From: a virus
Lineage: Duplodnaviria > Caudoviricetes
Reading direction: 5' to 3' (one strand)
Length of the DNA: 64,000 nt
IMG/VR virus record: IMGVR_UViG_3300044644_000283
Coordinates: 519-64,518 of that record
In this document: in pieces, positions 1 to 64,000 of the stretch
How the letters are laid out: every line of letters starts with the position of its first letter
How positions within the stretch are numbered: the stretch's first letter is position 1
The notes under the pieces: generated by a model
Told to the model about the DNA's origin: nothing
The model's input: the letters and a program-made list of their open reading frames with translations, nothing else
Database searches by the model: none
Made by a program: the position numbers and the translations under genes

Positions 1-1497
1 GTTCAAGCGGCAGCAGATGCCCAAGCGGCTGCGGATGCAAAAGCTGCGGCTGAGGCAAAAGTCGCTGCCGATACTAAGGCGGCCATTGAAGCTCAAGCTA
101 AGGCTGCCGCCGAGGCCAAGGCTGCTGCGGAAGCTAGGATTGCTGCGGAAGCTAAAGCCGCCGCTGATGCAAAGGCTGCGGCAGATGCACAGGCAGCCGC
201 CGACGCTGCTGCAAAAGCCGCTGCTGCGAAGGCTGCTGCTGACCAAGCTGCCGCCGATGCCGCTGCCAAAGCCGCTGCCGATGCTGATGCGGCCACTAAA
301 GCACAAGCTGAAGCTGCTTCTGCCGCCGCCGCTGCTGCTGCTGCAAAATCTGCCGCTGATGCCAAAGCAGCCTCTGACGCTGCCGCTGCTGCTGCCGCCG
401 CAAAATCGGCTGCGGAGGCTAAGGCTGCGGCTGATGCCAAGGCGGCTGCGGATGCCCAAGCGGCTGCGGATGCGGCTGCTGCACAAGCCGCTGCAAATGC
501 TCAAGCGGCTTCTGATGCGGAAGCTGCTGCAAAAGCGCAGGCCGCAGCAGACGCTCAAGCCGCTGTCGATGCAAAAGCCGCAGCAGATGCCCAAGCTGCC
601 GCTGACGCACAGGCTGCTGCTAACGCAGCCCTGACAGCCTTGACTAAAGCCAAAACCAACGTCAACACAAATACAGCAACCGATGCATCTACTGATGCGG
701 CAACGGATGCGGCTACAGATGCGGCTACAAGCGTTACAACCAATGCAGCCACTAACGCAAATACAAACGCTGCGACCAATGCCGCTACAAATGTAGCAAC
801 CAACACAAATGCGGCAACAAATACCGCAACTGATGCGGCAACCGATGTAACCACAAACACTGCAACAGATTCAAATGTAAACAGTAACGTTACAACATCG
901 CCAAATGTTAATGTCAACAGCAATGTCACAACAAGTCCGACCGTCACAACGACACCGACTGTTACGACCTCGCCTACAGTAACCACTACTCCGACCGTCA
1001 AAACAGATGTAAACGTTTCATCTCCTGACGTGCTGCAAGTTGGCGATGTAACCATTCCCGGCGTTTACACACCCCCGGATGTGTTAACGCCAGTTACGCC
1101 AACTACGCCAATTACAACAACTCCAACGGTTACGGAAGTTCCGACAACCAAGACACCGACCAAGAAAACATCTACGCCAACTCAAACGCAGATGCCACAA
1201 AGCGGTGGCGGGGGAGAGGCTGTGGCCGCTCCGTTGGCAAGTGTGTTCTATTACGGCAAGGACTTTGGCGGTCAGAAACAGCAAGTCGCCCCAACAGGCG
1301 ATTTGATGATGAGTCCGTACCACGAGTTAAGTGTTACCAAGGCTGGAGCAGAACCAGAGCCGCAAGCAATTCCTGTTGCACAAGAGGCAAAAGGCGGCGA
1401 AAATGACATATCTGCGTTACTCCAGCAAATCATGTCTTCGGGCGACAACAATATGACGCAAGAAGAGTTAATGCAAATTATTCAAGCAAGAGGCTAA
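1..1497 (+). CDS. C-terminal part of a large Ala-rich / Thr-Pro-rich virion (ejection-type) protein, 5' truncated
   Basis: Frame 1 is open from base 1 (VQAAADAQAAADAKAAAEAK...) and continues into the listed 640..1497 ORF; ADA(K/Q)AA repeats, then TNAA and PTVTT repeats. Confidence 0.8.
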   Translation, partial: VQAAADAQAAADAKAAAEAKVAADTKAAIEAQAKAAAEAKAAAEARIAAEAKAAADAKAAADAQAAADAAAKAAAAKAAADQAAADAAAKAAADADAATKAQAEAASAAAAAAAAKSAADAKAASDAAAAAAAAKSAAEAKAAADAKAAADAQAAADAAAAQAAANAQAASDAEAAAKAQAAADAQAAVDAKAAADAQAAADAQAAANAALTALTKAKTNVNTNTATDASTDAATDAATDAATSVTTNAATNANTNAATNAATNVATNTNAATNTATDAATDVTTNTATDSNVNSNVTTSPNVNVNSNVTTSPTVTTTPTVTTSPTVTTTPTVKTDVNVSSPDVLQVGDVTIPGVYTPPDVLTPVTPTTPITTTPTVTEVPTTKTPTKKTSTPTQTQMPQSGGGGEAVAAPLASVFYYGKDFGGQKQQVAPTGDLMMSPYHELSVTKAGAEPEPQAIPVAQEAKGGENDISALLQQIMSSGDNNMTQEELMQIIQARG

Positions 1498-1498
1498 T

Positions 1499-2452
1499 AT
1501 GGAAGACTGGCTAGGCGAACTTATCGGGATTGACCCAAATAGCACCAGCAGCAATTTTGGTAACAACTACACATCTAACGCAGATCTGTTTTCCCAAATC
1601 ACTGGCGGTGGTGGCAACTCTAGTCTGCTAAGTAGCCTTGGCAGCATTCTGTCCGGTGGTTCTGGCACAACTGCTCAATTGGCCAGTCTGGGTGGTTTGG
1701 GTGCTTTGCTCAATTCCATCGGTGGTTCTAGCGGTAGCGGGTACAAAGGCTATCAAGGAAGCATACCTAAGTACACAGCTTCACGTACACAGTACGCTCC
1801 ACCTGTCAGCACCGTAGGCATGGGCTACAAGCCATCCGACGCAGAGGTAATGGATTACCTCAAGCGCCCCGGTTTAAACGACGCAATGATTGCCCGTTCT
1901 ATGAACGAGTTTGGTGTTTCTCCAGAGCGTATTGCCGACGTAACCAAGGCTCCCGTGGCTGACATTCAATCACGTTATCAGGCTGCGATGGGGCCAAATG
2001 CGGGTATTGCCCGTCGCCCCGGCTCAGGTGGTGTGACGTATTTCTCACCCATGGTTTACACGCCCCAAGCTGCTGCTCCAGCCGCTCCTGTGGAAGCAGC
2101 GCCAGTAACGCAACCTGTGGCAACTGAACCTGAAAAGTATGCATCTGGCGGTATGGCTGCGGGTGGATTGGGTTCTTTGGGTGGTTACTCCGACGGTGGA
2201 CAGCTTCTGCGCGGCCCCGGTGATGGTGTATCTGACGACATCCCTGCCATGATTGGTGACAAACAGCCTGCCCGTCTGGCAGATGGTGAGTTTGTTGTGC
2301 CTGCTCGTATTGTTTCCGAACTGGGCAACGGTTCTACAGAAGCGGGCGCACGTAAACTCTACGCCATGATGGATCGTATTAAGAAGGCTCGTGGCAAGAG
2401 CATGAAAAACATCGCAGCCAACAGCAAGGCTGACAAACATTTACCAGCGTAA
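1499..2452 (+). CDS. Internal virion/ejection protein with C-terminal GPGDGxSDxIPA...LADGEFVVPA domain
   Basis: YASGG/YSDGG followed by GPGDGVSDDIPAM..LADGEFVV, a motif recurrent in phage tape-measure and ejection proteins; position in late operon. Confidence 0.7.
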   Translation: MEDWLGELIGIDPNSTSSNFGNNYTSNADLFSQITGGGGNSSLLSSLGSILSGGSGTTAQLASLGGLGALLNSIGGSSGSGYKGYQGSIPKYTASRTQYAPPVSTVGMGYKPSDAEVMDYLKRPGLNDAMIARSMNEFGVSPERIADVTKAPVADIQSRYQAAMGPNAGIARRPGSGGVTYFSPMVYTPQAAAPAAPVEAAPVTQPVATEPEKYASGGMAAGGLGSLGGYSDGGQLLRGPGDGVSDDIPAMIGDKQPARLADGEFVVPARIVSELGNGSTEAGARKLYAMMDRIKKARGKSMKNIAANSKADKHLPA

Positions 2453-2461
2453 GGTTTAAAC

Positions 2462-3352
2462 ATGGCTACTTCACCTATTGCAGGACTAACCCCAACTACC
2501 GGCGGTTCATCATCCTCCACTCTGTCTGAGTGGGCAGGCCCGTATGTAACAGAGATGCTTGGCAAAGCCCAAGCAATTGCTGACCAGCCTTACGCTGTGT
2601 ACGGTGGCCCACAGACTGCGGGTGAGTCAGGCTTACAGTCCAAAGTCTTCCAAGGCTTGGGTAATCTGTCCTTCCCCGGCCAGCTTGGTCAAACATTTAG
2701 CTCTACAGGTGCGTACCAGCCTCCTGCTATGGGTGGTGATGCGTTTACACCGGCTCCTGTAGGAATGGGTGCTGGTGCACCAACAACTCCCGGAGCAACA
2801 ACTCCCGCACAGCCTACTGGCGTAGCTGCTCAGTACATGAACCCATACTTGCAGTCTGTCCTTCAGCCTCAGTTGGAAGAGATGCGTCGCCAGTCACAGA
2901 TAAACTTACAGCCCGGTCTGACTAAGTTAACCCAAGCCGGTGGTTATGGTGGTGGCCGTCAGGCCATTATGGAGTCTGAAGCTAACCGTAATCTGTTGCA
3001 AGAGCAAAACAAGGCGATCGGCACAGGCTACGCCAACGCCTATGACAAAGCCATGGGCCAATTCAACACCGAGCAGGCTCAGGCTAAGACTTTGGCTGAC
3101 ATGATGTCTGAGGCCGGTGGTCAACAGCGTGGCATTGAGCAACAAGGCATCAGCGCAGACTACAACGAATTCCTTGCACAGCGTGATGATCCAATGAAGA
3201 AGACGCAGTATTTGCAGTCTATGCTCCAAGGTCTGCCTATCTCGACAGTTACCAACACAGCCGCCCAACAAACTGGTCTTGGCTCTTTGGTGTCTTCCAT
3301 CGGTGGCATGGGTTCCATCATGGACTCTCTCAAGAAATTTAATCTGACCTAA
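2462..3352 (+). CDS. Internal virion / DNA pilot-like protein
   Basis: YMNPY and GGYGGGRQAIMESE motifs, Gln/Gly-rich, Gly-rich hydrophobic C-terminus; SD TAAGG. Confidence 0.65.
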   Translation: MATSPIAGLTPTTGGSSSSTLSEWAGPYVTEMLGKAQAIADQPYAVYGGPQTAGESGLQSKVFQGLGNLSFPGQLGQTFSSTGAYQPPAMGGDAFTPAPVGMGAGAPTTPGATTPAQPTGVAAQYMNPYLQSVLQPQLEEMRRQSQINLQPGLTKLTQAGGYGGGRQAIMESEANRNLLQEQNKAIGTGYANAYDKAMGQFNTEQAQAKTLADMMSEAGGQQRGIEQQGISADYNEFLAQRDDPMKKTQYLQSMLQGLPISTVTNTAAQQTGLGSLVSSIGGMGSIMDSLKKFNLT

Positions 3353-3361
3353 GGATTCAAG

Positions 3362-4957
3362 ATGAATCTGATCCAAGTACAAGAGCACCTCAAAGACATG
3401 CCCATGAGGGCAATCATGGAATATGCAAACGGGAAGAACCCACAGGTTCCTCCCTATTTGGCTTTGGGCGAGTTGAATCGTCGCAAGCAGATGGAGCAGT
3501 CTGCAAGGAATCCTCAAGCTCCGGACGGCACAGTTAAAGAGCGTCTAGAGAAAGAACTGACAGGCCAAGCCACAGATCTGATGCAGGCCGGAGCCGCTAA
3601 ACAAGCGCAGTCCAATCAGCAGTTACAGCAAGGCTTGATGGCTCAACCACAGCCAGTGCCTGAAGGTACACCTCAGCCCCCTCAACCAGAGGAAGAGATG
3701 CCTCAGATGGCTGGTGGGGGTTTGACGGCTCTTCCAGTGGGTGACATGTTTAAATTTGCCTCCGGTGGAGGCGTTGTTGCTTTTGCTGAAGGTGATTTGA
3801 TTCGTGATCCCATGACGGGAGCAGTCATTAGCTCTAGCGAACAGTCAGATGATGATCGCACCTTGATGGAACGACTGGGTATCTTTAACCCAGAGAACCG
3901 TCGTGCCATTGAGCGTGGTGAACGCGAGGCTCGTAAGACTCCTGCTAAAGAAGAGAAGAAAACAGTAGCTCCTGCCGCTGAAGCTCCTCCAGTAGCTGAA
4001 GCTCCCGTAGCTGTTCCTCCTTCTCCTGCTCCAGCACCTATGGGTATCCCTGCGGCTATTGGGATGCCTAAGGCTCCTACGTTTACAGCACCTGCATCCG
4101 ACGACTACAGCACAAAGCTTGCTGCGTTTAAAGCAGCTAACCCCGGACTTGCAGGTAGCGAGTTCCAAGGCTTGTTGGACAAGATCGCTAAACAAGACGA
4201 AGCCGACCGTGCTCGTTTTATGACTCAGGAGAAAGGCCGTACACGTGCTGACTTCTGGCAGGCGCTTATTGATGCGGGTGAATCTACCCGTGGTCAAAAA
4301 GGCATCGGTGCTTTGCTGGGTGGCTTTGGTAGATCTGCTGGCGCTTCACAAGCCAAAGCAGATGAGCGTGCAGATGCACAAGCCAAGATGCGTCGTGACC
4401 AAGAACTTGGCATGGCTAAGATGCGTTCAGAACTGGAAGCAGCACGCCGCGCCGAAGCTCGTGGAGACTTTGAAGCAGCGTTTAAACACAAGCAAGATGC
4501 TGACAAGATTGCTCGTGATCTGCAACAGACTGAGTTCTCTAACAAAATGGACATTGCTAAGTTGCAAGAGCAAGCCCGTGGTCACAACATCACGGCTTCT
4601 CAAGCTAACCGTGCGCCTGCGTTGATTCAGATGGCTCAAGAGATCCAACGCCAGAATCCTAAGATGACGTTTAACGAAGCTCTGGAGCGTGCCAGCCTTG
4701 CACAGCAAGGTGCTCAGTATCAAAGCGCAGACACACGTATGCAACAGGCTATCGAAAACGCATACAAGGAAGAGCGTCCGCATGATCCGAAGATGATTCC
4801 GTTCATGGCTAAGACACCTGAAGAGCGTCAAAAAATGATGCAAGAAAATGAGGCCGCATACAACCGAATTCGTGCTAGATTTGGGGTAGGCGCAAAGGGG
4901 CCGCAAACTGACCCTAACGCTCCCACTCCCGGTTTTGGCCAAGCACGTCCTAAGTAA
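3362..4957 (+). CDS. Internal virion/ejection protein, coiled-coil
   Basis: 531-aa ORF with SD; MAGGG/FASGG motifs; long helical Ala/Glu/Gln-rich C-half. Confidence 0.65.
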   Translation: MNLIQVQEHLKDMPMRAIMEYANGKNPQVPPYLALGELNRRKQMEQSARNPQAPDGTVKERLEKELTGQATDLMQAGAAKQAQSNQQLQQGLMAQPQPVPEGTPQPPQPEEEMPQMAGGGLTALPVGDMFKFASGGGVVAFAEGDLIRDPMTGAVISSSEQSDDDRTLMERLGIFNPENRRAIERGEREARKTPAKEEKKTVAPAAEAPPVAEAPVAVPPSPAPAPMGIPAAIGMPKAPTFTAPASDDYSTKLAAFKAANPGLAGSEFQGLLDKIAKQDEADRARFMTQEKGRTRADFWQALIDAGESTRGQKGIGALLGGFGRSAGASQAKADERADAQAKMRRDQELGMAKMRSELEAARRAEARGDFEAAFKHKQDADKIARDLQQTEFSNKMDIAKLQEQARGHNITASQANRAPALIQMAQEIQRQNPKMTFNEALERASLAQQGAQYQSADTRMQQAIENAYKEERPHDPKMIPFMAKTPEERQKMMQENEAAYNRIRARFGVGAKGPQTDPNAPTPGFGQARPK

Positions 4958-4965
4958 GAATCAAT

Positions 4966-7900
4966 ATGCCTTTATACGAGATCAAAGCTCCCGATGGTCG
5001 CACGTATGAAATTGAAGGCCCAGTAGGCGCAACCCAACGACAGGTTGAAGCCGAGGTGCTCCGTCAGTTTCCTATGGCGGGTAAAACCACACAAGAACTG
5101 GAAGCCGCACCCCGTGCTCCCAGTACCTTAAAGGACATTGGTCTTGCTACAGGGCAAGGTTTGGCGGGAGGCATTCAGTCTCTCACCAACTTGTTTGGCG
5201 TTGACAATGCCGCTTCTAAAGCATTGGGCAACGTTCAGCAGTCTGCGTTTGAAGCACTGTCTCCCGCCCGTAAGGAAGAGATTGCACGTCGCCAAGAGTT
5301 ACAGGAACGTGCCAAGGGTGACTTAGGAAAAGAGATCTCTACAGGTGTCGGTGGCTTCTTTGAAGCCCCTTTGCAGACAGGTTTGCAAGCACTAGCTTCC
5401 AGTGCTCCTATCATTGCAGGCGGCTTGATCCCCGGTGGTCAGATTGCCGCAGGCGCAAGTCTTGGTGCTAGAGCCTTAGCAGGCGCACGTGGAGCCACTG
5501 GTATCGGTGGCTTAATGGGAGTTGGTGGTCAGAAGGGCCAAGACTACGAGGCGGTTAAACAAGCCTTGTTAGCCAAGGGCGTAGACCCCATGATTGCAGA
5601 GCAGAAAGCCCAAGAGGCGGCTGCTTACTCATTGGAGAACTTGCCCCGTCAAGCATTGGCTGGCGGTGCAGGCGCATTGGAAGGTGCATTCGGTATTGAA
5701 CAAGCCTTGGCTAATGCGGCCAAGAAAGTCAGCAAAGCTAACGGCGCTGCGGCTCTGGATGCTCCAACGTTTAAACAAGCTGTTGGCACATCTGTGCTGG
5801 GCGAAGCTGCACCTGAAGCCGTACAGGCCGGTGTTGGTCAAGTCGGTACTAACGTCGCTTTGAATCAAGCTGGTATTGCCACAGACCTGACTGAAGGTTT
5901 GGCCGGTACAGTTGCTCATGATGCGTTGGTCGGTGCAGTGTTGGGTCTTGCAGTCTCCCCTGCACAGATGTCTAATCTGCAACGCTCACATCAACAGGCT
6001 AAAGCTAATGCACAAGCAGAGAAACAAGCTCAATTCGACCAAGAACGTCAAGCTGCTAATGAGAAAGCAATGGCAGAACGTGCTGTTCTGGAGAAACAAA
6101 CAGAAGACATCCGTCGAGAGATGGAGCAAAAGCAAGCTATTGCTCTTCCTGCACCGGCTGAAGAAATCCCCGCTGAAGAAGTACAAGTTGACCCGCTCAA
6201 GAATCCTCTAGGCAACATCCGTAAGAACGAAGTTCCCTTTGACATCTATAAGCAGATCGATGACTACCGCAAACAGGCTGGACTTCCCAAGCTCAAGGAG
6301 TACTCGATTGAGGACTTTGTGGATGCTATGCCGGGTGTCAACCCCAAGGCAGAACAAGCTCTGCTTGACGAACTCATTACTGCCAAGTCTGGTTATGCCG
6401 GTGAGAAATACACCGCAGAAGATATTCTGAACCAAGCCAAGCGCAAGAAGGTTGAGACAAAGACACAAGGCTTTGCCGACTTTCTGGCCCGGACAACCGG
6501 TGTAAACGCACTGGAGAAGATGTCCCAGCCGCAGCTACACGCTGCGTTTAAAGCACTGGCTAATCTCCCAGAAGCTACAGACCTAAACATCTTGCCCGAA
6601 GGCACAAACGCCCGACGCTTTGATGACAAACAATATGCCCGCGCCCTCAAAGGCGTGGACATGTTCCTGAATGATTTAGGTGCGCCTGCTGATCCCAAGC
6701 AAGTCATCGACACCATTAAGGAATACACAAACCTTACAGAAGACTCACACGCTGGCGCTATCCTTGATGCCGCCATCAAGAATGGTGATGTGGACTTGAT
6801 CAAGTCTGCACGCTATGAAGTCTACGACCCCAAGACCGGCAATGCTTTGCCGTCCACCTACGCATCTAAGACTGCCGCACAGGCTGCGGCTGCCAAGCGT
6901 GGTTTAAACGTACGACAGATTACAACGGATGCGATTGGCTCACCAACCACCTCCGCCACGTTGCCCGAAGGATTTGACATCCGTGAAGGCTCGTTTAAAG
7001 AGGGTGAAGCTCCAGCAGGCTACGAAGTTTCCGCCGGGGAAGAAGTCCTGTTTAAAGCCAACACAGTCGAAGAAGCCAACGCCAAGAAGGCAAGTTTTGA
7101 GCGTACTCGTGCCGGTATGGCTAACGCTCGTGAGAACCAAATCACGCAGTTAAACAACGCGGTTGAAGCCAGCCAGAAACGTTTAAACACATTAGAAGCA
7201 CAAGGCAAAGGCCAGACGACTCAGTACGAGAAGGCGGCCGGTCGCCATGCTAAGTTGGTCGAAGAGACTCAGGCAAAGATTGCCACCCTGACAGACGAGA
7301 TTGCTAAGTACGATCCCAAGGCTACACCGCTAGAGGTCAAGCCTACGGGCACTAAAGCCGTTGGCCGTAAGGGCTACACCGTGTTTGATCAAGGTCAGGC
7401 TAAGGCTACCTACCCCACCCGTCAAGCGGCTGAAGAAGGCATCTTGGCCGACATGGATGAGAAGCAACTGCAAGAGTTGTCTCAACAGCAAGGCCGTCGT
7501 GCCATCGGTAAGAAGGCTGAAGCTGAAATCAAACGCAGAACTGCCGCTCCACAGACTGAAGGCAAGAAAGTTTCTGAAGTCTTAGGGGACATTGAAACCA
7601 AGAAAGCCAAGGCTCAAGAGAAGCCTGAGACTCCCGGAGCCAAGGAACGCATGGCTCAGTTTGAGGCATTGCTTGGCCCCATGCTGAAGAAGTTTGGCTT
7701 GGAAGATGTCAGCCTGAAGATCGTTGAAGATCTCAAGGCAGAAGGTTCTTACGCCAAGAAAGTCATTCAGATTGCTTTGGACTTGGGCGACCCTGTGCGT
7801 GTTCTGCGTCATGAGTCTGTCCACGCCCTGAAAGAACTGGGCTTCTTTACGCCTCAGCAGTGGAAAGCCTTGGAGCGTATGGCCAAGGATCAGTGGATCG

Positions 7901-10900
7901 ACAAGTATTTGAAGAACCGTCAGGCCATGTACAACGGACAGCCTATGTCCCGTTATGACGCTTATGTACAAGAGTACAAAGGCGACATGGACAAGGTTAC
8001 TGAAGAAGCAATCGCTGATGCGTTTGCTGACTTTGCCAATAACAAAGCTCCGGCCGGTATGCTGGCCTCGCTGCTCAAACGTTTAAACGACTTCTTTGCG
8101 GCGCTGCGTAATGCATTGGCTGGCGCAGGCTTCCAAACCTTTGAAGATGTATTCGGCAAGGTTGAGCGTGGCGAACTGAAAGCCGGTAAAGCCACAGAAG
8201 GTGGCGAGAAGATGTCGTTGGCGGGAGAAGGAGTTCCTTTCTCTACACGTGGCATCATGGAACGCAAGACCAGCACAGCCCAGCAGGAGTTGGGTTTAAA
8301 CACTGAAGCTGTCCGCAACCGATTCAACAACGTCCGCGACATCGCCAAGGCTTTGAACCAGTACACACTGGATCAGTTTGGTGCGATGGATCGCAACAAC
8401 CTCACGCCACAACAAGCTACGCAGATTGCCCAAGCTATTGCGGACGAGGTGGCCTACCAACTGGGTACAACCGCCAAGACTGGTACAGGTCTGGGTTGGT
8501 ACTCCAACAACTATCCTAATGCCGTTAGCCGACTGGCCGAGCGTTTCCCTGAGCTTGCAGAAAACAAACATGCCCGCTCAGTGTTCTCAGCTTTGGTTGC
8601 AGTGACATCCAACGGTGAGAAGGTTACTAAGAACATCGACAACGCCATCAAGCTGTACGCTGATCTGCGTGAGGGTAAACCCTTGGTTGCCATGGGTAAC
8701 CGTAGGGCTACAGCCCTAGAGAACAACCTTGTCATGATTCAAGAGTTGCTTGACACCCACGGTGAAGACTTTGAAAAGGTTCTGCTCCAAGAGATCACAG
8801 TCAAGGAAATGAATGCCAGACTGCGGGAACGTGGTGAAGACACTGACGGTAGCTACTTGGCCAACACTGTTGTGCCTGCGGCCGCTGTGTACTTCGGCCC
8901 TAAGCTTGGCGCGTTCTACGCCAACCTGTCCGGCTCAGAAGGTTACCTGACCATGGACTTGTGGTGGACTCGCTCCATCAACCGTATGCGTGGCCTGTTG
9001 ATGCCTAAGGCTACGGAGGCTTCTATTGAGAAGTTCCGTGACATGATGGATCAGCCTGACGCAACCCGTGATGAAGTGGTTGCCGCAACGATTCCTTTGC
9101 GTAACAAGTACGAGGAATACGGTTGGAACACTGAACTTGAACACTTGACCGGATCGAAAGAACCCGCCAAGAAAGATGAGAAAGACGCATGGTTCAAGAA
9201 GGCCAAGCGCAAGGCGGCTGAAGCCTATGACCAACTTCTGTACGAACACAACTTGGAAAAGATGGCTAACACCATCTACAAGAACGAGTTTGAGATGTTG
9301 GAAGAGGCTCCGTTTACAGCCACCGATCGTAAGTTCATGTACGACGCAGGCCGTAAGGCACAGCAGATGTTGCGTAATGAAGGCATCGATCTGACACTGG
9401 CCGACATTCAAGCGGCTTTGTGGTACTACGAAAAGCGTCTATACGAAAAATTAAGCGGAAGGAAAGCAGATGACATCGGATATGAAGAAGCAATCATCGC
9501 CCAAGCCCGTGAGGGTGATGGACGAGCGCGACCCAGTGTGGTCTTCAGTGAAGGATCTGACGGTGGGGTTAGACCCAAAGGAAAGAGCCAAGGCGCTGAT
9601 GCAGTTCGTGGCGAGTTTGAAGAAGACGAACGCCTAAGCCTGCGTGACTTTACAGAAACGCCTGAGTTTAAAGCTTGGTTCAAAGACAGCAAGATTGTTG
9701 GTCAGCGTACAGGCGAACGTGATGCGCGTGGCCGTCTGTTAGAAGATAAAACCAAGCCAAAAATCATGTACCACGGCACTGCCCGTGACATTACTTCGTT
9801 TAGACCAAAACAGGCTAACGCCATTTTTGTGACGGCGGATAGTGCATTTGCCGAAGATTTTGCTGACGCATCCGAGGAGTACATTAAAAAAGAATTACTG
9901 TACACCTTGCCCGAAGAGGAGCAGAAACGTTTAGTTCAAGACGCTATCAAACTTGCGTTGAAGAACAAAGAAATTACTCAAACAGAGTTTAAACGTTTAA
10001 ATACTAATACGGTAAATCAAGCGTTAGAGACTGCGGCTGTTCAGGATAATGTTTCCAAAGTATTAAAAGACCGCATGACCACCGGTCAAAATGTTATGCC
10101 TGTGTATGTCAGCGCACAGAAGCCTTTTGACTATGACAATGCCGCTCATGTGCAACAAGTGGTTGATGAGTTAAACAAGAGCTTTGACAGCTATGGCCGG
10201 AAGATCGGTAATCAAGAGAAACCTTATATTGCTACCGGCAGTTGGGAAACAATTGAAAACCGCAAAGTACAAAAAGCAATACGTGATTTAGGATTTGATG
10301 GCTTCTACGTTAAAGAAGCTGGTACTAAGAACCTTGCTGTCTATGAGCCGTCGCAAATCAAATCTGCTATTGGCAACATCGGCACATACGACGCTACCAA
10401 TCCTGACATCCGCTACAGCATGCGTGATGCCGCAGATACGTTTGATCCAAAGGCGCTTGAGCAATATGCAACGCAAAGCTCTAAGTCCAAGATCAAACTG
10501 GTCAACATGGACATCGATGACTTCTTGCGCTTGGCCGAGTTTGGCTATGACAAGAACAAAGAAGCTGGCGCAGAACAACGTTTAAATGCCGGTATTAAAT
10601 CCAGCACGCTGCCGGGCCTGACTGTTTACACGAAGGATGGCGATCTCAGAGTGACGGGTCACGAAGGTCGTCACCGTGCACGTGCCTTGCAAAAGGCGGG
10701 GTACTCCACGATGCCTGTGCTGTGGGAGTCCAACATCATTTGGGGTGCACAGACTGACCCCGAAGCATGGGGCTACGAAGCCAAATGGCCTGACCGCGTT
10801 TACGCTCAGAAAGGTGCGCTGCACGAGTACGCATCTATTCCTATGCCGTTTACACGCGAAGAAGCTGGCCAAGATTACGCCGGGCCACAGAAGCAAGAGC

Positions 10901-13470
10901 GTTTAAGCCTACGTGATTCTACCGACCCAGATATTCTTGGTCGTGTTGACGAGACAACTACGTCACGTGAAGAGACAGGTTTCGTTGAGCGTATCACCAA
11001 GGCACTGGGTGGCGAGTCCTTCTCCAAGCTCCGTGCACAGGCTTTAAACAGATACCAGCGTCTGGCAGACTACGACAAAGAGTTGGCCAAGACCATGGGC
11101 GGTGCGGCATTCATGGCTGATGCAAGCGCAGAATCTGCGGCTTTGATGTCTGACCTTGCGGCCGGTGTCACTGCGTCTGCTATGGGTGTACATGATCGCA
11201 ACGGTGGTATCCCAGTCTATAAGAATGGCTTCACTACAGTCTTCAATGACAACGGCAAGATCAAAGGCCCAGTTGCCATCTTTGCTCCGTTGGCTAAATA
11301 CAACGACCCATTCGTGTATCAGTTGTATCAGTTCTGGGCGGGCGCACAGCGTGGCTCACGCCTGCTGGCCGACGGTAAAGAAGAGTTGTTTACACAGGCT
11401 GACTTAGATCTGGCCAAGAAACTGTGTGATCCAGCTAATCCGGCTGCATCACAATACCCTGAGTTTAAAGAAATTCAGGAAGACTGGAACACGTTCAACA
11501 ATGGACTGGTTCAGTTCCTTGTGGACACAGGTGTCCTGTCTGAAGCTCAGAAGGAAGCCTTCACTAAGCATTCCGACTACATCCCGTTCTATCGTCAGAT
11601 GGATGGCGAGAACACCATCGGCCCCAACATCTTCCAATCTATCTCAGGCGTTAAGGCTCCCAAGAAGATCAAAGGTGGCGACGCTCCGTTGGCTGACTTC
11701 CTTGAAACGATTGTCCGCAACACCCAGTCTTCTATCCAGATGGGCATGAAGAACGCAGCCGCACAGCGTGCTGTAAACGTGGCGGTCAAGATCAATCAAG
11801 CAGAGCGTTTGGCTAAACCATCCGCAGGCTTGGACATTGTTCAGGTGCTTGAGAACGGCAACATGGTCAGCTACCAAGTCCATGACCCGTTGTTCATTGA
11901 TGCGGTCAAGAGTTTAAACATGCCTGAACTGCCGTTCATCGGCCTGCTGTCTGGCCCGGCCAACCTCTTGCGTAACTTGGTCACCAAGGATCCCGGCTTC
12001 ATGATGGCTAACATGGTGCGTGACTCCATGGCCGCCTACGTGACGAGCGGTGTCAAGATGACTCCAGTCGTGGACACAATCAAGAACTTCAAGTCTGCCA
12101 TGGCAGGCACATCGCCAGAGTTCCAAGCCCTTTTAAACGCAGGCTTGCTGGGCGGCTACGAGTTCTCGCAAAACGTCGAGGTCAGTGCTCAGGCGTTTGA
12201 GAAAGAGTTGAAGAAGAAGGCCAGTGGCCAGTCCTTGCTTCAGCGTATTGCTAATCCTAAGACTGCCGCATCATCTTTGTGGGAAGCACTGGAGAAGGGT
12301 ACAACTGCATCTGACGCTGCCACAAGGATTGAGGTGTATAAACGCACCCTCGCAGAAACTGGCAACGAGGCAGAAGCTCTGTTCCGTGCGCTTGAGGTGA
12401 TGAACTTTAACCGCAAGGGTAGCTCTCCTGTCGTTCGTATCCTGACTGCGGCCATCCCATTCTTGAACGCACGTATGCAGGGCTTGGATGTCCTGTACCG
12501 CGCTTCGTTTGGCAAGCTTGGCCACAAGGATGCGGCCGCTATTCAACGCTCTTTCTTTGTCCGTGGCATGACCATGGCCGCTCTGTCTTCCATGTACTGG
12601 GCAATGACCCACGATGATGACGAGTACAAGCGTCAGGAACAAGAGACTAAAGACAACAACTGGCTTGTCCCATCACTGGGTGTCAAGATCCCAATCCCAT
12701 TTGAGATTGGTGTCATCTTCAAAGTCATTCCTGAACGCATCATGGCGTTATCGTTTGGCGACGATACAGGCAAAGACTTCATGAAGTCCATGGCACGTCA
12801 GTTAAGCAGTACCTTGGCGGTCAATCCTATTCCTCAGGCGGCTCTGCCTTTGGTTGAGGCGACCACCAACTACTCCTTCTTCACGCAACGACCCATCATT
12901 GGTCAGGGCATGGAAGGGATTGCTCCTGAGTACCAAGTCGGCCCCAACACCTCAGCCATCTCGGCTCAGATTGGATCTGCGTTAGGTATCTCCCCCATGA
13001 AGCTTGACCACATCATTGGCGGCTACACCGGCACGATGGGCATGTACATGGTCAGTGCTTTGGACTCCGTCATGAGCATGAATGATGACTCACCCAATGC
13101 GTCTAAACGCTTTGAGCAGATGCCAATCATCAAACGTTTTGCGTTGGATCCTGAGGCTAGAGGTACGGTCACCAGTTATTACGAGTTGAAGAACGCCACC
13201 GATCAGGCTGTGCGTACCTCCAACCTACTGGAACGCACCATGAACTTCGAGGAGCGTGGCGAGTTCATGCGGGACAACATCAAGATGCTTGCCGCTAAGG
13301 ACTACATCCTTGACATGGAGAAGACCATGAAGGAGTTCCGTCAGATGCAAGTGATGATCCGTAGTTCTAAGATGGATGCTGATGCCAAGCGGGACGCTCT
13401 GCTCCGGATCAACCAAGCGCAGAACGCCCTGACGGCTAACATCAATACGCTAAAAGCTAACGTATCGTAA
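4966..13470 (+). CDS. Large polyvalent ejection protein: zincin (HESVH), glycosylase-like domain, ADP-ribosyltransferase-like domain, ParB-like domain, LPD38-like C-terminus
   Basis: 2834 aa; LRHESVH near 7810; FKAWFKDSK..YHGT..PVYV..GFDG..QIKSAIGN at 9650-10410; EGRHR near 10665; PFLNARMQG near the C-terminus. Confidence 0.8.
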   Translation: MPLYEIKAPDGRTYEIEGPVGATQRQVEAEVLRQFPMAGKTTQELEAAPRAPSTLKDIGLATGQGLAGGIQSLTNLFGVDNAASKALGNVQQSAFEALSPARKEEIARRQELQERAKGDLGKEISTGVGGFFEAPLQTGLQALASSAPIIAGGLIPGGQIAAGASLGARALAGARGATGIGGLMGVGGQKGQDYEAVKQALLAKGVDPMIAEQKAQEAAAYSLENLPRQALAGGAGALEGAFGIEQALANAAKKVSKANGAAALDAPTFKQAVGTSVLGEAAPEAVQAGVGQVGTNVALNQAGIATDLTEGLAGTVAHDALVGAVLGLAVSPAQMSNLQRSHQQAKANAQAEKQAQFDQERQAANEKAMAERAVLEKQTEDIRREMEQKQAIALPAPAEEIPAEEVQVDPLKNPLGNIRKNEVPFDIYKQIDDYRKQAGLPKLKEYSIEDFVDAMPGVNPKAEQALLDELITAKSGYAGEKYTAEDILNQAKRKKVETKTQGFADFLARTTGVNALEKMSQPQLHAAFKALANLPEATDLNILPEGTNARRFDDKQYARALKGVDMFLNDLGAPADPKQVIDTIKEYTNLTEDSHAGAILDAAIKNGDVDLIKSARYEVYDPKTGNALPSTYASKTAAQAAAAKRGLNVRQITTDAIGSPTTSATLPEGFDIREGSFKEGEAPAGYEVSAGEEVLFKANTVEEANAKKASFERTRAGMANARENQITQLNNAVEASQKRLNTLEAQGKGQTTQYEKAAGRHAKLVEETQAKIATLTDEIAKYDPKATPLEVKPTGTKAVGRKGYTVFDQGQAKATYPTRQAAEEGILADMDEKQLQELSQQQGRRAIGKKAEAEIKRRTAAPQTEGKKVSEVLGDIETKKAKAQEKPETPGAKERMAQFEALLGPMLKKFGLEDVSLKIVEDLKAEGSYAKKVIQIALDLGDPVRVLRHESVHALKELGFFTPQQWKALERMAKDQWIDKYLKNRQAMYNGQPMSRYDAYVQEYKGDMDKVTEEAIADAFADFANNKAPAGMLASLLKRLNDFFAALRNALAGAGFQTFEDVFGKVERGELKAGKATEGGEKMSLAGEGVPFSTRGIMERKTSTAQQELGLNTEAVRNRFNNVRDIAKALNQYTLDQFGAMDRNNLTPQQATQIAQAIADEVAYQLGTTAKTGTGLGWYSNNYPNAVSRLAERFPELAENKHARSVFSALVAVTSNGEKVTKNIDNAIKLYADLREGKPLVAMGNRRATALENNLVMIQELLDTHGEDFEKVLLQEITVKEMNARLRERGEDTDGSYLANTVVPAAAVYFGPKLGAFYANLSGSEGYLTMDLWWTRSINRMRGLLMPKATEASIEKFRDMMDQPDATRDEVVAATIPLRNKYEEYGWNTELEHLTGSKEPAKKDEKDAWFKKAKRKAAEAYDQLLYEHNLEKMANTIYKNEFEMLEEAPFTATDRKFMYDAGRKAQQMLRNEGIDLTLADIQAALWYYEKRLYEKLSGRKADDIGYEEAIIAQAREGDGRARPSVVFSEGSDGGVRPKGKSQGADAVRGEFEEDERLSLRDFTETPEFKAWFKDSKIVGQRTGERDARGRLLEDKTKPKIMYHGTARDITSFRPKQANAIFVTADSAFAEDFADASEEYIKKELLYTLPEEEQKRLVQDAIKLALKNKEITQTEFKRLNTNTVNQALETAAVQDNVSKVLKDRMTTGQNVMPVYVSAQKPFDYDNAAHVQQVVDELNKSFDSYGRKIGNQEKPYIATGSWETIENRKVQKAIRDLGFDGFYVKEAGTKNLAVYEPSQIKSAIGNIGTYDATNPDIRYSMRDAADTFDPKALEQYATQSSKSKIKLVNMDIDDFLRLAEFGYDKNKEAGAEQRLNAGIKSSTLPGLTVYTKDGDLRVTGHEGRHRARALQKAGYSTMPVLWESNIIWGAQTDPEAWGYEAKWPDRVYAQKGALHEYASIPMPFTREEAGQDYAGPQKQERLSLRDSTDPDILGRVDETTTSREETGFVERITKALGGESFSKLRAQALNRYQRLADYDKELAKTMGGAAFMADASAESAALMSDLAAGVTASAMGVHDRNGGIPVYKNGFTTVFNDNGKIKGPVAIFAPLAKYNDPFVYQLYQFWAGAQRGSRLLADGKEELFTQADLDLAKKLCDPANPAASQYPEFKEIQEDWNTFNNGLVQFLVDTGVLSEAQKEAFTKHSDYIPFYRQMDGENTIGPNIFQSISGVKAPKKIKGGDAPLADFLETIVRNTQSSIQMGMKNAAAQRAVNVAVKINQAERLAKPSAGLDIVQVLENGNMVSYQVHDPLFIDAVKSLNMPELPFIGLLSGPANLLRNLVTKDPGFMMANMVRDSMAAYVTSGVKMTPVVDTIKNFKSAMAGTSPEFQALLNAGLLGGYEFSQNVEVSAQAFEKELKKKASGQSLLQRIANPKTAASSLWEALEKGTTASDAATRIEVYKRTLAETGNEAEALFRALEVMNFNRKGSSPVVRILTAAIPFLNARMQGLDVLYRASFGKLGHKDAAAIQRSFFVRGMTMAALSSMYWAMTHDDDEYKRQEQETKDNNWLVPSLGVKIPIPFEIGVIFKVIPERIMALSFGDDTGKDFMKSMARQLSSTLAVNPIPQAALPLVEATTNYSFFTQRPIIGQGMEGIAPEYQVGPNTSAISAQIGSALGISPMKLDHIIGGYTGTMGMYMVSALDSVMSMNDDSPNASKRFEQMPIIKRFALDPEARGTVTSYYELKNATDQAVRTSNLLERTMNFEERGEFMRDNIKMLAAKDYILDMEKTMKEFRQMQVMIRSSKMDADAKRDALLRINQAQNALTANINTLKANVS

Positions 13471-13744
13471 GATGACCCCCCTCGAATAACCATCCAATGG
13501 TTGCTCGATGGGCTTCATCCCACTTGTCAAACTTCTGTTGCTTGCTTAGGGTTTTCCCTTGGTCTATGTCTGCATGACAGGTATAGCACAAGGCCGCAAT
13601 ACGGTAGTCGTGGGCTTTGAGTCCCATGCCCTTGCCGTCGCGTTGTTGGTTGGAGTGTGCGGCAACCACCGTGCCATCTGTTGCCCCGCAAATCTGACAA
13701 GGCGATTCCCGCACAAGGTCTAGCAGTTGCCTATTCCTGTACAT
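13457..13744 (-). CDS. DUF1364/YbcO-like HNH-type protein
   Basis: CQIC...TVVAAHSN...GKGMGLKAHD...CYTCH pattern. Confidence 0.75.
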   Translation of the reverse strand: MYRNRQLLDLVRESPCQICGATDGTVVAAHSNQQRDGKGMGLKAHDYRIAALCYTCHADIDQGKTLSKQQKFDKWDEAHRATIGWLFEGGHLTIR

Positions 13745-13958
13745 CTTGGCTCACACCGTTGGAACGAGCCAAGAAGTCTACATAGTCATGGATCTCATGA
13801 CCCCAGTAGGTTGTATTTTTAAAGCCCAGAAAGCGGCCTGCCAGTCGTTTAAACGCAGCATCCTGCGCTGCCTGCCAAACTTCAAAGCTCCAACCTCCGT
13901 CGTCTTCAAAGGCTTTACTGCCGATGAACTTGCAGAACTCCTGTTTACACTCATTCAT
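13731..13958 (-). CDS. Hypothetical protein
   Basis: Overlapping start/stop coupling within the minus-strand operon. Confidence 0.6.
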   Translation of the reverse strand: MNECKQEFCKFIGSKAFEDDGGWSFEVWQAAQDAAFKRLAGRFLGFKNTTYWGHEIHDYVDFLARSNGVSQDVQE

Positions 13959-14185
13959 AGGATGGCCTGAAACTCTGCCAGCTTCTGAGCGTAGTGACGG
14001 GCTTTCTCACTATCGTGAGAACCTTCCTTGTGTCCTGAACGCATGGCGTATTTAATGATGTTTCCCTTCAGGAATCCAATAAACTCCTCAGGCGTTAGCA
14101 CTGCCTCCATCACAGCCCACGGTTGCATTTCCATGTCTTTGTAATGGCGGCCATCTATTTGGTAATCATCTGCTCGTTGAATCAT
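13955..14185 (-). CDS. DUF3310 (T7 gp1.7/SaV-like) protein
   Basis: HY...QPW...GFLKGNIIKYAMR..K..DSEKARHY motif. Confidence 0.8.
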   Translation of the reverse strand: MIQRADDYQIDGRHYKDMEMQPWAVMEAVLTPEEFIGFLKGNIIKYAMRSGHKEGSHDSEKARHYAQKLAEFQAIL

Positions 14186-14355
14186 TTTGTCTCCTGTGTA
14201 AACGTTAGGTAATGTTGCAGCGGGAGCTTGGCTTTTTTCCGTACATGTTTACGTAGCCACTCTGCCCCGCCCAGTTCTTTAAACATCAGCCATTCCACAT
14301 CTGACATGCGGACTTGGCGCCCCCTAAGGGGCTGAGGTGGCTTAGGTCTTGGCAA
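14182..14355 (-). CDS. Small basic protein, ribbon-helix-helix-like
   Basis: PRPKPP..RQVRMSDVEW..LGGAEWLR; TTG start at 14355 inferred. Confidence 0.55.
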   Translation of the reverse strand: MPRPKPPQPLRGRQVRMSDVEWLMFKELGGAEWLRKHVRKKAKLPLQHYLTFTQETK

Positions 14356-14530
14356 GCTTAGGTCTCCGTGTAGCACGATGTGCCCAACAAGAAGCGCAGT
14401 ACCACTTGTTAGGACTCATCTGAATACCGCCTTCCGGGGCTTTGGTTTCTTCGCAGCGTGCACAGTGTTTAAACTGGTGTATTGGCTGCTTACTGCCAAT
14501 CTCTAGCTGTTGCTTGGCAAATCCATTCAT
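14342..14530 (-). CDS. Small Zn-finger protein
   Basis: CxxC...CxxC; coupled to neighbouring genes. Confidence 0.6.
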   Translation of the reverse strand: MNGFAKQQLEIGSKQPIHQFKHCARCEETKAPEGGIQMSPNKWYCASCWAHRATRRPKLAKT

Positions 14531-15033
14531 GCCATCCCTTTCAATAAGTCTTGGAGTTGTTTAAGTTTCTGTGCGCTAGTCAGGTTCTCTTGGATCTCAG
14601 CTTCAATCTCAAGCGATACATTCTCTAGCTCTGTTGCCACGGCTTTCATCTGCGTGGCTAAGGCGTTAGCCTTGTCTGACAGGAGCATTAGTCTATCTAA
14701 ATTGGTGTGCTTGATCTGAGTAACAGGTTTGTTGGATGCCATTTTTTTCTCTTTAAGTTCAGGTTGTTTAGTGGGTTCAATTGTTGAGGTCTCTTTTACT
14801 TCGACACGCAGAAAGGTTCCACGTGTTGGTTCTGTGATTAAGCCTTGGCGTTTAAGCGTATCAAGGCAACCAATGATCGCCTTGGGATCTCTCATGCTGT
14901 AGCCTAGTCGTGCTATCTCTGTAATGATCTGCGATGAAGTCCATGATTCAGCCAGTGGGACTGCCTCATAGACCTTCTTCACAGGCGCATTCAGCGTCGT
15001 GTACAGTTGTTTAAATCGTGTGTTGCTAATCAT
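14527..15033 (-). CDS. Hypothetical protein, winged-helix-like N-terminus and coiled coil
   Basis: 168-aa ORF; CLDTLKRQGLITEP..G pattern; coupled ends. Confidence 0.6.
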   Translation of the reverse strand: MISNTRFKQLYTTLNAPVKKVYEAVPLAESWTSSQIITEIARLGYSMRDPKAIIGCLDTLKRQGLITEPTRGTFLRVEVKETSTIEPTKQPELKEKKMASNKPVTQIKHTNLDRLMLLSDKANALATQMKAVATELENVSLEIEAEIQENLTSAQKLKQLQDLLKGMA

Positions 15034-15200
15034 TGCTTCATATTCCTGACAAAGATGGCAAAGCTTGCGGCTGTGTCACCAAATGGCATCTTGTCAAATT
15101 CCTTGGCAACCTCTTCTAGCACTTCGTTACGTGCACCTTGTAACTGTTGCAATGTGTCAAGCAAAACTTTACGCACGGCTTGGTAATCTTCTTCATTCAT
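15030..15200 (-). CDS. Hypothetical protein
   Basis: MNEEDY start after SD AAGGAG; RNEVLEEVA..F..FGDT small phage protein pattern. Confidence 0.6.
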   Translation of the reverse strand: MNEEDYQAVRKVLLDTLQQLQGARNEVLEEVAKEFDKMPFGDTAASFAIFVRNMKQ

Positions 15201-15457
15201 TTCTTCTCCTTTGGCACATCGTTTAATTGTTTGTAGGATTCCCATCCGGAATCAAAACCTTCTTTGAATCCGTTTTCCCAAGCACGTCCCCATGCCTGAC
15301 ACCACAGTTCGTAGTACCCGCCATACAGCGGGAATCCTTTGTCAAACAAACCATGCTTAACTAGATGCTTCACATCCTTGCGCTTGATGAATGCTTCCCA
15401 AGCCTTGTCACGGGCTTTGTTATGAATGGGTATGTCGTCAAGTAAGCCTTTACTCAT
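15197..15457 (-). CDS. Hypothetical protein
   Basis: ATGA overlaps on both sides. Confidence 0.6.
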   Translation of the reverse strand: MSKGLLDDIPIHNKARDKAWEAFIKRKDVKHLVKHGLFDKGFPLYGGYYELWCQAWGRAWENGFKEGFDSGWESYKQLNDVPKEKK

Positions 15458-15588
15458 TCCAACTCCTCCAATTTAAACAGCGCGTAGTACACCAGCGGAC
15501 AATCGCCAAACTGTTTAAACGTATTGATTGCAAGCTGCAACCAAGCTTGTTGCTCGGCAAACTTTTCAAGATCATTAAGACTCAGCAT
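15454..15588 (-). CDS. Small hypothetical protein (44 aa, below the ORF-track cutoff)
   Basis: MLSLNDLEKFAEQQAW...EELE* fills the operon gap; its stop overlaps the next ATG. Confidence 0.5.
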   Translation of the reverse strand: MLSLNDLEKFAEQQAWLQLAINTFKQFGDCPLVYYALFKLEELE

Positions 15589-15760
15589 TTTCCCGCTCCG
15601 CTATCAATGCGTCTGCTAATTTGTAAGCATCACGTGCCATCTGATAAACGTTAGTTTCATTGCCGGTGACTAAACCGCTAATGATTTGTGCCGCAAAGTA
15701 ATCGCGCAAGTTCATGCTGACAGCGTGGTCGGTTGTAAAGTATCCAATTGGTTGTTTCAT
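15575..15760 (-). CDS. Small phage protein, RDYFAA family
   Basis: LRDYFAA...AYKLADALIAER motif. Confidence 0.7.
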   Translation of the reverse strand: MKQPIGYFTTDHAVSMNLRDYFAAQIISGLVTGNETNVYQMARDAYKLADALIAERENAES

Positions 15761-15768
15761 ACTGATCC

Positions 15769-15975
15769 TTATTTGTTTAATTCATTTAACATTTCGTCCG
15801 TCAGTTCTCGCACTCGCAGTAGGGCCGCTTCCATATCTGCTTTATGTTTAAACTCACGTGTGATTGCCAACTTAATGTTGGCCAGAGTGGCGTACATGTC
15901 TACGCCCTTCACGGCAAACATTAACTTATGCTCATCCTCCGGATAATCAAATTCCAGAATTGCTTTGCTTTTCAT
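15769..15975 (-). CDS. Hypothetical protein
   Basis: MKxKAILEFDYPED, a common phage small-protein start. Confidence 0.6.
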   Translation of the reverse strand: MKSKAILEFDYPEDEHKLMFAVKGVDMYATLANIKLAITREFKHKADMEAALLRVRELTDEMLNELNK

Positions 15976-16178
15976 GGCGTGTAAACATTCATAAGAATGA
16001 CGATCACACCAATCAAAGCTGTACTAAAAACGGCAGTAAGTATTTCTTCACGATTGACTTTGCCGCCAATCAATGCTGACTGCACCCACAGTTCCTCAGG
16101 GGTTGGGGTTGGTGGGGGTGGCGTATACATACAGCCGATCAAAACCTTGCCAGTGTTATACGGTGGGTTCTTTGTCAT
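15972..16178 (-). CDS. Small membrane protein
   Basis: PYNTGKVLIG..Y motif and a C-terminal hydrophobic helix. Confidence 0.6.
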   Translation of the reverse strand: MTKNPPYNTGKVLIGCMYTPPPPTPTPEELWVQSALIGGKVNREEILTAVFSTALIGVIVILMNVYTP

Positions 16179-16374
16179 AGTGTTTCTCCAACATAGGTTC
16201 GCTGATCCAAAAGCCTTGGGCGTTAAGTAACATGCCTTTGGCCATCATCTCGTCCGGAGTCCGGCAACGTCGATTAACACCGTGCTTGCCGGTGCGGTGC
16301 TTGTCAAACGCAGTGTTGCTGTTGAAGTATTCTTTACAGCCACTGCATTGGTTCCTTGTGCCACTAAGTTTCAC
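16156..16374 (-). CDS. FDXHR-type zinc-binding protein
   Basis: CSGC..F....AFDKHR...RRC; GTG start at 16374 after GGAGG. Confidence 0.7.
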   Translation of the reverse strand: MKLSGTRNQCSGCKEYFNSNTAFDKHRTGKHGVNRRCRTPDEMMAKGMLLNAQGFWISEPMLEKHYDKEPTV

Positions 16375-16672
16375 GTGGAACCTCCAGTCTGCGTTCGACT
16401 GCAAGCTCTTCGACAATCAGTTCGGCAAATGATTTACCTGATGGAAAACGCATCTTGGCCGCATTGTTTTGATTGACCACAGCTATGGCCTTCTCAATCC
16501 CTGCGTTGAATCCTGATGTGTATGGGTCACCAGTGGACAGGCGACTGTCAATCGCCTCCCGAATCATTTGAGCCATCGTGATCTTCTTAAGCTTGGCAAA
16601 CTTCTTCATGCGTAAATGCTCGTCTTCGGAGACATACGTCATGAACGGTTTAAACTTCTTAAAATGGGTCAT
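16364..16672 (-). CDS. Ribbon-helix-helix DNA-binding protein
   Basis: FMTYVSEDEH..MKKFA...TMAQMIREAID. Confidence 0.6.
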   Translation of the reverse strand: MTHFKKFKPFMTYVSEDEHLRMKKFAKLKKITMAQMIREAIDSRLSTGDPYTSGFNAGIEKAIAVVNQNNAAKMRFPSGKSFAELIVEELAVERRLEVPRET

Positions 16673-17051
16673 CGATTACTTTCGTCTTCTCGTAGCTTGC
16701 AACCAGTTTGTCAAAGACAATCTGAGCATTTGCTTTGCCGTTAAGTTCTGAGCGGGATTCAATCCCGCAGTGTTTACACAATTTCGCTGCTGCATCGTCT
16801 TCTGTGTTTACACCAAGAAAGAATTGGAAGTCTTCTTCTCGGCAAAGCATTCCGGCTTTGGCAACTCGATTGTTGTATGGCGTGGGTGATTCATCATCTT
16901 GGATGCGAACCACCGCACAGGCGTAACGTGCACCGACAAAGTCACGGAGGATCTCCTCCGGCACTTCGTCAGGGTGCAGTGACAGCGTCAAAATAAAACC
17001 AGTGCGGTCTTGTTTTAACGCTACTTTGCGGGCTTCAAATTGCAGAGCCAT
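16659..17051 (-). CDS. Conserved hypothetical phage protein
   Basis: LCREEDFQFFL...CGIESRSEL; coupled to neighbours. Confidence 0.6.
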   Translation of the reverse strand: MALQFEARKVALKQDRTGFILTLSLHPDEVPEEILRDFVGARYACAVVRIQDDESPTPYNNRVAKAGMLCREEDFQFFLGVNTEDDAAAKLCKHCGIESRSELNGKANAQIVFDKLVASYEKTKVIDDPF

Positions 17052-17337
17052 GGCCGTGCATCAAATCAAACTCTTGCACTTTGAGCATGGACTGAAGCAT
17101 CTCGTTGTGCAACTTAAGGCGGGTAATCTGACGGTGCAGATTGTTAATCTCATCACGCAGAAGCATCTGACCTTTGACTAACTGACGCTCTTCAACGGAG
17201 ATCGTGTCACGCAACTTAGCCTTGTGCAGGGTTGTGTGGACATACTGCACCTTTTCACCTAAAGCTTTTGCAATTTCTGGTGCGGTGGCATTAGGGTTGG
17301 CGTGTTTAAACTCACGGATTTTTTCAGCGCGGTTCAT
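17035..17337 (-). CDS. HTH domain protein
   Basis: MNRAEKIREF..NPNATAPEIAKALGEKVQYVH; SD TAAGGAG. Confidence 0.65.
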   Translation of the reverse strand: MNRAEKIREFKHANPNATAPEIAKALGEKVQYVHTTLHKAKLRDTISVEERQLVKGQMLLRDEINNLHRQITRLKLHNEMLQSMLKVQEFDLMHGHGSAI

Positions 17338-17347
17338 AATTTGCTCC

Positions 17348-17647
17348 TTAAAATGGGATGTCGCTGTCGTCAGCGGGAAACTCTTGGGCTTGGTTCTCTT
17401 GGCGTGTACCACCTTGTTGCTGTGGCACAAAGCGGTCAACTGCAATAGAGAGGTAGGTCTTGCCGTTCTTGGCAACCTTCTTCCAACCTGACAGCTTGAC
17501 AACAGTCAGGCCGTTCTCGGTCTTGACGTTAGTCAGGTCTTTCATGTTGATGGCAATCGTGCCCCAGTAGTCGGGTGACTTTGGAGTCTTCTTGCTTTGG
17601 GTTGCGAACAGGGAGCCTGTGTCGGGACGTGTTTCGTAATCGCTCAT
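17348..17647 (-). CDS. Single-stranded DNA-binding protein (small OB-fold)
   Basis: PDYWG..LSGWKK..GKTYLS and acidic DDSDIPF tail; next to the annealase. Confidence 0.75.
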   Translation of the reverse strand: MSDYETRPDTGSLFATQSKKTPKSPDYWGTIAINMKDLTNVKTENGLTVVKLSGWKKVAKNGKTYLSIAVDRFVPQQQGGTRQENQAQEFPADDSDIPF

Positions 17648-18351
17648 TTTGTTTCCTCAGTTAATTTAAGCTTCAATGTCTTGAAGCATTTAAGAACCTC
17701 TTCATACAAAGAGGGGTGCGTGACCTTCAGCGAATCAAGCTGAAGTTCGTTGCTCTTCCAGTAGCTGTTTAAACCGGCTACGTCTGTGCAGGTGGTGGTG
17801 TACTCAATCATGCCGTCAGCAAACAGCTTGCGGCTTGCGTCTGAGTTATCCCAGTCGGTAGGCTGTGGGCGCTTAGGCGCAGTCTTGGCAATGATCTTCT
17901 CGTACTTAGGGCCATCCTCCTTCTTGGTCAACTCGCCCATGGTGGTGGGGGCATCGTCTGTCTCGGGCAGATCCTCACCCGCATAGATGTAGAGTCCCAA
18001 GCCGTGCATCGCAATACCTTTGGTTAGGCAACGCATGATTGATGTATTGACCTCAAAAGCATTTGGCTCAGGAATGCATTTGTTGCGGTAATCAAGTATG
18101 GGCAACTGTTGGGTCATAGACTTGCCAAACACTGTGACTTTGACCCACACCATGTGTGAGTTGCCAAGGTGTTGGTACGGCAACAAGTGGTTAGGACTCT
18201 CCCAATCGGGGAACATCAAAACTTCGTAATTAGCTTGAGGATCAAGCTTCAAAACCTCAGCCCACGCCCACGCCCATGATAGGTACGTCAGGCCGTTCTT
18301 TTTCTCAGTGTGCTCGTTGACGTTGAGCTTTAGTAAATCAAGGGGCGACAT
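17644..18351 (-). CDS. Sak3/DUF1071-type single-strand annealing protein
   Basis: NVNEHTEKKNGLTYLSWAWAW...RCLTKGIAMHGLGLYIYAGEDLP. Confidence 0.85.
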   Translation of the reverse strand: MSPLDLLKLNVNEHTEKKNGLTYLSWAWAWAEVLKLDPQANYEVLMFPDWESPNHLLPYQHLGNSHMVWVKVTVFGKSMTQQLPILDYRNKCIPEPNAFEVNTSIMRCLTKGIAMHGLGLYIYAGEDLPETDDAPTTMGELTKKEDGPKYEKIIAKTAPKRPQPTDWDNSDASRKLFADGMIEYTTTCTDVAGLNSYWKSNELQLDSLKVTHPSLYEEVLKCFKTLKLKLTEETK

Positions 18352-19204
18352 TGATTTCTCCTTGGTATTGTTTACACCACTTGCTGACTCCACAGAAGTC
18401 TCCGGTGCATCGCTTGGGTTCGCCTTTGCGGGTTTCGACATAGCCTTTTTCCTTTTCTGCCAGTTCAGTGGCTTCCTCAATGGTTTTAAATAAACGGATC
18501 GCAGACTTGCGTCCTTCTCTCTTCACAGCAAAGACGGTTTCAGTCATCCATCTTTCCTCATCGGTGCAAGCCTGTAGCTCCTCACCAAATTCATGGTGCA
18601 CCTTGGCGTTGCGGTGCATCTCTAAACGCTGACGTACATAGGACTCGGTAGTCACTGAGTCCCACATTGGGATGTCAATCATCACGGCCTCAGCTTCGGG
18701 GTAGCCCTCTGAGGTGTCGTGTGCAGAGTAATCTTTGATGATGGCGCAGATCTGTAAGCCTTTGACTGGCACACCCTTGACGGTTTCCACAAGCCACTTG
18801 TAGATGTTTAACTGCGTTGTCCAGTCATCCTTGCCCTGCTTGACTGACCAAGCCTTGACGAACTTGTAGTCGATGATGACCACACCGCCATCGACATGCT
18901 TCTGTAGGTCAATCGCACCACTGATCACGATGCCATCAATCTCAGTAAAGATGCGTTCCTCGTTGGTGTAGCCCTCAACTTCTTTGGCTTCGAGCTTGCC
19001 ATGCATGAATGTGCCAAGCTGTGACGCAATCATTTTGGTCACGTCAATAGTCATCTCAGAATCGTACTGTTCGCGTAACCTTCTAATCTTTGGTGGCGAC
19101 ATTAACTCAGTAACGCTATACTGTGATGCGCCCTTGCTGTAGTAGTTGCGTGAGAGCAAAGCCACTAACGGTGCGGGCAGATCCTGATTGTTTGTTATCT
19201 TCAT
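18338..19204 (-). CDS. PD-(D/E)XK (RecB/Cas4-like) exonuclease
   Basis: GTFMH...ISGAIDL..IIDYK...QLNIY and C-terminal Cys cluster. Confidence 0.8.
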   Translation of the reverse strand: MKITNNQDLPAPLVALLSRNYYSKGASQYSVTELMSPPKIRRLREQYDSEMTIDVTKMIASQLGTFMHGKLEAKEVEGYTNEERIFTEIDGIVISGAIDLQKHVDGGVVIIDYKFVKAWSVKQGKDDWTTQLNIYKWLVETVKGVPVKGLQICAIIKDYSAHDTSEGYPEAEAVMIDIPMWDSVTTESYVRQRLEMHRNAKVHHEFGEELQACTDEERWMTETVFAVKREGRKSAIRLFKTIEEATELAEKEKGYVETRKGEPKRCTGDFCGVSKWCKQYQGEINVAP

Positions 19205-19222
19205 CTTCTCTCCAAGGTTGTT

Positions 19223-19660
19223 ATGAATCCGAAATACAATGATAGTGATGTTACTACAGAATTGCAAGTGCTATCACAAATTATTTTTGGTGAGCCAGCC
19301 TCGAAAGCAAATTCGCGCAGGGTTGTACGCTTCGGTGGTATGTCTAGACTGATTAAGTCTAAGAAAGCATTAAGTTACTCTGATGTTTTTAAACAACAGT
19401 GCAAGCCATTGGCTACTCTAATGACAGGGGACTTGCGGGTTACTCTGCATATTTTCTATGCGTCACGTAGACCCGACTTGGATGAGAGCCTGATCTTGGA
19501 TCTGATGCAGGGTCTAATATATGAGAACGACCGTCAGGTCAAAGAGCGTCATTGTTACTGGGGTCTTGATCCTGAGAACCCAAGGGCTGAGATCATCATT
19601 GAAAAGATCCCTGAGGTTGCCCCGAAAAAAAACCCCGTCAAGCGTACCGGACGGGGTTAA
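19223..19660 (+). CDS. rusA: RusA-like Holliday junction resolvase
   Basis: GEPASKANSRR...RPDLD..LILDLMQGLIYENDRQV; start may be GTG at 19268. Confidence 0.8.
   Translation: MNPKYNDSDVTTELQVLSQIIFGEPASKANSRRVVRFGGMSRLIKSKKALSYSDVFKQQCKPLATLMTGDLRVTLHIFYASRRPDLDESLILDLMQGLIYENDRQVKERHCYWGLDPENPRAEIIIEKIPEVAPKKNPVKRTGRG
19625..19658 (-). terminator. Intrinsic terminator for a short leftward transcript
   Basis: AACCCCGTC/GACGGGGTT stem with a U-run only on the minus strand. Confidence 0.6.
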
Positions 19661-19708
19661 CCCAACATAGCAACTGCTGAGGAGAGAAAGGATCAACAAG
19701 CAACCTAG
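19625..19708 (-). ncRNA. Candidate sRNA of about 80 nt carrying anti-SD sequence UUUCUCUCCUC
   Basis: Minus-strand CTGACA-18-TATACT promoter (19743-19714), then no start codon, then terminator. Confidence 0.45.
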
Positions 19709-19881
19709 CCCTCAGTATAAATTAGTTTCGTCAGTTTTGTCAGTGACATTTTTAAGGATTAACGTGGCAAAAGGCGGTAAAAGCGGTGCTGCAAATGTTT
19801 AAACGTCTATTTATCGTCCGCCGGGCGTAGTTTTTAATGTTTAAACGCCAAACCGGGTAGCAGCGTGAAACTCTTGTTTTA

Positions 19882-19915
19882 ATGTCCTGCATGTCCTGCA
19901 TGTCCTGCATGTCCT
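19882..19915. repeat. Tandem 9-mer repeat (ATGTCCTGC) x3.8
   Basis: Copies at 19882, 19891, 19900 and partial at 19909. Confidence 0.9.
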
Positions 19916-19936
19916 AAAAATATTTTTAAAAAGGTG

Positions 19937-19967
19937 TTGACAGACACCAGACTGTTAGTGCTAAACT
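19937..19967 (+). promoter_or_regulatory. Sigma70-like promoter
   Basis: TTGACA-19 bp-TAAACT with extended TG and upstream AT-rich tract. Confidence 0.55.
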
Positions 19968-19973
19968 ATAGTT

Positions 19974-20075
19974 GTTGCCGTAGGAAGCGACGATTGAAAG
20001 CCGTTATGCATGCTCTCGCCCTTGGTTTTTGCCGCAGGGTTCCTACCGAGGGCAGTCGTAACGGCTTTTTTTTGT
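19974..20075 (+). ncRNA. c4-like structured RNA / attenuator
   Basis: Hairpin loop GTAGGAA complementary to TTCCTAC; closing stem AAAGCCGTTA/TAACGGCTTT followed by a U-run. Confidence 0.5.
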
Positions 20076-20078
20076 TTC

Positions 20079-20171
20079 GGAACTAGGTCGGGTGGTGGGT
20101 TAGCGCCATCACAGATTCAACAATCGGACGAATGCTAAAAGCACACTGCTTTATGTGGCCGATCTAGTTCC
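20079..20171 (+). ncRNA. Candidate multibranch structured RNA
   Basis: 13-bp closing stem GGAACTAGGTCGG/CCGATCTAGTTCC with internal hairpins. Confidence 0.45.
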
Positions 20172-20441
20172 TCCCCCCTACTACGACAACTCGCAGGCGA
20201 TGCGGTACGTCGGTGGTCGCCTGTTAAATAACCCTGTTACACGAGCAAGCCAAAGCAGGGAGCGTGGGCGAAACCTAGAGCGCGGTGGTTGAAATAGTCT
20301 GGGTTAGTGCGAGGTGATGACATGGCTCCGAAGGGGAAATCACAGCACAGTGCGAACCTTGGTTATGACCACGGTAAGGCTGTGCTTTGTTCAAACATTC
20401 ACCAAAGGGGAAACACAGGCTTATATACGGAGGCACTCAGG

Positions 20442-20909
20442 ATGAGATTGTGTCAGTGTGGAGGACAAGTACAACAAGGACAACTCACCGGAAACCGTGA
20501 GTCGTGGAGTTGTAAAGTGTGTGGTCGTTATGAAATATTAAAACAAGGAGAGAAGATGAACGAAGAGGATGTATTCAGCCTTGCAGACAAAGCGGGGCTT
20601 GGATTTGTAAAGCACGCAGACCCTAAGGACATTGTGAAGTTCAAACGCTTTGCCGCCCTTGTTGCAGAACGCGAGTATGAGCGTGGCGTGATTGACGGTA
20701 GACAGATACAAATGCAGTCTAGCGTGGACAAGGCGGTCAACGCCATGACACAGCCAACTTATTACATTCCAAACAAAGATGATCGCTTATGGGTTGGGCT
20801 GACGGATGAAGACAAGAATGAAATTTTGCTAGATGCAGTTCGGCATGGATGGAATGACCGCCTGATAGTGGAGCAAATAGAAGCCAAACTCAAGGAGAAG
20901 AACACATGA
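20442..20909 (+). CDS. Hypothetical protein (Zn-ribbon N-terminus; WVGLTDE...IEAKLKEKNT family)
   Basis: SD GGAGG before ATG 20442; second in-frame SD and ATG at 20556. Confidence 0.6.
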   Translation: MRLCQCGGQVQQGQLTGNRESWSCKVCGRYEILKQGEKMNEEDVFSLADKAGLGFVKHADPKDIVKFKRFAALVAEREYERGVIDGRQIQMQSSVDKAVNAMTQPTYYIPNKDDRLWVGLTDEDKNEILLDAVRHGWNDRLIVEQIEAKLKEKNT

Positions 20910-21109
20910 AGCAACGTGTTTACACAGTGGGCGTAGGTGATCAGGTCAGACTGATCCGTGCATCCAACCGCAGACAAGCGATAGCGCATGTGTCATTAGG
21001 GATTATGACAATACGAGTTGCCACACAAGAAGACATAATTAACCAACTAGATAAAGGAATACCTATCGAAAACTACACAGCACCTGAACAAATTGAATTA
21101 GACATTTAA
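20906..21109 (+). CDS. Hypothetical protein
   Basis: RLIRA....QAIAHV...VATQED; ATGA coupling. Confidence 0.65.
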   Translation: MKQRVYTVGVGDQVRLIRASNRRQAIAHVSLGIMTIRVATQEDIINQLDKGIPIENYTAPEQIELDI

Positions 21110-21130
21110 ACAACTTAACTGGAGATAACC

Positions 21131-21607
21131 ATGGATCTTGCACAACTGCGGTCTAACTGGGAACATACAAAGCAGAATGACGGTGGACACTGTCCGGTCT
21201 GCGATCGTTGGGGAAAGATTTACCCACGTGGCATCAATCGCACAATGGCGCGTTCTTTAATTTGGCTTGCCGCGCAAAGCCAAGCCGGTAACTGGGTGGA
21301 TGTACCCAACACCGCACCCGCATGGGTACTACGTTCCAACCAACTGCCAACGCTCCGTTGGTGGGACTTGGTGGAACGCAATGACACAGCCAAAAGCGCA
21401 GATAACAAACACTCAGGCATGTGGAGAGCCACAGAGTACGGCAAACAATTTGCGGAAAACAAATTATCAGCCCCAAGCAAGGTGTTTACATACAATGGTG
21501 AAGTGGTCGCCAAAAGCACAGAGATGTGCACTATCGTGTCTTGCTTTGAATACGATTTTGACTACCATGAGGTTTTCAATTCATTTCGTAACTACGACAC
21601 CAAATAG
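21131..21607 (+). CDS. Hypothetical protein (CPVC, possible winged helix)
   Basis: SD GGAG; LRWWDLVE..SGMWRATEYG. Confidence 0.6.
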   Translation: MDLAQLRSNWEHTKQNDGGHCPVCDRWGKIYPRGINRTMARSLIWLAAQSQAGNWVDVPNTAPAWVLRSNQLPTLRWWDLVERNDTAKSADNKHSGMWRATEYGKQFAENKLSAPSKVFTYNGEVVAKSTEMCTIVSCFEYDFDYHEVFNSFRNYDTK

Positions 21608-21615
21608 GACGCACC

Positions 21616-21867
21616 ATGCCACGCAACTACAAACAAGAGTATGCCAACTACGACGGCACTGAGGCCGTCAAAAAGAAACGCGCACAACGTAACAAAGCAC
21701 GTCGAATGCTTGAGCGTGAGGGGGTTGTGCATAAAGGAGATGGCAAAGACGTTGACCACAAAAAACCCCTGAGCAAGGGGGGTACAACGGTCATCAGCAA
21801 TCTCCGCGTTAAGCCCGCAGCGGCCAACCGTTCGTTTAAACGTAACGCAGATGGCAGTATGAAATGA
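21616..21867 (+). CDS. Small HNH endonuclease-like protein
   Basis: RNKARR...GDGKDVDHKKPLSKGG....NLRV...NRS. Confidence 0.75.
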   Translation: MPRNYKQEYANYDGTEAVKKKRAQRNKARRMLEREGVVHKGDGKDVDHKKPLSKGGTTVISNLRVKPAAANRSFKRNADGSMK

Positions 21868-23549
21868 ACCCTGCCTTCGTGGAGCAATTCCACTTCAACG
21901 AGTCAACGAGGGTAGCTTGCCCTTATTGTTCTCATGAACGCAAGAAGGGTAAATCAAAGGACATGACCCTAACCCGCAAAGAAGACGGGGCGGTCGTGTT
22001 CCATTGCCATCATTGCCAAACAAGCGGATCAGTACAACCCCAACAACAGGAGAGAAAATTGTCAGCAGTACCCAACCCAACCATCGTATCGCATAAGCTA
22101 CAAGCAACGCATTACGATTGGTTAGCCCAACGTGGCATATCAAAACAAACCGCAGACAAGATGAAATTGTTTGCGGCTGAAAAGTATTTCAGCAAGCTAG
22201 GCAAGAACGCAGATGCCATTGGCTTTCCATACTACCGTCAGGGCGCATTGGTGGCGGCCAAGTACCGTTCATTTCCTGAGAAGGACTTCACTCAGGACTC
22301 AGGCGGTGCACACGACTTCTTTGGTATCGATCTAGTCCGCAAGGGCGAACCTCTGATCATCGTAGAAGGCGAGGTGGACTGCTTGACCCTACTCGAACTA
22401 GGCATCGACAACGTAGTCAGCGTACCAAGCGGTGCACCCATCAAAGTCGCAGATGGCAAGGTTCTGCCCTCCGAAGACAAACGCTTTGCCTATGTATGGA
22501 ACGCACGTGAGATCATCGATGCCGCACCCTACGTAGTCCTAGCCACAGACCAAGACACCGCAGGGCAAGCCCTCGCAGAAGAACTGGCACGTCGCATCGG
22601 CAAAGAGAAATGCCGTCTGGCTAAGTTTGCCAAGAAGGATTTAAACGAAGTACATCTTGACGACCCAACTCGGACAGGCGAGGTGTTTAAAGTTATTGAT
22701 TCTGCCGCTGCATATCCAATTTCTGGAATCAGCGACGCAGCTACGTACTTTGATCGTTTAAACGATCTATACAACAAGGGCACGGGCAAGGGATTCTCAA
22801 CGGGCTATTCATCGGTCGATGAGATTTACACGGTAGCACCGGCACAGTTAACGGTGGTCACCGGTTATCCATCATCGGGTAAGTCCAACTTCATCGATCA
22901 GGTGATGGTTAATCTAGCGCAGAGCCATGACTGGAAGTTTGCGGTGTGTTCATTTGAGAATCAGCCTGAGATACACATCAGCCGATTGATGGAGATCTAC
23001 ACACGCAAGCGTTTCTTTGAAGGCCGTGACAGGATGACGGAGCAGGAGAAGGAGAAGGCGTTTAAATTCGTCAAAGATCATTTCCTGTTCATCGATACAA
23101 ACGGAGAAGAGCCAAGCACTTTGGATTCCATCTTGGAGCGTGCGCGTGCCGCTGTTAAACGCATGGGTGTGCGCGGCCTGATCATTGACCCATATAACTA
23201 CATTGAGCTACCACGTGGGGACGGCACAGAAACAGCCGCCATCAGCGACATGCTGACACGTGTTCAGAAGTTCTGCAAAGCCCATGACGTGCACACGTGG
23301 TTCATTGCACACCCCTCTAAGATCACCCGCCAAGGCGTTGAACAGCCACGCCCTGACGGTATGTCCATTGCCGGATCGATGGCATGGTGGGCAAAAACGG
23401 ATTGCGGTATCACGGTGCACCGTAAGGAACACCACGTTGAAATCGCAGTATGGAAGTGCCGCTACCGTTGGGTAGGGACACAAGGTGAAACAACAATGCT
23501 CTACAACAAAACAGCGGGCACTTACTCGGAGAATCTCGATGCCTTTTGA
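21864..23549 (+). CDS. Primase-helicase, T7 gp4/Twinkle-like
   Basis: CPYC..CHHC Zn domain, TOPRIM EGEVD and DQD, Walker A GYPSSGKS, IIDPYN, IAHP. Confidence 0.9.
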   Translation: MNPAFVEQFHFNESTRVACPYCSHERKKGKSKDMTLTRKEDGAVVFHCHHCQTSGSVQPQQQERKLSAVPNPTIVSHKLQATHYDWLAQRGISKQTADKMKLFAAEKYFSKLGKNADAIGFPYYRQGALVAAKYRSFPEKDFTQDSGGAHDFFGIDLVRKGEPLIIVEGEVDCLTLLELGIDNVVSVPSGAPIKVADGKVLPSEDKRFAYVWNAREIIDAAPYVVLATDQDTAGQALAEELARRIGKEKCRLAKFAKKDLNEVHLDDPTRTGEVFKVIDSAAAYPISGISDAATYFDRLNDLYNKGTGKGFSTGYSSVDEIYTVAPAQLTVVTGYPSSGKSNFIDQVMVNLAQSHDWKFAVCSFENQPEIHISRLMEIYTRKRFFEGRDRMTEQEKEKAFKFVKDHFLFIDTNGEEPSTLDSILERARAAVKRMGVRGLIIDPYNYIELPRGDGTETAAISDMLTRVQKFCKAHDVHTWFIAHPSKITRQGVEQPRPDGMSIAGSMAWWAKTDCGITVHRKEHHVEIAVWKCRYRWVGTQGETTMLYNKTAGTYSENLDAF

Positions 23550-23856
23550 TCAACGTTTAAACGACGATGGCTCACCAGATGAGCCACTTACATTACGTGA
23601 ACACCTTTCCCTGCTGTTCGAGGGTCTGCTGTTCCTGACAGAGGCTAAGTTTGATGAGGCCATCGTTGGTGTGGCCGATCGAATCGGCATGGACACGGTC
23701 GTTGTCTATGACACAACAAAGATCATTGACATCCTAGAAGAGGAAGGCATGGATCGGGAGGAGGCCACAGAATATTACGAGTTCAATATTATTGGGGCTT
23801 ATGTCGGGACACGTACCCCGATGTTCATAAGTTTGGTTGATGACTTAGCGCTATAA
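23539..23856 (+). CDS. Conserved hypothetical phage protein
   Basis: DEAIVG...VVYD...EEATEYYEFNIIGAYVG..TP. Confidence 0.7.
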   Translation: MPFDQRLNDDGSPDEPLTLREHLSLLFEGLLFLTEAKFDEAIVGVADRIGMDTVVVYDTTKIIDILEEEGMDREEATEYYEFNIIGAYVGTRTPMFISLVDDLAL

Positions 23857-23881
23857 AAAAAGGGGCTTCATGCCCCTTTTG
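23855..23881. terminator. Bidirectional intrinsic terminator
   Basis: AAAAGGGGC-TTCAT-GCCCCTTTT between convergent operons. Confidence 0.8.
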
Positions 23882-23913
23882 TTTAAACATTGCCAGCAGC
23901 CGCTGCTGGTAGG

Positions 23914-24156
23914 TTAACTGTTTAAACGAGCGTAGAACACTGCACGGGTGATGGAGTCGTAAGCACCGCAGTAACGAGGCACACGGTTCTGCCCCATCTT
24001 GTAAACCTTCCACGCATCAGGCGAATACTTGATGTAGCGTTCTCCGGTCTTGATGAAGCGTTCGTGGTTCATGAGATCGATTAGGTTATCGTATTTGTAG
24101 GCGGCTTTAAGAAAGTCGGGACGGTGGTCGGTGATGGTCTTGATCTTGATCATCAA
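23914..24156 (-). CDS. Hypothetical protein
   Basis: Last ORF of the leftward early operon, coupled. Confidence 0.6.
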   Translation of the reverse strand: MMIKIKTITDHRPDFLKAAYKYDNLIDLMNHERFIKTGERYIKYSPDAWKVYKMGQNRVPRYCGAYDSITRAVFYARLNS

Positions 24157-24392
24157 TGCACCTCATCCGACTTAGGACGCATGAAGCGTTCCATCTCATA
24201 GGTGGCACTGACCACGGCAAGGATCTCATCCTTGTCATAGTCTGCGGTCACAGCAAGACCCATCGCGGCCTTGAACAGAATGCCGATCAGCGACTCGGCA
24301 TCAAGCTCTGACTGGTGCATGAAGTCCACAAGCTCACGGTATCTCAGGCCAAGGTGTTCAAGCTCGGCCTGATCCATCTGTCTAATTTTCAT
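24153..24392 (-). CDS. Hypothetical protein
   Basis: MKIRQ start after GGAG. Confidence 0.6.
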   Translation of the reverse strand: MKIRQMDQAELEHLGLRYRELVDFMHQSELDAESLIGILFKAAMGLAVTADYDKDEILAVVSATYEMERFMRPKSDEVH

Positions 24393-24627
24393 CGCTGTTC
24401 TCCACAAAACGCACAATGGATTTTGCCTGTTCATCAAACTGCATCATTTGAATAATCTCATACATCAATGGGGCACAGGCAATCAATCGAGCGTTGGTGC
24501 GGGCAGTTTCAATCGGGATGTTTTTGTTAGAGCATCGTGCAATTAAACTGCGGCCGTATTTATTCGGGTAACTCCAAACACTTGAACCGCCTACAACCCA
24601 CGGGTATTCTGATACGTGTTTAAACAT
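24382..24627 (-). CDS. Hypothetical protein, NARLIAxAP family
   Basis: PW...IA...NARLIACAPLM motif; SD GGAGG. Confidence 0.7.
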   Translation of the reverse strand: MFKHVSEYPWVVGGSSVWSYPNKYGRSLIARCSNKNIPIETARTNARLIACAPLMYEIIQMMQFDEQAKSIVRFVENSDEN

Positions 24628-24628
24628 C

Positions 24629-24718
24629 TTATGGCCTCCAGTAAAACAAATCAAACATTACGACAATCAGGCCAAGCATAAACAAGGCACGTTCTAGTTT
24701 CTCCCAAGGTGTCATCAT
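24629..24718 (-). CDS. Very small membrane peptide
   Basis: MMTPWEKLERALFMLGLIVVMFDLFYWRP*; fills the operon gap. Confidence 0.5.
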   Translation of the reverse strand: MMTPWEKLERALFMLGLIVVMFDLFYWRP

Positions 24719-24945
24719 TTGTCAGACCTCCGGTCACCGTAAAGGGTTTCGATGGCGGCATCGATGGAATCCCAATTGATACCAATGTTGGCATCATGTG
24801 ATCGAGCGACAAGCTTCAGCACCTCCACGCATTCCTCATCGAATAACTCAAAGCCCCAACCGTCCTCAAGCCTTGCTTGGACATCGTATATGTCCCAGTC
24901 ATTACGCAAAACCCAACCGTCATGTGTTTCAACCATGTGTGCCAT
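24715..24945 (-). CDS. Hypothetical protein
   Basis: W...DV...HDANIGINW motif; SD GAGGAG. Confidence 0.65.
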   Translation of the reverse strand: MAHMVETHDGWVLRNDWDIYDVQARLEDGWGFELFDEECVEVLKLVARSHDANIGINWDSIDAAIETLYGDRRSDK

Positions 24946-24946
24946 G

Positions 24947-25111
24947 TTATTGCTCCTCTGCGCTGTAGATTTTCCAGTCGCCATCATCACCGCCAATAAA
25001 TTCTGACCCATCCATGTCTTGGGCGATGGCCATAGCTTCAGCCTCGCTGTTGGCCTCCACGTGGGCATAAAGGTAGGTTTCCATCACTGCCCAAACTTTG
25101 TACGTTTTCAT
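24947..25111 (-). CDS. Small acidic protein (54 aa)
   Basis: MKTYKV...VEANSEAEAMAIA; SD AAGGAG. Confidence 0.6.
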   Translation of the reverse strand: MKTYKVWAVMETYLYAHVEANSEAEAMAIAQDMDGSEFIGGDDGDWKIYSAEEQ

Positions 25112-25153
25112 TTGTTCTCTCCTTTAGTTACGGTCATCAAGGGGTAACCCCCC

Positions 25154-25813
25154 TCAGGCGGCAAGCTTCAGCTTGGTAAAGGCGACAGTGCCTAAGTCGT
25201 TGACGTTGTCCACACGTACGGCATTGGGGTAGACATGAGCCACTGGTTGCAGAATGCCGATGCCAATGGTTGTGATGCCAAGGCGTGTGCCTGATTCGCA
25301 CTGGGCACGTGTTGCGTCCGGCTCACCCTCACCGTCAGTCAGCACAAAGCACACCCTGCGGGCTTCAGGTCTGCGGAGCAACATGCCGTGAGCAAACTGC
25401 ACGGCCGCATAGTCGTTGGTGCTACCCTGAGTCACCGTGCACTCAAGCAAGCCCTTGGTTTTCTTGGCTGGCATGTTCCAAGGTTTAAACACTGACACGG
25501 TGTGATTGAAGGTCACCACAGCGGTAGGCACTCCGGCCTGTGACAGGGTATCGATCAAAGCGTAGGCCACTTGCACGGCATTGGCCATGCGTTCGGGTTC
25601 ATCACCCATTGAACCGGAGCAGTCCAAAACAATGCACACGGCAGAGTCGATACCTGCGGTTTCTGTCCTACGTTTAAACAGGCGGTCAGTCTGGCCGTAT
25701 GACGACAAGGCGTTGACGTTCAGTGAGCCAGTCTTGCGGTTGATGTTGAATTCCTCAGTGCCTGAGTTCTCAAACATGGTGCGGATCTCATAGCGAAGCT
25801 TTGCGGGGATCAT
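25154..25813 (-). CDS. VWA-domain protein (CobT C-terminal-like)
   Basis: MIDAS motif LDCSGSM, VLTDG, GIGI; own SD TAAGGA. Confidence 0.85.
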   Translation of the reverse strand: MIPAKLRYEIRTMFENSGTEEFNINRKTGSLNVNALSSYGQTDRLFKRRTETAGIDSAVCIVLDCSGSMGDEPERMANAVQVAYALIDTLSQAGVPTAVVTFNHTVSVFKPWNMPAKKTKGLLECTVTQGSTNDYAAVQFAHGMLLRRPEARRVCFVLTDGEGEPDATRAQCESGTRLGITTIGIGILQPVAHVYPNAVRVDNVNDLGTVAFTKLKLAA

Positions 25814-25824
25814 GATGGCAGTCC

Positions 25825-26805
25825 TTAGAAGTTAATTTTCCAACGCTTGGTAGCACCGATGTGATGGCCATCCTTGGCCACTGCCCAGTTGCTGACAGAT
25901 CCGGCCTGACGTGAACCCTCAGGCACATCGGCCTTGGGTTCAGTAGAGCGGGGCTTGTAGATGGTTGACACTTTGCCCTTGGGGGTCATGCGTTCTGCTT
26001 TGACTGGTGAGCGGGCTTCGCCCACGTCTGAGCCGTTTTTGTCCTCAGTTGGGGTGTCACCCTCACCCTGTCCCTGATCGGGGCTTGTAGGGCCATCTGA
26101 TGCGTTTGAGGGGGCATCTTGGCCGGACTGGTCAGCACCTGACTGGTCTTGCTTGGTCTGTTCGGGTTGTTGTGGTTGTTGCGGTTGACCAAGCTGACGC
26201 AGTTCATCAAACACCCACTCAGCCAACAGCCATGTGTCATACGTAGACTGGCACTTGTTTAAACGCAAGCAAGCTTCATCAAAGATTGGTTGCAAGCCAT
26301 TAGCCAATGGCACTTTGACTGTCGCATGCTTACGTGCATAGACGGCCAAGGCAAAGGGATACTGTGCAGGGTGTGACCAGTCGGTCACCTCGGCCAAGCC
26401 CTCACGTGCCATGTTGTCAATCAGGGTGCGGAGCAAACCCTCTGCATTGCCTGTCAGGCGTTCGGCAATTGCACGGTTCTCAATGTATGCGTCCTCAAGG
26501 CCATTGTGCAATTGCACAAGGTAGTGCACCTTGTTGTTGTCAATGGCATTGAACTGGGTGAACTTGCGGTGAAGCAACTCATGCAGGGCAAAACCTGTGA
26601 ACCGTTCGAGGTCAAAGCGGGTCAGCACTGCGTCATCTGCAATGTTGGTGATGTAGATCTGCCCATGGCGGTCAATGGCGGCAGTGGGGATCTCATCCTT
26701 GAAGGTCACGTAGACACGCTCCAAGCCAAGGTCAGCGGCAATTTTGTAGATGGCTGTGGTCAGGGCAGACTTGAATTCCCAACCAAAATATTTTGCTTTA
26801 TGCAT
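25825..26805 (-). CDS. CobT N-terminal-like zincin domain protein
   Basis: HELLH...NGLEDAYIE followed by a Q/D/G low-complexity linker. Confidence 0.75.
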   Translation of the reverse strand: MHKAKYFGWEFKSALTTAIYKIAADLGLERVYVTFKDEIPTAAIDRHGQIYITNIADDAVLTRFDLERFTGFALHELLHRKFTQFNAIDNNKVHYLVQLHNGLEDAYIENRAIAERLTGNAEGLLRTLIDNMAREGLAEVTDWSHPAQYPFALAVYARKHATVKVPLANGLQPIFDEACLRLNKCQSTYDTWLLAEWVFDELRQLGQPQQPQQPEQTKQDQSGADQSGQDAPSNASDGPTSPDQGQGEGDTPTEDKNGSDVGEARSPVKAERMTPKGKVSTIYKPRSTEPKADVPEGSRQAGSVSNWAVAKDGHHIGATKRWKINF

Positions 26806-26815
26806 GGTCATTCCC

Positions 26816-28237
26816 TTAGATCCACTGAGCCACGTCAGCGGGGTTGATGTAAGCGGCCTTGATGGCATCCAAGGCGGCCGCTGATTCGGACGGTTGGCGT
26901 GAGGTGATGGCGGAGTGCCAAGCCTCATCAACAGACAGCACGTTTAAACTGCGAATGAATGCAATGGCGGAGCGAATCGATGGAGCATCGATCACGTCCC
27001 CTGTTTCAACCTTGGCACGTGCGGCATTGATGGCCGCCACAACATGCGTGGCCAGTGCCTGATGGCATCCAGTGTGGCGAATCAAAGCCTCGGCCTCATC
27101 ATTGGCACTCAAGTACTCAAACTTGATGACACGTGCAAAGCGGTCAGCCAGTGATGAATTCATCGGACGTGTGCCCGCATAGCGGCCGGACTGGTCACCG
27201 TTGGTCAGTGTGTTGTCAGCGGCAAACACCATCACGCCACGTGCCCTGCGGTGCACTTGGCCGCCAAAATTCACGGCACTGTTCGGCTCTAAAAAACCGT
27301 TCAATGTGGCCAACTCTCCGGCATCGCAGTTTGAGATCTCATCCAACAGAATGATGCTAGAGGGGCAAGCAAAGGCGGTCAGGAATGAGCCACGTTTAAA
27401 CACTGTCGCACCGTTCTCAAGGCCAACAGAACCGGCATAGTCCTCTGTTGTGGTGTACTTGTGAAAATTGATGCGGGTATATGAGCGGCCAGTGCGGGCG
27501 GCAAACTGGCGGGCGGTTTCGCTCTTGCCTGTGCCCTTTTCACCTCCGAACCACAGGTTCTCACCTGTGTACTGGGACAGCAACAAATGCTTGAGGATCT
27601 CAGGACTCCAAACGAAGTTGGGATCAATGGCGGGGGCATCGGATGCATTCCACAGGTCAACGTACATTTCCAAGCCCTTTGAGTCGAGCACTTGCACACC
27701 GAACACTTGAAGGGCTGTCTTGCGGTCAACCACAGTTGCGGCCACACCGGAGGCCACGGCCTGTTCTGCCCCTGCATCGATCACAGCCTGTTTAAACGGT
27801 GCAAATGCCTTGGCAACAGCATTGGCCACGTCAGCGGCAACCTTGGTATCGTCAACCAGTGAGGCGGCCTGTGCCTTGGCCACTTGGTCTAAGGTCATTC
27901 GCATGTTGGCCACGTCACCTGCCACGGCCATCACTGAACCCTCGATGCCACGGCTCAGGTCTAGACCCTGCAAGGCGTAGGCGTGGGCACGGTTGGCCAC
28001 TGACTCGATGGCATCAAGCTTGGCCGTGTCAATGGCAGTGTTGGCGGGTGCATTGATCACAGGCTTGGCGTTGGCCACTTGGTCAAAGGTCAGGCGGCCG
28101 TTTTCAATTTGTTCACCGAGCCAATCGACACGTTGAAGCTTGGTCACAAAGTGACTGGGTGCACCGTGGGCAATGGTTGCACCAATGATGGTGTTGTTGG
28201 GGATGGACAACAGGCGGTCTTTTAGGGCTTTTTGCAT
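26816..28237 (-). CDS. MoxR/CobS-like AAA+ ATPase
   Basis: Walker A GEKGTGKS, Walker B ILLDE, ADNT, LADRF. Confidence 0.85.
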   Translation of the reverse strand: MQKALKDRLLSIPNNTIIGATIAHGAPSHFVTKLQRVDWLGEQIENGRLTFDQVANAKPVINAPANTAIDTAKLDAIESVANRAHAYALQGLDLSRGIEGSVMAVAGDVANMRMTLDQVAKAQAASLVDDTKVAADVANAVAKAFAPFKQAVIDAGAEQAVASGVAATVVDRKTALQVFGVQVLDSKGLEMYVDLWNASDAPAIDPNFVWSPEILKHLLLSQYTGENLWFGGEKGTGKSETARQFAARTGRSYTRINFHKYTTTEDYAGSVGLENGATVFKRGSFLTAFACPSSIILLDEISNCDAGELATLNGFLEPNSAVNFGGQVHRRARGVMVFAADNTLTNGDQSGRYAGTRPMNSSLADRFARVIKFEYLSANDEAEALIRHTGCHQALATHVVAAINAARAKVETGDVIDAPSIRSAIAFIRSLNVLSVDEAWHSAITSRQPSESAAALDAIKAAYINPADVAQWI

Positions 28238-28263
28238 GGTTCTTTTCTCTCTCTCTACGGTCA

Positions 28264-28875
28264 TCAAACAAGGTTAAACAGGTCACCACAGCGGCACGTT
28301 GGCAGGTCAACGTCACCGTGTGCATTCAGCGTCCACTTGGCGGTCATGCGGATCTTGCAACCGCATGTTGGACACACGGCCAACAACAGGCGAGTGCCTT
28401 GGGTCTTATGCGTGTTCACGTCAACCTTGGCATGGGGGTACGTGCCCAGTGATTGAATGATGGCCGCATAAGCTGAGTCGAAGGCCACACCGTGATCGGT
28501 TTCATAGTAGGGGTTGGACTGCGTCCCTGCGGGCAGGATGTGCATGGCCTCGGCAACCTTGGCGTAGGCCTTGTTGGCCTGATTCAGTGCACCCTTGGCA
28601 GTGCAAGCTAGTTGGGCAATCAGCACCTCTGTGACTTTGTAGGGGTTGTCAACCTGAGGTGAAACGCAGATCTCATAGTGGCCGTCTGCACTGTTGGTGT
28701 TGGGGATGCACTGGCCAAGCACCTTGAAGCCGGAGCGTTTGGCGTTGGTAGGGTAACCAGTGGCAACCCGAATCTCAGCGGGCAGGGTGTGGCCATTTGA
28801 GGAAAAGAAGGGGCGAAGCTCCTCAACAGCGGCATTAAGCCACTCCTCACGTGTCGAATACAGGGCTTGGGTCAT
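28264..28875 (-). CDS. SprT-like protein with degenerate HExxH and C-terminal Zn ribbon
   Basis: TREEWL...GQC...EICVSP...LGxYPH...CPTCG...CxCG; no HExxH. Confidence 0.6.
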   Translation of the reverse strand: MTQALYSTREEWLNAAVEELRPFFSSNGHTLPAEIRVATGYPTNAKRSGFKVLGQCIPNTNSADGHYEICVSPQVDNPYKVTEVLIAQLACTAKGALNQANKAYAKVAEAMHILPAGTQSNPYYETDHGVAFDSAYAAIIQSLGTYPHAKVDVNTHKTQGTRLLLAVCPTCGCKIRMTAKWTLNAHGDVDLPTCRCGDLFNLV

Positions 28876-28946
28876 TGGTAGGTTCTCCAAAACAGGGCAA
28901 AATTGCCACTGCAATGCACTGACTCGCAGTGCATCACGGTGAGAAT

Positions 28947-29255
28947 TCAAGACAGGTTCAACAGTTCCTTTGCGGTCATGCCACAGGCAAAGATGCAAGC
29001 ATGGTCACCCCATGTGCCCATTGGCAGGGATGGGACACGATCCAAAAAGGCCTCGAAGGACTCACGCAGGGAAGCCTTGCGTTGCAGTTGGTTGTACTGT
29101 TGCCACACAATCATGGTGCGGGTCAGGTGTGTGTAACCTGTGGAGTTGGGGTTAGATTTGAAGTACTTCATTGCGGCCTTCATTTCATCCTCGAACAGGC
29201 GCAAAGCGCAGTCGGCAGTGTGTGAACGGTTGGCGATAGTGTCTGCTGTAGTCAT
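28947..29255 (-). CDS. Hypothetical early protein
   Basis: SD AGGAG; position in the operon. Confidence 0.6.
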   Translation of the reverse strand: MTTADTIANRSHTADCALRLFEDEMKAAMKYFKSNPNSTGYTHLTRTMIVWQQYNQLQRKASLRESFEAFLDRVPSLPMGTWGDHACIFACGMTAKELLNLS

Positions 29256-29273
29256 GATGGGGTTCTCCTAGTG

Positions 29274-29486
29274 TTAAATCAAAGTGGGGTCAAACTTCAG
29301 TGCCTCGGTCAGCATCTGATCAGGGGTGTAGATCTTGCGGATACGCTTGCCTGAGCCGAATGCATGGGTCACCATGTACTTGCCATCACTGCGCTTGCCT
29401 GTGATGGTCATTACGTGGCCGGACAGGCGGCCATCAGCCTCTGTTGTGAATGAGCCGTAAGTGCTCTTGAAAATAACAATAGACAT
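29274..29486 (-). CDS. Hypothetical early protein
   Basis: Position in the operon. Confidence 0.55.
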   Translation of the reverse strand: MSIVIFKSTYGSFTTEADGRLSGHVMTITGKRSDGKYMVTHAFGSGKRIRKIYTPDQMLTEALKFDPTLI

Positions 29487-29489
29487 GGT

Positions 29490-29651
29490 TCAAACCCCTG
29501 CGTTGTGGCGGGCAATGATCTGCTGTAACAGGGCTTGGTCATCAGCGCTGATCATGAAGCAAGAGAATGCATGCTTGTGGTCATGCATGAAAACACGCTT
29601 GGCGTTGGCCAATGTGGGGTTAGCCTTGTAGGCATCAATCAGTTTTTGCAT
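29490..29651 (-). CDS. Hypothetical early protein (first gene of the leftward operon)
   Basis: MQKLIDAYKANPT..; downstream of the promoter. Confidence 0.55.
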   Translation of the reverse strand: MQKLIDAYKANPTLANAKRVFMHDHKHAFSCFMISADDQALLQQIIARHNAGV

Positions 29652-29696
29652 GGTTCTAAACCCTTGTTTAAACATGCCGAAGTTGGCATGGTTGGG

Positions 29697-29727
29697 ATTA
29701 TAAGCACAAATAATATTGTCATGTCAA
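29697..29727 (-). promoter_or_regulatory. Sigma70 promoter of the leftward early operon
   Basis: Consensus TTGACA and TATAAT with a 19-bp spacer. Confidence 0.6.
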
Positions 29728-30068
29728 CGCTTGTGATATTTACTTGAGTAAGTTGTGGGGTTATTACCTCATGACCTCTTACGGTCATTTTTAGGCTTGC
29801 TGTATTTATATTAGTGTGGGTGTTTCTAGGCGTTTGAACTAAAAAGCATTCAGTTTGTGCGGCTCAAAAAGTAATACTTTAGTTAATGCACCAAAATGGT
29901 GAAAACGGCGTATAAGCCGACTTTTTGAGGGGGTCAAGGGGGTAGTAGCCTGAAGAGAAAAAAACGCACTGAGGCCGTTCTGATGCGTTTTAGAGGCATG
30001 TATATAACCACAGTTCACACCTACTTTTGATGGTTTTAGTAGTACTAAGGTATTACAGTTTGAAGCCC

Positions 30069-30121
30069 TGTGAATAAGGCTGTGGATAAGGTGTGGACAG
30101 CCAAGGATAACCTGTGCATAA
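30069..30121 (-). promoter_or_regulatory. Cluster of DnaA-box-like 9-mers
   Basis: TGTGAATAA, TGTGGATAA, TGTGGACAG, TGTGCATAA, all in the same orientation. Confidence 0.7.
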
Positions 30122-30200
30122 TGTTTTATACGAACAGTTTGGGTTTTGTACTGAGTGAGTGCAATCTAGACTGATCAGTCACAAAGTGGAGGCGGTGATC

Positions 30201-30851
30201 ATGGGGAAGACAAGCAAGGGTGAGTTGCAGACGGCCATGGCCGAGGCAGAGGCCGACTGGGATTTGGAACAGGCAGAGTCGGAGGTTGAAGGTCTCAGCG
30301 AAGCGGAACGGTTAGCCCATGCCGCAGGGAAACCTAGAAGAAGAGTAGATGGTCATGTAGTAGGTTCAGAACATAGAAGGGGCAAAGGCCTCACGTTGAA
30401 TCAGCAACGCTTTGTTCAAGGCGTTATCAGAGGGCACAGCCTACGTCAGAGCTACAGGGAAGCATTCCAAAACGATACAGGATCTGACGCAAGCATCAGC
30501 GCAAGTGCCAATAAATTGATGAAGGATCCAAGGGTTGTGCAAGCACTGAATGAGGCTTGGGGCGAAACCGTGGAACACCTGATTGATGACGTTGTGGCAA
30601 GTAAACGCTTTGTGCTGAAGGGTCTGTTGCACTTAGTGAAGACAGGCAAGCAGGAAGGGTCACAACTCAAAGCACTGGAACTAATGGGCAAAGCATGTGG
30701 CCTGTTTACACCAGTCGAAGTGCAAGACAAAGCACCAGTCACCGCAGATCAATTGAAGCGTGAGTTGGCGGGTCACCTCAAGCTGTTGAAGGGACATCGG
30801 TCATCAGTGGAAGATGTGGAGGCCACCCAGTTTAAACAGGTGCAGGTGTGA
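30201..30851 (+). CDS. terS: Terminase small subunit
   Basis: LT..QQRFV...SYREAF...ANKLMKDPRV...KALELMGK; upstream of TerL. Confidence 0.75.
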   Translation: MGKTSKGELQTAMAEAEADWDLEQAESEVEGLSEAERLAHAAGKPRRRVDGHVVGSEHRRGKGLTLNQQRFVQGVIRGHSLRQSYREAFQNDTGSDASISASANKLMKDPRVVQALNEAWGETVEHLIDDVVASKRFVLKGLLHLVKTGKQEGSQLKALELMGKACGLFTPVEVQDKAPVTADQLKRELAGHLKLLKGHRSSVEDVEATQFKQVQV

Positions 30852-31074
30852 ACCCCACCCATCCCGTACCCCCCATGGAGGCCATTGACCACCCGCCCGT
30901 CTATTACGCTCTATTCCACTCTTCCACACATCATCCACAGAACAACCCCCCCATCATTCCAAATCGCCAACCCCCACCCCTATATATATTTTTGTTTAAA
31001 CAGTTGCGAACGTTCGTATTATCGTTTAAACTCATGCTAACCTACAGAAGAGACAGAAGACGTAGTGTTTAAAC

Positions 31075-31305
31075 ATGACCAAGCATCGGCAATTAGTACT
31101 AGACTTCATCAGGGCGTACATCCGTTTACACGGAGTGCCGCCGTCGTATGAGGTTATTGCTAAAGGAATTGGATTGAAGTCAAAGTCGAATGTGCACCGG
31201 ATCGTCCACCGTCTTAAGGAGGATGGACACCTGACGGTGCGTCCTTATAAGTTCAACTCGATCCGTCTTGTGGACAAGTCTGTTAAGGAAATGGCTGCGT
31301 TATGA
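31075..31305 (+). CDS. Stand-alone LexA-type winged-helix DNA-binding domain
   Basis: VLDFI...GVPPSYEVIA..IGLKSKSNVHRIVHRL..DG; no peptidase domain. Confidence 0.8.
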   Translation: MTKHRQLVLDFIRAYIRLHGVPPSYEVIAKGIGLKSKSNVHRIVHRLKEDGHLTVRPYKFNSIRLVDKSVKEMAAL

Positions 31306-32798
31306 GTTTACTGACCCGCAGTGAGATTGAAGGCTATCTGAAGCTGGCCGACACTGCGCCTGTAGCAGAGCGTGCCAAGATCCAGAAGCTCCTTGAGTTT
31401 GATCGCATTGAACGCTGCCGAGAGTCATTCTTGTTCTTTGTCCAGCAGATGTGGCCTGTGTTCATCTCAGGTAAGCACCATGCAATCATGGCAGATGCTT
31501 TTGAAAGGGTCGCTAGAGGCGACCTTAAGCGTCTCATCATCAACATGCCACCCCGGCATACAAAGTCTGAGTTTGCCTCGTACCTGCTTCCAAGCTGGTT
31601 CTTAGGTAAGTTTCCTGAGAAGAAGATCATTCAGACTGCTCACACCGCAGAATTGGCCACAGGATTTGGCCGAAAGGTTAGGAATCTTGTTTCATCAGAG
31701 ACGTATCAAACAGTATTTGACACAAAGCTTTCAAGTGATTCGAAAGCCGCAGGTCGCTGGAACACTCATCTGGGTGGCGATTACTTCGCTATCGGTGTTG
31801 GCGGCGCTGTTACAGGTAAGGGCGCAGATCTCTTAATCATTGACGACCCGCATTCTGAGCAGGAAGCCAAGCAAGCAAACCCCGCCGTGTTTGACGGGGT
31901 GTATGAATGGTTCACTTCCGGCCCTCGTCAGCGTTTACAGCCGGGTGGCGCGATTATTATTGTGATGACACGCTGGTCTAAGCGTGATTTGACCGGCCAG
32001 ATTCTCAAAAACGCAGGTAAAGACGGTGTAGATCAGTGGGAAATCATCGATTTTCCGGCAATCATGCCCTCCGGAGTGCCTCTGTGGCCCGGATTTTGGT
32101 CAAAAGCGGCTTTAGAAGCCCTAAAAGCTGAACTTCCAGTCTCAAAATGGGAAGCTCAGTACCAACAGAACCCCACATCTGAAGAAGGCGCAATCATTAA
32201 GCGCGAACAATGGCAGATTTGGGACAAAGATCGTGCTCCTGCGTGTGATTACATCATCCAATCATGGGATACGGCCTTTGAAAAGAACAATCGGGCCGAC
32301 TATTCAGCCTGCACAACGTGGGGTGTGTTCCAACATCCCAATCAACACGGTGATATGCGCCCTAACATCATCCTTTTGGACGCATACAAGGCCCGCATGG
32401 AGTTCCCAGAACTCAAGAAGATGGCTTTGGAACTGTGGCAGGAGTGGGAACCCGACACATTGATCGTTGAGAAACGAGCCGCAGGTGCTCCGCTCATCTA
32501 TGAGATGCGTAAGATGGGAATCCCGCTTTCTGAGTTTACACCGGGTAAAGGAAACGATAAGATCTCGCGTGTAAACGCAATCTCCGATCTGTTTGCTTCT
32601 GGTGTTGTCTGGTGTCCAGAGACTCGTTGGGCTGAAGAAGTGATGGATGAAATGGCCTCCTTCCCCAATGGCGATCATGATGACCTTGTTGACTCTTCAA
32701 GCCAAGCTCTGATGAGATTCCGTCAAGGGGGCTTCATTTCCATCGACTCCGATGAGCCAGATGAACCCGTATATCGCAGACGCATGGAATATTATTAA
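31302..32798 (+). CDS. terL: Terminase large subunit
   Basis: MPPRHTKS, TGKGADLLIIDDPH, SWDTA, HDDLVD. Confidence 0.95.
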   Translation: MSLLTRSEIEGYLKLADTAPVAERAKIQKLLEFDRIERCRESFLFFVQQMWPVFISGKHHAIMADAFERVARGDLKRLIINMPPRHTKSEFASYLLPSWFLGKFPEKKIIQTAHTAELATGFGRKVRNLVSSETYQTVFDTKLSSDSKAAGRWNTHLGGDYFAIGVGGAVTGKGADLLIIDDPHSEQEAKQANPAVFDGVYEWFTSGPRQRLQPGGAIIIVMTRWSKRDLTGQILKNAGKDGVDQWEIIDFPAIMPSGVPLWPGFWSKAALEALKAELPVSKWEAQYQQNPTSEEGAIIKREQWQIWDKDRAPACDYIIQSWDTAFEKNNRADYSACTTWGVFQHPNQHGDMRPNIILLDAYKARMEFPELKKMALELWQEWEPDTLIVEKRAAGAPLIYEMRKMGIPLSEFTPGKGNDKISRVNAISDLFASGVVWCPETRWAEEVMDEMASFPNGDHDDLVDSSSQALMRFRQGGFISIDSDEPDEPVYRRRMEYY

Positions 32799-32806
32799 GG
32801 ACTCAC

Positions 32807-35188
32807 ATGAGTATCGACAAATCAGTCAGCCAAGCCCCTCAGGGTCTTTCAGAGCTTCTCAATGACATCGGCGTGGAAGTCGAACTAGACGAGCCAATCA
32901 TTGAAATTGAGGAAAGCGTTGAGATCACCCTAGAACCGGAGTCCGAGTTTGACAGCGACTTTGATGACAACCTCGCAGAAATCCTTGATGAAGGCACGCT
33001 AGGCAAGATTGCCTCTGAGTTGGTTGAACTCGTAGAAGCCGACATCTCATCCCGTAAAGACTGGGCAGAAAGCTTTGTTAAGGGTCTAGAGGTTCTAGGC
33101 GTGAACTATGAGGAACGCACAGAGCCATGGAACGGAGCCTGCGGTGTCTACTCAACAGTCCTGACTGAGGCTGCGATTCGCTTCCAGTCTGAGTCCATCA
33201 TGGAAACCTTCCCCGCCGCTGGCCCCGTCAAGACGGAGATCATCGGTGCAATCGATCGTTTGAAGGAAGAAGCAGCCGAGCGTGTGCAGGCTGATATGAA
33301 CTTCAAGCTGACGGAAGAAATGCCTGAGTACCGTCCAGAGCACGAGCGTATGCTGTACTCCTTGGGTCTAGCTGGCGCAGCTTTCAAGAAGGTCTACTAC
33401 GACCCCGCCATGGAGCGTCAAGTCGCAGTGTTCATCCCTGCGGAAGACATGATTGTCCCCTATGGAGCATCTAATCTTCAAAACGCAGAACGTGTTACGC
33501 ACGTCATGCGTAAGACCAAGAACGAAATGCGCCGCCTACAGGTCAGCGGTTTCTACCGTGACATTGACCTTGGTGAACCCGTCCAGCACCTGTCAGACAT
33601 TGAGAAGAAGAAGGCCGATCAGCAGGGCTACAAAGCCACTGACGACGACCGCTTCCAACTCTTGGAAGTCCATGTTTACTGGGACTTAGAAGGATTTGAA
33701 GATGAAGACATGGACGGAGAGCCAACGGGTATTGGCCTGCCTTACGTTATCACAATTGATCGTGGAACTAATAAAGTTCTGTCTATCCGCCGTAACTGGT
33801 TAGAAGACGATGCCAAGCGTGCCAAGCGCCAGCACTTTGTAGACTACTGCTACATCCCCGGCTTTGGTTTCTACGGTATGGGTCTGATCCACATCATCGG
33901 TGGATACGCCCGTGCAGGCACATCTTTGATCCGTCAACTGGTGGACGCAGGTACTTTGGCTAACTTGCCCGGTGGCTTGAAAGCCCGTGGCGCACGTATC
34001 AAAGGAGACGATACCCCAATCCAGCCCGGTGAGTTCCGTGATGTCGATGTACCAAGCGGTGTCATCAAAGACAACATCATGACGCTGCCTTACAAGGAGC
34101 CAAGTGCTACCTTGTTGACTTTGCTTGACCGCATCACCGAAGAAGGCCGCCGTCTGGGTTCTATCTCAGACATGAAGATCTCTGACATGAGCGCCAACGC
34201 TCCCGTCGGTACGACCTTGGCTTTGCTTGAGCGTACATTGAAGACCATGGGCGCAGTCCAAGCCCGTGTGCATTATTCAATGAAGCAGGAGTTTAAACTC
34301 CTTAAAGGCATCATTCGTGACTACTCACCCGCTGAGTATGAGTACGACCCACAAGGCAACGACAAGCAAGTTAAGCAGTCTGACTACGACATGGTCGAGG
34401 TCATTCCTGTATCTGATCCTAATAGCTCTACGATGGCTCAAAGGATCATGCAGTATCAGGCTGTCATCCAGTTGGCTCAGGGTGCTCCACAGATCTATGA
34501 CCTGCCTTTGCTGCACCGTCAGATGATTGAAGTTCTGGGCATCAAGAACGCAGAGAAGTTGATCCCCGGTGCTGACGACCAGACACCCAAGGATCCAATC
34601 AGCGAGAACATGGCATTCCTTAACGGTAAGCCTACTAAAGCATTCATTTATCAGGATCATGAGGCTCACATTGCAGCCCACACTGCATTCATGCAGGATC
34701 CAATGATTGCCGCCCAGATTGGTCAGAACCCAATGGCGCAGAAGATCCAAGCGTCAGCAATGGCTCACATCGCAGAGCACTTGGCGTTCTTGTACCGCAA
34801 AAAGGTCGAAGAACAAATCGGTGTACCTTTGCCCGCTCCAGATGCTTCTCTTCCAGAGGACATCGAAGTGCAGGTATCCCGTCTGGTTGCTCAAGGCGCA
34901 GCCCAGTTGTTACAGCTTAACCAAGCTCAACAACAACAGCAGCAAGCCCAGCAACAAGCACAAGATCCGCTCATCCAGATGCAACAAGCTGAACTCCAGC
35001 TTAAAGGTCAGGCAGAGCAGACCAAGGCCCAGAAAGTCCAAGCGGACATTGAAATGGCCAAAGCCAAACTCGAACTTGAGAACAAGCGTATCGACACGCA
35101 GGCTCAACTCGACATGGCTCGTATCCAAGCGCAGGAAAAACAGAACAACCAAAAGGTTCAAGTTGACCTGTTTAAACGTGGAGCATAA
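32807..35188 (+). CDS. Portal protein
   Basis: 793 aa after TerL; FKKVYYD, GFYGMG, Gln-rich C-terminal coiled coil. Confidence 0.85.
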   Translation: MSIDKSVSQAPQGLSELLNDIGVEVELDEPIIEIEESVEITLEPESEFDSDFDDNLAEILDEGTLGKIASELVELVEADISSRKDWAESFVKGLEVLGVNYEERTEPWNGACGVYSTVLTEAAIRFQSESIMETFPAAGPVKTEIIGAIDRLKEEAAERVQADMNFKLTEEMPEYRPEHERMLYSLGLAGAAFKKVYYDPAMERQVAVFIPAEDMIVPYGASNLQNAERVTHVMRKTKNEMRRLQVSGFYRDIDLGEPVQHLSDIEKKKADQQGYKATDDDRFQLLEVHVYWDLEGFEDEDMDGEPTGIGLPYVITIDRGTNKVLSIRRNWLEDDAKRAKRQHFVDYCYIPGFGFYGMGLIHIIGGYARAGTSLIRQLVDAGTLANLPGGLKARGARIKGDDTPIQPGEFRDVDVPSGVIKDNIMTLPYKEPSATLLTLLDRITEEGRRLGSISDMKISDMSANAPVGTTLALLERTLKTMGAVQARVHYSMKQEFKLLKGIIRDYSPAEYEYDPQGNDKQVKQSDYDMVEVIPVSDPNSSTMAQRIMQYQAVIQLAQGAPQIYDLPLLHRQMIEVLGIKNAEKLIPGADDQTPKDPISENMAFLNGKPTKAFIYQDHEAHIAAHTAFMQDPMIAAQIGQNPMAQKIQASAMAHIAEHLAFLYRKKVEEQIGVPLPAPDASLPEDIEVQVSRLVAQGAAQLLQLNQAQQQQQQAQQQAQDPLIQMQQAELQLKGQAEQTKAQKVQADIEMAKAKLELENKRIDTQAQLDMARIQAQEKQNNQKVQVDLFKRGA

Positions 35189-35190
35189 CT

Positions 35191-35391
35191 ATGAACGAAG
35201 ATCAGGCGTTTAAATATCTTTTGTCTGATCTCCGTGAGAAGGAGCGAACCCTTCTCGAAAGTCTTGGGGGCGGGGCAGCAACAGACTACCCCGCTTATCG
35301 AGAGATGTGCGGACAAATTCGAGGTCTACTGTACGCACAGTCTTTAATTTCTGACCTCGTTCGAAAACTTGAAAGATATGAAGATGACTGA
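35191..35391 (+). CDS. Small head-module protein
   Basis: Y...CGQIRGL motif, typical after the portal. Confidence 0.7.
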   Translation: MNEDQAFKYLLSDLREKERTLLESLGGGAATDYPAYREMCGQIRGLLYAQSLISDLVRKLERYEDD

Positions 35392-35788
35392 ATTCGATGT
35401 CAGTGCAGTTGACTTGTCGGGCGTGCTCAACAAGACCAACGAGGAAAAGGCGCGTCAAGTGCCCGATCCTGCTACATATCACCTCCTTTGTATGCTTCCG
35501 AAAGCAGAAGAAGAGATGGGTGATAGCGGAATTATCAAATCCGCAACCATGATGCATCACGAAGAGATCCTGTCTCCCGTGCTGTTCGTGGCCAAAATGG
35601 GGCCAGATGCGTTTAAAGATGAGAAACGCTTTCCGTCTGGGCCGTCCTGCAAGGTTGGAGACTTCATCATTACTCGCCCTAACAGCGGTACACGTATGAA
35701 GATCCATGGAACCGAATGGCGCTTAATCAACGACGATAGTGTTGAAGCGGTTGTTCAGGATCCACGTGGCATTCAACGCCCTTTCTAA
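35384..35788 (+). CDS. GroES-like co-chaperonin
   Basis: SGII...VAKMGP...CKVGD...GT...RLINDD.V.AV. Confidence 0.8.
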   Translation: MTEFDVSAVDLSGVLNKTNEEKARQVPDPATYHLLCMLPKAEEEMGDSGIIKSATMMHHEEILSPVLFVAKMGPDAFKDEKRFPSGPSCKVGDFIITRPNSGTRMKIHGTEWRLINDDSVEAVVQDPRGIQRPF

Positions 35789-35797
35789 GGAGTAGCC

Positions 35798-36769
35798 ATG
35801 GCTGAACCAGAAAAGACTGAATTTGAGTTCCCCGACGAAATCGAGGAGAAGCAGACTCGTCTAGGCAGTAAGGTTGTAGAACCTGAGCCAGAAGAGACGA
35901 AAGACGAACCTGAGATTGAGGTCGTTGACGACACACCGGATGAGGACAAGGGCCGCAAGCCCATGGATACCCCGCCGCAGGAGCCAACCGACGAGGAGTT
36001 GGCTTCATATTCTCAGCGTGATCGCAACAAAATTCGTGAATTTACCAAGGGTTATCACGAAGAACGCCGTGCAAAAGAGGCTGCGTTACGCGAGAAAGAA
36101 GAAGCTATTCGCATTGCTCAAGCAGTTTATGAAGAAAATCAGAAGCTCAAGAACAATGTGCATACCAGCCAAAGTGCCCTGCTAGAGCAGGCCAAAAAGG
36201 TTGTCTCGCAAGAGGTTAAAGAGGCCAAAGACCGCTACAAAGCAGCGTATGAGTCAGGTGACGCAGATGCTCTTGTGCAGGCTCAGGAGGACTTAACCAC
36301 TGCGAAGATGAAAGCGGAGCGTGTAAACAATTTTAAGCCTGCCCCTTTACAGGAGGAAAAAACTGTTGTACAACCCGCATATCAGCAAGCACCCCGTGTT
36401 GATACTAAAGCCGTTGAATGGCAACAAGCCAATAAATGGTTCGGTACTGACAAGGAAATGACCGGATTCGCGCTGGCGGTGCATGAGAAGCTGGTTAACG
36501 ACGAGGGTTTAGATCCTCAGAGTGATGAATACTACAGACGCATCAACGGACGAGTGCGTCAAGTGTTCCCAGATAAGTTTGAATCTGCGGAACCCGCTGA
36601 TACGTCGCAGCGTAGGAAATCAAACGTTGTCGCTTCTGCGACTAGGAGTGTGGCCCCTAAAAAGATCACATTGTCTGCCTCGGAAGTGGCTATTGCCAAG
36701 CGACTCGGCATTCCTTTGGAACGCTATGCTCGTGAGGTTGCGGTATTAAGAAGGAAAGAAAATGGCTGA
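35798..36769 (+). CDS. Scaffolding protein
   Basis: Acidic N-terminus, coiled coil, W..N.WFG, C-terminal AIAKRLGIPLERYA. Confidence 0.75.
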   Translation: MAEPEKTEFEFPDEIEEKQTRLGSKVVEPEPEETKDEPEIEVVDDTPDEDKGRKPMDTPPQEPTDEELASYSQRDRNKIREFTKGYHEERRAKEAALREKEEAIRIAQAVYEENQKLKNNVHTSQSALLEQAKKVVSQEVKEAKDRYKAAYESGDADALVQAQEDLTTAKMKAERVNNFKPAPLQEEKTVVQPAYQQAPRVDTKAVEWQQANKWFGTDKEMTGFALAVHEKLVNDEGLDPQSDEYYRRINGRVRQVFPDKFESAEPADTSQRRKSNVVASATRSVAPKKITLSASEVAIAKRLGIPLERYAREVAVLRRKENG

Positions 36770-37214
36770 ACAAATTCGTGAAAAAAGAGCTACAGAAACT
36801 CGTGCAACATTTGAGCGTCCTACGAAGTGGATGCCAGCAGCCTTGTTGCCCGATCCTGAACCCGAACCCGGTTGGGCATTCCGCTGGATTCGTTTAGCTA
36901 CTTTAAACAATGCTGATCCGTCAAATATTTCCTCGAAATTACGCGAGGGCTGGGAGCCTGTTAAATCAGCAGATCAACCCAAACTCCGTATGTTGAGCAA
37001 TCCTAACGGACGCTTTCCAGACGGAATTGAAATTGGTGGCCTGTTGCTTTGCAAAACACCCGTGGAGTTTACTGAACAGCGTGACGCGCACTATCGGAAC
37101 ATCTCCGATTCGCAGATGAATTCAGTGGACAACACCTACATGCGCGAGAGTGATCCTCGGATGCCTTTGTTCAAAGAACGAAGCTCTAAGGTAACAATCG
37201 GACGAAGTATTTAA
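36762..37214 (+). CDS. Conserved head-module protein
   Basis: FRWIR...REGWEPV...GGLLLCK. Confidence 0.7.
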   Translation: MAEQIREKRATETRATFERPTKWMPAALLPDPEPEPGWAFRWIRLATLNNADPSNISSKLREGWEPVKSADQPKLRMLSNPNGRFPDGIEIGGLLLCKTPVEFTEQRDAHYRNISDSQMNSVDNTYMRESDPRMPLFKERSSKVTIGRSI

Positions 37215-37232
37215 AACTTTTGGAGTCTAAAG

Positions 37233-37847
37233 ATGGCATACCCTACCATTGACAAGACGTATGGTTTCAAGCCAGTCAATCGACTGGATGGTCTACCCTA
37301 CGCCGGAGCGATCCGTCAAATCCCAATTGCGCCTTCTTACGCAACAGCAATCCTGAACGGTGATACCGTCAAGATTGACACTAACGGCTACATCGTGGCT
37401 GCTAGTACAACTACCTCTGGTAACGTTGTTGGTGTGTTGGTTGGTTGTTCTTACATCAACTCAATGAGCCAGCCTACTTATAGTCAGGCTTACCCTGCTG
37501 CTACTTCAACCTCAACCAACATGGCCATGGCCTTTGTTGTGGATGATCCTAGCGCAGTGTTCAAAGTTGTAGCTACTGTCGCTGGTTCCACCACTCCTAC
37601 GGCTTATACCCGTGCGTTGGTTGGTTCTAACGTGGCTTTGGTCGCAAACGTAGGTTCCACCACAACTGGTGATTCTTACTATGGTATCGACGGCTCTTCT
37701 GCCGCCACTACCAGCACACTTCCCGTGCGTGTTGTTGACGTTGTTCCTGATACTGCTACTGGCCCGGCCACTACAGCAGCTACAACATATTACGAGTTCC
37801 TCGTAAAATTCAACACTGCACAGTACAACAATACTGAAGGCATCTAA
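37233..37847 (+). CDS. Capsid-associated (cement/minor capsid) protein
   Basis: YGFKPV...GD.V...VVDDP; directly upstream of the major capsid gene. Confidence 0.65.
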   Translation: MAYPTIDKTYGFKPVNRLDGLPYAGAIRQIPIAPSYATAILNGDTVKIDTNGYIVAASTTTSGNVVGVLVGCSYINSMSQPTYSQAYPAATSTSTNMAMAFVVDDPSAVFKVVATVAGSTTPTAYTRALVGSNVALVANVGSTTTGDSYYGIDGSSAATTSTLPVRVVDVVPDTATGPATTAATTYYEFLVKFNTAQYNNTEGI

Positions 37848-37858
37848 GGAGCTAAATC

Positions 37859-38770
37859 ATGGCTATTTCACGCGCACAACTATTGAAAGAGTTGCTCCCC
37901 GGCCTGAACGCATTGTTTGGTATGGAGTACGCCCGTTACGGCGAAGAGCACAAAGAGATCTACGAAACTGAGACATCAGAGCGTAGCTTCGAAGAAGAGA
38001 CAAAGCTTTCTGGCTTCTCTGCTGCACCTGTCAAGAATGAAGGCTCTGCCATTCAGTATGACAATGCACAAGAAGCATGGACTGCACGTTACAACCACGA
38101 AACCATTGCGATGGGCTTCTCCGTTACCGAAGAAGCAGTGGAAGATAACTTGTATGACAGCTTGTCTTCACGCTACACCAAGGCTTTGGCCCGTGGTATG
38201 GCTTACACCAAGCAAGTTAAAGCCGCTTACGTGTTGAACAACGCCTTCACTGGCGGCCCAACATACGGCGACGGCGTGGTTCTGTGTTCTACAGCCCACC
38301 CACTCGTTTCTGGTGGCACTAACAGCAATCGTCCTACAACAGGCGCAGACTTGAATGAAACATCGTTGGAAAACGCTGTCATTCAGATCGCTGGTTGGAC
38401 AGACGAGCGTGGTCTTTTGATCGCTGCTAAACCCAAGAAGTTGATTGTCCCCCCACAACTCATGTTCGTGTCAACTCGTTTGCTCGAAACTGAATTGCGT
38501 GTTGGTACAACCGACAACGACATCAACGCCTTGAAGAACAACGGTTCGATCCCTGAAGGTTACACAGTTAACCACTTCTTGACAGATCCTAACGCTTGGT
38601 TCTTGACCACAGACGTACCTAACGGCTTGAAGCACTTCGTGCGTACACCGTTGAGCACATCTATGGATGGCGACTTCGACACAGGTAACGTTCGTTACAA
38701 AGCCCGTGAGCGTTACAGCTTCGGCGTGTCTGATCCTCTGGGTATCTTCGGTTCACCCGGTTCGTCCTAA
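37859..38770 (+). CDS. Major capsid protein
   Basis: MAISRAQLLKELLPGLNALFG...YKARERYSFG; strong codon bias; followed by a terminator. Confidence 0.9.
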   Translation: MAISRAQLLKELLPGLNALFGMEYARYGEEHKEIYETETSERSFEEETKLSGFSAAPVKNEGSAIQYDNAQEAWTARYNHETIAMGFSVTEEAVEDNLYDSLSSRYTKALARGMAYTKQVKAAYVLNNAFTGGPTYGDGVVLCSTAHPLVSGGTNSNRPTTGADLNETSLENAVIQIAGWTDERGLLIAAKPKKLIVPPQLMFVSTRLLETELRVGTTDNDINALKNNGSIPEGYTVNHFLTDPNAWFLTTDVPNGLKHFVRTPLSTSMDGDFDTGNVRYKARERYSFGVSDPLGIFGSPGSS

Positions 38771-38779
38771 ATTGACGAT

Positions 38780-38810
38780 AAAAAAAGAGGGAGCTTCGGC
38801 TCCCTTTTTT
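38780..38810 (+). terminator. Intrinsic terminator (UUCG loop)
   Basis: AGGGAGC-TTCG-GCTCCCT followed by a T-run. Confidence 0.9.
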
Positions 38811-38811
38811 G

Positions 38812-38840
38812 TTGCATTGGTTTAAACACAGTGGTATAAA
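38812..38840 (+). promoter_or_regulatory. Sigma70-like promoter with GTTTAAAC in its spacer
   Basis: TTGCAT-17 bp-TATAAA with extended TG. Confidence 0.5.
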
Positions 38841-38849
38841 CATACTAAT

Positions 38850-38922
38850 CCGGGCTTTCCGGTGTATCAAACTGTCCCGGCAGACGACATACCGATTGAT
38901 ACACTTCACTTGTATGTAAGGA
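38850..38922 (+). ncRNA. Candidate pseudoknotted cis-regulatory leader RNA
   Basis: GTGTATCAA/TTGATACAC stem; CCGGG/CCCGG and ACATAC/GTATGT pairings, the latter abutting the SD. Confidence 0.5.
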
Positions 38923-38928
38923 TCCATC

Positions 38929-39402
38929 ATGGGAATCGCTACTCACCTCGGCCCTTGGCTGCTCGGCACATCACGTTACACCACCGGCACAACTGCTGCC
39001 ACCACACGTAACACTGGCGCAACTATCGTCTCTCAAGACAAAGCTGTTGCTTACAACGATGCTGACGCTGCTACAGCTTTCTGCTTGCCAGCAGGTTCAC
39101 GTATTGTTAGCTTGCAGTTCATCACAATTGATGCTTTTGATGCAGCTACAACAATCACCTTGTCATTGGACGGCACTGCCATCACTGGCGCTACCACTGT
39201 GACTGACGCAGGTTTGGTTACCTTCGCTCCCGTTGCTTCTGACGCAGTAGCCACTTTGTGGTCTAACACTGGTACTACCGACAAGTTGGTCACCTACACT
39301 GTGTCTCAAGGCGCTTCTACAAACGGCGCTGGTGTATTGGTTGCTAACTATGTGGTGCGTAACTCTGACGGCACAATGTACCAAGCTGCTGCTCAAGTCT
39401 AA
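38929..39402 (+). CDS. Virion structural (capsid decoration-like) protein
   Basis: T/A-rich, LPAGSRI motif, highly expressed codon pattern. Confidence 0.6.
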   Translation: MGIATHLGPWLLGTSRYTTGTTAATTRNTGATIVSQDKAVAYNDADAATAFCLPAGSRIVSLQFITIDAFDAATTITLSLDGTAITGATTVTDAGLVTFAPVASDAVATLWSNTGTTDKLVTYTVSQGASTNGAGVLVANYVVRNSDGTMYQAAAQV

Positions 39403-39410
39403 TTAGTCTA

Positions 39411-39431
39411 GGGGGCTTCGGCCCCCATTTT
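39411..39431 (+). terminator. Intrinsic terminator (UUCG loop)
   Basis: GGGGGC-TTCG-GCCCCC-ATTTT. Confidence 0.75.
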
Positions 39432-39445
39432 CAAGGAGATTAGTT

Positions 39446-39730
39446 ATGATGCAAACCGACGTAAAAGCCGCGCACATTGATGCAAGCGGTATTATTTTTG
39501 CTGGCCCAACACGCGTTAAAGGTTATTCAATATCGCCGGGAGGTACGGCTGGTGAAGTTGAGTTTTATGACAATGCTAGTGCAGCCAGTGGAACTATTCG
39601 TTTAACATTGAATATATCCACCAACCAAGCTCTTGACTCTTTGGCTATACCCGGAGAAGGCATAAAGTTTAATAATGGCGTGTATGTTTCAATGCCAGCT
39701 AATGCTCATTTGACTGTGTACTATGGCTGA
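39446..39730 (+). CDS. Small virion protein
   Basis: MQTDVKA...IPGEGIKF..G.Y....TVYYG. Confidence 0.65.
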   Translation: MMQTDVKAAHIDASGIIFAGPTRVKGYSISPGGTAGEVEFYDNASAASGTIRLTLNISTNQALDSLAIPGEGIKFNNGVYVSMPANAHLTVYYG

Positions 39731-40463
39731 AACAAGACAGGCAACCCTGACAGGGCGCAAGCTGTTTGTAGGCATTCCCGCCTACGACGGCAAGCTAAAC
39801 ATCAAGACCGCATTTGCTCTGGCGCAGTTAATGCCCAAGGCAATGCAGCTTGGTGTGTCAGTCACGTTGTCTGATCTTTCCAACTGCTCCATCATTACGA
39901 TGGCACGAAATGCGTTGGTACACGAATTCTTAAAGACAGATTGCACAGAGCTTCTGTTTATTGATGCAGATGTCGTGGTTAGTCCAGATGACATCCTGCG
40001 CTTAATGGCCCAAAGCGGCGACAAAGACATTACTGCCGGTGCGTATCCACGTAGAGCTAAAGACGCTAAGTTCTTTGCTGACGTTTATTACGATGACCAC
40101 GGTGATCTAGAGTTTGAAGGCTCTTTGATGCGTTTAAAGCGTGCACCGACCGGCTTTATGCTGATCCAGCGCCACGTCATTGAGCAACTGGTGGCAACAC
40201 ACCCAGAATGGACTTACGAGAAGTCCCCAACAGAGAAGATGTCAGCAGTGTTTGACTTTGCCATTGTGGACGGCAAGTATGTTGGTGAAGATTACTTGTT
40301 CTGCGACCGTGCAACGCAGATGGGATTCAAGGTCTACATTGACGTAGACATCAGCTTGCCTCACGTAGGCCAAGAAACATTTGAGCGTAACTTCCGTGAA
40401 GAAGTTGTCATGCCTATGTTGGAAAACATTTATCAATCCAAACTGAAAGTCGTAAATGGCTAA
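39723..40463 (+). CDS. GT-A fold glycosyltransferase-like protein
   Basis: GIPAY, ARNAL, LLFIDAD, TGFMLI, GEDYLFC. Confidence 0.8.
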   Translation: MAETRQATLTGRKLFVGIPAYDGKLNIKTAFALAQLMPKAMQLGVSVTLSDLSNCSIITMARNALVHEFLKTDCTELLFIDADVVVSPDDILRLMAQSGDKDITAGAYPRRAKDAKFFADVYYDDHGDLEFEGSLMRLKRAPTGFMLIQRHVIEQLVATHPEWTYEKSPTEKMSAVFDFAIVDGKYVGEDYLFCDRATQMGFKVYIDVDISLPHVGQETFERNFREEVVMPMLENIYQSKLKVVNG

Positions 40464-40701
40464 AAGTGCAGCATGGACGAGAAAAGAAGGCAAGAATCCG
40501 AAGGGTGGTTTAAACGCCAAGGGTCGGGCATCCGCGAAAGCGCAAGGCATGAATTTGAAACCGCCCCAGCCAGAAGGCGGCTCCCGGCGCGACTCTTTCT
40601 GTGCGAGGATGGGCGGCATGAAGAAGAAGCTCACCAGCGCAAAGACCGCCAACGACCCAAACTCACGCATCAATAAAGCTCTGAGAGCTTGGAACTGCTA
40701 A
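40456..40701 (+). CDS. Small basic protein (DUF6321-like)
   Basis: RRDSFCARM...DPNSRINKALRAWNC. Confidence 0.7.
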   Translation: MAKSAAWTRKEGKNPKGGLNAKGRASAKAQGMNLKPPQPEGGSRRDSFCARMGGMKKKLTSAKTANDPNSRINKALRAWNC

Positions 40702-40944
40702 ATGTTGGAACTAAGCACAGTATGGTCAACAATCCTCACAATACTCATAGGACTGATTGGCTACATGATGAACGAGAAGTTCCGGGAACTGGCTCGTATC
40801 AGCATTTTGCTCAACAAAACCCGTGAGGAGGTAGCACGTGATAACGTTACTCAAGCAGAAGTTGAGCGAATTACAGACCACATTGACCAACGCTTCAATC
40901 GCCTTGAAGAAAAGATTGACCAGCTTATTCGTCAAAAGGGATAA
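40702..40944 (+). CDS. Small membrane-anchored coiled-coil protein
   Basis: N-terminal hydrophobic helix; RFNRLEEKID. Confidence 0.65.
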   Translation: MLELSTVWSTILTILIGLIGYMMNEKFRELARISILLNKTREEVARDNVTQAEVERITDHIDQRFNRLEEKIDQLIRQKG

Positions 40945-41291
40945 TGATGCCAAGTAGTTCAAAAAAACAGGCTGATTTCATGCGTGCGGTGGCTCACAGC
41001 CCATCATTCGCTAAGAAGGCAGGAGTCCCACAGTCCGTGGGCAAAGACTTTTCAGCGGCTGATAAAGGCCGTAAATTTTCTAAAGGTGGCGCTATGAAAC
41101 ACGAAGACGTGAAGATGGATAAGAAGATGATGCAGAAGGCCGTGAACAAACACGAAAGCCGTTTACACAAGGGTAAGCCCATGACTAAATTGGCAAAGGG
41201 TGGTTACACCCGTGCCGCAGATGGCTGTGCGACTAAGGGTAAAACCAAGGGCACAATGATTACCATGAACAAAGGCGGCATGGCCTGCTAA
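40944..41291 (+). CDS. Small Lys-rich protein with ADGxAxKGKT tag
   Basis: FSKGG, LAKGGYTRAADGCATKGKTKG. Confidence 0.65.
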   Translation: MMPSSSKKQADFMRAVAHSPSFAKKAGVPQSVGKDFSAADKGRKFSKGGAMKHEDVKMDKKMMQKAVNKHESRLHKGKPMTKLAKGGYTRAADGCATKGKTKGTMITMNKGGMAC

Positions 41292-41301
41292 GGAGCTAAA
41301 G

Positions 41302-42174
41302 ATGGCAACCAAAAAACCTATGAAGTTTAAACGCTACGATATTGGCGGAGAAGTTGATGAGTCAACAGCCAAGCAGCGTGGTTTGGACATCTCCAACAAG
41401 GAGGAGCCTGTAGGCTTCTTTGAGCGTATCCGCATGGGCAACATTGATGAACCCGGTTCTGAGGCGTACAACCGCTTTGGTGCTGGCCGTGGTCGTGCTT
41501 CTGCTCCCGCTCCTGCTGCTCCTGCCGCCCCTGCTGCACCTGCTGCATCTTCACGTCCTTTGTCTGATGACATGTATTCAGATACAGGCTCTAGCACTGG
41601 TATGGGCGCTGCTGGCACAAGCGAAACAGTTAAGCCTACACGTCAGGTAATGACCAAGCCTACACTGCCTGCATCTAAGCCTACAGCTTCTGCTGCGCCA
41701 GCACCACGCTTGCGCGACACTGGCCCTGCACGTGGCGACTTGATTAACAAGCCTTCACTGAACACCAACTACAGCAACGAAGGTCGTGGCAAGCCAGCGC
41801 CAGCCGCTCCTGCAAAACCAAGCATGAACGTGCCAGAGATGCGCGATAACGCTAAGAAAGCGTTGGCTGATGATCCAACAGCGTTGTTGGGCACTGGCGC
41901 TGGAGCCGCTGCTGCTGCTATGTTGGCGCGTAGCAAACTGGGCAAGATGTTTAAAGGCGCTAAGAAGGCTGGCGAAAAAGCTTCTCCATACCTTAAAGAA
42001 TTGCCAATGGAAAAGAAAAAGTTGGGTCGCGCAGCTTCTGATGTTACCGATGTGGTGGCTAAGAAGCGTGGCGGTGCAGTTAAAAAATATGCCTCAGGTG
42101 GAATGGTTTCATCTGCGTCTAAACGTGCTGACGGTATTGCCTCTAAAGGCAAGACTCGTTGCAAGATCTGCTAA
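41302..42174 (+). CDS. Disordered Ala/Pro/Lys-rich protein with ADGxAxKGKT tag
   Basis: YDIGG; YASGG..RADGIASKGKTRCKIC. Confidence 0.65.
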   Translation: MATKKPMKFKRYDIGGEVDESTAKQRGLDISNKEEPVGFFERIRMGNIDEPGSEAYNRFGAGRGRASAPAPAAPAAPAAPAASSRPLSDDMYSDTGSSTGMGAAGTSETVKPTRQVMTKPTLPASKPTASAAPAPRLRDTGPARGDLINKPSLNTNYSNEGRGKPAPAAPAKPSMNVPEMRDNAKKALADDPTALLGTGAGAAAAAMLARSKLGKMFKGAKKAGEKASPYLKELPMEKKKLGRAASDVTDVVAKKRGGAVKKYASGGMVSSASKRADGIASKGKTRCKIC

Positions 42175-42183
42175 GGAAGCACC

Positions 42184-42459
42184 ATGAAAAAATATTCTGA
42201 AGGCGGCATTTACACGGCAGAAATGGGACAGCCTCCCACGGATCCAGAGGGCGTGCCTTCTGCCAAGAAGCCTGTCCCTAAGGCTCCTGCACCCAAAACT
42301 CCTCCACCTAAAGACTCAGTCTTCCGTGAAGGCATGCCTGTGCCTCAAGATATTGATGGCAAGTCTGCGGCTCGTAAGAAGAAAATGGCTTCTGGCGGTT
42401 ATGTGCGTGCTGCTGACGGGATTGCCCAACGTGGCAAGACCCGTGGAAAGATGTGCTAA
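42184..42459 (+). CDS. Small protein with ADGxAx(K/R)GKT tag
   Basis: YSEGG; MASGGYVRAADGIAQRGKTRGKMC. Confidence 0.65.
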   Translation: MKKYSEGGIYTAEMGQPPTDPEGVPSAKKPVPKAPAPKTPPPKDSVFREGMPVPQDIDGKSAARKKKMASGGYVRAADGIAQRGKTRGKMC

Positions 42460-42462
42460 ATC

Positions 42463-42711
42463 ATGATGGCAAGTCGCGGAATGGGAGCCATGCTCCCAAG
42501 CAAAATGCCCAAAGGTGTACGCAAGGCACGTAGGGATGACACTGACTTCACGCAGTACGCAGAAGGTGGTGCTGTTGGCCTTTATGCCAACATCAATGCC
42601 AAGCGTAAGCGTATAGCCGCTGGCTCCAAAGAAAAGATGCGTAAGCCCGGTCAGAAGGGCGCTCCTTCTGCTCAGGATTTTATTGACTCTGCTAAGACGG
42701 CTAAAAAATGA
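42463..42711 (+). CDS. Small basic protein
   Basis: SRGMGA; YAEGG; GLYANINAKRKR...KGAP. Confidence 0.65.
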   Translation: MMASRGMGAMLPSKMPKGVRKARRDDTDFTQYAEGGAVGLYANINAKRKRIAAGSKEKMRKPGQKGAPSAQDFIDSAKTAKK

Positions 42712-43637
42712 CAACTACCGGCTCCACCCTCTTTAATCTTGACTTCACGGAAATTGCCGAAGAAGCATGGGAGCGTGCGGGTCGGGAGATGCGTTCAGGC
42801 TACGACTTGCGTACAGCACGCCGTTCAATGAACTTGATGACCATTGAATGGCAGAACCGTGGCATCAACATGTGGACTATGGAGCAAGGCTTCATTAACC
42901 TGACTCCGGGCCTAGCCACGTATGCCTTGCCTACAGACACCATTGATCTGCTTGAGCAGTTGATCCGTACAGGCGCTAATACAGCGTCTACACAAGCTGA
43001 CTTAACAATCACACGTATTAGTGTTTCTACCTATGCCACGATTCCAAATAAGCTTCAACAAGCTCGTCCAATTCAAGTCTGGGTGCAGCGCCTCTCTGGC
43101 GAAGTTAATCCTACGAATGCGGTCTTGGACGGAGCCATCACTTCCACGGACACCACGATCACGCTTAACTCGGTGGTTGGATTAGCCGGTTCAGGTTTCT
43201 TGCGTTTAAACAGCGAAGACATCTATTACACCTACATCAGCGGCAACACCCTTGGTGGTGTATTCCGTGGACAGAATAACTCTACAGCAGCAGCCCACAC
43301 AGACGGCACTGCTGTGTTTGTGCCTCAGCTTCCTGCGGTTACTGTTTGGCCTACGCCAGACAACAGCACTCCTTACCAGTTTGTTTATTGGAGACTGCGT
43401 CGCGTTCAGGACGCTGGCGCTGGTGTTGAGACGGCTGACATGAATTTCCGCTTCTTGCCATGCTTGGTAGCAGGTCTGGCCTACTACATTGCCATGAAGG
43501 TTCCTGAGCTTCAAGGCCGTCTTGATATGCTTAAAGCGGCGTACAACGAGCAGTTTGATCTGGCGGCAGGTGAAGATCGTGAGAAAGCTGCGGTTCGCTT
43601 TGTGCCTCGTCAGATGTTTATTGGTGGGAGCATGTAA
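42708..43637 (+). CDS. Head-tail adaptor / tail tubular protein-like
   Basis: IAEEAWERAG..ARRSMNL..W.NRGIN.WT; WPTPD; CLVAGLAYY. Confidence 0.7.
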   Translation: MTTTGSTLFNLDFTEIAEEAWERAGREMRSGYDLRTARRSMNLMTIEWQNRGINMWTMEQGFINLTPGLATYALPTDTIDLLEQLIRTGANTASTQADLTITRISVSTYATIPNKLQQARPIQVWVQRLSGEVNPTNAVLDGAITSTDTTITLNSVVGLAGSGFLRLNSEDIYYTYISGNTLGGVFRGQNNSTAAAHTDGTAVFVPQLPAVTVWPTPDNSTPYQFVYWRLRRVQDAGAGVETADMNFRFLPCLVAGLAYYIAMKVPELQGRLDMLKAAYNEQFDLAAGEDREKAAVRFVPRQMFIGGSM

Positions 43638-44029
43638 TGGGTAATCGATTTGCATCCGGCAAGATAGCGATTGCTGAATGTGATCGCTGCGGTCAACAAT
43701 ATAAATTGAAACAGCTTAAGACCGAAATCATTAAGCAGCGTCAATTCCAGTTGTTGGTATGCCCAGAGTGCTGGGATCCAGACCAACCACAGTTAATGTT
43801 GGGCACATTCCCAGTAGACGATCCTCAAGCTTTGCGTAACCCACGCAGAGATACGACGTATGTGACCTCCGGTGTAAACGTTAATGGTTTTACATCAGGC
43901 GGCTCACGAGATATTCAGTGGGGCTGGAACCCGGTTGGCGGGGCCAGACTTTTTGATACGGTTTTAACGCCAAACTACTTGGTTTTAGCCGCACAAGTTG
44001 GTACAGTAACGATACAAATAGGAGCTTAA
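43637..44029 (+). CDS. Zn-finger virion-module protein
   Basis: CDRCG...VCPECWDPDQPQL. Confidence 0.7.
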   Translation: MGNRFASGKIAIAECDRCGQQYKLKQLKTEIIKQRQFQLLVCPECWDPDQPQLMLGTFPVDDPQALRNPRRDTTYVTSGVNVNGFTSGGSRDIQWGWNPVGGARLFDTVLTPNYLVLAAQVGTVTIQIGA

Positions 44030-44030
44030 A

Positions 44031-44216
44031 ATGGCATACACACGATCAGCCGACGGCATCGCTAAAAAAGGCAAAACCGAAGGTAAGAACTTGGGCGACA
44101 GCGGCCCCACAGCCGGTCAAATGAAGGGCGGCAAGAAGACTAAAGGTGTTACTGGCCAAGCCATGCGTGCCGTTGGCCGCAACATGGCTCGTGCAATGAA
44201 TCAAAAGCGAGGCTAA
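44031..44216 (+). CDS. Small basic protein with N-terminal ADGIAKKGKT tag
   Basis: MAYTRSADGIAKKGKTEG. Confidence 0.65.
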   Translation: MAYTRSADGIAKKGKTEGKNLGDSGPTAGQMKGGKKTKGVTGQAMRAVGRNMARAMNQKRG

Positions 44217-44218
44217 TC

Positions 44219-44482
44219 ATGGCTACATTCAGCAAGAAGATGATGGGCAAAGAAGTTGGCGATGCCAAGGTTTATGCCAAGCCACACACTATGTCTGGCA
44301 AAGAGGTGAAAGCTTCTTCTAATCCCGGCAGTGGCCCAGATCACAGCCGCGCCAGCACAGTCAATATGTCTGTTGGCAACATTACCCGCAACGAGCAACC
44401 CGGTGCTAAGACATCTGGTATCAAGGTGCGTGGTACAGGTGCAGCTACTAAAGGCTTGATGGCACGAGGCCCAATGGCATGA
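44219..44482 (+). CDS. Small basic protein
   Basis: C-terminal RGTGAATKG. Confidence 0.65.
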   Translation: MATFSKKMMGKEVGDAKVYAKPHTMSGKEVKASSNPGSGPDHSRASTVNMSVGNITRNEQPGAKTSGIKVRGTGAATKGLMARGPMA

Positions 44483-45318
44483 ACTACAGTGAGCTTGTCA
44501 CAGCGGTAAGCGATTACTGCGAAAACACCTTCCCAACCACTGACATGGATACGTTTATCCGTCAGGCGGAGCAACGCATTTACAACACGGTGCAGATTGC
44601 TAACTTGCGGAAGAACGTGACAGGCACGCTGTCTGTAGGCAATAAGTATTTGGCTTGTCCATCTGACTTTCTATCTACATACAGCTTGGCGGTTTATCCG
44701 TACATCAGCACTACGGCCACGGGAACGTCTGCTGAGTTCACCATTGTGGTGGCAAGTGCTACCGGCATAGCCGCAGGTCAGGCTGTCAGCGGAACAAACA
44801 TTCCGTCCGACACCTATGTGCGTTCAGTATCCGGCACTACCGTAACATTGACGCAAGCTAACAGTGGTTCTGTGTCAGGTGCGGTCATCTTCCAAGGCGA
44901 CTATTTGTTCTTGCTAAACAAAGATGTGAACTTCATTCGTGAAGCATATCCAAACACAGCAGGTCGCGGTGAGCCTAAGCACTACGCCATCTTTGGCCCA
45001 CAGTCCAATGATGTAAACGAGTTGTCGTTCATTGTTGGCCCAACACCTAACTTAGCGTACAAAGCTGAGTTGCATTATTACTATTACCCAGAATCAATTG
45101 TTGATGTAAGCACAACATGGCTGGGTGACAACTTTGATTCTGTATTGCTGTACGGAACAATCTGCGAAGCGTTTGTTTACATGCGCCAAGAAGGCGATAT
45201 GGTTAAACTGGCGCAAGATCGCTACGTTCAAGCTGTTGCACTGCTCAAGAACTTGGGTGACGGTAAACAACGCATGGATGCGTACAGAGACGGACAAGTT
45301 AGGGTACAAGTATCATGA
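44479..45318 (+). CDS. Tail tubular/adaptor protein
   Basis: MNYSEL...FIRQAEQRI...PKHYA...GPTP...TWL...LLYG. Confidence 0.7.
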   Translation: MNYSELVTAVSDYCENTFPTTDMDTFIRQAEQRIYNTVQIANLRKNVTGTLSVGNKYLACPSDFLSTYSLAVYPYISTTATGTSAEFTIVVASATGIAAGQAVSGTNIPSDTYVRSVSGTTVTLTQANSGSVSGAVIFQGDYLFLLNKDVNFIREAYPNTAGRGEPKHYAIFGPQSNDVNELSFIVGPTPNLAYKAELHYYYYPESIVDVSTTWLGDNFDSVLLYGTICEAFVYMRQEGDMVKLAQDRYVQAVALLKNLGDGKQRMDAYRDGQVRVQVS

Positions 45319-45767
45319 GCATTCTTCAAACTGCAACTACGAGCTTCAAGGTGGAACTGCTTCAGGCGGTTCACAACTTTGGCCCCACTTCACCAGATAC
45401 ATTCAAAATTGCTTTGTATACGGGTAATGCTGACATCAACGCCAGCACTACTGTTTACACAACAAGCAATGAAGTATCTAGCTCTGGGACAAACTACACG
45501 GCAGGTGGCAATATCTTGACCATCTCCGTGTCACCAACATCGGGTGCTAATTCCAGTGCAGTGCCAACAGCTTACGTTTCGTTTGCCAATTCATCTTGGC
45601 CGTTGGCTACCTTCACCGCCCGTGCAGCTTTGATTTACAACTCTTCAGAGGGTAATAAATCTGTTGCCGTATTGGACTTTGGTGCTGACAAAACAGTGGC
45701 CAACGAAACATTCACAGTTATTTTCCCAACGCCCGATGCCAACAGTGCAATCGTTCGTATCTCTTAA
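45315..45767 (+). CDS. Tail structural protein
   Basis: SFKVELL..HNF...FKIALY...ARAALIYN...VLDFG.DK. Confidence 0.7.
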   Translation: MSILQTATTSFKVELLQAVHNFGPTSPDTFKIALYTGNADINASTTVYTTSNEVSSSGTNYTAGGNILTISVSPTSGANSSAVPTAYVSFANSSWPLATFTARAALIYNSSEGNKSVAVLDFGADKTVANETFTVIFPTPDANSAIVRIS

Positions 45768-45776
45768 GGACGCATC

Positions 45777-46346
45777 ATGAGTACAGAAAAAAGCAAAGCC
45801 CAAGACTCCGTGTCTGCCGGTCTGTTGACATTCCCCAAAAGCGGCGATTCAGCTTCTGCTGGCGGCGTTTACACTGTGACCTGTATTGGCCCTGATGGTG
45901 TTGAGAAGTGGTCAGACACATTCCACAACTTGGTGGTAAACCAAGGTTTGCAGGACATGAACGACAAGTACTTCAAGGCGTCTGGTTATACAGCCGTTTG
46001 GTACTTAGGTTTAGTAGACGGCCCCGGTTCTGGCACAACATACGCTGCTGGTGATACCTTGGCATCTCACGCTGGTTGGACAGAAAACACCGACTACACA
46101 GGTAGCCGCAAGACAGTGACTTTTGGTACACCAACTACCGCTGATCCTTCTGTGGTCAGCAACTCTGCGTCGCCTTCTGCTTTTAGCATTACAGGTACAG
46201 CTACGATTGCAGGCGCTTTCTTGGCATCTACTACTGACAACTCCGGTGTATTGTTCTCTGCTGGTGACTTCACAGGCGGTGACAAGTCTGTTGCCAGCGG
46301 TGACACATTGAACGTTACGTATCAGTTCTCGCTTGACGCTGCTTAA
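45777..46346 (+). CDS. Tail structural protein
   Basis: W.D...NLVVN.G...GDTLNVTY. Confidence 0.7.
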   Translation: MSTEKSKAQDSVSAGLLTFPKSGDSASAGGVYTVTCIGPDGVEKWSDTFHNLVVNQGLQDMNDKYFKASGYTAVWYLGLVDGPGSGTTYAAGDTLASHAGWTENTDYTGSRKTVTFGTPTTADPSVVSNSASPSAFSITGTATIAGAFLASTTDNSGVLFSAGDFTGGDKSVASGDTLNVTYQFSLDAA

Positions 46347-46357
46347 TAGGTTGAGCG

Positions 46358-47074
46358 GTGTTTGGAGATGTAACATTTGCGCAGTCTCCCTTCGCCTCTT
46401 TGGGCGGGGCTACGTATGGCGTTGATGTCTCTGAATCCGCTACCGCTAACGCAACACAAACACTGCTAACTACCTTTGGTGGTACGGCGGCAGAAACGGC
46501 TACGGCTACAGCCATTCAATCTGCTATTGCAAATATGTACGCTGTACGGGCGGAGACAGCCACAGCTACAGCAACCTTTGACACAGCAAATAACGTCTTT
46601 AACATCTCGATCTCTGAGTCGGCCACAGGTACAGCCACAAACAGTGCGGCATCGACTATTGTTGCGGCAATTGCTGAAGCTGCTACAGGTTCTGACTCCT
46701 ACATATCCCAAGCTGACTTTGCTGCTTTGGTGGAAGAAATGGGTCTGGTGTTTGACCAGTTTACGTTTGCTAAATTTGTTAATGCTAATATTGCCGAAAG
46801 TGCTACAGCTACTGAAAGCTTGCCAGTTAGAGTCATCTTTGCGGCGACAATGGCTGAAGGTGCAACCGGTTCTGATACTTATTCACAGGTCAGAGAAATC
46901 AATGCACGGCCATCTGGTATTCAGCTTTATGTAAACATTGGTAATGTGTTGGTCTGGGCGGAAATTGATGACAGCCAGACTCCAAACTGGCAAAATATCA
47001 CCAATACTCAGAGTAGTGGTTGGACTGATATAGACGATGAACAAAACCCCGGTTGGACGAACATCCCATCGTAA
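46358..47074 (+). CDS. Tail protein with E(S/T)ATA repeats
   Basis: MFG..FAQSPFASL; roughly 20-aa repeats; Trp-spaced C-terminus. Confidence 0.65.
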   Translation: MFGDVTFAQSPFASLGGATYGVDVSESATANATQTLLTTFGGTAAETATATAIQSAIANMYAVRAETATATATFDTANNVFNISISESATGTATNSAASTIVAAIAEAATGSDSYISQADFAALVEEMGLVFDQFTFAKFVNANIAESATATESLPVRVIFAATMAEGATGSDTYSQVREINARPSGIQLYVNIGNVLVWAEIDDSQTPNWQNITNTQSSGWTDIDDEQNPGWTNIPS

Positions 47075-47083
47075 GGATTAAAA

Positions 47084-48664
47084 ATGGCGTTAGTACTAAA
47101 AGATCGGGTCAAAGAGACGTCCACAACGGCAGGGACAGGGACTATTACGCTTGATGGCGCAGTCACAGGTTTCCAAGCATTTTCCGCAGTTGGTGACGGA
47201 AATACAACGTATTACGCAATCGTAGACAACGCGACAGGCGCATGGGAAGTGGGTGTGGGTACATACACATCTTCCGGCACTACGCTGTCCCGTGATACGG
47301 TTCTGTCCTCTAGCAATTCTGGTTCTTTAGTGTCGTTCACATCCAACCCCAAGGATGTGTTTGTTACTTACCCTTCTGAAAAGTCTGTTTACGAAGATAC
47401 GGCTAACGTTGTCGTGCAGACCTCTTATGGTGCAATCACCGCTACTTCTGCGGCGCTGACTACCGGCACGGTATCCACTACGCCTGCGGCCAACACAGAT
47501 ATTGCCAACAAGCAGTATGTGGACGGTTTGGTCACTCAAGGTATTTCGTACCATGAGCCTGTCTACGTTGAATCCCCCAACACTACGGGCAATCTGAATG
47601 CCACGTACAACAACGGCGCGTCTGGTGTCGGTGCTACCCTGACCAATGCAGGTACGCAAGTTGCGTTGACTGTTGACGGCATCTTGATGACGGTTGGCAA
47701 GCGAGTCTTGGTCTATAACCAGACCAATCAGGCTGAAAACGGTGTGTACGAAGTCACCACTGTAGGTGACGGCTCGACTAACTGGGTGCTGACTCGCACA
47801 ACAGATGCTGACACGTATGGTGTCCGTGACCCTAATGCGCTGGGCTACAACGACGCTTTCTTTGTCACTAACGGCAATACAGGTGCGGGCGAGACTTATG
47901 TCTGCACAACCACCGGCACAATCACGTTCGGCACGACGGCCATCACGTTTGCCCAGATTAGTTCTGCGCAGGTCTACACTGCTGGCACAGGTTTAAACCT
48001 GTCTCCTGCCACCACGTTTAACATTTCTAACACTGGCGTAACAGCGGCCACATACGGCTCAGCTTCTGCGGTTCCTGTGTTTGCTGTAAACGCCCAAGGG
48101 CAACTTACTTCTGTAACTGATACCAATATTGCAATCACAGGATCGCAGGTATCGGGCAATATCTCTGGATCGGCTGGGTCTGTGGCAAATGCGCTGACGT
48201 TGGGTACGTACCTGACTGGCACAAGTTTTAACGGCTCTGCTGCTGTAACAGCAACCGTTGACGCGACTTCTGCAAACACAGCCTCTAAGGTTGTAGCGCG
48301 AGATTCTTCTGGCGACTTTTCTGCTGGAACAATCACTGCGGCTTTAGCAGGTAACGCAACCACTGCAACAACTGCTACAAATGTAGCGGGCGGAGCGGCC
48401 AATCAGCTTGTCTACCAGTCAAGTTCTGGCACATCCACATTTGCTACGGCTCCTACAACATCAAGCACGTATTTGTACTGGAACGGTTCAGCGTTTGCTT
48501 GGGGCGCTGTGGCGCAGGAAGCGCCCGTGTCTTTGAATGATATTGTCATCAGTAACAACTACACATTCCCAGCAAACAAAAATGCGATCAGTGTCGGGCC
48601 TGTGACTGTGGGTTCTGGCGTAACTGTTACCGTCGGCAGCGGTCAGCGTTGGCTGATTGTTTAA
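47084..48664 (+). CDS. Tail fibre protein
   Basis: LKDRVKETSTT.GTG N-terminus; ANKQYVD; C-terminal SVGP.T..TV.SGQRW. Confidence 0.75.
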   Translation: MALVLKDRVKETSTTAGTGTITLDGAVTGFQAFSAVGDGNTTYYAIVDNATGAWEVGVGTYTSSGTTLSRDTVLSSSNSGSLVSFTSNPKDVFVTYPSEKSVYEDTANVVVQTSYGAITATSAALTTGTVSTTPAANTDIANKQYVDGLVTQGISYHEPVYVESPNTTGNLNATYNNGASGVGATLTNAGTQVALTVDGILMTVGKRVLVYNQTNQAENGVYEVTTVGDGSTNWVLTRTTDADTYGVRDPNALGYNDAFFVTNGNTGAGETYVCTTTGTITFGTTAITFAQISSAQVYTAGTGLNLSPATTFNISNTGVTAATYGSASAVPVFAVNAQGQLTSVTDTNIAITGSQVSGNISGSAGSVANALTLGTYLTGTSFNGSAAVTATVDATSANTASKVVARDSSGDFSAGTITAALAGNATTATTATNVAGGAANQLVYQSSSGTSTFATAPTTSSTYLYWNGSAFAWGAVAQEAPVSLNDIVISNNYTFPANKNAISVGPVTVGSGVTVTVGSGQRWLIV

Positions 48665-48673
48665 GGAGTAAAC

Positions 48674-49540
48674 ATGGCGGTCGTAAATTACACCCCTCTA
48701 CTTGGACTGGCTCTCCCTACTACGGGCGATCTGGTTGGTATTTGGGGAACCACAGTCAACACTGCGCTGACATCTTTGCTGGACACGGCCATTGCTGGTA
48801 CGACCACACTGAGCACAGACGCAGACGTTACCCTGTCTGATACGGACGGCACAGCTAACCAAGCGCGTTCGGCCATCATTAACTGGACGGCATCGGGTAC
48901 GGTAACTCGTAACATCACAGCGCCAGCGGCCAGCAAAATCTACATTGTGTTTAACAACACAGGTAGCACCCAGTCAATTGTGTTCCGTGGCACAGGCCCA
49001 ACTACAGGCGTAACCATTCTTGCAGGCGACCAAGCTATGGTGGCTTGGAACGGCTCTGACTTTGAAAAGGTTGGAGGCGGTAACGCTGGTGGTTCTAACA
49101 CTCAGGTGCAGTTTAATAACAGCGGTAGTTTCTCAGGTTCATCTGGTCTGACTTGGAACGGCACGACTCTTACGGCCACAAACCTGTCTGCCCAGTCATT
49201 GAGCTTGACTACTACGCCTTTGGCTATTGCTTCAGGCGGCACTAACTCTACAGCTACACCTACATTGGGCGGTGTTGGCTACGGTACTGGCACTGCTCAC
49301 GCATACACGGCGGCAGGCACATCAGGTAAAGTTTTGACATCTAACGGAGCGGCGGCTCCAACATGGGAAGACACGGTAGCCCCAGTAGTAGCTGGTGGTG
49401 CACTGCTGACCAATACAGACACAGTGACTGAGAGCTATGTCATTCCTGTGGGCACAAACGCATTCTCCGTAGGGCCGATCACGATTGCGGACACCTACAC
49501 CGTTACAGTATCATCCGGACAAAGGTGGGTAGTTATATGA
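48674..49540 (+). CDS. Tail fibre/adaptor protein
   Basis: WG.TVN; GSNTQVQFN; same C-terminal motif as the upstream gene. Confidence 0.7.
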   Translation: MAVVNYTPLLGLALPTTGDLVGIWGTTVNTALTSLLDTAIAGTTTLSTDADVTLSDTDGTANQARSAIINWTASGTVTRNITAPAASKIYIVFNNTGSTQSIVFRGTGPTTGVTILAGDQAMVAWNGSDFEKVGGGNAGGSNTQVQFNNSGSFSGSSGLTWNGTTLTATNLSAQSLSLTTTPLAIASGGTNSTATPTLGGVGYGTGTAHAYTAAGTSGKVLTSNGAAAPTWEDTVAPVVAGGALLTNTDTVTESYVIPVGTNAFSVGPITIADTYTVTVSSGQRWVVI

Positions 49541-50109
49541 GTATCATTGCAGCAGGAACAACGACCACGACTGCTCTGAGCAGTACAGGCAATACCGACG
49601 GCACGTTGCAGTTCCAAGTTAACGGCACAACCGCTTCAGTCACGCTCAATACCCTTGGCGCTATTGGTGTTGGTTCTTCACCTTCATACGGATCGTCTGG
49701 TCAAGTATTGACTTCAGCAGGTTCCACGGCTGCTCCAGCTTGGGCGGCGGCTCCAGCAGGCGGCAACACCTCTAGCAACATTGGCTACTTGAACATTCCT
49801 CAGAACATTCAAGCCGGTAGCTACACATTGGTGCTTGGCGATTCGGGCTACCACATCTATCACGCTCTTGGCGCAGGTGCTGCAACGTACACAATCCCAG
49901 CTAACGCATCGGTGGCATACCCAATTGGAACGGCAATTACGTTTGTAAATATGTCAGCAACGGCCATCAGTATTGCCATTACATCAGACACAATGTATCT
50001 AAGTTCTGCCGGTACGACAGGCACACGCACATTGGCTCAGTATGGATCGGCCACGGCAATCAAACTGACAAGCACAACATGGCTCATTAGCGGGAGCGGT
50101 TTGACATGA
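49537..50109 (+). CDS. Tail fibre protein
   Basis: GQVLTSAG..AP.W; YTIPANASVAYPIGT..WLISGSGLT. Confidence 0.7.
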   Translation: MSIIAAGTTTTTALSSTGNTDGTLQFQVNGTTASVTLNTLGAIGVGSSPSYGSSGQVLTSAGSTAAPAWAAAPAGGNTSSNIGYLNIPQNIQAGSYTLVLGDSGYHIYHALGAGAATYTIPANASVAYPIGTAITFVNMSATAISIAITSDTMYLSSAGTTGTRTLAQYGSATAIKLTSTTWLISGSGLT

Positions 50110-50957
50110 GCGGCGCATTGCAAGCTGTTTTTCAAAATCAAAGGTCTTTTACAACCCCTGCGGGCCAAATTTCCTATACAACCGCCGGAACTTATTCATG
50201 GGTTGCGCCTGCTAATGTCACAAGTGTCAGTGTGTTTGTAATTGGCGGCGGCGCTGGCGCTTCGGATGGTAACGGTGGTGGTGGCGGCGGGTCTTCCTAT
50301 AAAAATAGCATCACGGTCACGCCCGGCAATTCATATACAGTTCAAGTGGGTGCGGGGGGTGCTGGTTCTGCCTCAACACCGGGAAATGGTGGAGAAAGCT
50401 ATTTCATCAATACGTCAACCGTTGGAACTACAACAACAGTACGAACATCCGGCGGTGTTGGTACTGGCACTGGTGCCACAACAAATTACGGCGGCGAAGG
50501 CTCTTATGCTGGCGGGGGCGCTGGTGGTTACACAGGCCCGGGCGGAAGAGGTGCTGGGCCAACCGCTGGAAATGGTTTTGCAAGTACAGGCGGGGGCGGT
50601 GGCGGTGGCGCTACTGGAAAAAGTAACAGTTTAGGTTTAGGCGCAGGTGGCGGCGGTGCTACGGGCTTGTTGGGTAATGGCGCTAATGGTGCAGGCGGAA
50701 TCAACACTGGTCAAACCAGTCGTGGCGGTGGCGGCGGTTCAGGCGGTGCAACAGGTGGCCAAGGTACTTCGTTTCAAGGAGGCAATGGTGCGGCACCGGG
50801 CGGCGGCGGCGGTGCAGGCAGTTATCAATATGTGACTTGCTGTTGCTTTGTTCAAGGTTTTGGCGGTGCTGGAGCCGCTGGTGCAGTTCGCATTATCTGG
50901 GCTGGTCAATCAGGCATCACTAGAGAATATCCATCAACAAACACAGGTGACTTGTAA
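50106..50957 (+). CDS. Glycine-rich adhesin-like protein
   Basis: VTSVSV..IGGGAG; polyglycine motifs; GAVRIIW. Confidence 0.7.
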   Translation: MSGALQAVFQNQRSFTTPAGQISYTTAGTYSWVAPANVTSVSVFVIGGGAGASDGNGGGGGGSSYKNSITVTPGNSYTVQVGAGGAGSASTPGNGGESYFINTSTVGTTTTVRTSGGVGTGTGATTNYGGEGSYAGGGAGGYTGPGGRGAGPTAGNGFASTGGGGGGGATGKSNSLGLGAGGGGATGLLGNGANGAGGINTGQTSRGGGGGSGGATGGQGTSFQGGNGAAPGGGGGAGSYQYVTCCCFVQGFGGAGAAGAVRIIWAGQSGITREYPSTNTGDL

Positions 50958-51331
50958 TGGAACTTTATATTCGTATTGTTGACGGACAGCCTTTTGAACA
51001 CCCCATCATGGGTGACAACTTTCGCGAGGCTTTTCCTGACGTAGATGTTGAGAGCTTGCCTCCTGAGTTTTCTCGCTTCGAGCGCGTTGATAAGCCGACA
51101 CTTGGTGTCTATGAGGTCTATGTTGGTGTGACCTACGAGTTTCACGACAACGTTTGGAAAGACGTTCATCACGTCCGTGCAATGACGGCTGAGGAGAAGG
51201 CTGAACAAATTGCAGTCGTGTTAGCCAAACCTCATCCAGATGGCTGGGTATTTGATGAGGAACGATGTGCATGGGTTCCAGACAGACCAAGTACAAAACT
51301 TTCCGGAGCAGCCCCAAATGTTATCGGTTAA
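50957..51331 (+). CDS. Small fibre-associated protein
   Basis: Coupled after the Gly-rich gene; W.FDE..C.W. Confidence 0.6.
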   Translation: MELYIRIVDGQPFEHPIMGDNFREAFPDVDVESLPPEFSRFERVDKPTLGVYEVYVGVTYEFHDNVWKDVHHVRAMTAEEKAEQIAVVLAKPHPDGWVFDEERCAWVPDRPSTKLSGAAPNVIG

Positions 51332-51620
51332 ACAACTTGAAAACCTTGGCGATCTTCGTGGGGCAATGTATGACTTTGAAAAGGCTGGCGACGTTCTTCC
51401 AAAACACAACCACACAGAGAACGATGTGCACATCACGATTGTTGCCCGTGGCAAGATTAAGGCTTACAGCCACGACTGGTCAATGGAAGCAACGCCCGGT
51501 CAGCTTCTTGATTTTCGTCCCGGTGAGCCGCACGAATTGATGGCTTTGGAAGATGGGACTAGAATCTTCAATATTGTGAAAAAGTTTGGCGGTCAGTTAA
51601 ATGACTACGCACAGGAGTAA
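51318..51620 (+). CDS. Cupin-fold protein
   Basis: PKHNH...HITIVARG...PH...ALED. Confidence 0.75.
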   Translation: MLSVKQLENLGDLRGAMYDFEKAGDVLPKHNHTENDVHITIVARGKIKAYSHDWSMEATPGQLLDFRPGEPHELMALEDGTRIFNIVKKFGGQLNDYAQE

Positions 51621-51623
51621 ACG

Positions 51624-52451
51624 ATGTCAGTAACAATTAACGGTAGCAACACACCCACGGCTGGCGGCGTAACGTACGGCGACGGGACAACGTATGCAAC
51701 AACAACGGCTGGATCTGCTGGTGGCGTTTTGTATTCTGCGGGTTCCAGTGCACCTGCATTTACAGCGGCGGGGACTTCTGGTCAGGTGCTGACTTCGGCT
51801 GGTGCTTCTGCACCTACTTGGTCAACTATTAGTGCTTCTCCCATTCCGACAATTGTTGTGTTAACAAGCGGAACTTCTTGGACAGCCCCTGCGGGCGTGA
51901 CAAAAATTAAAGTTACCGCTACTGGTGGTGGGGGTGGTAGTGGTGGGTTAAGCGGAACTAATCGCGGTTCTGGTGGCGGAGGTGCTGGTGGAACAGCTAT
52001 TAAAATTTTCACCGTTGTTGCTGGCAATTCTTATACATATGCAGTAGGTAGCGGTGGTGGTGGGGGCGCGGCTGGATCAGGCGGCTCTAATGGGGGCAGT
52101 ACAACGTTTACAGTAGGCGCTACAACAATTACGGGCAGCGGCGGTTCTGCTGGACGCACTTATGGCACAGGCACAACTTCTCCCGGAGGGAGTGCAACAA
52201 ACGGCGACTTGAATTTGACTGGCGGGGGTGGCGGTACATATACCGGGGGCACCGCAAACCCACCAAATATTGGCGCTGGCGCTGGCGGCGTATCTTTTTG
52301 GGGTGGTGGTGGCTCTAGTTTAACAACGTTTGACAGTAGTACAGGTGCATCCGCCGCTTATGGTTCTGGGGCTTCAGGATCTACTTCTGGCGGTTCGACA
52401 TCCTATAGTGGTGGCTCTGGGGCGGATGGCGTTATTGTTATTGAGTATTGA
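51624..52451 (+). CDS. Glycine-rich tail fibre protein
   Basis: WTAPAGVTKIKV..TGGGG; GADGVIVIEY. Confidence 0.7.
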   Translation: MSVTINGSNTPTAGGVTYGDGTTYATTTAGSAGGVLYSAGSSAPAFTAAGTSGQVLTSAGASAPTWSTISASPIPTIVVLTSGTSWTAPAGVTKIKVTATGGGGGSGGLSGTNRGSGGGGAGGTAIKIFTVVAGNSYTYAVGSGGGGGAAGSGGSNGGSTTFTVGATTITGSGGSAGRTYGTGTTSPGGSATNGDLNLTGGGGGTYTGGTANPPNIGAGAGGVSFWGGGGSSLTTFDSSTGASAAYGSGASGSTSGGSTSYSGGSGADGVIVIEY

Positions 52452-52461
52452 GGACTAAACC

Positions 52462-52707
52462 ATGCCAAATTATGCAGTTATTGAAAACGGCAAAGTAGTA
52501 AATATGTGCGTTGCCACTCCATCAGATACTAAACCCAGTAATTGGGTTTTGTGTGAATCTGGCGGGATTGGTTGGGAATATATTAACGGCCAATTTGTGG
52601 ACAATCGCCCAGCACCAGAACCAATCGCGGTTCCCGTAGATCCAACCAAAGAAGAACTGCTTGCCGAGTTGCAGGCTCTCACAGCTAAAATTAACGCACT
52701 GGGGTAA
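52462..52707 (+). CDS. Small fibre-associated protein
   Basis: YAVIENG.V.N...GIGW.Y..G.F; PTKEELLA.L. Confidence 0.65.
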   Translation: MPNYAVIENGKVVNMCVATPSDTKPSNWVLCESGGIGWEYINGQFVDNRPAPEPIAVPVDPTKEELLAELQALTAKINALG

Positions 52708-52710
52708 CAC

Positions 52711-52995
52711 ATGGCCGCAACGATAAATTCTGATAATGGCGTAGTTTCTGGATCGGCTGGATTAAAGTCGACGGCTGACACTTCGGGTGTTTTGGCATTG
52801 CAATCCAACGGCACTACGGGCCTGACGCTTAATACGTCTTTGGCTATTGGTGTGGGTTCATCTCCAAGTTATGGTACAACGGGGCAGTTGCTGACTTCAG
52901 CAGGTTCAGGTTCTCCCCCTACTTGGTCTGACGCTCCCGCTGGCACGGCCATTGGTCTGGTTCGCGCAATCTCAATTAACTGTATTCTTTGCTAA
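52711..52995 (+). CDS. Short fibre adaptor protein
   Basis: Shares AIGVGSSPSYG..GQ.LTSAGS with the 49537 gene. Confidence 0.65.
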   Translation: MAATINSDNGVVSGSAGLKSTADTSGVLALQSNGTTGLTLNTSLAIGVGSSPSYGTTGQLLTSAGSGSPPTWSDAPAGTAIGLVRAISINCILC

Positions 52996-53004
52996 AGGAA
53001 AATC

Positions 53005-53442
53005 ATGCCCGCAAATACCTCTCCCATTTATTCCATCGTTGGTGATGTTGACTCAGTAGCATCCAACAACTCTGGTCTGGTTGTTGGCCCAACAGCCAAC
53101 ACTGCATTGGACGGCTCCGGCACAATGTACAAAGCATTCACTGCTGGTACTAACGGCTCTTACGTTCAGAAGGTTCGCTTTCGTCCAGTAGGCTCACCAG
53201 CGGCAACAGTTTGCCGCGTGTTCATTTCATCTAGCACCACAACAAGCGCAACAGCTACATGGCTGTATGATGAGATCACATTGCCTGCTGTGACGTTGTC
53301 TCAGGTCGCCGCATCAAGTGTGTTTGAGTTGCCGATTAACGTGGCGCTTGACCCAAGCTATTTGCTGTATGTGACTTTCGGCACATCGACTGGCTCGACT
53401 GGTACTGGTTATTCTGTGGTGACAATCGCTGGAGATTACTAA
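53005..53442 (+). CDS. Tail fibre-associated beta protein
   Basis: MPANTSPIY...C-terminal GDY. Confidence 0.6.
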   Translation: MPANTSPIYSIVGDVDSVASNNSGLVVGPTANTALDGSGTMYKAFTAGTNGSYVQKVRFRPVGSPAATVCRVFISSSTTTSATATWLYDEITLPAVTLSQVAASSVFELPINVALDPSYLLYVTFGTSTGSTGTGYSVVTIAGDY

Positions 53443-53443
53443 A

Positions 53444-53635
53444 ATGATCACATGGTTTGAAATCACTTTCTCTGATGGCTCTATGGGCTATCAAAGAATG
53501 GAAGACGGCTGGACAACAGGTGTGTACCGTGCTGATGGCACTTTGCTGTCGCCTGAAGAACACGTTGAATACACCTGCACAAACGACAACGCTACAGCGC
53601 CAGCTTGGCACGTTGAGCCTACACCAGAAGCATAA
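53444..53635 (+). CDS. Hypothetical protein
   Basis: Fills the operon gap. Confidence 0.55.
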   Translation: MITWFEITFSDGSMGYQRMEDGWTTGVYRADGTLLSPEEHVEYTCTNDNATAPAWHVEPTPEA

Positions 53636-53637
53636 AG

Positions 53638-54291
53638 ATGTTTCCATTCCCCATCGCCAAACCGCAGAAGTGCGACATCCAGACCTTTTATGGAATGGAT
53701 GACGGAAATTTAAGCACACAAGTGTGGAATAAACCCGTTGGCGTAAGCCATGTTTATATGTTGTTAATCGGTGCTGGTGGTAATGGAGATGGAACAAATG
53801 GTGGTGGTTCTGGCGCAGTCACTGTTTGGTACGGCGCAGCACAACACGTTCCAAATAATTTAATAGTTGTTGTCCCAAATAATTCGAATGGCTACAACAC
53901 TACTGTTTTTTACAACGGAAAAGCAAACTATCAAATTTTATTAGTCGCAAATAATGGAAGCGGCGCAGTTGCTGGTTCAGGAAATACTCCGGGGCCGTTT
54001 GGCGCGTCTGGTTTTTTTAAATCAATTGCTGGTCAAGATGGTACAAGCAGTGCAAATACTGCTTCAACCACAACATTTTTAAGCGGTGCGGGTACTGGTT
54101 CAACATCAACATCAAATTATGGTTATGTGAATAAACAAGCCGCCCCCAACTACACGCATGGGTATTTTCTAATGCAACCAATCATTGTTGGTGTTGCGGG
54201 TATCAATGATGGTGATGGTGGTATTGGTTGTGGCGGTGCGGCGGCTAGTGCTAAAGGCGGCCCCGGCATGGTTTTGATTGCGAGTTGGTAA
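53638..54291 (+). CDS. Glycine-rich adhesin paralog 1
   Basis: W.KP.G...LIGAGG; TTFLSG; QPIIVG; ends in Trp. Confidence 0.7.
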   Translation: MFPFPIAKPQKCDIQTFYGMDDGNLSTQVWNKPVGVSHVYMLLIGAGGNGDGTNGGGSGAVTVWYGAAQHVPNNLIVVVPNNSNGYNTTVFYNGKANYQILLVANNGSGAVAGSGNTPGPFGASGFFKSIAGQDGTSSANTASTTTFLSGAGTGSTSTSNYGYVNKQAAPNYTHGYFLMQPIIVGVAGINDGDGGIGCGGAAASAKGGPGMVLIASW

Positions 54292-55035
54292 ATGTCATAT
54301 CCTATAAATTACCCAACGCCACAAGGCGCAAATGTCCAAATTTTCCAAGGAAGCAGTACTCGTGGCGGTACTGAACATACAAACACAAGACGATGGGTTA
54401 AACCTCAAGGCGCATCGTTTGTTTGGTTTACTTTAATTGGCGCTGGTGGTGGTGGTGGAGTTGTTTCGGGTGGAAGCTATGGTGGTGGCGGAGGCTCTGG
54501 CGCGGTAACAAATTTTATGTGTCCAGCGTTTTTAATACCCGATGATTTACAAGTAGTAATTGGTGAAGGCTACGCCAATACAGGCGGTACTACAAAAATT
54601 GTTTACCAGCAAAAAGACGGAACTGGCTACGATTTGTTAACTGCTGACGGAGGTGCGGCTGGTGGCACTGATACTATCGGAACTGGTGGTGCTGCAATGT
54701 CTGCAAACTACTTTACTGCAATAGGATTTTTAAATTCTGTAGCTGGACAAGATGGCAGTGCCTCAGATTCATCTGCATCAACTACAACATTTCTTTCTGG
54801 CGGGCCATCAAATACTGGTTCTGTTACTGGAAATTATGGCTATTCAGTAGCGCAAACAAAACGCGGATTTTTTATGACACAGCCAATTATTGTTGGGGTG
54901 GCAAATGGCGGGAATGCTGGTTCAAGTTCGGCTATAAGCACTGCAACTGGATGTGGAGGTAGTGGTGCAAACGACAATTCTGGATTTGTTCAATCATATG
55001 GCGGCAACGGCATGGTCGTAATAATTACATGGTGA
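54292..55035 (+). CDS. Glycine-rich adhesin paralog 2
   Basis: Same motifs as paralog 1. Confidence 0.7.
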   Translation: MSYPINYPTPQGANVQIFQGSSTRGGTEHTNTRRWVKPQGASFVWFTLIGAGGGGGVVSGGSYGGGGGSGAVTNFMCPAFLIPDDLQVVIGEGYANTGGTTKIVYQQKDGTGYDLLTADGGAAGGTDTIGTGGAAMSANYFTAIGFLNSVAGQDGSASDSSASTTTFLSGGPSNTGSVTGNYGYSVAQTKRGFFMTQPIIVGVANGGNAGSSSAISTATGCGGSGANDNSGFVQSYGGNGMVVIITW

Positions 55036-55039
55036 CAAG

Positions 55040-55867
55040 ATGCTAGATTTATTTAATATCCCAACACCGCAAACGGCTAACTACCAAGAATTTTATGGTG
55101 GCATAGTTAGTGGTCGTGATTCTGAATTCACATGGATTAAGCCTCGTGGTTGCTCTATGGTGCGCTTTCTTTTAATAGGCGCAGGGGGTGGTGGTGGTAA
55201 TGGCAATACTACTACTGGTGGTGGTGGAGGTGGTTCTGGCGCAATTACATCATGGATTGGCCCTGCTATTTTTATACCAGACAGTTTGCAAATTCGTGTT
55301 GGCAAGGGCGGCGGAGTTGGTGGTATTGATGGGCAATTCACCGCAGTTTATTACTATTCACCATTAGGCGCATACGAACTTTTAAAAGCGTTGGGAGGGG
55401 TATCTGGCATTTTCGGAACGGGTGGTTCTGGAGGAAGTGCAATGCCTGCAAACTACTTTACTGCCTCTGGTATTTTTAATACTGTGGCTGGTCAATCTGG
55501 TGCAAATGGCAGTTCAACAGGTGCAGGTGGAAACGTATCCGCATCAACAACAACATTTCTTTCTGGTGGCGCAGGCGGTGCTGGCGCAGCGGCAAGTACC
55601 GGCGGTAGAGTAACACCCAATTACGGGTATACAGCATTGCCTAACACAACCGCCGGTGGTACTGTTGCTGGTGCCAATGGTTACTTTATTACTCAGCCAA
55701 TTTTAGTTGGATGCGGTGGTGCTGGGGGGACAACATCTACATCAGTCGGAACTACTGGCGGCGCTGGCGGTATTGGCTGTGGCGGTGGCGGTGCTGGAGA
55801 AGACAATTCAGGTGGTCAATATGAACGTCGTGGCGGTAACGGCGCAGTATTTGTTTGGGCTTGGTAG
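55040..55867 (+). CDS. Glycine-rich adhesin paralog 3
   Basis: Same motifs as paralog 1. Confidence 0.7.
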   Translation: MLDLFNIPTPQTANYQEFYGGIVSGRDSEFTWIKPRGCSMVRFLLIGAGGGGGNGNTTTGGGGGGSGAITSWIGPAIFIPDSLQIRVGKGGGVGGIDGQFTAVYYYSPLGAYELLKALGGVSGIFGTGGSGGSAMPANYFTASGIFNTVAGQSGANGSSTGAGGNVSASTTTFLSGGAGGAGAAASTGGRVTPNYGYTALPNTTAGGTVAGANGYFITQPILVGCGGAGGTTSTSVGTTGGAGGIGCGGGGAGEDNSGGQYERRGGNGAVFVWAW

Positions 55868-55869
55868 CC

Positions 55870-55962
55870 ATGAGAGACTGGGCTGAAGCGTTCATCGTTG
55901 CGGCCTTTGTGACCATCTTCATTGTATGGGGCACGTTCACGATAATTTGGATTTGGAAATGA
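55870..55962 (+). CDS. 30-aa single-pass membrane peptide
   Basis: MRDWAEAFIVAAFVTIFIVWGTFTIIWIWK* fills the gap before the lysis region. Confidence 0.45.
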   Translation: MRDWAEAFIVAAFVTIFIVWGTFTIIWIWK

Positions 55963-55963
55963 A

Positions 55964-56437
55964 ATGGAACTTGAGTATTACACCAAGATTATTGGCGCAG
56001 TAACTGCCTCGACCGCGATGGTTGGCGGGGGCTATACGCTTGCTGATAAGTTTGGTGTATTCCATAAGGACATCCTCAAGTGGGCACCGGAGCACTTTCA
56101 AATATCTGACGCCCCTGCAAATGGCGAGTTCAAAGCTGTGGTGGCTCGGCAAAAGATTCGGGATGACTGTGAAGTCACATCGTTTAAACTAGAAGTGCGG
56201 GATTCTGAGTTGGTTGTACACCCTGCCAAGCCTAGCATTGCAACGTTTTCAGGCCCAGCCAGCGACACAGTGGATAAGTTCGGGTACAAATTCAAGCTTG
56301 ACACCACTTCACAAGTGACGCCCGGTGTTGCTACGTTGATGGCGCATATCAAATACAAATGCCCAGAGGGTGAAATAGTTGTGAACTATCCGTCACACAA
56401 GAACCTGATGTTTACGATTAAGGAATCCAATGTTTGA
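55964..56437 (+). CDS. Membrane-anchored protein in the lysis region
   Basis: N-terminal hydrophobic segment, two Cys. Confidence 0.55.
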   Translation: MELEYYTKIIGAVTASTAMVGGGYTLADKFGVFHKDILKWAPEHFQISDAPANGEFKAVVARQKIRDDCEVTSFKLEVRDSELVVHPAKPSIATFSGPASDTVDKFGYKFKLDTTSQVTPGVATLMAHIKYKCPEGEIVVNYPSHKNLMFTIKESNV

Positions 56438-56924
56438 ACTAATTGGTGGTGGTGTATTTGGTGGGTTGTTAGGCGGTATTTTTCGTCTGGCTCCTGAAGT
56501 CCTTAAGTACTTCGACAAGAAGAACGAGCGGCAACATGAGATGGCAATGTTTAGCCGTCAGTGCGAGTTGGAGCAAATCCGTGGGCAACAAAAGTTGGCT
56601 GAGATTGGCGCTCAAAGAGAAGCTGCTATTGACGTAGGTGTCATGGATGCCTTCAATGCCGCCATCAATCAACAGGCCGAGATGGTCAAAGCTGCGGGTG
56701 GTTGGGCGGCTAGTCTGTCCGCATCCGTGCGTCCCGTGGTGACATATTGGATTATGTTGCTGTGGTCATTCATCCACATCTGGTTTGCTTGGCAAGCTCA
56801 CCGTGCAGGCGCTTCTCCTGAAGTCGTGTTCAAAACCATGATGACTGTGGACTTCTGCGCTCTAGTGTCCGGCACCATAAATTATTGGTTCCTCGATAGA
56901 ACTCTCAAGCAGCGCGGGCTATGA
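56430..56924 (+). CDS. Holin-like membrane protein
   Basis: Hydrophobic N-terminus, SVRPVVTY, YWFLDR; upstream of the lysozyme. Confidence 0.65.
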   Translation: MFELIGGGVFGGLLGGIFRLAPEVLKYFDKKNERQHEMAMFSRQCELEQIRGQQKLAEIGAQREAAIDVGVMDAFNAAINQQAEMVKAAGGWAASLSASVRPVVTYWIMLLWSFIHIWFAWQAHRAGASPEVVFKTMMTVDFCALVSGTINYWFLDRTLKQRGL

Positions 56925-57379
56925 ACTTAGAACTAGCCGCAGAACTGTGCCGTCGGTTTGAAGGCTATCGGGCCAAGCCGTACCTCTGTCCAGCTAATGT
57001 GGCTACGATTGGGTATGGCTCTACCTACTACGCTGATGGTCGCAAGGTAACGCTGCAAGACGCCCCAATGGATGAGCCGACCGCTAGAGCACTGTTGATG
57101 GCGGAGCTTCTTCACACATACGCCCCCGGTGCAGTAAGGCATTGTCCAAACCTGCTGGTTTTGGCCGCTCAAGGCGACGTGCGCAAGCTTAACGCCATTG
57201 TAGATTTCTGTTACAACCTTGGTATTGGACGCTTGCAAACCTCTACGTTAAAGAGGAAAATCAACGCCAATGATTGGGAAGGGGCAAAGGAACAACTGAT
57301 GCTCTGGACTAAGGGTGGTGGCAAGGTTTTGCCGGGTTTGTTAAAACGCCGCACTGCTGAGTGCGCCCTATTGGATTGA
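56921..57379 (+). CDS. Endolysin, GH24 lysozyme
   Basis: RFEG....PY.CPA...TIGYG; FCYNLG; LPGL.KRR.AE. Confidence 0.9.
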   Translation: MNLELAAELCRRFEGYRAKPYLCPANVATIGYGSTYYADGRKVTLQDAPMDEPTARALLMAELLHTYAPGAVRHCPNLLVLAAQGDVRKLNAIVDFCYNLGIGRLQTSTLKRKINANDWEGAKEQLMLWTKGGGKVLPGLLKRRTAECALLD

Positions 57380-57382
57380 CCG

Positions 57383-59527
57383 ATGCCGTTAAAAAAGATT
57401 CTATTCAGGCCGGGGGTTAACCGGGAAAATACACGGTACGCATCCGAGGCTTTGGGGTCTGTCAATGCAGGAACCAACGTAGCCGGTGGCTGGTATGAAT
57501 CAGAAAAGGTACGTTTCCGCTCTGGAACCCCTGAGAAGATTGGCGGCTGGACAAGGATTTCTTCCGATACATTCATTGGTGTCTGCCGTTCCTTGTGGAA
57601 TTGGGTGACTCTGGCTGGTGTAAACATCGTAGGTGTAGGCACAAGCTCTAAGTTTTACCTTGAGCAAAGCGGTGTGTACTATGACATCACGCCCATCCGC
57701 GCAACAGCTACCTTAACTAACCCATTTGTAGCTACATTGGGTTCTCCTGTTATTACAGTGACTGACGTAGCTCATGGCGGCATCAGCGGTGACTACGTAA
57801 CTTTTAGCGGTGCTACTGGTTTAGGTGGAGTTATCACGGCTACAGTCCTGAATGACGAGTACGAGATCTCCGTTATTGATGACGATACATACACAATCAG
57901 TGTTGGCGTAAATGCCAACGCTACAGACGTTTCAGGCTCACCCGGCGGCGGCACAGTCACGGCTCAGTACCAGATTAACATTGGCCCAGACACACAGGTT
58001 CCTGCTGTAGGCTGGGGTTCGGGTACTTGGGGTTCTGGTGGTTGGGGTACAGGTGTGCCTTCTAACGCTACGCTTCGTATCTGGAGCCAGTCTAACTTTG
58101 GTGAAGACTTGGTGTTTGGCCCACGCGGTGGCCCCATGTATTACTGGAGCGCCCAGATTGGCTACACGCCACTGGAGTTCACGGTCACTATTGCTTCTCC
58201 CGGTGTATTCACTGGTAATCTGCGTGACGGTACTGCGGTTACTTTAAACACCACAGGCGCTTTGCCGACTGGTTTGGCCGTTGGTACGGTCTATTACGTT
58301 GTTAATAGCACAGGCACAACCTTTAACCTGTCTGCCACTTACGGCGGTGCAGCTATCACTACGACTGGTACTCAATCAGGTACACAGTCTATCTCTCCAA
58401 GGGGTATTGCTGTTAATGAACTAGGCGGTGCTTCTGACGTTCCGCTGATTCAAAACTTGATCTATGTATCAGACACAAGCCGCTTTGTATTTGCGTTTGG
58501 TACAAATGACTATGGTTCTATTGTGCAGAACCCTATGCTTATTCGCTGGTCGGATCAGGAATCTGTAACAGACTGGACGCCTTCGGCCACAAACCAAGCC
58601 GGTAGTGTGCAGTTATCTCACGGCTCAGAGATCATTACAGCCGTCCAGACCCGTCAAGAGATTGTGGTGTTTACTGATTCCTCCATCTATTCACTCCAGT
58701 ACCTTGGCCCACCCGCTGTGTGGCAGTCCCAATTGCTGGGTGACAACATCTCTATCATTGGTCAGAATGCTGTAAGCGTGGCCTCTGGTAAGGTTTACTT
58801 CATGGGTGTGGATAAGTTCTACGTCTACGACGGTCGTTTGAACACACTGCGCTGCGACCTGCGCCAGCACATTTACAGTGACATTAACCTCACGCAGAAT
58901 CAACAAGTATTTTCTGGAACCAACGAAGGCTTCAATGAGGTCTGGTGGTTCTACTGTTCTGAGAACAGCGACACCATTGATAAATACGTGATCTATAACT
59001 ACCAAGAAGACATTTGGTACTACGGCACGATGGCACGAACAGCGTGGTTAGATTCAGGCTTACGGGACTATCCGTTAGCAGCAACGTACAGCTATAACTT
59101 GGTCAACCATGAGCAAGGTAACGACGATAATGTGACAGGTACTGCGGTTGCGATTGCTGCGTCTATTGGCTCGTCTGAGTTTGATATTGACGATGGCCAT
59201 AACTTTGGCTTTATTTGGCGTGTTCTGCCTGACTTAACATTCAGGAACTCTGATGGGGCGCTGGCACCTCAGTGCACAATGACGCTGATTCCATACCAAA
59301 ACTCAGGCTCTGGCCCTAACAATCCTGAATCTGTAGCTGGTAGTAGCAGTGCGGTAATTGCCAGATCAGCTTCCGCCCCAGTGGAAGAGTTTACGGGTCA
59401 GGTGTACATCCGTGTGCGTGGACGTCAGATGATTTTCCAGATCGAATCCAACCGACTTGGTACAGCTTGGCAGTTAGGTGCTCCTCGTATCGACATCAAG
59501 CCTGACGGTCGTAGAGGTAATACATGA
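57383..59527 (+). CDS. Tail nozzle / tail tubular protein B-like
   Basis: VRFR.G.PEKIGGW; IRWSDQE; FNEVWWFY; R.RGRQ; PDGRR. Confidence 0.75.
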   Translation: MPLKKILFRPGVNRENTRYASEALGSVNAGTNVAGGWYESEKVRFRSGTPEKIGGWTRISSDTFIGVCRSLWNWVTLAGVNIVGVGTSSKFYLEQSGVYYDITPIRATATLTNPFVATLGSPVITVTDVAHGGISGDYVTFSGATGLGGVITATVLNDEYEISVIDDDTYTISVGVNANATDVSGSPGGGTVTAQYQINIGPDTQVPAVGWGSGTWGSGGWGTGVPSNATLRIWSQSNFGEDLVFGPRGGPMYYWSAQIGYTPLEFTVTIASPGVFTGNLRDGTAVTLNTTGALPTGLAVGTVYYVVNSTGTTFNLSATYGGAAITTTGTQSGTQSISPRGIAVNELGGASDVPLIQNLIYVSDTSRFVFAFGTNDYGSIVQNPMLIRWSDQESVTDWTPSATNQAGSVQLSHGSEIITAVQTRQEIVVFTDSSIYSLQYLGPPAVWQSQLLGDNISIIGQNAVSVASGKVYFMGVDKFYVYDGRLNTLRCDLRQHIYSDINLTQNQQVFSGTNEGFNEVWWFYCSENSDTIDKYVIYNYQEDIWYYGTMARTAWLDSGLRDYPLAATYSYNLVNHEQGNDDNVTGTAVAIAASIGSSEFDIDDGHNFGFIWRVLPDLTFRNSDGALAPQCTMTLIPYQNSGSGPNNPESVAGSSSAVIARSASAPVEEFTGQVYIRVRGRQMIFQIESNRLGTAWQLGAPRIDIKPDGRRGNT

Positions 59528-60195
59528 CATATCTGATTACGTCAGAGTTTGAACTGTTGCGGGCTGCGGCTCCTAACTTGCCGTTGGCTCCTACTGAATA
59601 TGACTCCCGCTATCAGGAGCAGTTAAACAACGTCTTGCGTCTGTATTTTAACCAGCTTGATAAGATTCTGGCTCAGTTAAATACAGATGGAGCTATTGAT
59701 CCGGGATTGATTAACAATCCAAACGGGCTGTTCTTTAGCACGGTAGACCAGACGCTTGCTGCTGTAGATACAGGCTATCCAATTACGTTTAACCAGACTT
59801 ACCTTAGTAATAATGTAGCTTTGCAGTCAGGTAGCACTTCTAAGATTGAGGTGACCACCGGCGGCGTGTATAACTTCCAATTGTCTGTTCAGTTAAAGAG
59901 TACCAACGCATCGGGTAAAGATGTGCAGATTTGGATTAAGCGCGGGACTTCTACAATTGGCTATTCAAGTCATCTATATACAATTGAAGGCGCAGATAAC
60001 CACTTTAATGTGGCGTGGAACTTTGATATTGATTTGGCGGCGGGCGAGTACATTGAAATGTATTGGGGTGCAGACGATACAGCCGTAAACATAGAAACCA
60101 CTGCCGCCGTGTCACCGTATCCAGCCGCCGCTTCTGCGGTCATGGCAGTAAACTATGTTGCGCGGTTGCCCGACCCACGCCCAACGCCTCCTTAA
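59524..60195 (+). CDS. Tail-associated protein
   Basis: APNLPLAP.EY...LRLYFNQLD; GVYNFQ.S.Q. Confidence 0.65.
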   Translation: MTYLITSEFELLRAAAPNLPLAPTEYDSRYQEQLNNVLRLYFNQLDKILAQLNTDGAIDPGLINNPNGLFFSTVDQTLAAVDTGYPITFNQTYLSNNVALQSGSTSKIEVTTGGVYNFQLSVQLKSTNASGKDVQIWIKRGTSTIGYSSHLYTIEGADNHFNVAWNFDIDLAAGEYIEMYWGADDTAVNIETTAAVSPYPAAASAVMAVNYVARLPDPRPTPP

Positions 60196-60204
60196 GGTTT
60201 AAAC

Positions 60205-63200
60205 ATGGCAAAGTTTTCAGACGCGCAGATACGCGCCTATGTAGAAGCAAACATAGATAACCCTGCGGCTATTGCTGAAGCTGCTTCTGCCGCTGGCATA
60301 TCTGTAGCTGACTTGTCCCGTGCCACGGGTTTCTCTGCCGCTGATATTAACGGTTACTTTGGTAATGCCGGTGTATCTATTTCCGCTCCAGATAATTCTG
60401 CGGCTGAACGTGCGGCTGCTGCACAGGCTGCTAATGAAGCCGCATGGGCTAAACAACAAGCCGAGAACGAAAGATTGTGGGCTGCACAACAAGCTGAAAA
60501 TGAACGCAAATGGGCGGAGCAACAAGCTGCTGCTGCTGCCGCTGCTCGTCAAGCCGCTGCTGCACAGGCCGCTGCTGATAAAGCCGCTGCGGAAGCTGCC
60601 GCCCGTGAGGAAGCCGCCAGAACTGCTGCCCAACAAGCTGCCGCTAAACGTGCCGCTGATGCTGCGGCTGCGGCTCAAGCTGCTGCGGATAAAGCGAAAG
60701 CAGATGCGGCTGCACAACAAAAAGCTGCGGCTGACGCTGCTGCTAAGGCGCAGGCTGAGGCCCAAGCCAAAGCCCAAGCAGATGCTCAGGCTAAGGCACA
60801 AGCCGATGCACAAGCAAAGGCGCAAGCGGATGCTGCCGCCAAGGCTCAGGCAGATGCTCAAGCGAAGGCGCAGGCTGACGCAGCTAAAGCAGCCACGCAA
60901 GCCGCAGGTATTGCGTCTTTACCAGCCGCTGCCCCAAAAGTTTCTAATGCTGATATTGTGGGTTGGTTTAAAGATAACCCTGATGCCGATGCCGCCGCAA
61001 TTAGCCAAGCCATGAAGGCAGCTAATGTTACTGGGGATCAGGTATCTCAAGCCTTGGTTGGTAACAAAGACGCTGCTCAACAATATCTAACAGCCCAAAT
61101 CCTTTCCCAAGGCACAACTAGCCAGTGGAAGGGCGAAGGTCAGGGATCTGCTGAAAAGAACGCAGCAGACATGGCTAAAATTTTGGCTGACACTGGCATT
61201 ACAGATATTGGTCAGTTTGGCAAAGTCACGACAAAAGTCGATGCCGCCGTTATCCCGCAGTATGAATCCGTACAAAAGGGTTACGACAACGAAGGCAACA
61301 TGATTGTTGAGAACAAGATTGTTGGCTATGTAGACCAGAACGGCAAAGCTGTAGATCCCAACTTAGTCAAGGCTGATACCATTTGGACTGGCGGCGAGAG
61401 CGGCCAAGCTGAGACTGTTTACACGGCCCCTGTTGGTACAAAAGAAGTATTTGGCAACAAAGCTACAGGTCAAGCCGTAGCTGAAACATACGGTGAGCGT
61501 CAGACTGGCAACGCCTTTGGCGGCACATATTCAGGCGAAGGCAACACTGGTTATCGGGTGCAGTTTGATGCGTCTGGTAAGCCAATCTTCTACACAACGC
61601 AGGCATCTAGTAGCGACATTGGCGACCTTGCGCCTATGTTGGCTATTGCCTCGTTCATCCCTGCCTTGGCTCCATTTGCTCAAGCCATTAACGCTGCAAT
61701 TGCGATTGATCGTGGTGACGTTCTGGGTGGTATTGCGTCGTTGGCAGGCGTGTCCGGCATGTCTGAAGTTTCTACGGGACTGAAGGTTGTAAATGCTTTA
61801 GAGAAAGGCGATGCTATGGGCATCGTCGGGGCGCTAATGTCTGACCCAAGTCTGGGTAAGCTTGCATCCAACACTATGATTGCAGACGGCATTTCATTTG
61901 CCGACGCAGGCAACACGCTTAAGGTTGTTGATAATTTAAACAAAGGCAATCTGGTTGGTGCGATTAGCACAGCCGGTGAAATGGCTGGCAGTTCTGATGT
62001 CAAGACAGCCGCAGCCGGTGTTAATTTGGTTAATGCCATTCAAAGTGGTGACGTAACTAAAATTGCTAACGCAGCAGGCAATTTAAACAACATCGTCAAC
62101 TCAACCAACAACGTAGTCAACCAATTAAAAGACTCTGGTTTAGTGGATAAGAGTGCAAACACTAACATCCAAAATCTGTTGGATGATATGTTAACGGTCG
62201 ATGCCTCTGGTGCTAAAGACATTAACGCTGCCGCTCAGTTTGCTGCGGAGTCTGGTTACAACAAGTTTACGTTTGATGGCAACACCTACACGTTAAACAA
62301 CAATAACGCAGAAAACACAATTGCTCAGTTAGAGGCGGATGCACTAAAAACTAACACTGCTAACAATTTAGCTGGTGGAGAATTTGATGGCGTAGATGCA
62401 GCTATCGCCGCCAATACCAAGGCAAACAATACAGTTATTGGCAATGCAGAGGCTAACGATCTAACGGAAGCTATGGCTTTAGCCAAAGCCCGCAACCCAA
62501 CGGGTACATCATTTACTTTTGGTGGCAATACTTACACCATGGGTACTTCAGATGCCGCTGTAACCCAAGCTTTAAACGCCGCTCAGTCACAAGCTGCCAC
62601 CCAAGATTTAAACAACAGCATTGCAAATGCTGGCTCTCGTTCTGAGGCGTTTAAACTTGCCCGTGAAAGTTTGGGTTCTGGCAAAACGTTTACATACAAC
62701 GGACAAACTTACAGTACCAGCACAGCCGATGAACAAATTGCCGCTTTAAACAAATCCAATTTATCAACTAATACAGCAGCATCCTCTCAGACTGCCGCCC
62801 GTAGTGTGGGCGCAATTAGCGAAGCAGATGCTGTGGCTCAAGCAATTAGTGACACTAATCTGGCAAATATGTCACCTCAGATGCGTGCAATTGTGCAGGC
62901 ACAGAATGACATGGCTGCCAGAGATAAAGCTGCACGCGACACAGCAGCACTGTTAGCCAACAAAGTGTTTGCTGCGGATGATCTGCAAGTAGATGCTATG
63001 GGCAATACAGTGTCGGGCAGTATGAATTTGGCTGACAATAATTCCATTACTGGAAAGATTAACACCACGGCTGGAAAGATTGTCCAGCAAGGTTTGTCTA
63101 ACCTTGCACAAGCTGGTGGTGAGTTTGTGCAAAGTGTTGGTTATACGGGTTCTGCGTTAGGGTTAACTGGTGCGGAAAACGCTTTAACCAAAGCTGGTAG

Positions 63201-64000
63201 TGCTGCCGTTAAGATTGGCGAAGATCTTCAATTGGCTTCTGTTAACGAAGCTAACGCCAATGTTGTCAATGCAATTGCCAACGCAGATGGGTTTGGGGCC
63301 AAAGTTATTGCAGGCGCTAAGGCTATTCTTCAAAATCCTCAGTCAGCCAACATGGCGGTTATTGAGATCTTGCAGGAAGCTTTACCTCTTGGTGCAGCTT
63401 CTAAAGTGTTCTCGCTGGCCGGTAAATGGGCTGCGGTTGGTACTGACGTAGCTTTAAACGCCATTGAGTCCGGCGGAGCAGCGTATGGCGATAAATACAA
63501 AGAAGCCATTAAAGCGGGCAAAACTCCAGAGCAGGCTGACTCAGAAGCTACTAAAGCTTTCTATATTGCCAGTGCTGTTACTGCGGCAACCACAGGCGTT
63601 GTAGACAGCGCCTTGATTGGCAAGATCACCGGAGCGGTAGAGAAGGCTGCGACTAAAGCCGCCACAGGCACAGCCAAAGAAGCTGGCTCTGAGTTTGGCG
63701 AAGAGTTCATGACCTCTGCCATTACTGACTTGGTTCTGACCGGCAAGGTTGATTTAAACAAGGCATTGACTCAAGGTGTGGTTGGCGGCTTTGTGGCCGG
63801 TAAGACCACCGCCAGTATTGACGCGGCAAACAACTTAAACAGTTCTGTGTCTGACGTGCAGAACACGTTTACACAAGAATTGAATAACAGCGGCCTGAAG
63901 TCTATTGACGGCACAAACACTGTTGGCTCTTTAATTGACTCCAAAACCAATGCTTTTGTTGTCCCTGAAGATGTAACCAAAACTTTGACTGACGCAGGAT
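60205..64000 (+). CDS. Giant virion/ejection protein, 3' truncated (at least 1265 aa)
   Basis: SD TAAGG and ATG at 60205 (MAKFSDAQIRAY...); no in-frame stop seen in the stretches translated; absent from the ORF track, consistent with running off the window. Confidence 0.8.
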   Translation, partial: MAKFSDAQIRAYVEANIDNPAAIAEAASAAGISVADLSRATGFSAADINGYFGNAGVSISAPDNSAAERAAAAQAANEAAWAKQQAENERLWAAQQAENERKWAEQQAAAAAAARQAAAAQAAADKAAAEAAAREEAARTAAQQAAAKRAADAAAAAQAAADKAKADAAAQQKAAADAAAKAQAEAQAKAQADAQAKAQADAQAKAQADAAAKAQADAQAKAQADAAKAATQAAGIASLPAAAPKVSNADIVGWFKDNPDADAAAISQAMKAANVTGDQVSQALVGNKDAAQQYLTAQILSQGTTSQWKGEGQGSAEKNAADMAKILADTGITDIGQFGKVTTKVDAAVIPQYESVQKGYDNEGNMIVENKIVGYVDQNGKAVDPNLVKADTIWTGGESGQAETVYTAPVGTKEVFGNKATGQAVAETYGERQTGNAFGGTYSGEGNTGYRVQFDASGKPIFYTTQASSSDIGDLAPMLAIASFIPALAPFAQAINAAIAIDRGDVLGGIASLAGVSGMSEVSTGLKVVNALEKGDAMGIVGALMSDPSLGKLASNTMIADGISFADAGNTLKVVDNLNKGNLVGAISTAGEMAGSSDVKTAAAGVNLVNAIQSGDVTKIANAAGNLNNIVNSTNNVVNQLKDSGLVDKSANTNIQNLLDDMLTVDASGAKDINAAAQFAAESGYNKFTFDGNTYTLNNNNAENTIAQLEADALKTNTANNLAGGEFDGVDAAIAANTKANNTVIGNAEANDLTEAMALAKARNPTGTSFTFGGNTYTMGTSDAAVTQALNAAQSQAATQDLNNSIANAGSRSEAFKLARESLGSGKTFTYNGQTYSTSTADEQIAALNKSNLSTNTAASSQTAARSVGAISEADAVAQAISDTNLANMSPQMRAIVQAQNDMAARDKAARDTAALLANKVFAADDLQVDAMGNTVSGSMNLADNNSITGKINTTAGKIVQQGLSNLAQAGGEFVQSVGYTGSALGLTGAENALTKAGSAAVKIGEDLQLASVNEANANVVNAIANADGFGAKVIAGAKAILQNPQSANMAVIEILQEALPLGAASKVFSLAGKWAAVGTDVALNAIESGGAAYGDKYKEAIKAGKTPEQADSEATKAFYIASAVTAATTGVVDSALIGKITGAVEKAATKAATGTAKEAGSEFGEEFMTSAITDLVLTGKVDLNKALTQGVVGGFVAGKTTASIDAANNLNSSVSDVQNTFTQELNNSGLKSIDGTNTVGSLIDSKTNAFVVPEDVTKTLTDAG

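Follow-up and report, generated by a model that had tools for sequence, protein, structure and literature searches.

The window examined here is a 64,000-nucleotide stretch (bases 519–64518) of a 64,518-base virus record from a lake phage. It holds 46 copies of the 8-base palindrome GTTTAAAC where about one is expected; the first 518 bases of the record add none. All 46 start coordinates given in the original prediction are exact matches.

At the left end, one site lies within ORF 1499-2452 (1872–1879), another is intergenic and abuts the ATG of ORF 2462 (2454–2461; kept in two of two aligned relatives), and a third falls in ORF 3362-4957 (4480–4487). The polyvalent-protein gene carries sites at 5769–5776, 6902–6909, 7181–7188, 8081–8088, 8294–8301, 9987–9994 (immediately followed by the variant GTTTAAAT) and 11912–11919 (kept in four of four relatives). 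Further copies in the early region lie at 13847–13854 (kept in four of four), 14467–14474, 15513–15520 and 15846–15853, followed by copies in codons 6–9 of a ribbon-helix-helix (RHH) gene (16648–16655), in an HTH/coiled-coil gene (17304–17311) and in the 3′ part of a Sak-like gene (17767–17774; kept in four of four). A terminator-like hairpin 3′ of RusA has one site to its left (19797–19804) and another to its right (19839–19846). Others occur at the 3′ end of an HNH-like ORF (21834–21841), in the primase/helicase gene (22756–22763), 5 nt past the stop codon of that gene (23555–23562), where contigs from other strains diverge but retain a site, immediately 3′ of a hairpin and T-run (23881–23888) and at the 3′ end of ORF 23914-24156 (23920–23927). 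Two sites are in a VWA gene (25483–25490 and 25672–25679), one is in the CobT-like ORF 25825-26931 (26257–26264), and three are in a MoxR-like AAA+ gene (26942–26949, 27394–27401 and 27790–27797).

A site followed by an ATG (29666–29673) and one at the 3′ end of the small-terminase gene (30830–30837) precede a close group. There, the first copy (30994–31001) covers the −35-like hexamer of a sigma-70-like match (30995–31022), the second (31024–31031) lies immediately downstream of its −10-like hexamer, and the third (31067–31074) adjoins the ATG of a LexA-like winged-helix (wHTH) gene. The portal gene has one site that is kept in four of four relatives (34291–34298) and another 11 nt upstream of its stop (35170–35177). 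Past the major-head gene is an intergenic copy with TTGCAT on one side and TATAAA on the other (38820–38827; kept in four of four), and another intergenic copy abuts the ATG of ORF 60205 (60197–60204). Additional copies are located at 24618–24625, 40508–40515, 41325–41332, 43204–43211, 47991–47998, 56182–56189 and 62649–62656.

Density is 1.48 sites per kb in the early block and 0.21–0.37 per kb in the late genes. Eight of the 46 are not wholly within an ORF, GTTTAAAC is 2–3 times enriched in non-coding DNA relative to a local null, and its clusters are located at control regions. As predicted originally, sites occur in ORFs of both strands and in two frames, namely those that lack an in-frame TAA (15 as xGT-TTA-AAC and 23 as xxG-TTT-AAA-Cxx on the ORF map). 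The more than 20 copies claimed for the variant GTGTAAAC/GTTTACAC were also borne out, with 26 in the window and 27 in the whole record, where 2.1 are expected.

The iteration of GTTTAAAC is confirmed as real, and is not a product of chance, codon usage or assembly. Dinucleotide-preserving shuffles (n = 100) gave a mean of 1.10 copies (s.d. 1.17, largest 5), with none of the 100 reaching 46, and Markov models of orders 0–3 predict 0.96, 1.18, 1.13 and 3.59. Expectations from higher orders (13.4, 28.0 and 45.4) approach the observed count only because those models are fitted on the motif's own sub-words. Among related IMG/VR loci, GTTTAAAC is the top or joint-top palindromic 8-mer in 80 of 80 (708 sites in 750,907 bases). 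CAAATTTG, a control palindrome of the same composition, occurs 0–2 times in the same genomes as GTTTAAAC. When loci were found by triple clusters, further sites occurred at 0.79 per kb for GTTTAAAC versus 0.11 per kb for CAAATTTG. Independent lake-metagenome contigs carry the same stretch, one run (X3) showing no differences over the listed pieces. Chance, a composition effect and an assembly or cloning artefact are thereby refuted as sources of the signal, and nothing was found in their favour.

Protein sequence does not explain the sites, as had been argued before. Synonymous-codon shuffles (n = 300), which left intergenic DNA with 6 of the counted sites unshuffled, retained a mean of 11.65 copies (s.d. 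1.93, maximum 18) versus 46 observed; enrichment thus survives codon-preserving as well as dinucleotide-preserving shuffling. Where the peptide permits a site, 39 of 53 places carry it; [CRSG]-L-N contexts contribute 15 of 22 and x-F-K-[LPHQR] contexts 24 of 31. FK dipeptides are themselves in excess (69 versus 37.6 expected). In four relatives at 74–79% DNA identity, 24/31, 25/30, 15/22 and 12/17 of the alignable sites are kept (68–83%), and the corresponding fractions for all 8-mers are 0.245, 0.232, 0.161 and 0.143. On this evidence GTTTAAAC is a cis-acting DNA site held at fixed genome places by selection at the DNA level. The site is symmetric and complete in itself, as flanking positions are uninformative except for Y at −1 and R at +1 (65–91% across the tabulated genomes and loci), giving the fuller consensus YGTTTAAACR.

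Of the roles such an element could have, that of a binding site is the likeliest. The original prediction had proposed a binding or modification site; its first half stands on these grounds, and for the second none of the three main methyltransferase families in Pfam is represented among the phage's genes, in agreement with the earlier remark that none was seen. Candidate hosts offer no parallel enrichment. Two metagenome-assembled genomes (MAGs) that hold relatives of the phage contain 41 copies versus 45 of the control, and 68 versus 110, and among 201 sampled Burkholderiales genomes none is enriched, the highest count being 87 in 3.7 Mb. Fifteen six-base palindromes are absent from the window phage (for example CTGCAG, 0 versus 27.6 expected), which shows heavy host-restriction pressure.

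What is new here is that other phage lineages are also rich in GTTTAAAC and have one protein family in common. At least four further lineages, spanning GC contents of 0.35–0.55, carry 33–49 sites per genome. Against order-2 expectations, the counts are 46 versus 2.76 in G210, 49 versus 1.16 in G213, 37 versus 0.82 in G211, 33 versus 1.83 in G212 and 42 versus 2.66 in G214. The base at −1 is C in 63–65% of sites in G210 and G214 despite their GC of 0.35, and T in 47–64% in the G212 lineage. When ORFs of seven motif-rich genomes were clustered, only the family of the gene at 28264–28998 was present in all seven, and in profile searches with all early proteins of the window it alone matched five of five other-lineage genomes (E values 1e-12 to 5e-36). 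This gene, the one that co-occurs with GTTTAAAC, was overlooked in the original prediction.

Among unrelated loci picked by motif alone, the family occurs in 13 of 32 that are motif-rich and in none of 24 that are motif-poor; it was not found within the fetched stretch of the other 19 motif-rich loci, which speak neither for nor against the pairing because they are fragments. In the reverse direction, loci were picked by the protein, and GTTTAAAC ranked first among 8-mers in 18 of 21 from the G212 subfamily and 18 of 18 from the P0038 subfamily (129 sites in 141.7 kb, control 1). The latter shares gene order with the window clade, with large terminases at 71–74%; it is a sister branch of that clade and hence no independent lineage. 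Enrichment is also seen in four cultured carriers that infect Proteobacteria, namely Dinoroseobacter phage R5C (17 sites, control 0), Acinetobacter phage Alexa (8, control 1), E. coli phage Bas97 (6, control 0) and Achromobacter phage Mano (4, control 0). Locus L255 (GC 0.55) contains 5 sites within 20.6 kb. Bas97, Mano and Alexa share a further feature, as CGTTTAAACG lies 16–19 nt upstream of the start codon of the family gene, and in G211, G213 and L255 a GTTTAAAC site lies about 32–58 nt upstream of it (start-to-start offsets 40, 66 and 45). No such site was found near the gene's own start in the window.

Two points weigh against the pairing, namely the size of the family, which counts 4,378 representatives at E ≤ 1e-3, and the fact that not every carrier has the motif. 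Arthrobacter phages Emotion and Cassia have no site, Streptomyces phage Bogota has one, Microbacterium phage Percival has two, and the marine locus L274 has none in 3.3 kb. Pseudomonas phage Epa5 and Bordetella phage MW2 also have none, but they match the family less strongly and in part not over the full length (92% and 74% of the query). An alternative iterated palindrome was looked for in Epa5 and Cassia, and none was seen.

The candidate trans-factor (28264–28998, minus strand; phrog_6361), the sole family common to all motif-rich lineages, has a SprT-like fold followed by a C-terminal Cys4 zinc ribbon. Its likely start is the ATG at 28875, giving 203 amino acids. Relatives match the Pfam SprT-like model; no Pfam model matched the window copy, and the best matches of its predicted structure in a fold search are weak (SPRTN 6mdw, E = 0.016; Wss1 5xbv, E = 0.033). 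The HExxH motif is lost in the window clade, and the window copy lacks all three active-site zinc ligands. Structure prediction supports a dimer. The homodimer model scores 0.75, compared with 0.20 for the best of three controls; in the tool's calibration, 20 of 30 solved homodimers attained the mark, as did 1 of 23 single chains. Separate runs share at least 64% of contacts with a partner pLDDT of at least 84, and the modelled interface contains the family-invariant residues R9, E10 and P147-H148-A149.

Given the enrichment, its independence of coding, the fixed positions, the lack of enrichment in candidate hosts and the association with one gene family, we tentatively propose, with a probability of roughly 0.45, that YGTTTAAACR is the site of the phage-encoded symmetric homodimer gp28264-28998. 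We infer that this protein binds GTTTAAAC; what the putative binding achieves can be suggested only with less assurance. The pair so formed would have passed among unrelated phages that infect different hosts. SprT/Spartan/Wss1-type proteases are DNA-dependent. Because of this dependence, our preferred guess is that the motif tethers the factor to DNA of the phage itself, with the greatest density in the early and replication block, where it may remove host proteins from the DNA, keep them off it or stop transcription. In clades lacking HExxH, including that of the window, only a binding role, occlusive or regulatory, would be left. Against the proposal, we know of no SprT-like protein that reads a specific sequence. 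Alternatively, the lineages could have in common a rapidly evolving early module in which the actual binder has diverged beyond detection, and this could account for the co-occurrence.

Within the window clade, the sites might instead be operators of one of two other DNA-binding proteins, controlling an early-to-late switch with intragenic copies as roadblocks in the manner of mycobacteriophage stoperators. One is the wHTH protein (31075–31305, plus strand), a 76-residue LexA DNA-binding domain alone, encoded between the small and large terminase genes (PF01726, E = 9.7e-10; TIGR00498, E = 2e-10, below cut-off). The other is the 102-residue RHH-like protein (16364–16672, minus strand), recognized by eye from its pattern and by a weak NCBIfam ORF56 match (E = 0.0043, below cut-off), whose N-terminal strand is conserved at 47–49% identity. 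Three sites fall in the 80 bp upstream of the wHTH gene, where they overlap the −35-like hexamer, the region of the predicted start and the ATG; of 80 related loci, some with incomplete upstream stretches, 67 have 1–3 sites within 250 bp upstream; and the recognition helix, SKSN(V/I)HR, is retained in copies with as little as 50% identity. The excess of sites in the early block also fits, and there is a precedent in GIL01 gp6, a shortened LexA homologue that binds a palindromic sequence at a late promoter (PMC6182141). Against these points, profile searches (E ≤ 0.01) detected no homologue of the wHTH, RHH or HTH/coiled-coil proteins in five other-lineage motif-rich genomes, so that the binders put forward originally (31075, 17035 and 16364) are not seen to accompany the motif there. 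Moreover, wHTH sequence variation does not follow motif usage (for example in L061), a contiguous palindrome of 8–10 bp would be short for two winged helices, and the phage encodes no integrase or resolvase and hence has no lysogeny to maintain. We consider operators of this kind unlikely.

A host factor or process could also read GTTTAAAC, such as a nucleoid protein, a Chi-like RecBCD-type signal or a defence system that is titrated or evaded, with the SprT-like gene merely travelling among phages that meet the same host function. The restriction pressure on the window phage is in keeping with this, and phages can gain host-read octamers, as illustrated by Chi-rich lambdoid phages without Rec modules (PMC12315714). 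However, the window phage itself encodes a Sak-like annealing protein, an exonuclease and RusA, which places it in the class reported there to lack Chi. Carriers infect Alpha-, Beta- and Gammaproteobacteria and their lineages range from 0.35 to 0.55 in GC, making a single common host factor unlikely; neither the candidate-host MAGs nor the Burkholderiales genomes are enriched; and Chi is asymmetric and orientation-dependent, whereas GTTTAAAC is palindromic. A host reader thus strikes us as quite improbable. Very improbable is a mutational or repair bias that, like a HIP1-style drive, makes and keeps the motif without the motif itself serving in binding. In favor of a drive, one-off variants are in excess at places whose amino acid bars a perfect site (for example GTTTAAAG ahead of codons starting with G), and just 2 sites occur in a 9.4 kb segment for which four relatives have no homologue, as if copies accumulate with residence time. 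Yet the enrichment of variants is confined to G1>A, G1>C and T3>G and does not extend to transitions in general, their excess is not seen in other motif-rich lineages, the phage lacks a methyltransferase of the three families, no repair enzyme was recognized among the scanned proteins, and the non-coding enrichment and clustering at control regions also speak against a drive. Such a drive would have to be phage-encoded and common to unrelated phages, which again points to the shared SprT-like gene.

Several known systems resemble parts of this arrangement. GIL01 gp6 is a late activator consisting only of a LexA domain and binding one 14-bp palindrome at one promoter (PMC6182141); gp31075, too, comprises nothing beyond a LexA DNA-binding domain and heads the late genes, with palindromes over a promoter-like stretch. 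Here there are 46 sites, mostly intragenic, and gp31075 was not detected in the other motif-rich lineages. Lambdoid phages rich in Chi share an octamer far over expectation, ascribed there to use by a DNA-processing enzyme (PMC12315714); Chi is the host's own asymmetric signal, enriched in phages without recombination genes. The window phage differs in possessing such genes and in a palindromic motif that is not enriched in candidate hosts.

HIP1 (GCGATCGC) is a highly iterated palindrome of the cyanobacterial host chromosome that the literature links to cognate methyltransferases. The analogy to HIP1 drawn originally holds for density, as both are 8-base palindromes present about once per 1–1.4 kb and intragenic in more than one frame. 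It fails as a property of the host chromosome, since candidate hosts are not enriched for GTTTAAAC, no methyltransferase of the three families is encoded, and the motif travels with a phage gene among phages that infect different hosts. Cluster A mycobacteriophage stoperators and the conserved inverted repeats of Streptomyces phage phiC31 are dispersed repressor sites of temperate phages with immunity repressors, the stoperators being asymmetric and oriented with transcription. They too comprise tens of copies of a short site, in and between genes and densest early, for which a phage-encoded binder is expected; the window phage differs in having no integrase, a strictly palindromic site that also occurs in unrelated phages, and a candidate binder that is SprT-like rather than an HTH repressor. 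That candidate resembles SprT/Spartan/Wss1 and the ArdC-type metalloprotease domain found on conjugative plasmids in the Pfam matches of its relatives, its best fold matches to SPRTN and Wss1 and a zinc ribbon after the domain, but those enzymes are not known as sequence readers and the window copy is without the active-site ligands. The motif and one SprT-like zinc-ribbon gene, common to several unrelated phages, point to a pair of site and factor that has not been described before.

All 46 copies of the eight-base palindrome GTTTAAAC that the original prediction had placed in the window are exact matches, and the virus record (64,518 bases, rated complete by CheckV) holds no further copy outside the window. 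With 46 copies in 64.5 kb, an enrichment of about 40-fold, it is the commonest 8-mer of the record by a wide margin, the next palindromic 8-mer reaching 7 copies. The predicted chance level of about one copy agrees with dinucleotide-preserving shuffles (n = 100; mean 1.10, maximum 5), and Markov models of orders 0 to 3 expect 0.96–3.59 copies. More than 20 copies of a variant had also been claimed, and GTGTAAAC/GTTTACAC indeed occurs 27 times in the record where 2.1 are expected; within the window, this asymmetric form divides into 9 same-strand and 17 opposite-strand copies. The only enriched one-base variants are G1>A, G1>C and T3>G. The double variant GTGTACAC has 0, 4, 0, 0 and 2 copies in five genomes, against 16–27 for the single variant, and in one relative (L061) GTGTAAAC is commoner than the perfect site.

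Palindromes are usually shed by phages. Fifteen six-base palindromes have no copy in the window, including CTGCAG (27.6 expected), CAGCTG (29.0) and GCCGGC (24.7), which implies heavy restriction pressure from the host; other motif-rich lineages lack 4–41 of the 64 six-base palindromes. A phage that lost 15 six-base palindromes keeps one eight-base palindrome at some 40 times expectation, in conserved positions and at a price in codon and even amino-acid choice.

The sites lie on both strands and in two frames, as predicted, with 38 of 46 inside the open reading frames of our map. Protein sequence alone had been judged insufficient to explain them, and this view stands: synonymous shuffling within genes (n = 300) leaves a mean of 11.65 sites (s.d. 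1.93, maximum 18), 6 of which belong to untouched intergenic DNA. Where the peptide permits, the motif is used in 15 of 22 [CRSG]-L-N contexts and 24 of 31 x-F-K-[LPHQR] contexts, and the dipeptide FK occurs 69 times versus 37.6 expected. Four whole relatives (74–79% nucleotide identity) carry GTTTAAAC at the aligned place for 24/31, 25/30, 15/22 and 12/17 alignable sites, against a same-place background of 14–25% for all 8-mers. The symmetrised flanks hold information only in a pyrimidine at −1 and a purine at +1, which makes the unit a self-contained palindrome of 8 to 10 bp.

The window carries matches to the large terminase (31302–32798), portal, major head protein and small terminase of a tailed phage, together with a T7-gp4-like primase/helicase, a Sak-like annealing protein, an exonuclease, RusA, and MoxR-like AAA+ and VWA proteins. 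A putative DNA-ejection protein (2462–3352) is encoded upstream of a 2,834-residue polyvalent protein (4966–13470, + strand) with ART-PolyVal and LPD38 domains. Searches of the window phage found no integrase or resolvase, and the nearest cultured phages reach only 57% identity in the large terminase. Site density is 1.48 per kb in the early/replication block (13.5–31.1 kb), 0.74 per kb in the ejection and polyvalent genes, and 0.21–0.37 per kb in the late genes and a 9.4-kb segment without homologue. This segment (47084–56437; about 14 ORFs and only 2 sites), which has no homologue in the four whole relatives, probably represents a tail or host-range module that was gained recently or changes fast. 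Elsewhere, a 67-residue protein without family match (20906–21109, + strand) is 90–97% identical across relatives with about 75% genome identity, an unusually strong conservation.

Clusters of sites occur at control-like regions. Three sites fall within the 80 bp upstream of the gene at 31075, which encodes a LexA-like winged-helix (wHTH) protein: one over a sigma-70-like −35 hexamer, one just past the −10 hexamer and one abutting the ATG. A terminator-like hairpin after RusA is flanked by two sites, and another hairpin is directly followed by one. As a general explanation, a promoter reading was rejected, since the symmetrised flanks show no fixed-distance −10/−35 signal and sigma-70-like matches in 13–32 kb number 10 versus 17.9 in shuffles. 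T-TTA-AAC is a slippery heptamer; the frameshift reading was set aside because the slippery frame holds only 15 sites and the other frame 23. Homology break-points lie within 10 nt of sites in 12.7% of cases versus 2.1% under the null, a tally unusable for a mosaic-junction reading: the region of the pre-wHTH sites dominates it (bins 31540 and 31580 account for 16 and 35 of 464), a result of centring the loci on the large terminase. At 31034–31074, a strain from a lake metagenome (run X7) is missing 39 bases between pre-wHTH sites two and three and has 3 other letters instead. Two runs have contigs that diverge at 23550, immediately ahead of the site at 23555; in one of them (X21), the divergent part begins with its own GTTTAAAC.

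Enrichment extends throughout the clade. Among IMG/VR loci with a large terminase 84–95% identical to that of the window, GTTTAAAC is the top or joint-top palindromic 8-mer in 80 of 80 (708 sites in 751 kb), and five long relatives (50–63 kb, CheckV completeness 83–100%) carry 44–54 sites versus 1–2 for the reversed control. Two distant isolates with large terminases 57% identical, 023Pt_psg01 (GC 0.365) and DSL-LC04, have 3 and 0 sites, respectively, in 50 kb. In the first 50 kb of DSL-LC04, TTTGCAAA stands at 8 places as the top 8-mer, and may serve this phage as a dispersed palindromic site of its own.

Carried by the phage, under selection and conserved in position, the palindromic site GTTTAAAC recurs in unrelated phages with one gene family. 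A search of IMG/VR for stretches that pack three sites into about 100 bp returned at least 117 of them, and 80 were read as loci. The window's own clade accounts for 24, in which homologues of the protein encoded at 28264–28998 (− strand; gp28264-28998) were not counted. A homologue is present in 13 of the 32 unrelated loci that are motif-rich (at least one site per kb) and in none of the 24 unrelated, motif-poor loci; among the matches listed, no other window protein comes up repeatedly in the unrelated rich loci. The complete scan with a control palindrome of the same composition, CAAATTTG, gave 79 stretches, with 0.11 further sites per kb versus 0.79 at GTTTAAAC loci, and with at least five further sites at 6 of 79 loci versus 41 of 80 (80 read of at least 117).

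Five long records of other lineages, G210 to G214 (CheckV completeness 67–100%, GC 0.35 to 0.46), carry 46, 37, 33, 49 and 42 sites where order-2 models expect 2.76, 0.82, 1.83, 1.16 and 2.66, respectively, most of them within a block of 8–12 kb. When all ORFs of seven genomes were clustered, exactly one family was common to all seven, that of gp28264-28998. Likewise, when profiles of every early window protein were compared with the five other-lineage genomes, this protein alone matched all five.

Searches that start from the protein lead back to the motif in part of the family. The palindrome is the top 8-mer in 18 of 21 loci of the G212 subfamily and in 18 of 18 loci of a second subfamily (P0038; 129 sites in 141.7 kb, control 1), which is a sister branch of the window clade and no independent lineage. 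A distant member on an IMG/VR contig (L255, GC 0.55) has 5 copies in 20.6 kb as a joint-top 8-mer; a second eight-base palindrome, GCCCGGGC, also occurs 5 times there. A locus query with protein P0035 found no loci. Homologues are present in 164 records of cultured phages, ten of which were examined for sites. Dinoroseobacter phage R5C has 17 sites (control 0), Acinetobacter phage Alexa 8 (control 1), E. coli phage Bas97 6, Achromobacter phage Mano 4, Microbacterium phage Percival 2 and Streptomyces phage Bogota 1 (control 0 in each of these four). Sites and control are both at 0 in Arthrobacter phages Emotion and Cassia, in Pseudomonas phage Epa5, whose match is weak (32% identity over 92% of the query), and in Bordetella phage MW2, whose match is partial (74% of the query). 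These mixed counts limit the motif link to a Proteobacteria-phage part of the family, not the whole. No alternative iterated palindrome was found in Epa5 or Cassia; the first 50 kb of Epa5 carries the non-palindromic 8-mer CCCTGGGC/GCCCAGGG 44 times over the two strands together.

In Bas97, Mano and Alexa, CGTTTAAACG lies 16–19 nt upstream of the start codon of the family gene, and in G211, G213 and L255 a site lies about 32–58 nt upstream of the gene start (start-to-start offsets 40, 66 and 45). The window has no site closely upstream of the gp28264-28998 start. Preference at the −1 flank varies by lineage, with C in 63–65% in G210 and G214 despite a GC of 0.35 and T in 47–64% in the G212 lineage. 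The leader of the gene (28876–28960) and homologous stretches in two other genomes (G008 and G212) contain conserved short inverted repeats, which in the window surround GGCAATTTTGCC, ahead of a TTTTGGAGA box common to the window clade.

The start of gp28264-28998 is likely the ATG at 28875, a reading of the sequence that homologues support and that gives 203 residues. The protein belongs to phrog_6361, a family of unknown function often annotated 'SprT-like protease', with 4,378 representatives at E ≤ 1e-3; NCBIfam offers no name for it. The Pfam SprT-like profile (PF10263) does not match the window copy at E ≤ 0.1. It does match relatives with HExxH, reaching 28.8 bits (cut-off 25.6) for a protein at L229:3047–3652 and 16.9–22.9 bits, below the cut-off, for four others. 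HExxH is kept in 144 of the best 150 of the 4,378 representatives and lost in the window clade, which reads AQLAC where relatives have HELxH; the G211/G213 lineage also lacks it. In addition to a small sheet and the 'HExxH' helix, an AlphaFold2 model (pLDDT 81.3) has a helix at the N terminus and a Cys4 ribbon at the C terminus. The best Foldseek matches are weak (SPRTN 6mdw, E 0.016; Wss1 5xbv, E 0.033; probability 0.93; none at E ≤ 0.001), and a sequence profile search of the PDB gave only spurious matches to designed repeat proteins. Modelled as a homodimer, the protein scores 0.75 versus 0.20 for the best of three controls; when the method was calibrated, 20 of 30 solved homodimers and 1 of 23 single chains came up to the mark. 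Contact agreement between runs is 64% or higher, with pLDDT of at least 84, and the modelled interface includes the family-invariant R9, E10 and P147-H148-A149. The predicted homodimer is compatible with a symmetric reader of the palindrome.

That phrog_6361 encodes a dimer reading the site is a tentative proposal, to which we give not quite even odds; what the pairing does is suggested more weakly. SprT, Spartan and Wss1 proteases require DNA to act. A SprT-like protease tethered by sequence would act on the phage's own DNA only, and versions lacking HExxH would work by occupancy, through shut-off or protection of the early block. The most far-reaching reading, at a probability of roughly one in four, is a mobile two-part phage system in which a symmetric SprT-like/zinc-ribbon dimer would read YGTTTAAACR, seeded by the phage in tens of copies over its own genome, so that a DNA-dependent protease (or inactive, binding-only descendants) would be tethered to phage DNA alone. 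The pair would form a sequence-gated guard, or self-mark, that strips DNA-bound host proteins from the genome, or keeps them off it, as it enters and replicates, and would have been passed horizontally between phages that infect Alpha-, Beta- and Gammaproteobacteria.

It is also conceivable, if doubtful, that the sites are operators of another clade-specific regulator. The wHTH protein (31075–31305, + strand), with three sites ahead of its gene, matches the LexA DNA-binding domain PF01726 (38.5 bits, cut-off 23.7) and is not a full LexA (TIGR00498, 40.6 bits versus a cut-off of 110.95). Its sequence variants do not covary with motif usage, and profiles of the wHTH protein, the RHH protein (16364–16672, − strand) and an HTH/coiled-coil protein have no match in the five other-lineage genomes. 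The last of these (17035–17502, − strand) has an HTH followed by a coiled coil in about 100 residues, probably starting at the ATG at 17337; its match to region 4 of the sigma factor FliA is weak (E 0.0031) and falls far short of the cut-off.

We regard it as unlikely that a host factor reads the motif. Two Burkholderiales MAGs containing short contigs of relatives are unenriched (41 sites versus 45 for the control, and 68 versus 110), and the sites they have are concentrated on small contigs that are probably viral. Phage density is not approached in any of the 201 Burkholderiales genomes sampled, one of them (G035) unpublished, the highest count being 87 in 3.7 Mb; this lack of enrichment in candidate hosts argues against a host-wide motif. 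Two MAGs, one with at least 8 copies between 402 and 1729 of a single contig (G001:C52) and the other with 82 sites versus 24 control in 2.0 Mb (G074), probably contain binned phage contigs of the motif-rich kind and may hint at the host. A mutational drive that makes the motif is less credible still. Although most sites lie inside ORFs, they are 2–3 times commoner in non-coding DNA than the local null in 9 of 9 genomes examined. An artefact is scarcely credible, and the same DNA is present in contigs of independent lake and freshwater metagenome assemblies, 24 runs being covered. Stretches left uncovered in some of these runs carry no weight.

Unrelated phages with different hosts share one word and, with it, one gene of unknown function. 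We found no description in literature on the motif, on over-represented phage palindromes or on SprT-like phage proteins, supplementary files being outside our scope, and SprT and the motif are both absent from the main text of the R5C genome paper. We know of no SprT-type protein that reads a sequence. If the proposed pairing is true, it would provide the first functional handle on the widespread phrog_6361 family, the first sequence-reading SprT-type protein known to us and a cis-element of a new, genome-wide kind in virulent phages. Cultured phages such as Bas97 (family gene Bas97_0032) and R5C (gp103) allow immediate testing.

Comparison with known systems brings out both likenesses and differences. 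The palindrome is a PmeI-type 8-cutter site but does not fit a restriction–modification target, which a phage would avoid or protect with a methyltransferase of its own: the site is strongly enriched, and a search of the whole record for methyltransferase families PF01555, PF02086 and PF00145 gave no match at E ≤ 0.1, in line with the original prediction, which had seen none. Stoperators belong to temperate phages with an immunity repressor and are oriented with transcription. The sites here resemble them in their many copies within and between genes across the window genome, and differ in being palindromes without orientation in a phage in which no integrase or resolvase was found. The predicted likeness to HIP1 holds in part. 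As with HIP1, a palindromic octamer occurs about once per kb in and outside genes, in two frames and on both strands; however, HIP1 is enriched in the host genome and comes with a cognate DNA methyltransferase, whereas the candidate hosts here (MAGs and the 201 Burkholderiales genomes) are unenriched. Chi-like hotspots are asymmetric, orientation-dependent sites found also in the host chromosome, unlike this palindrome of unenriched candidate hosts. According to PMC12315714, Chi enrichment occurs in phages without their own recombination module; unlike the Chi-rich phages described there, the window phage encodes a Sak-like annealing protein, an exonuclease and RusA.
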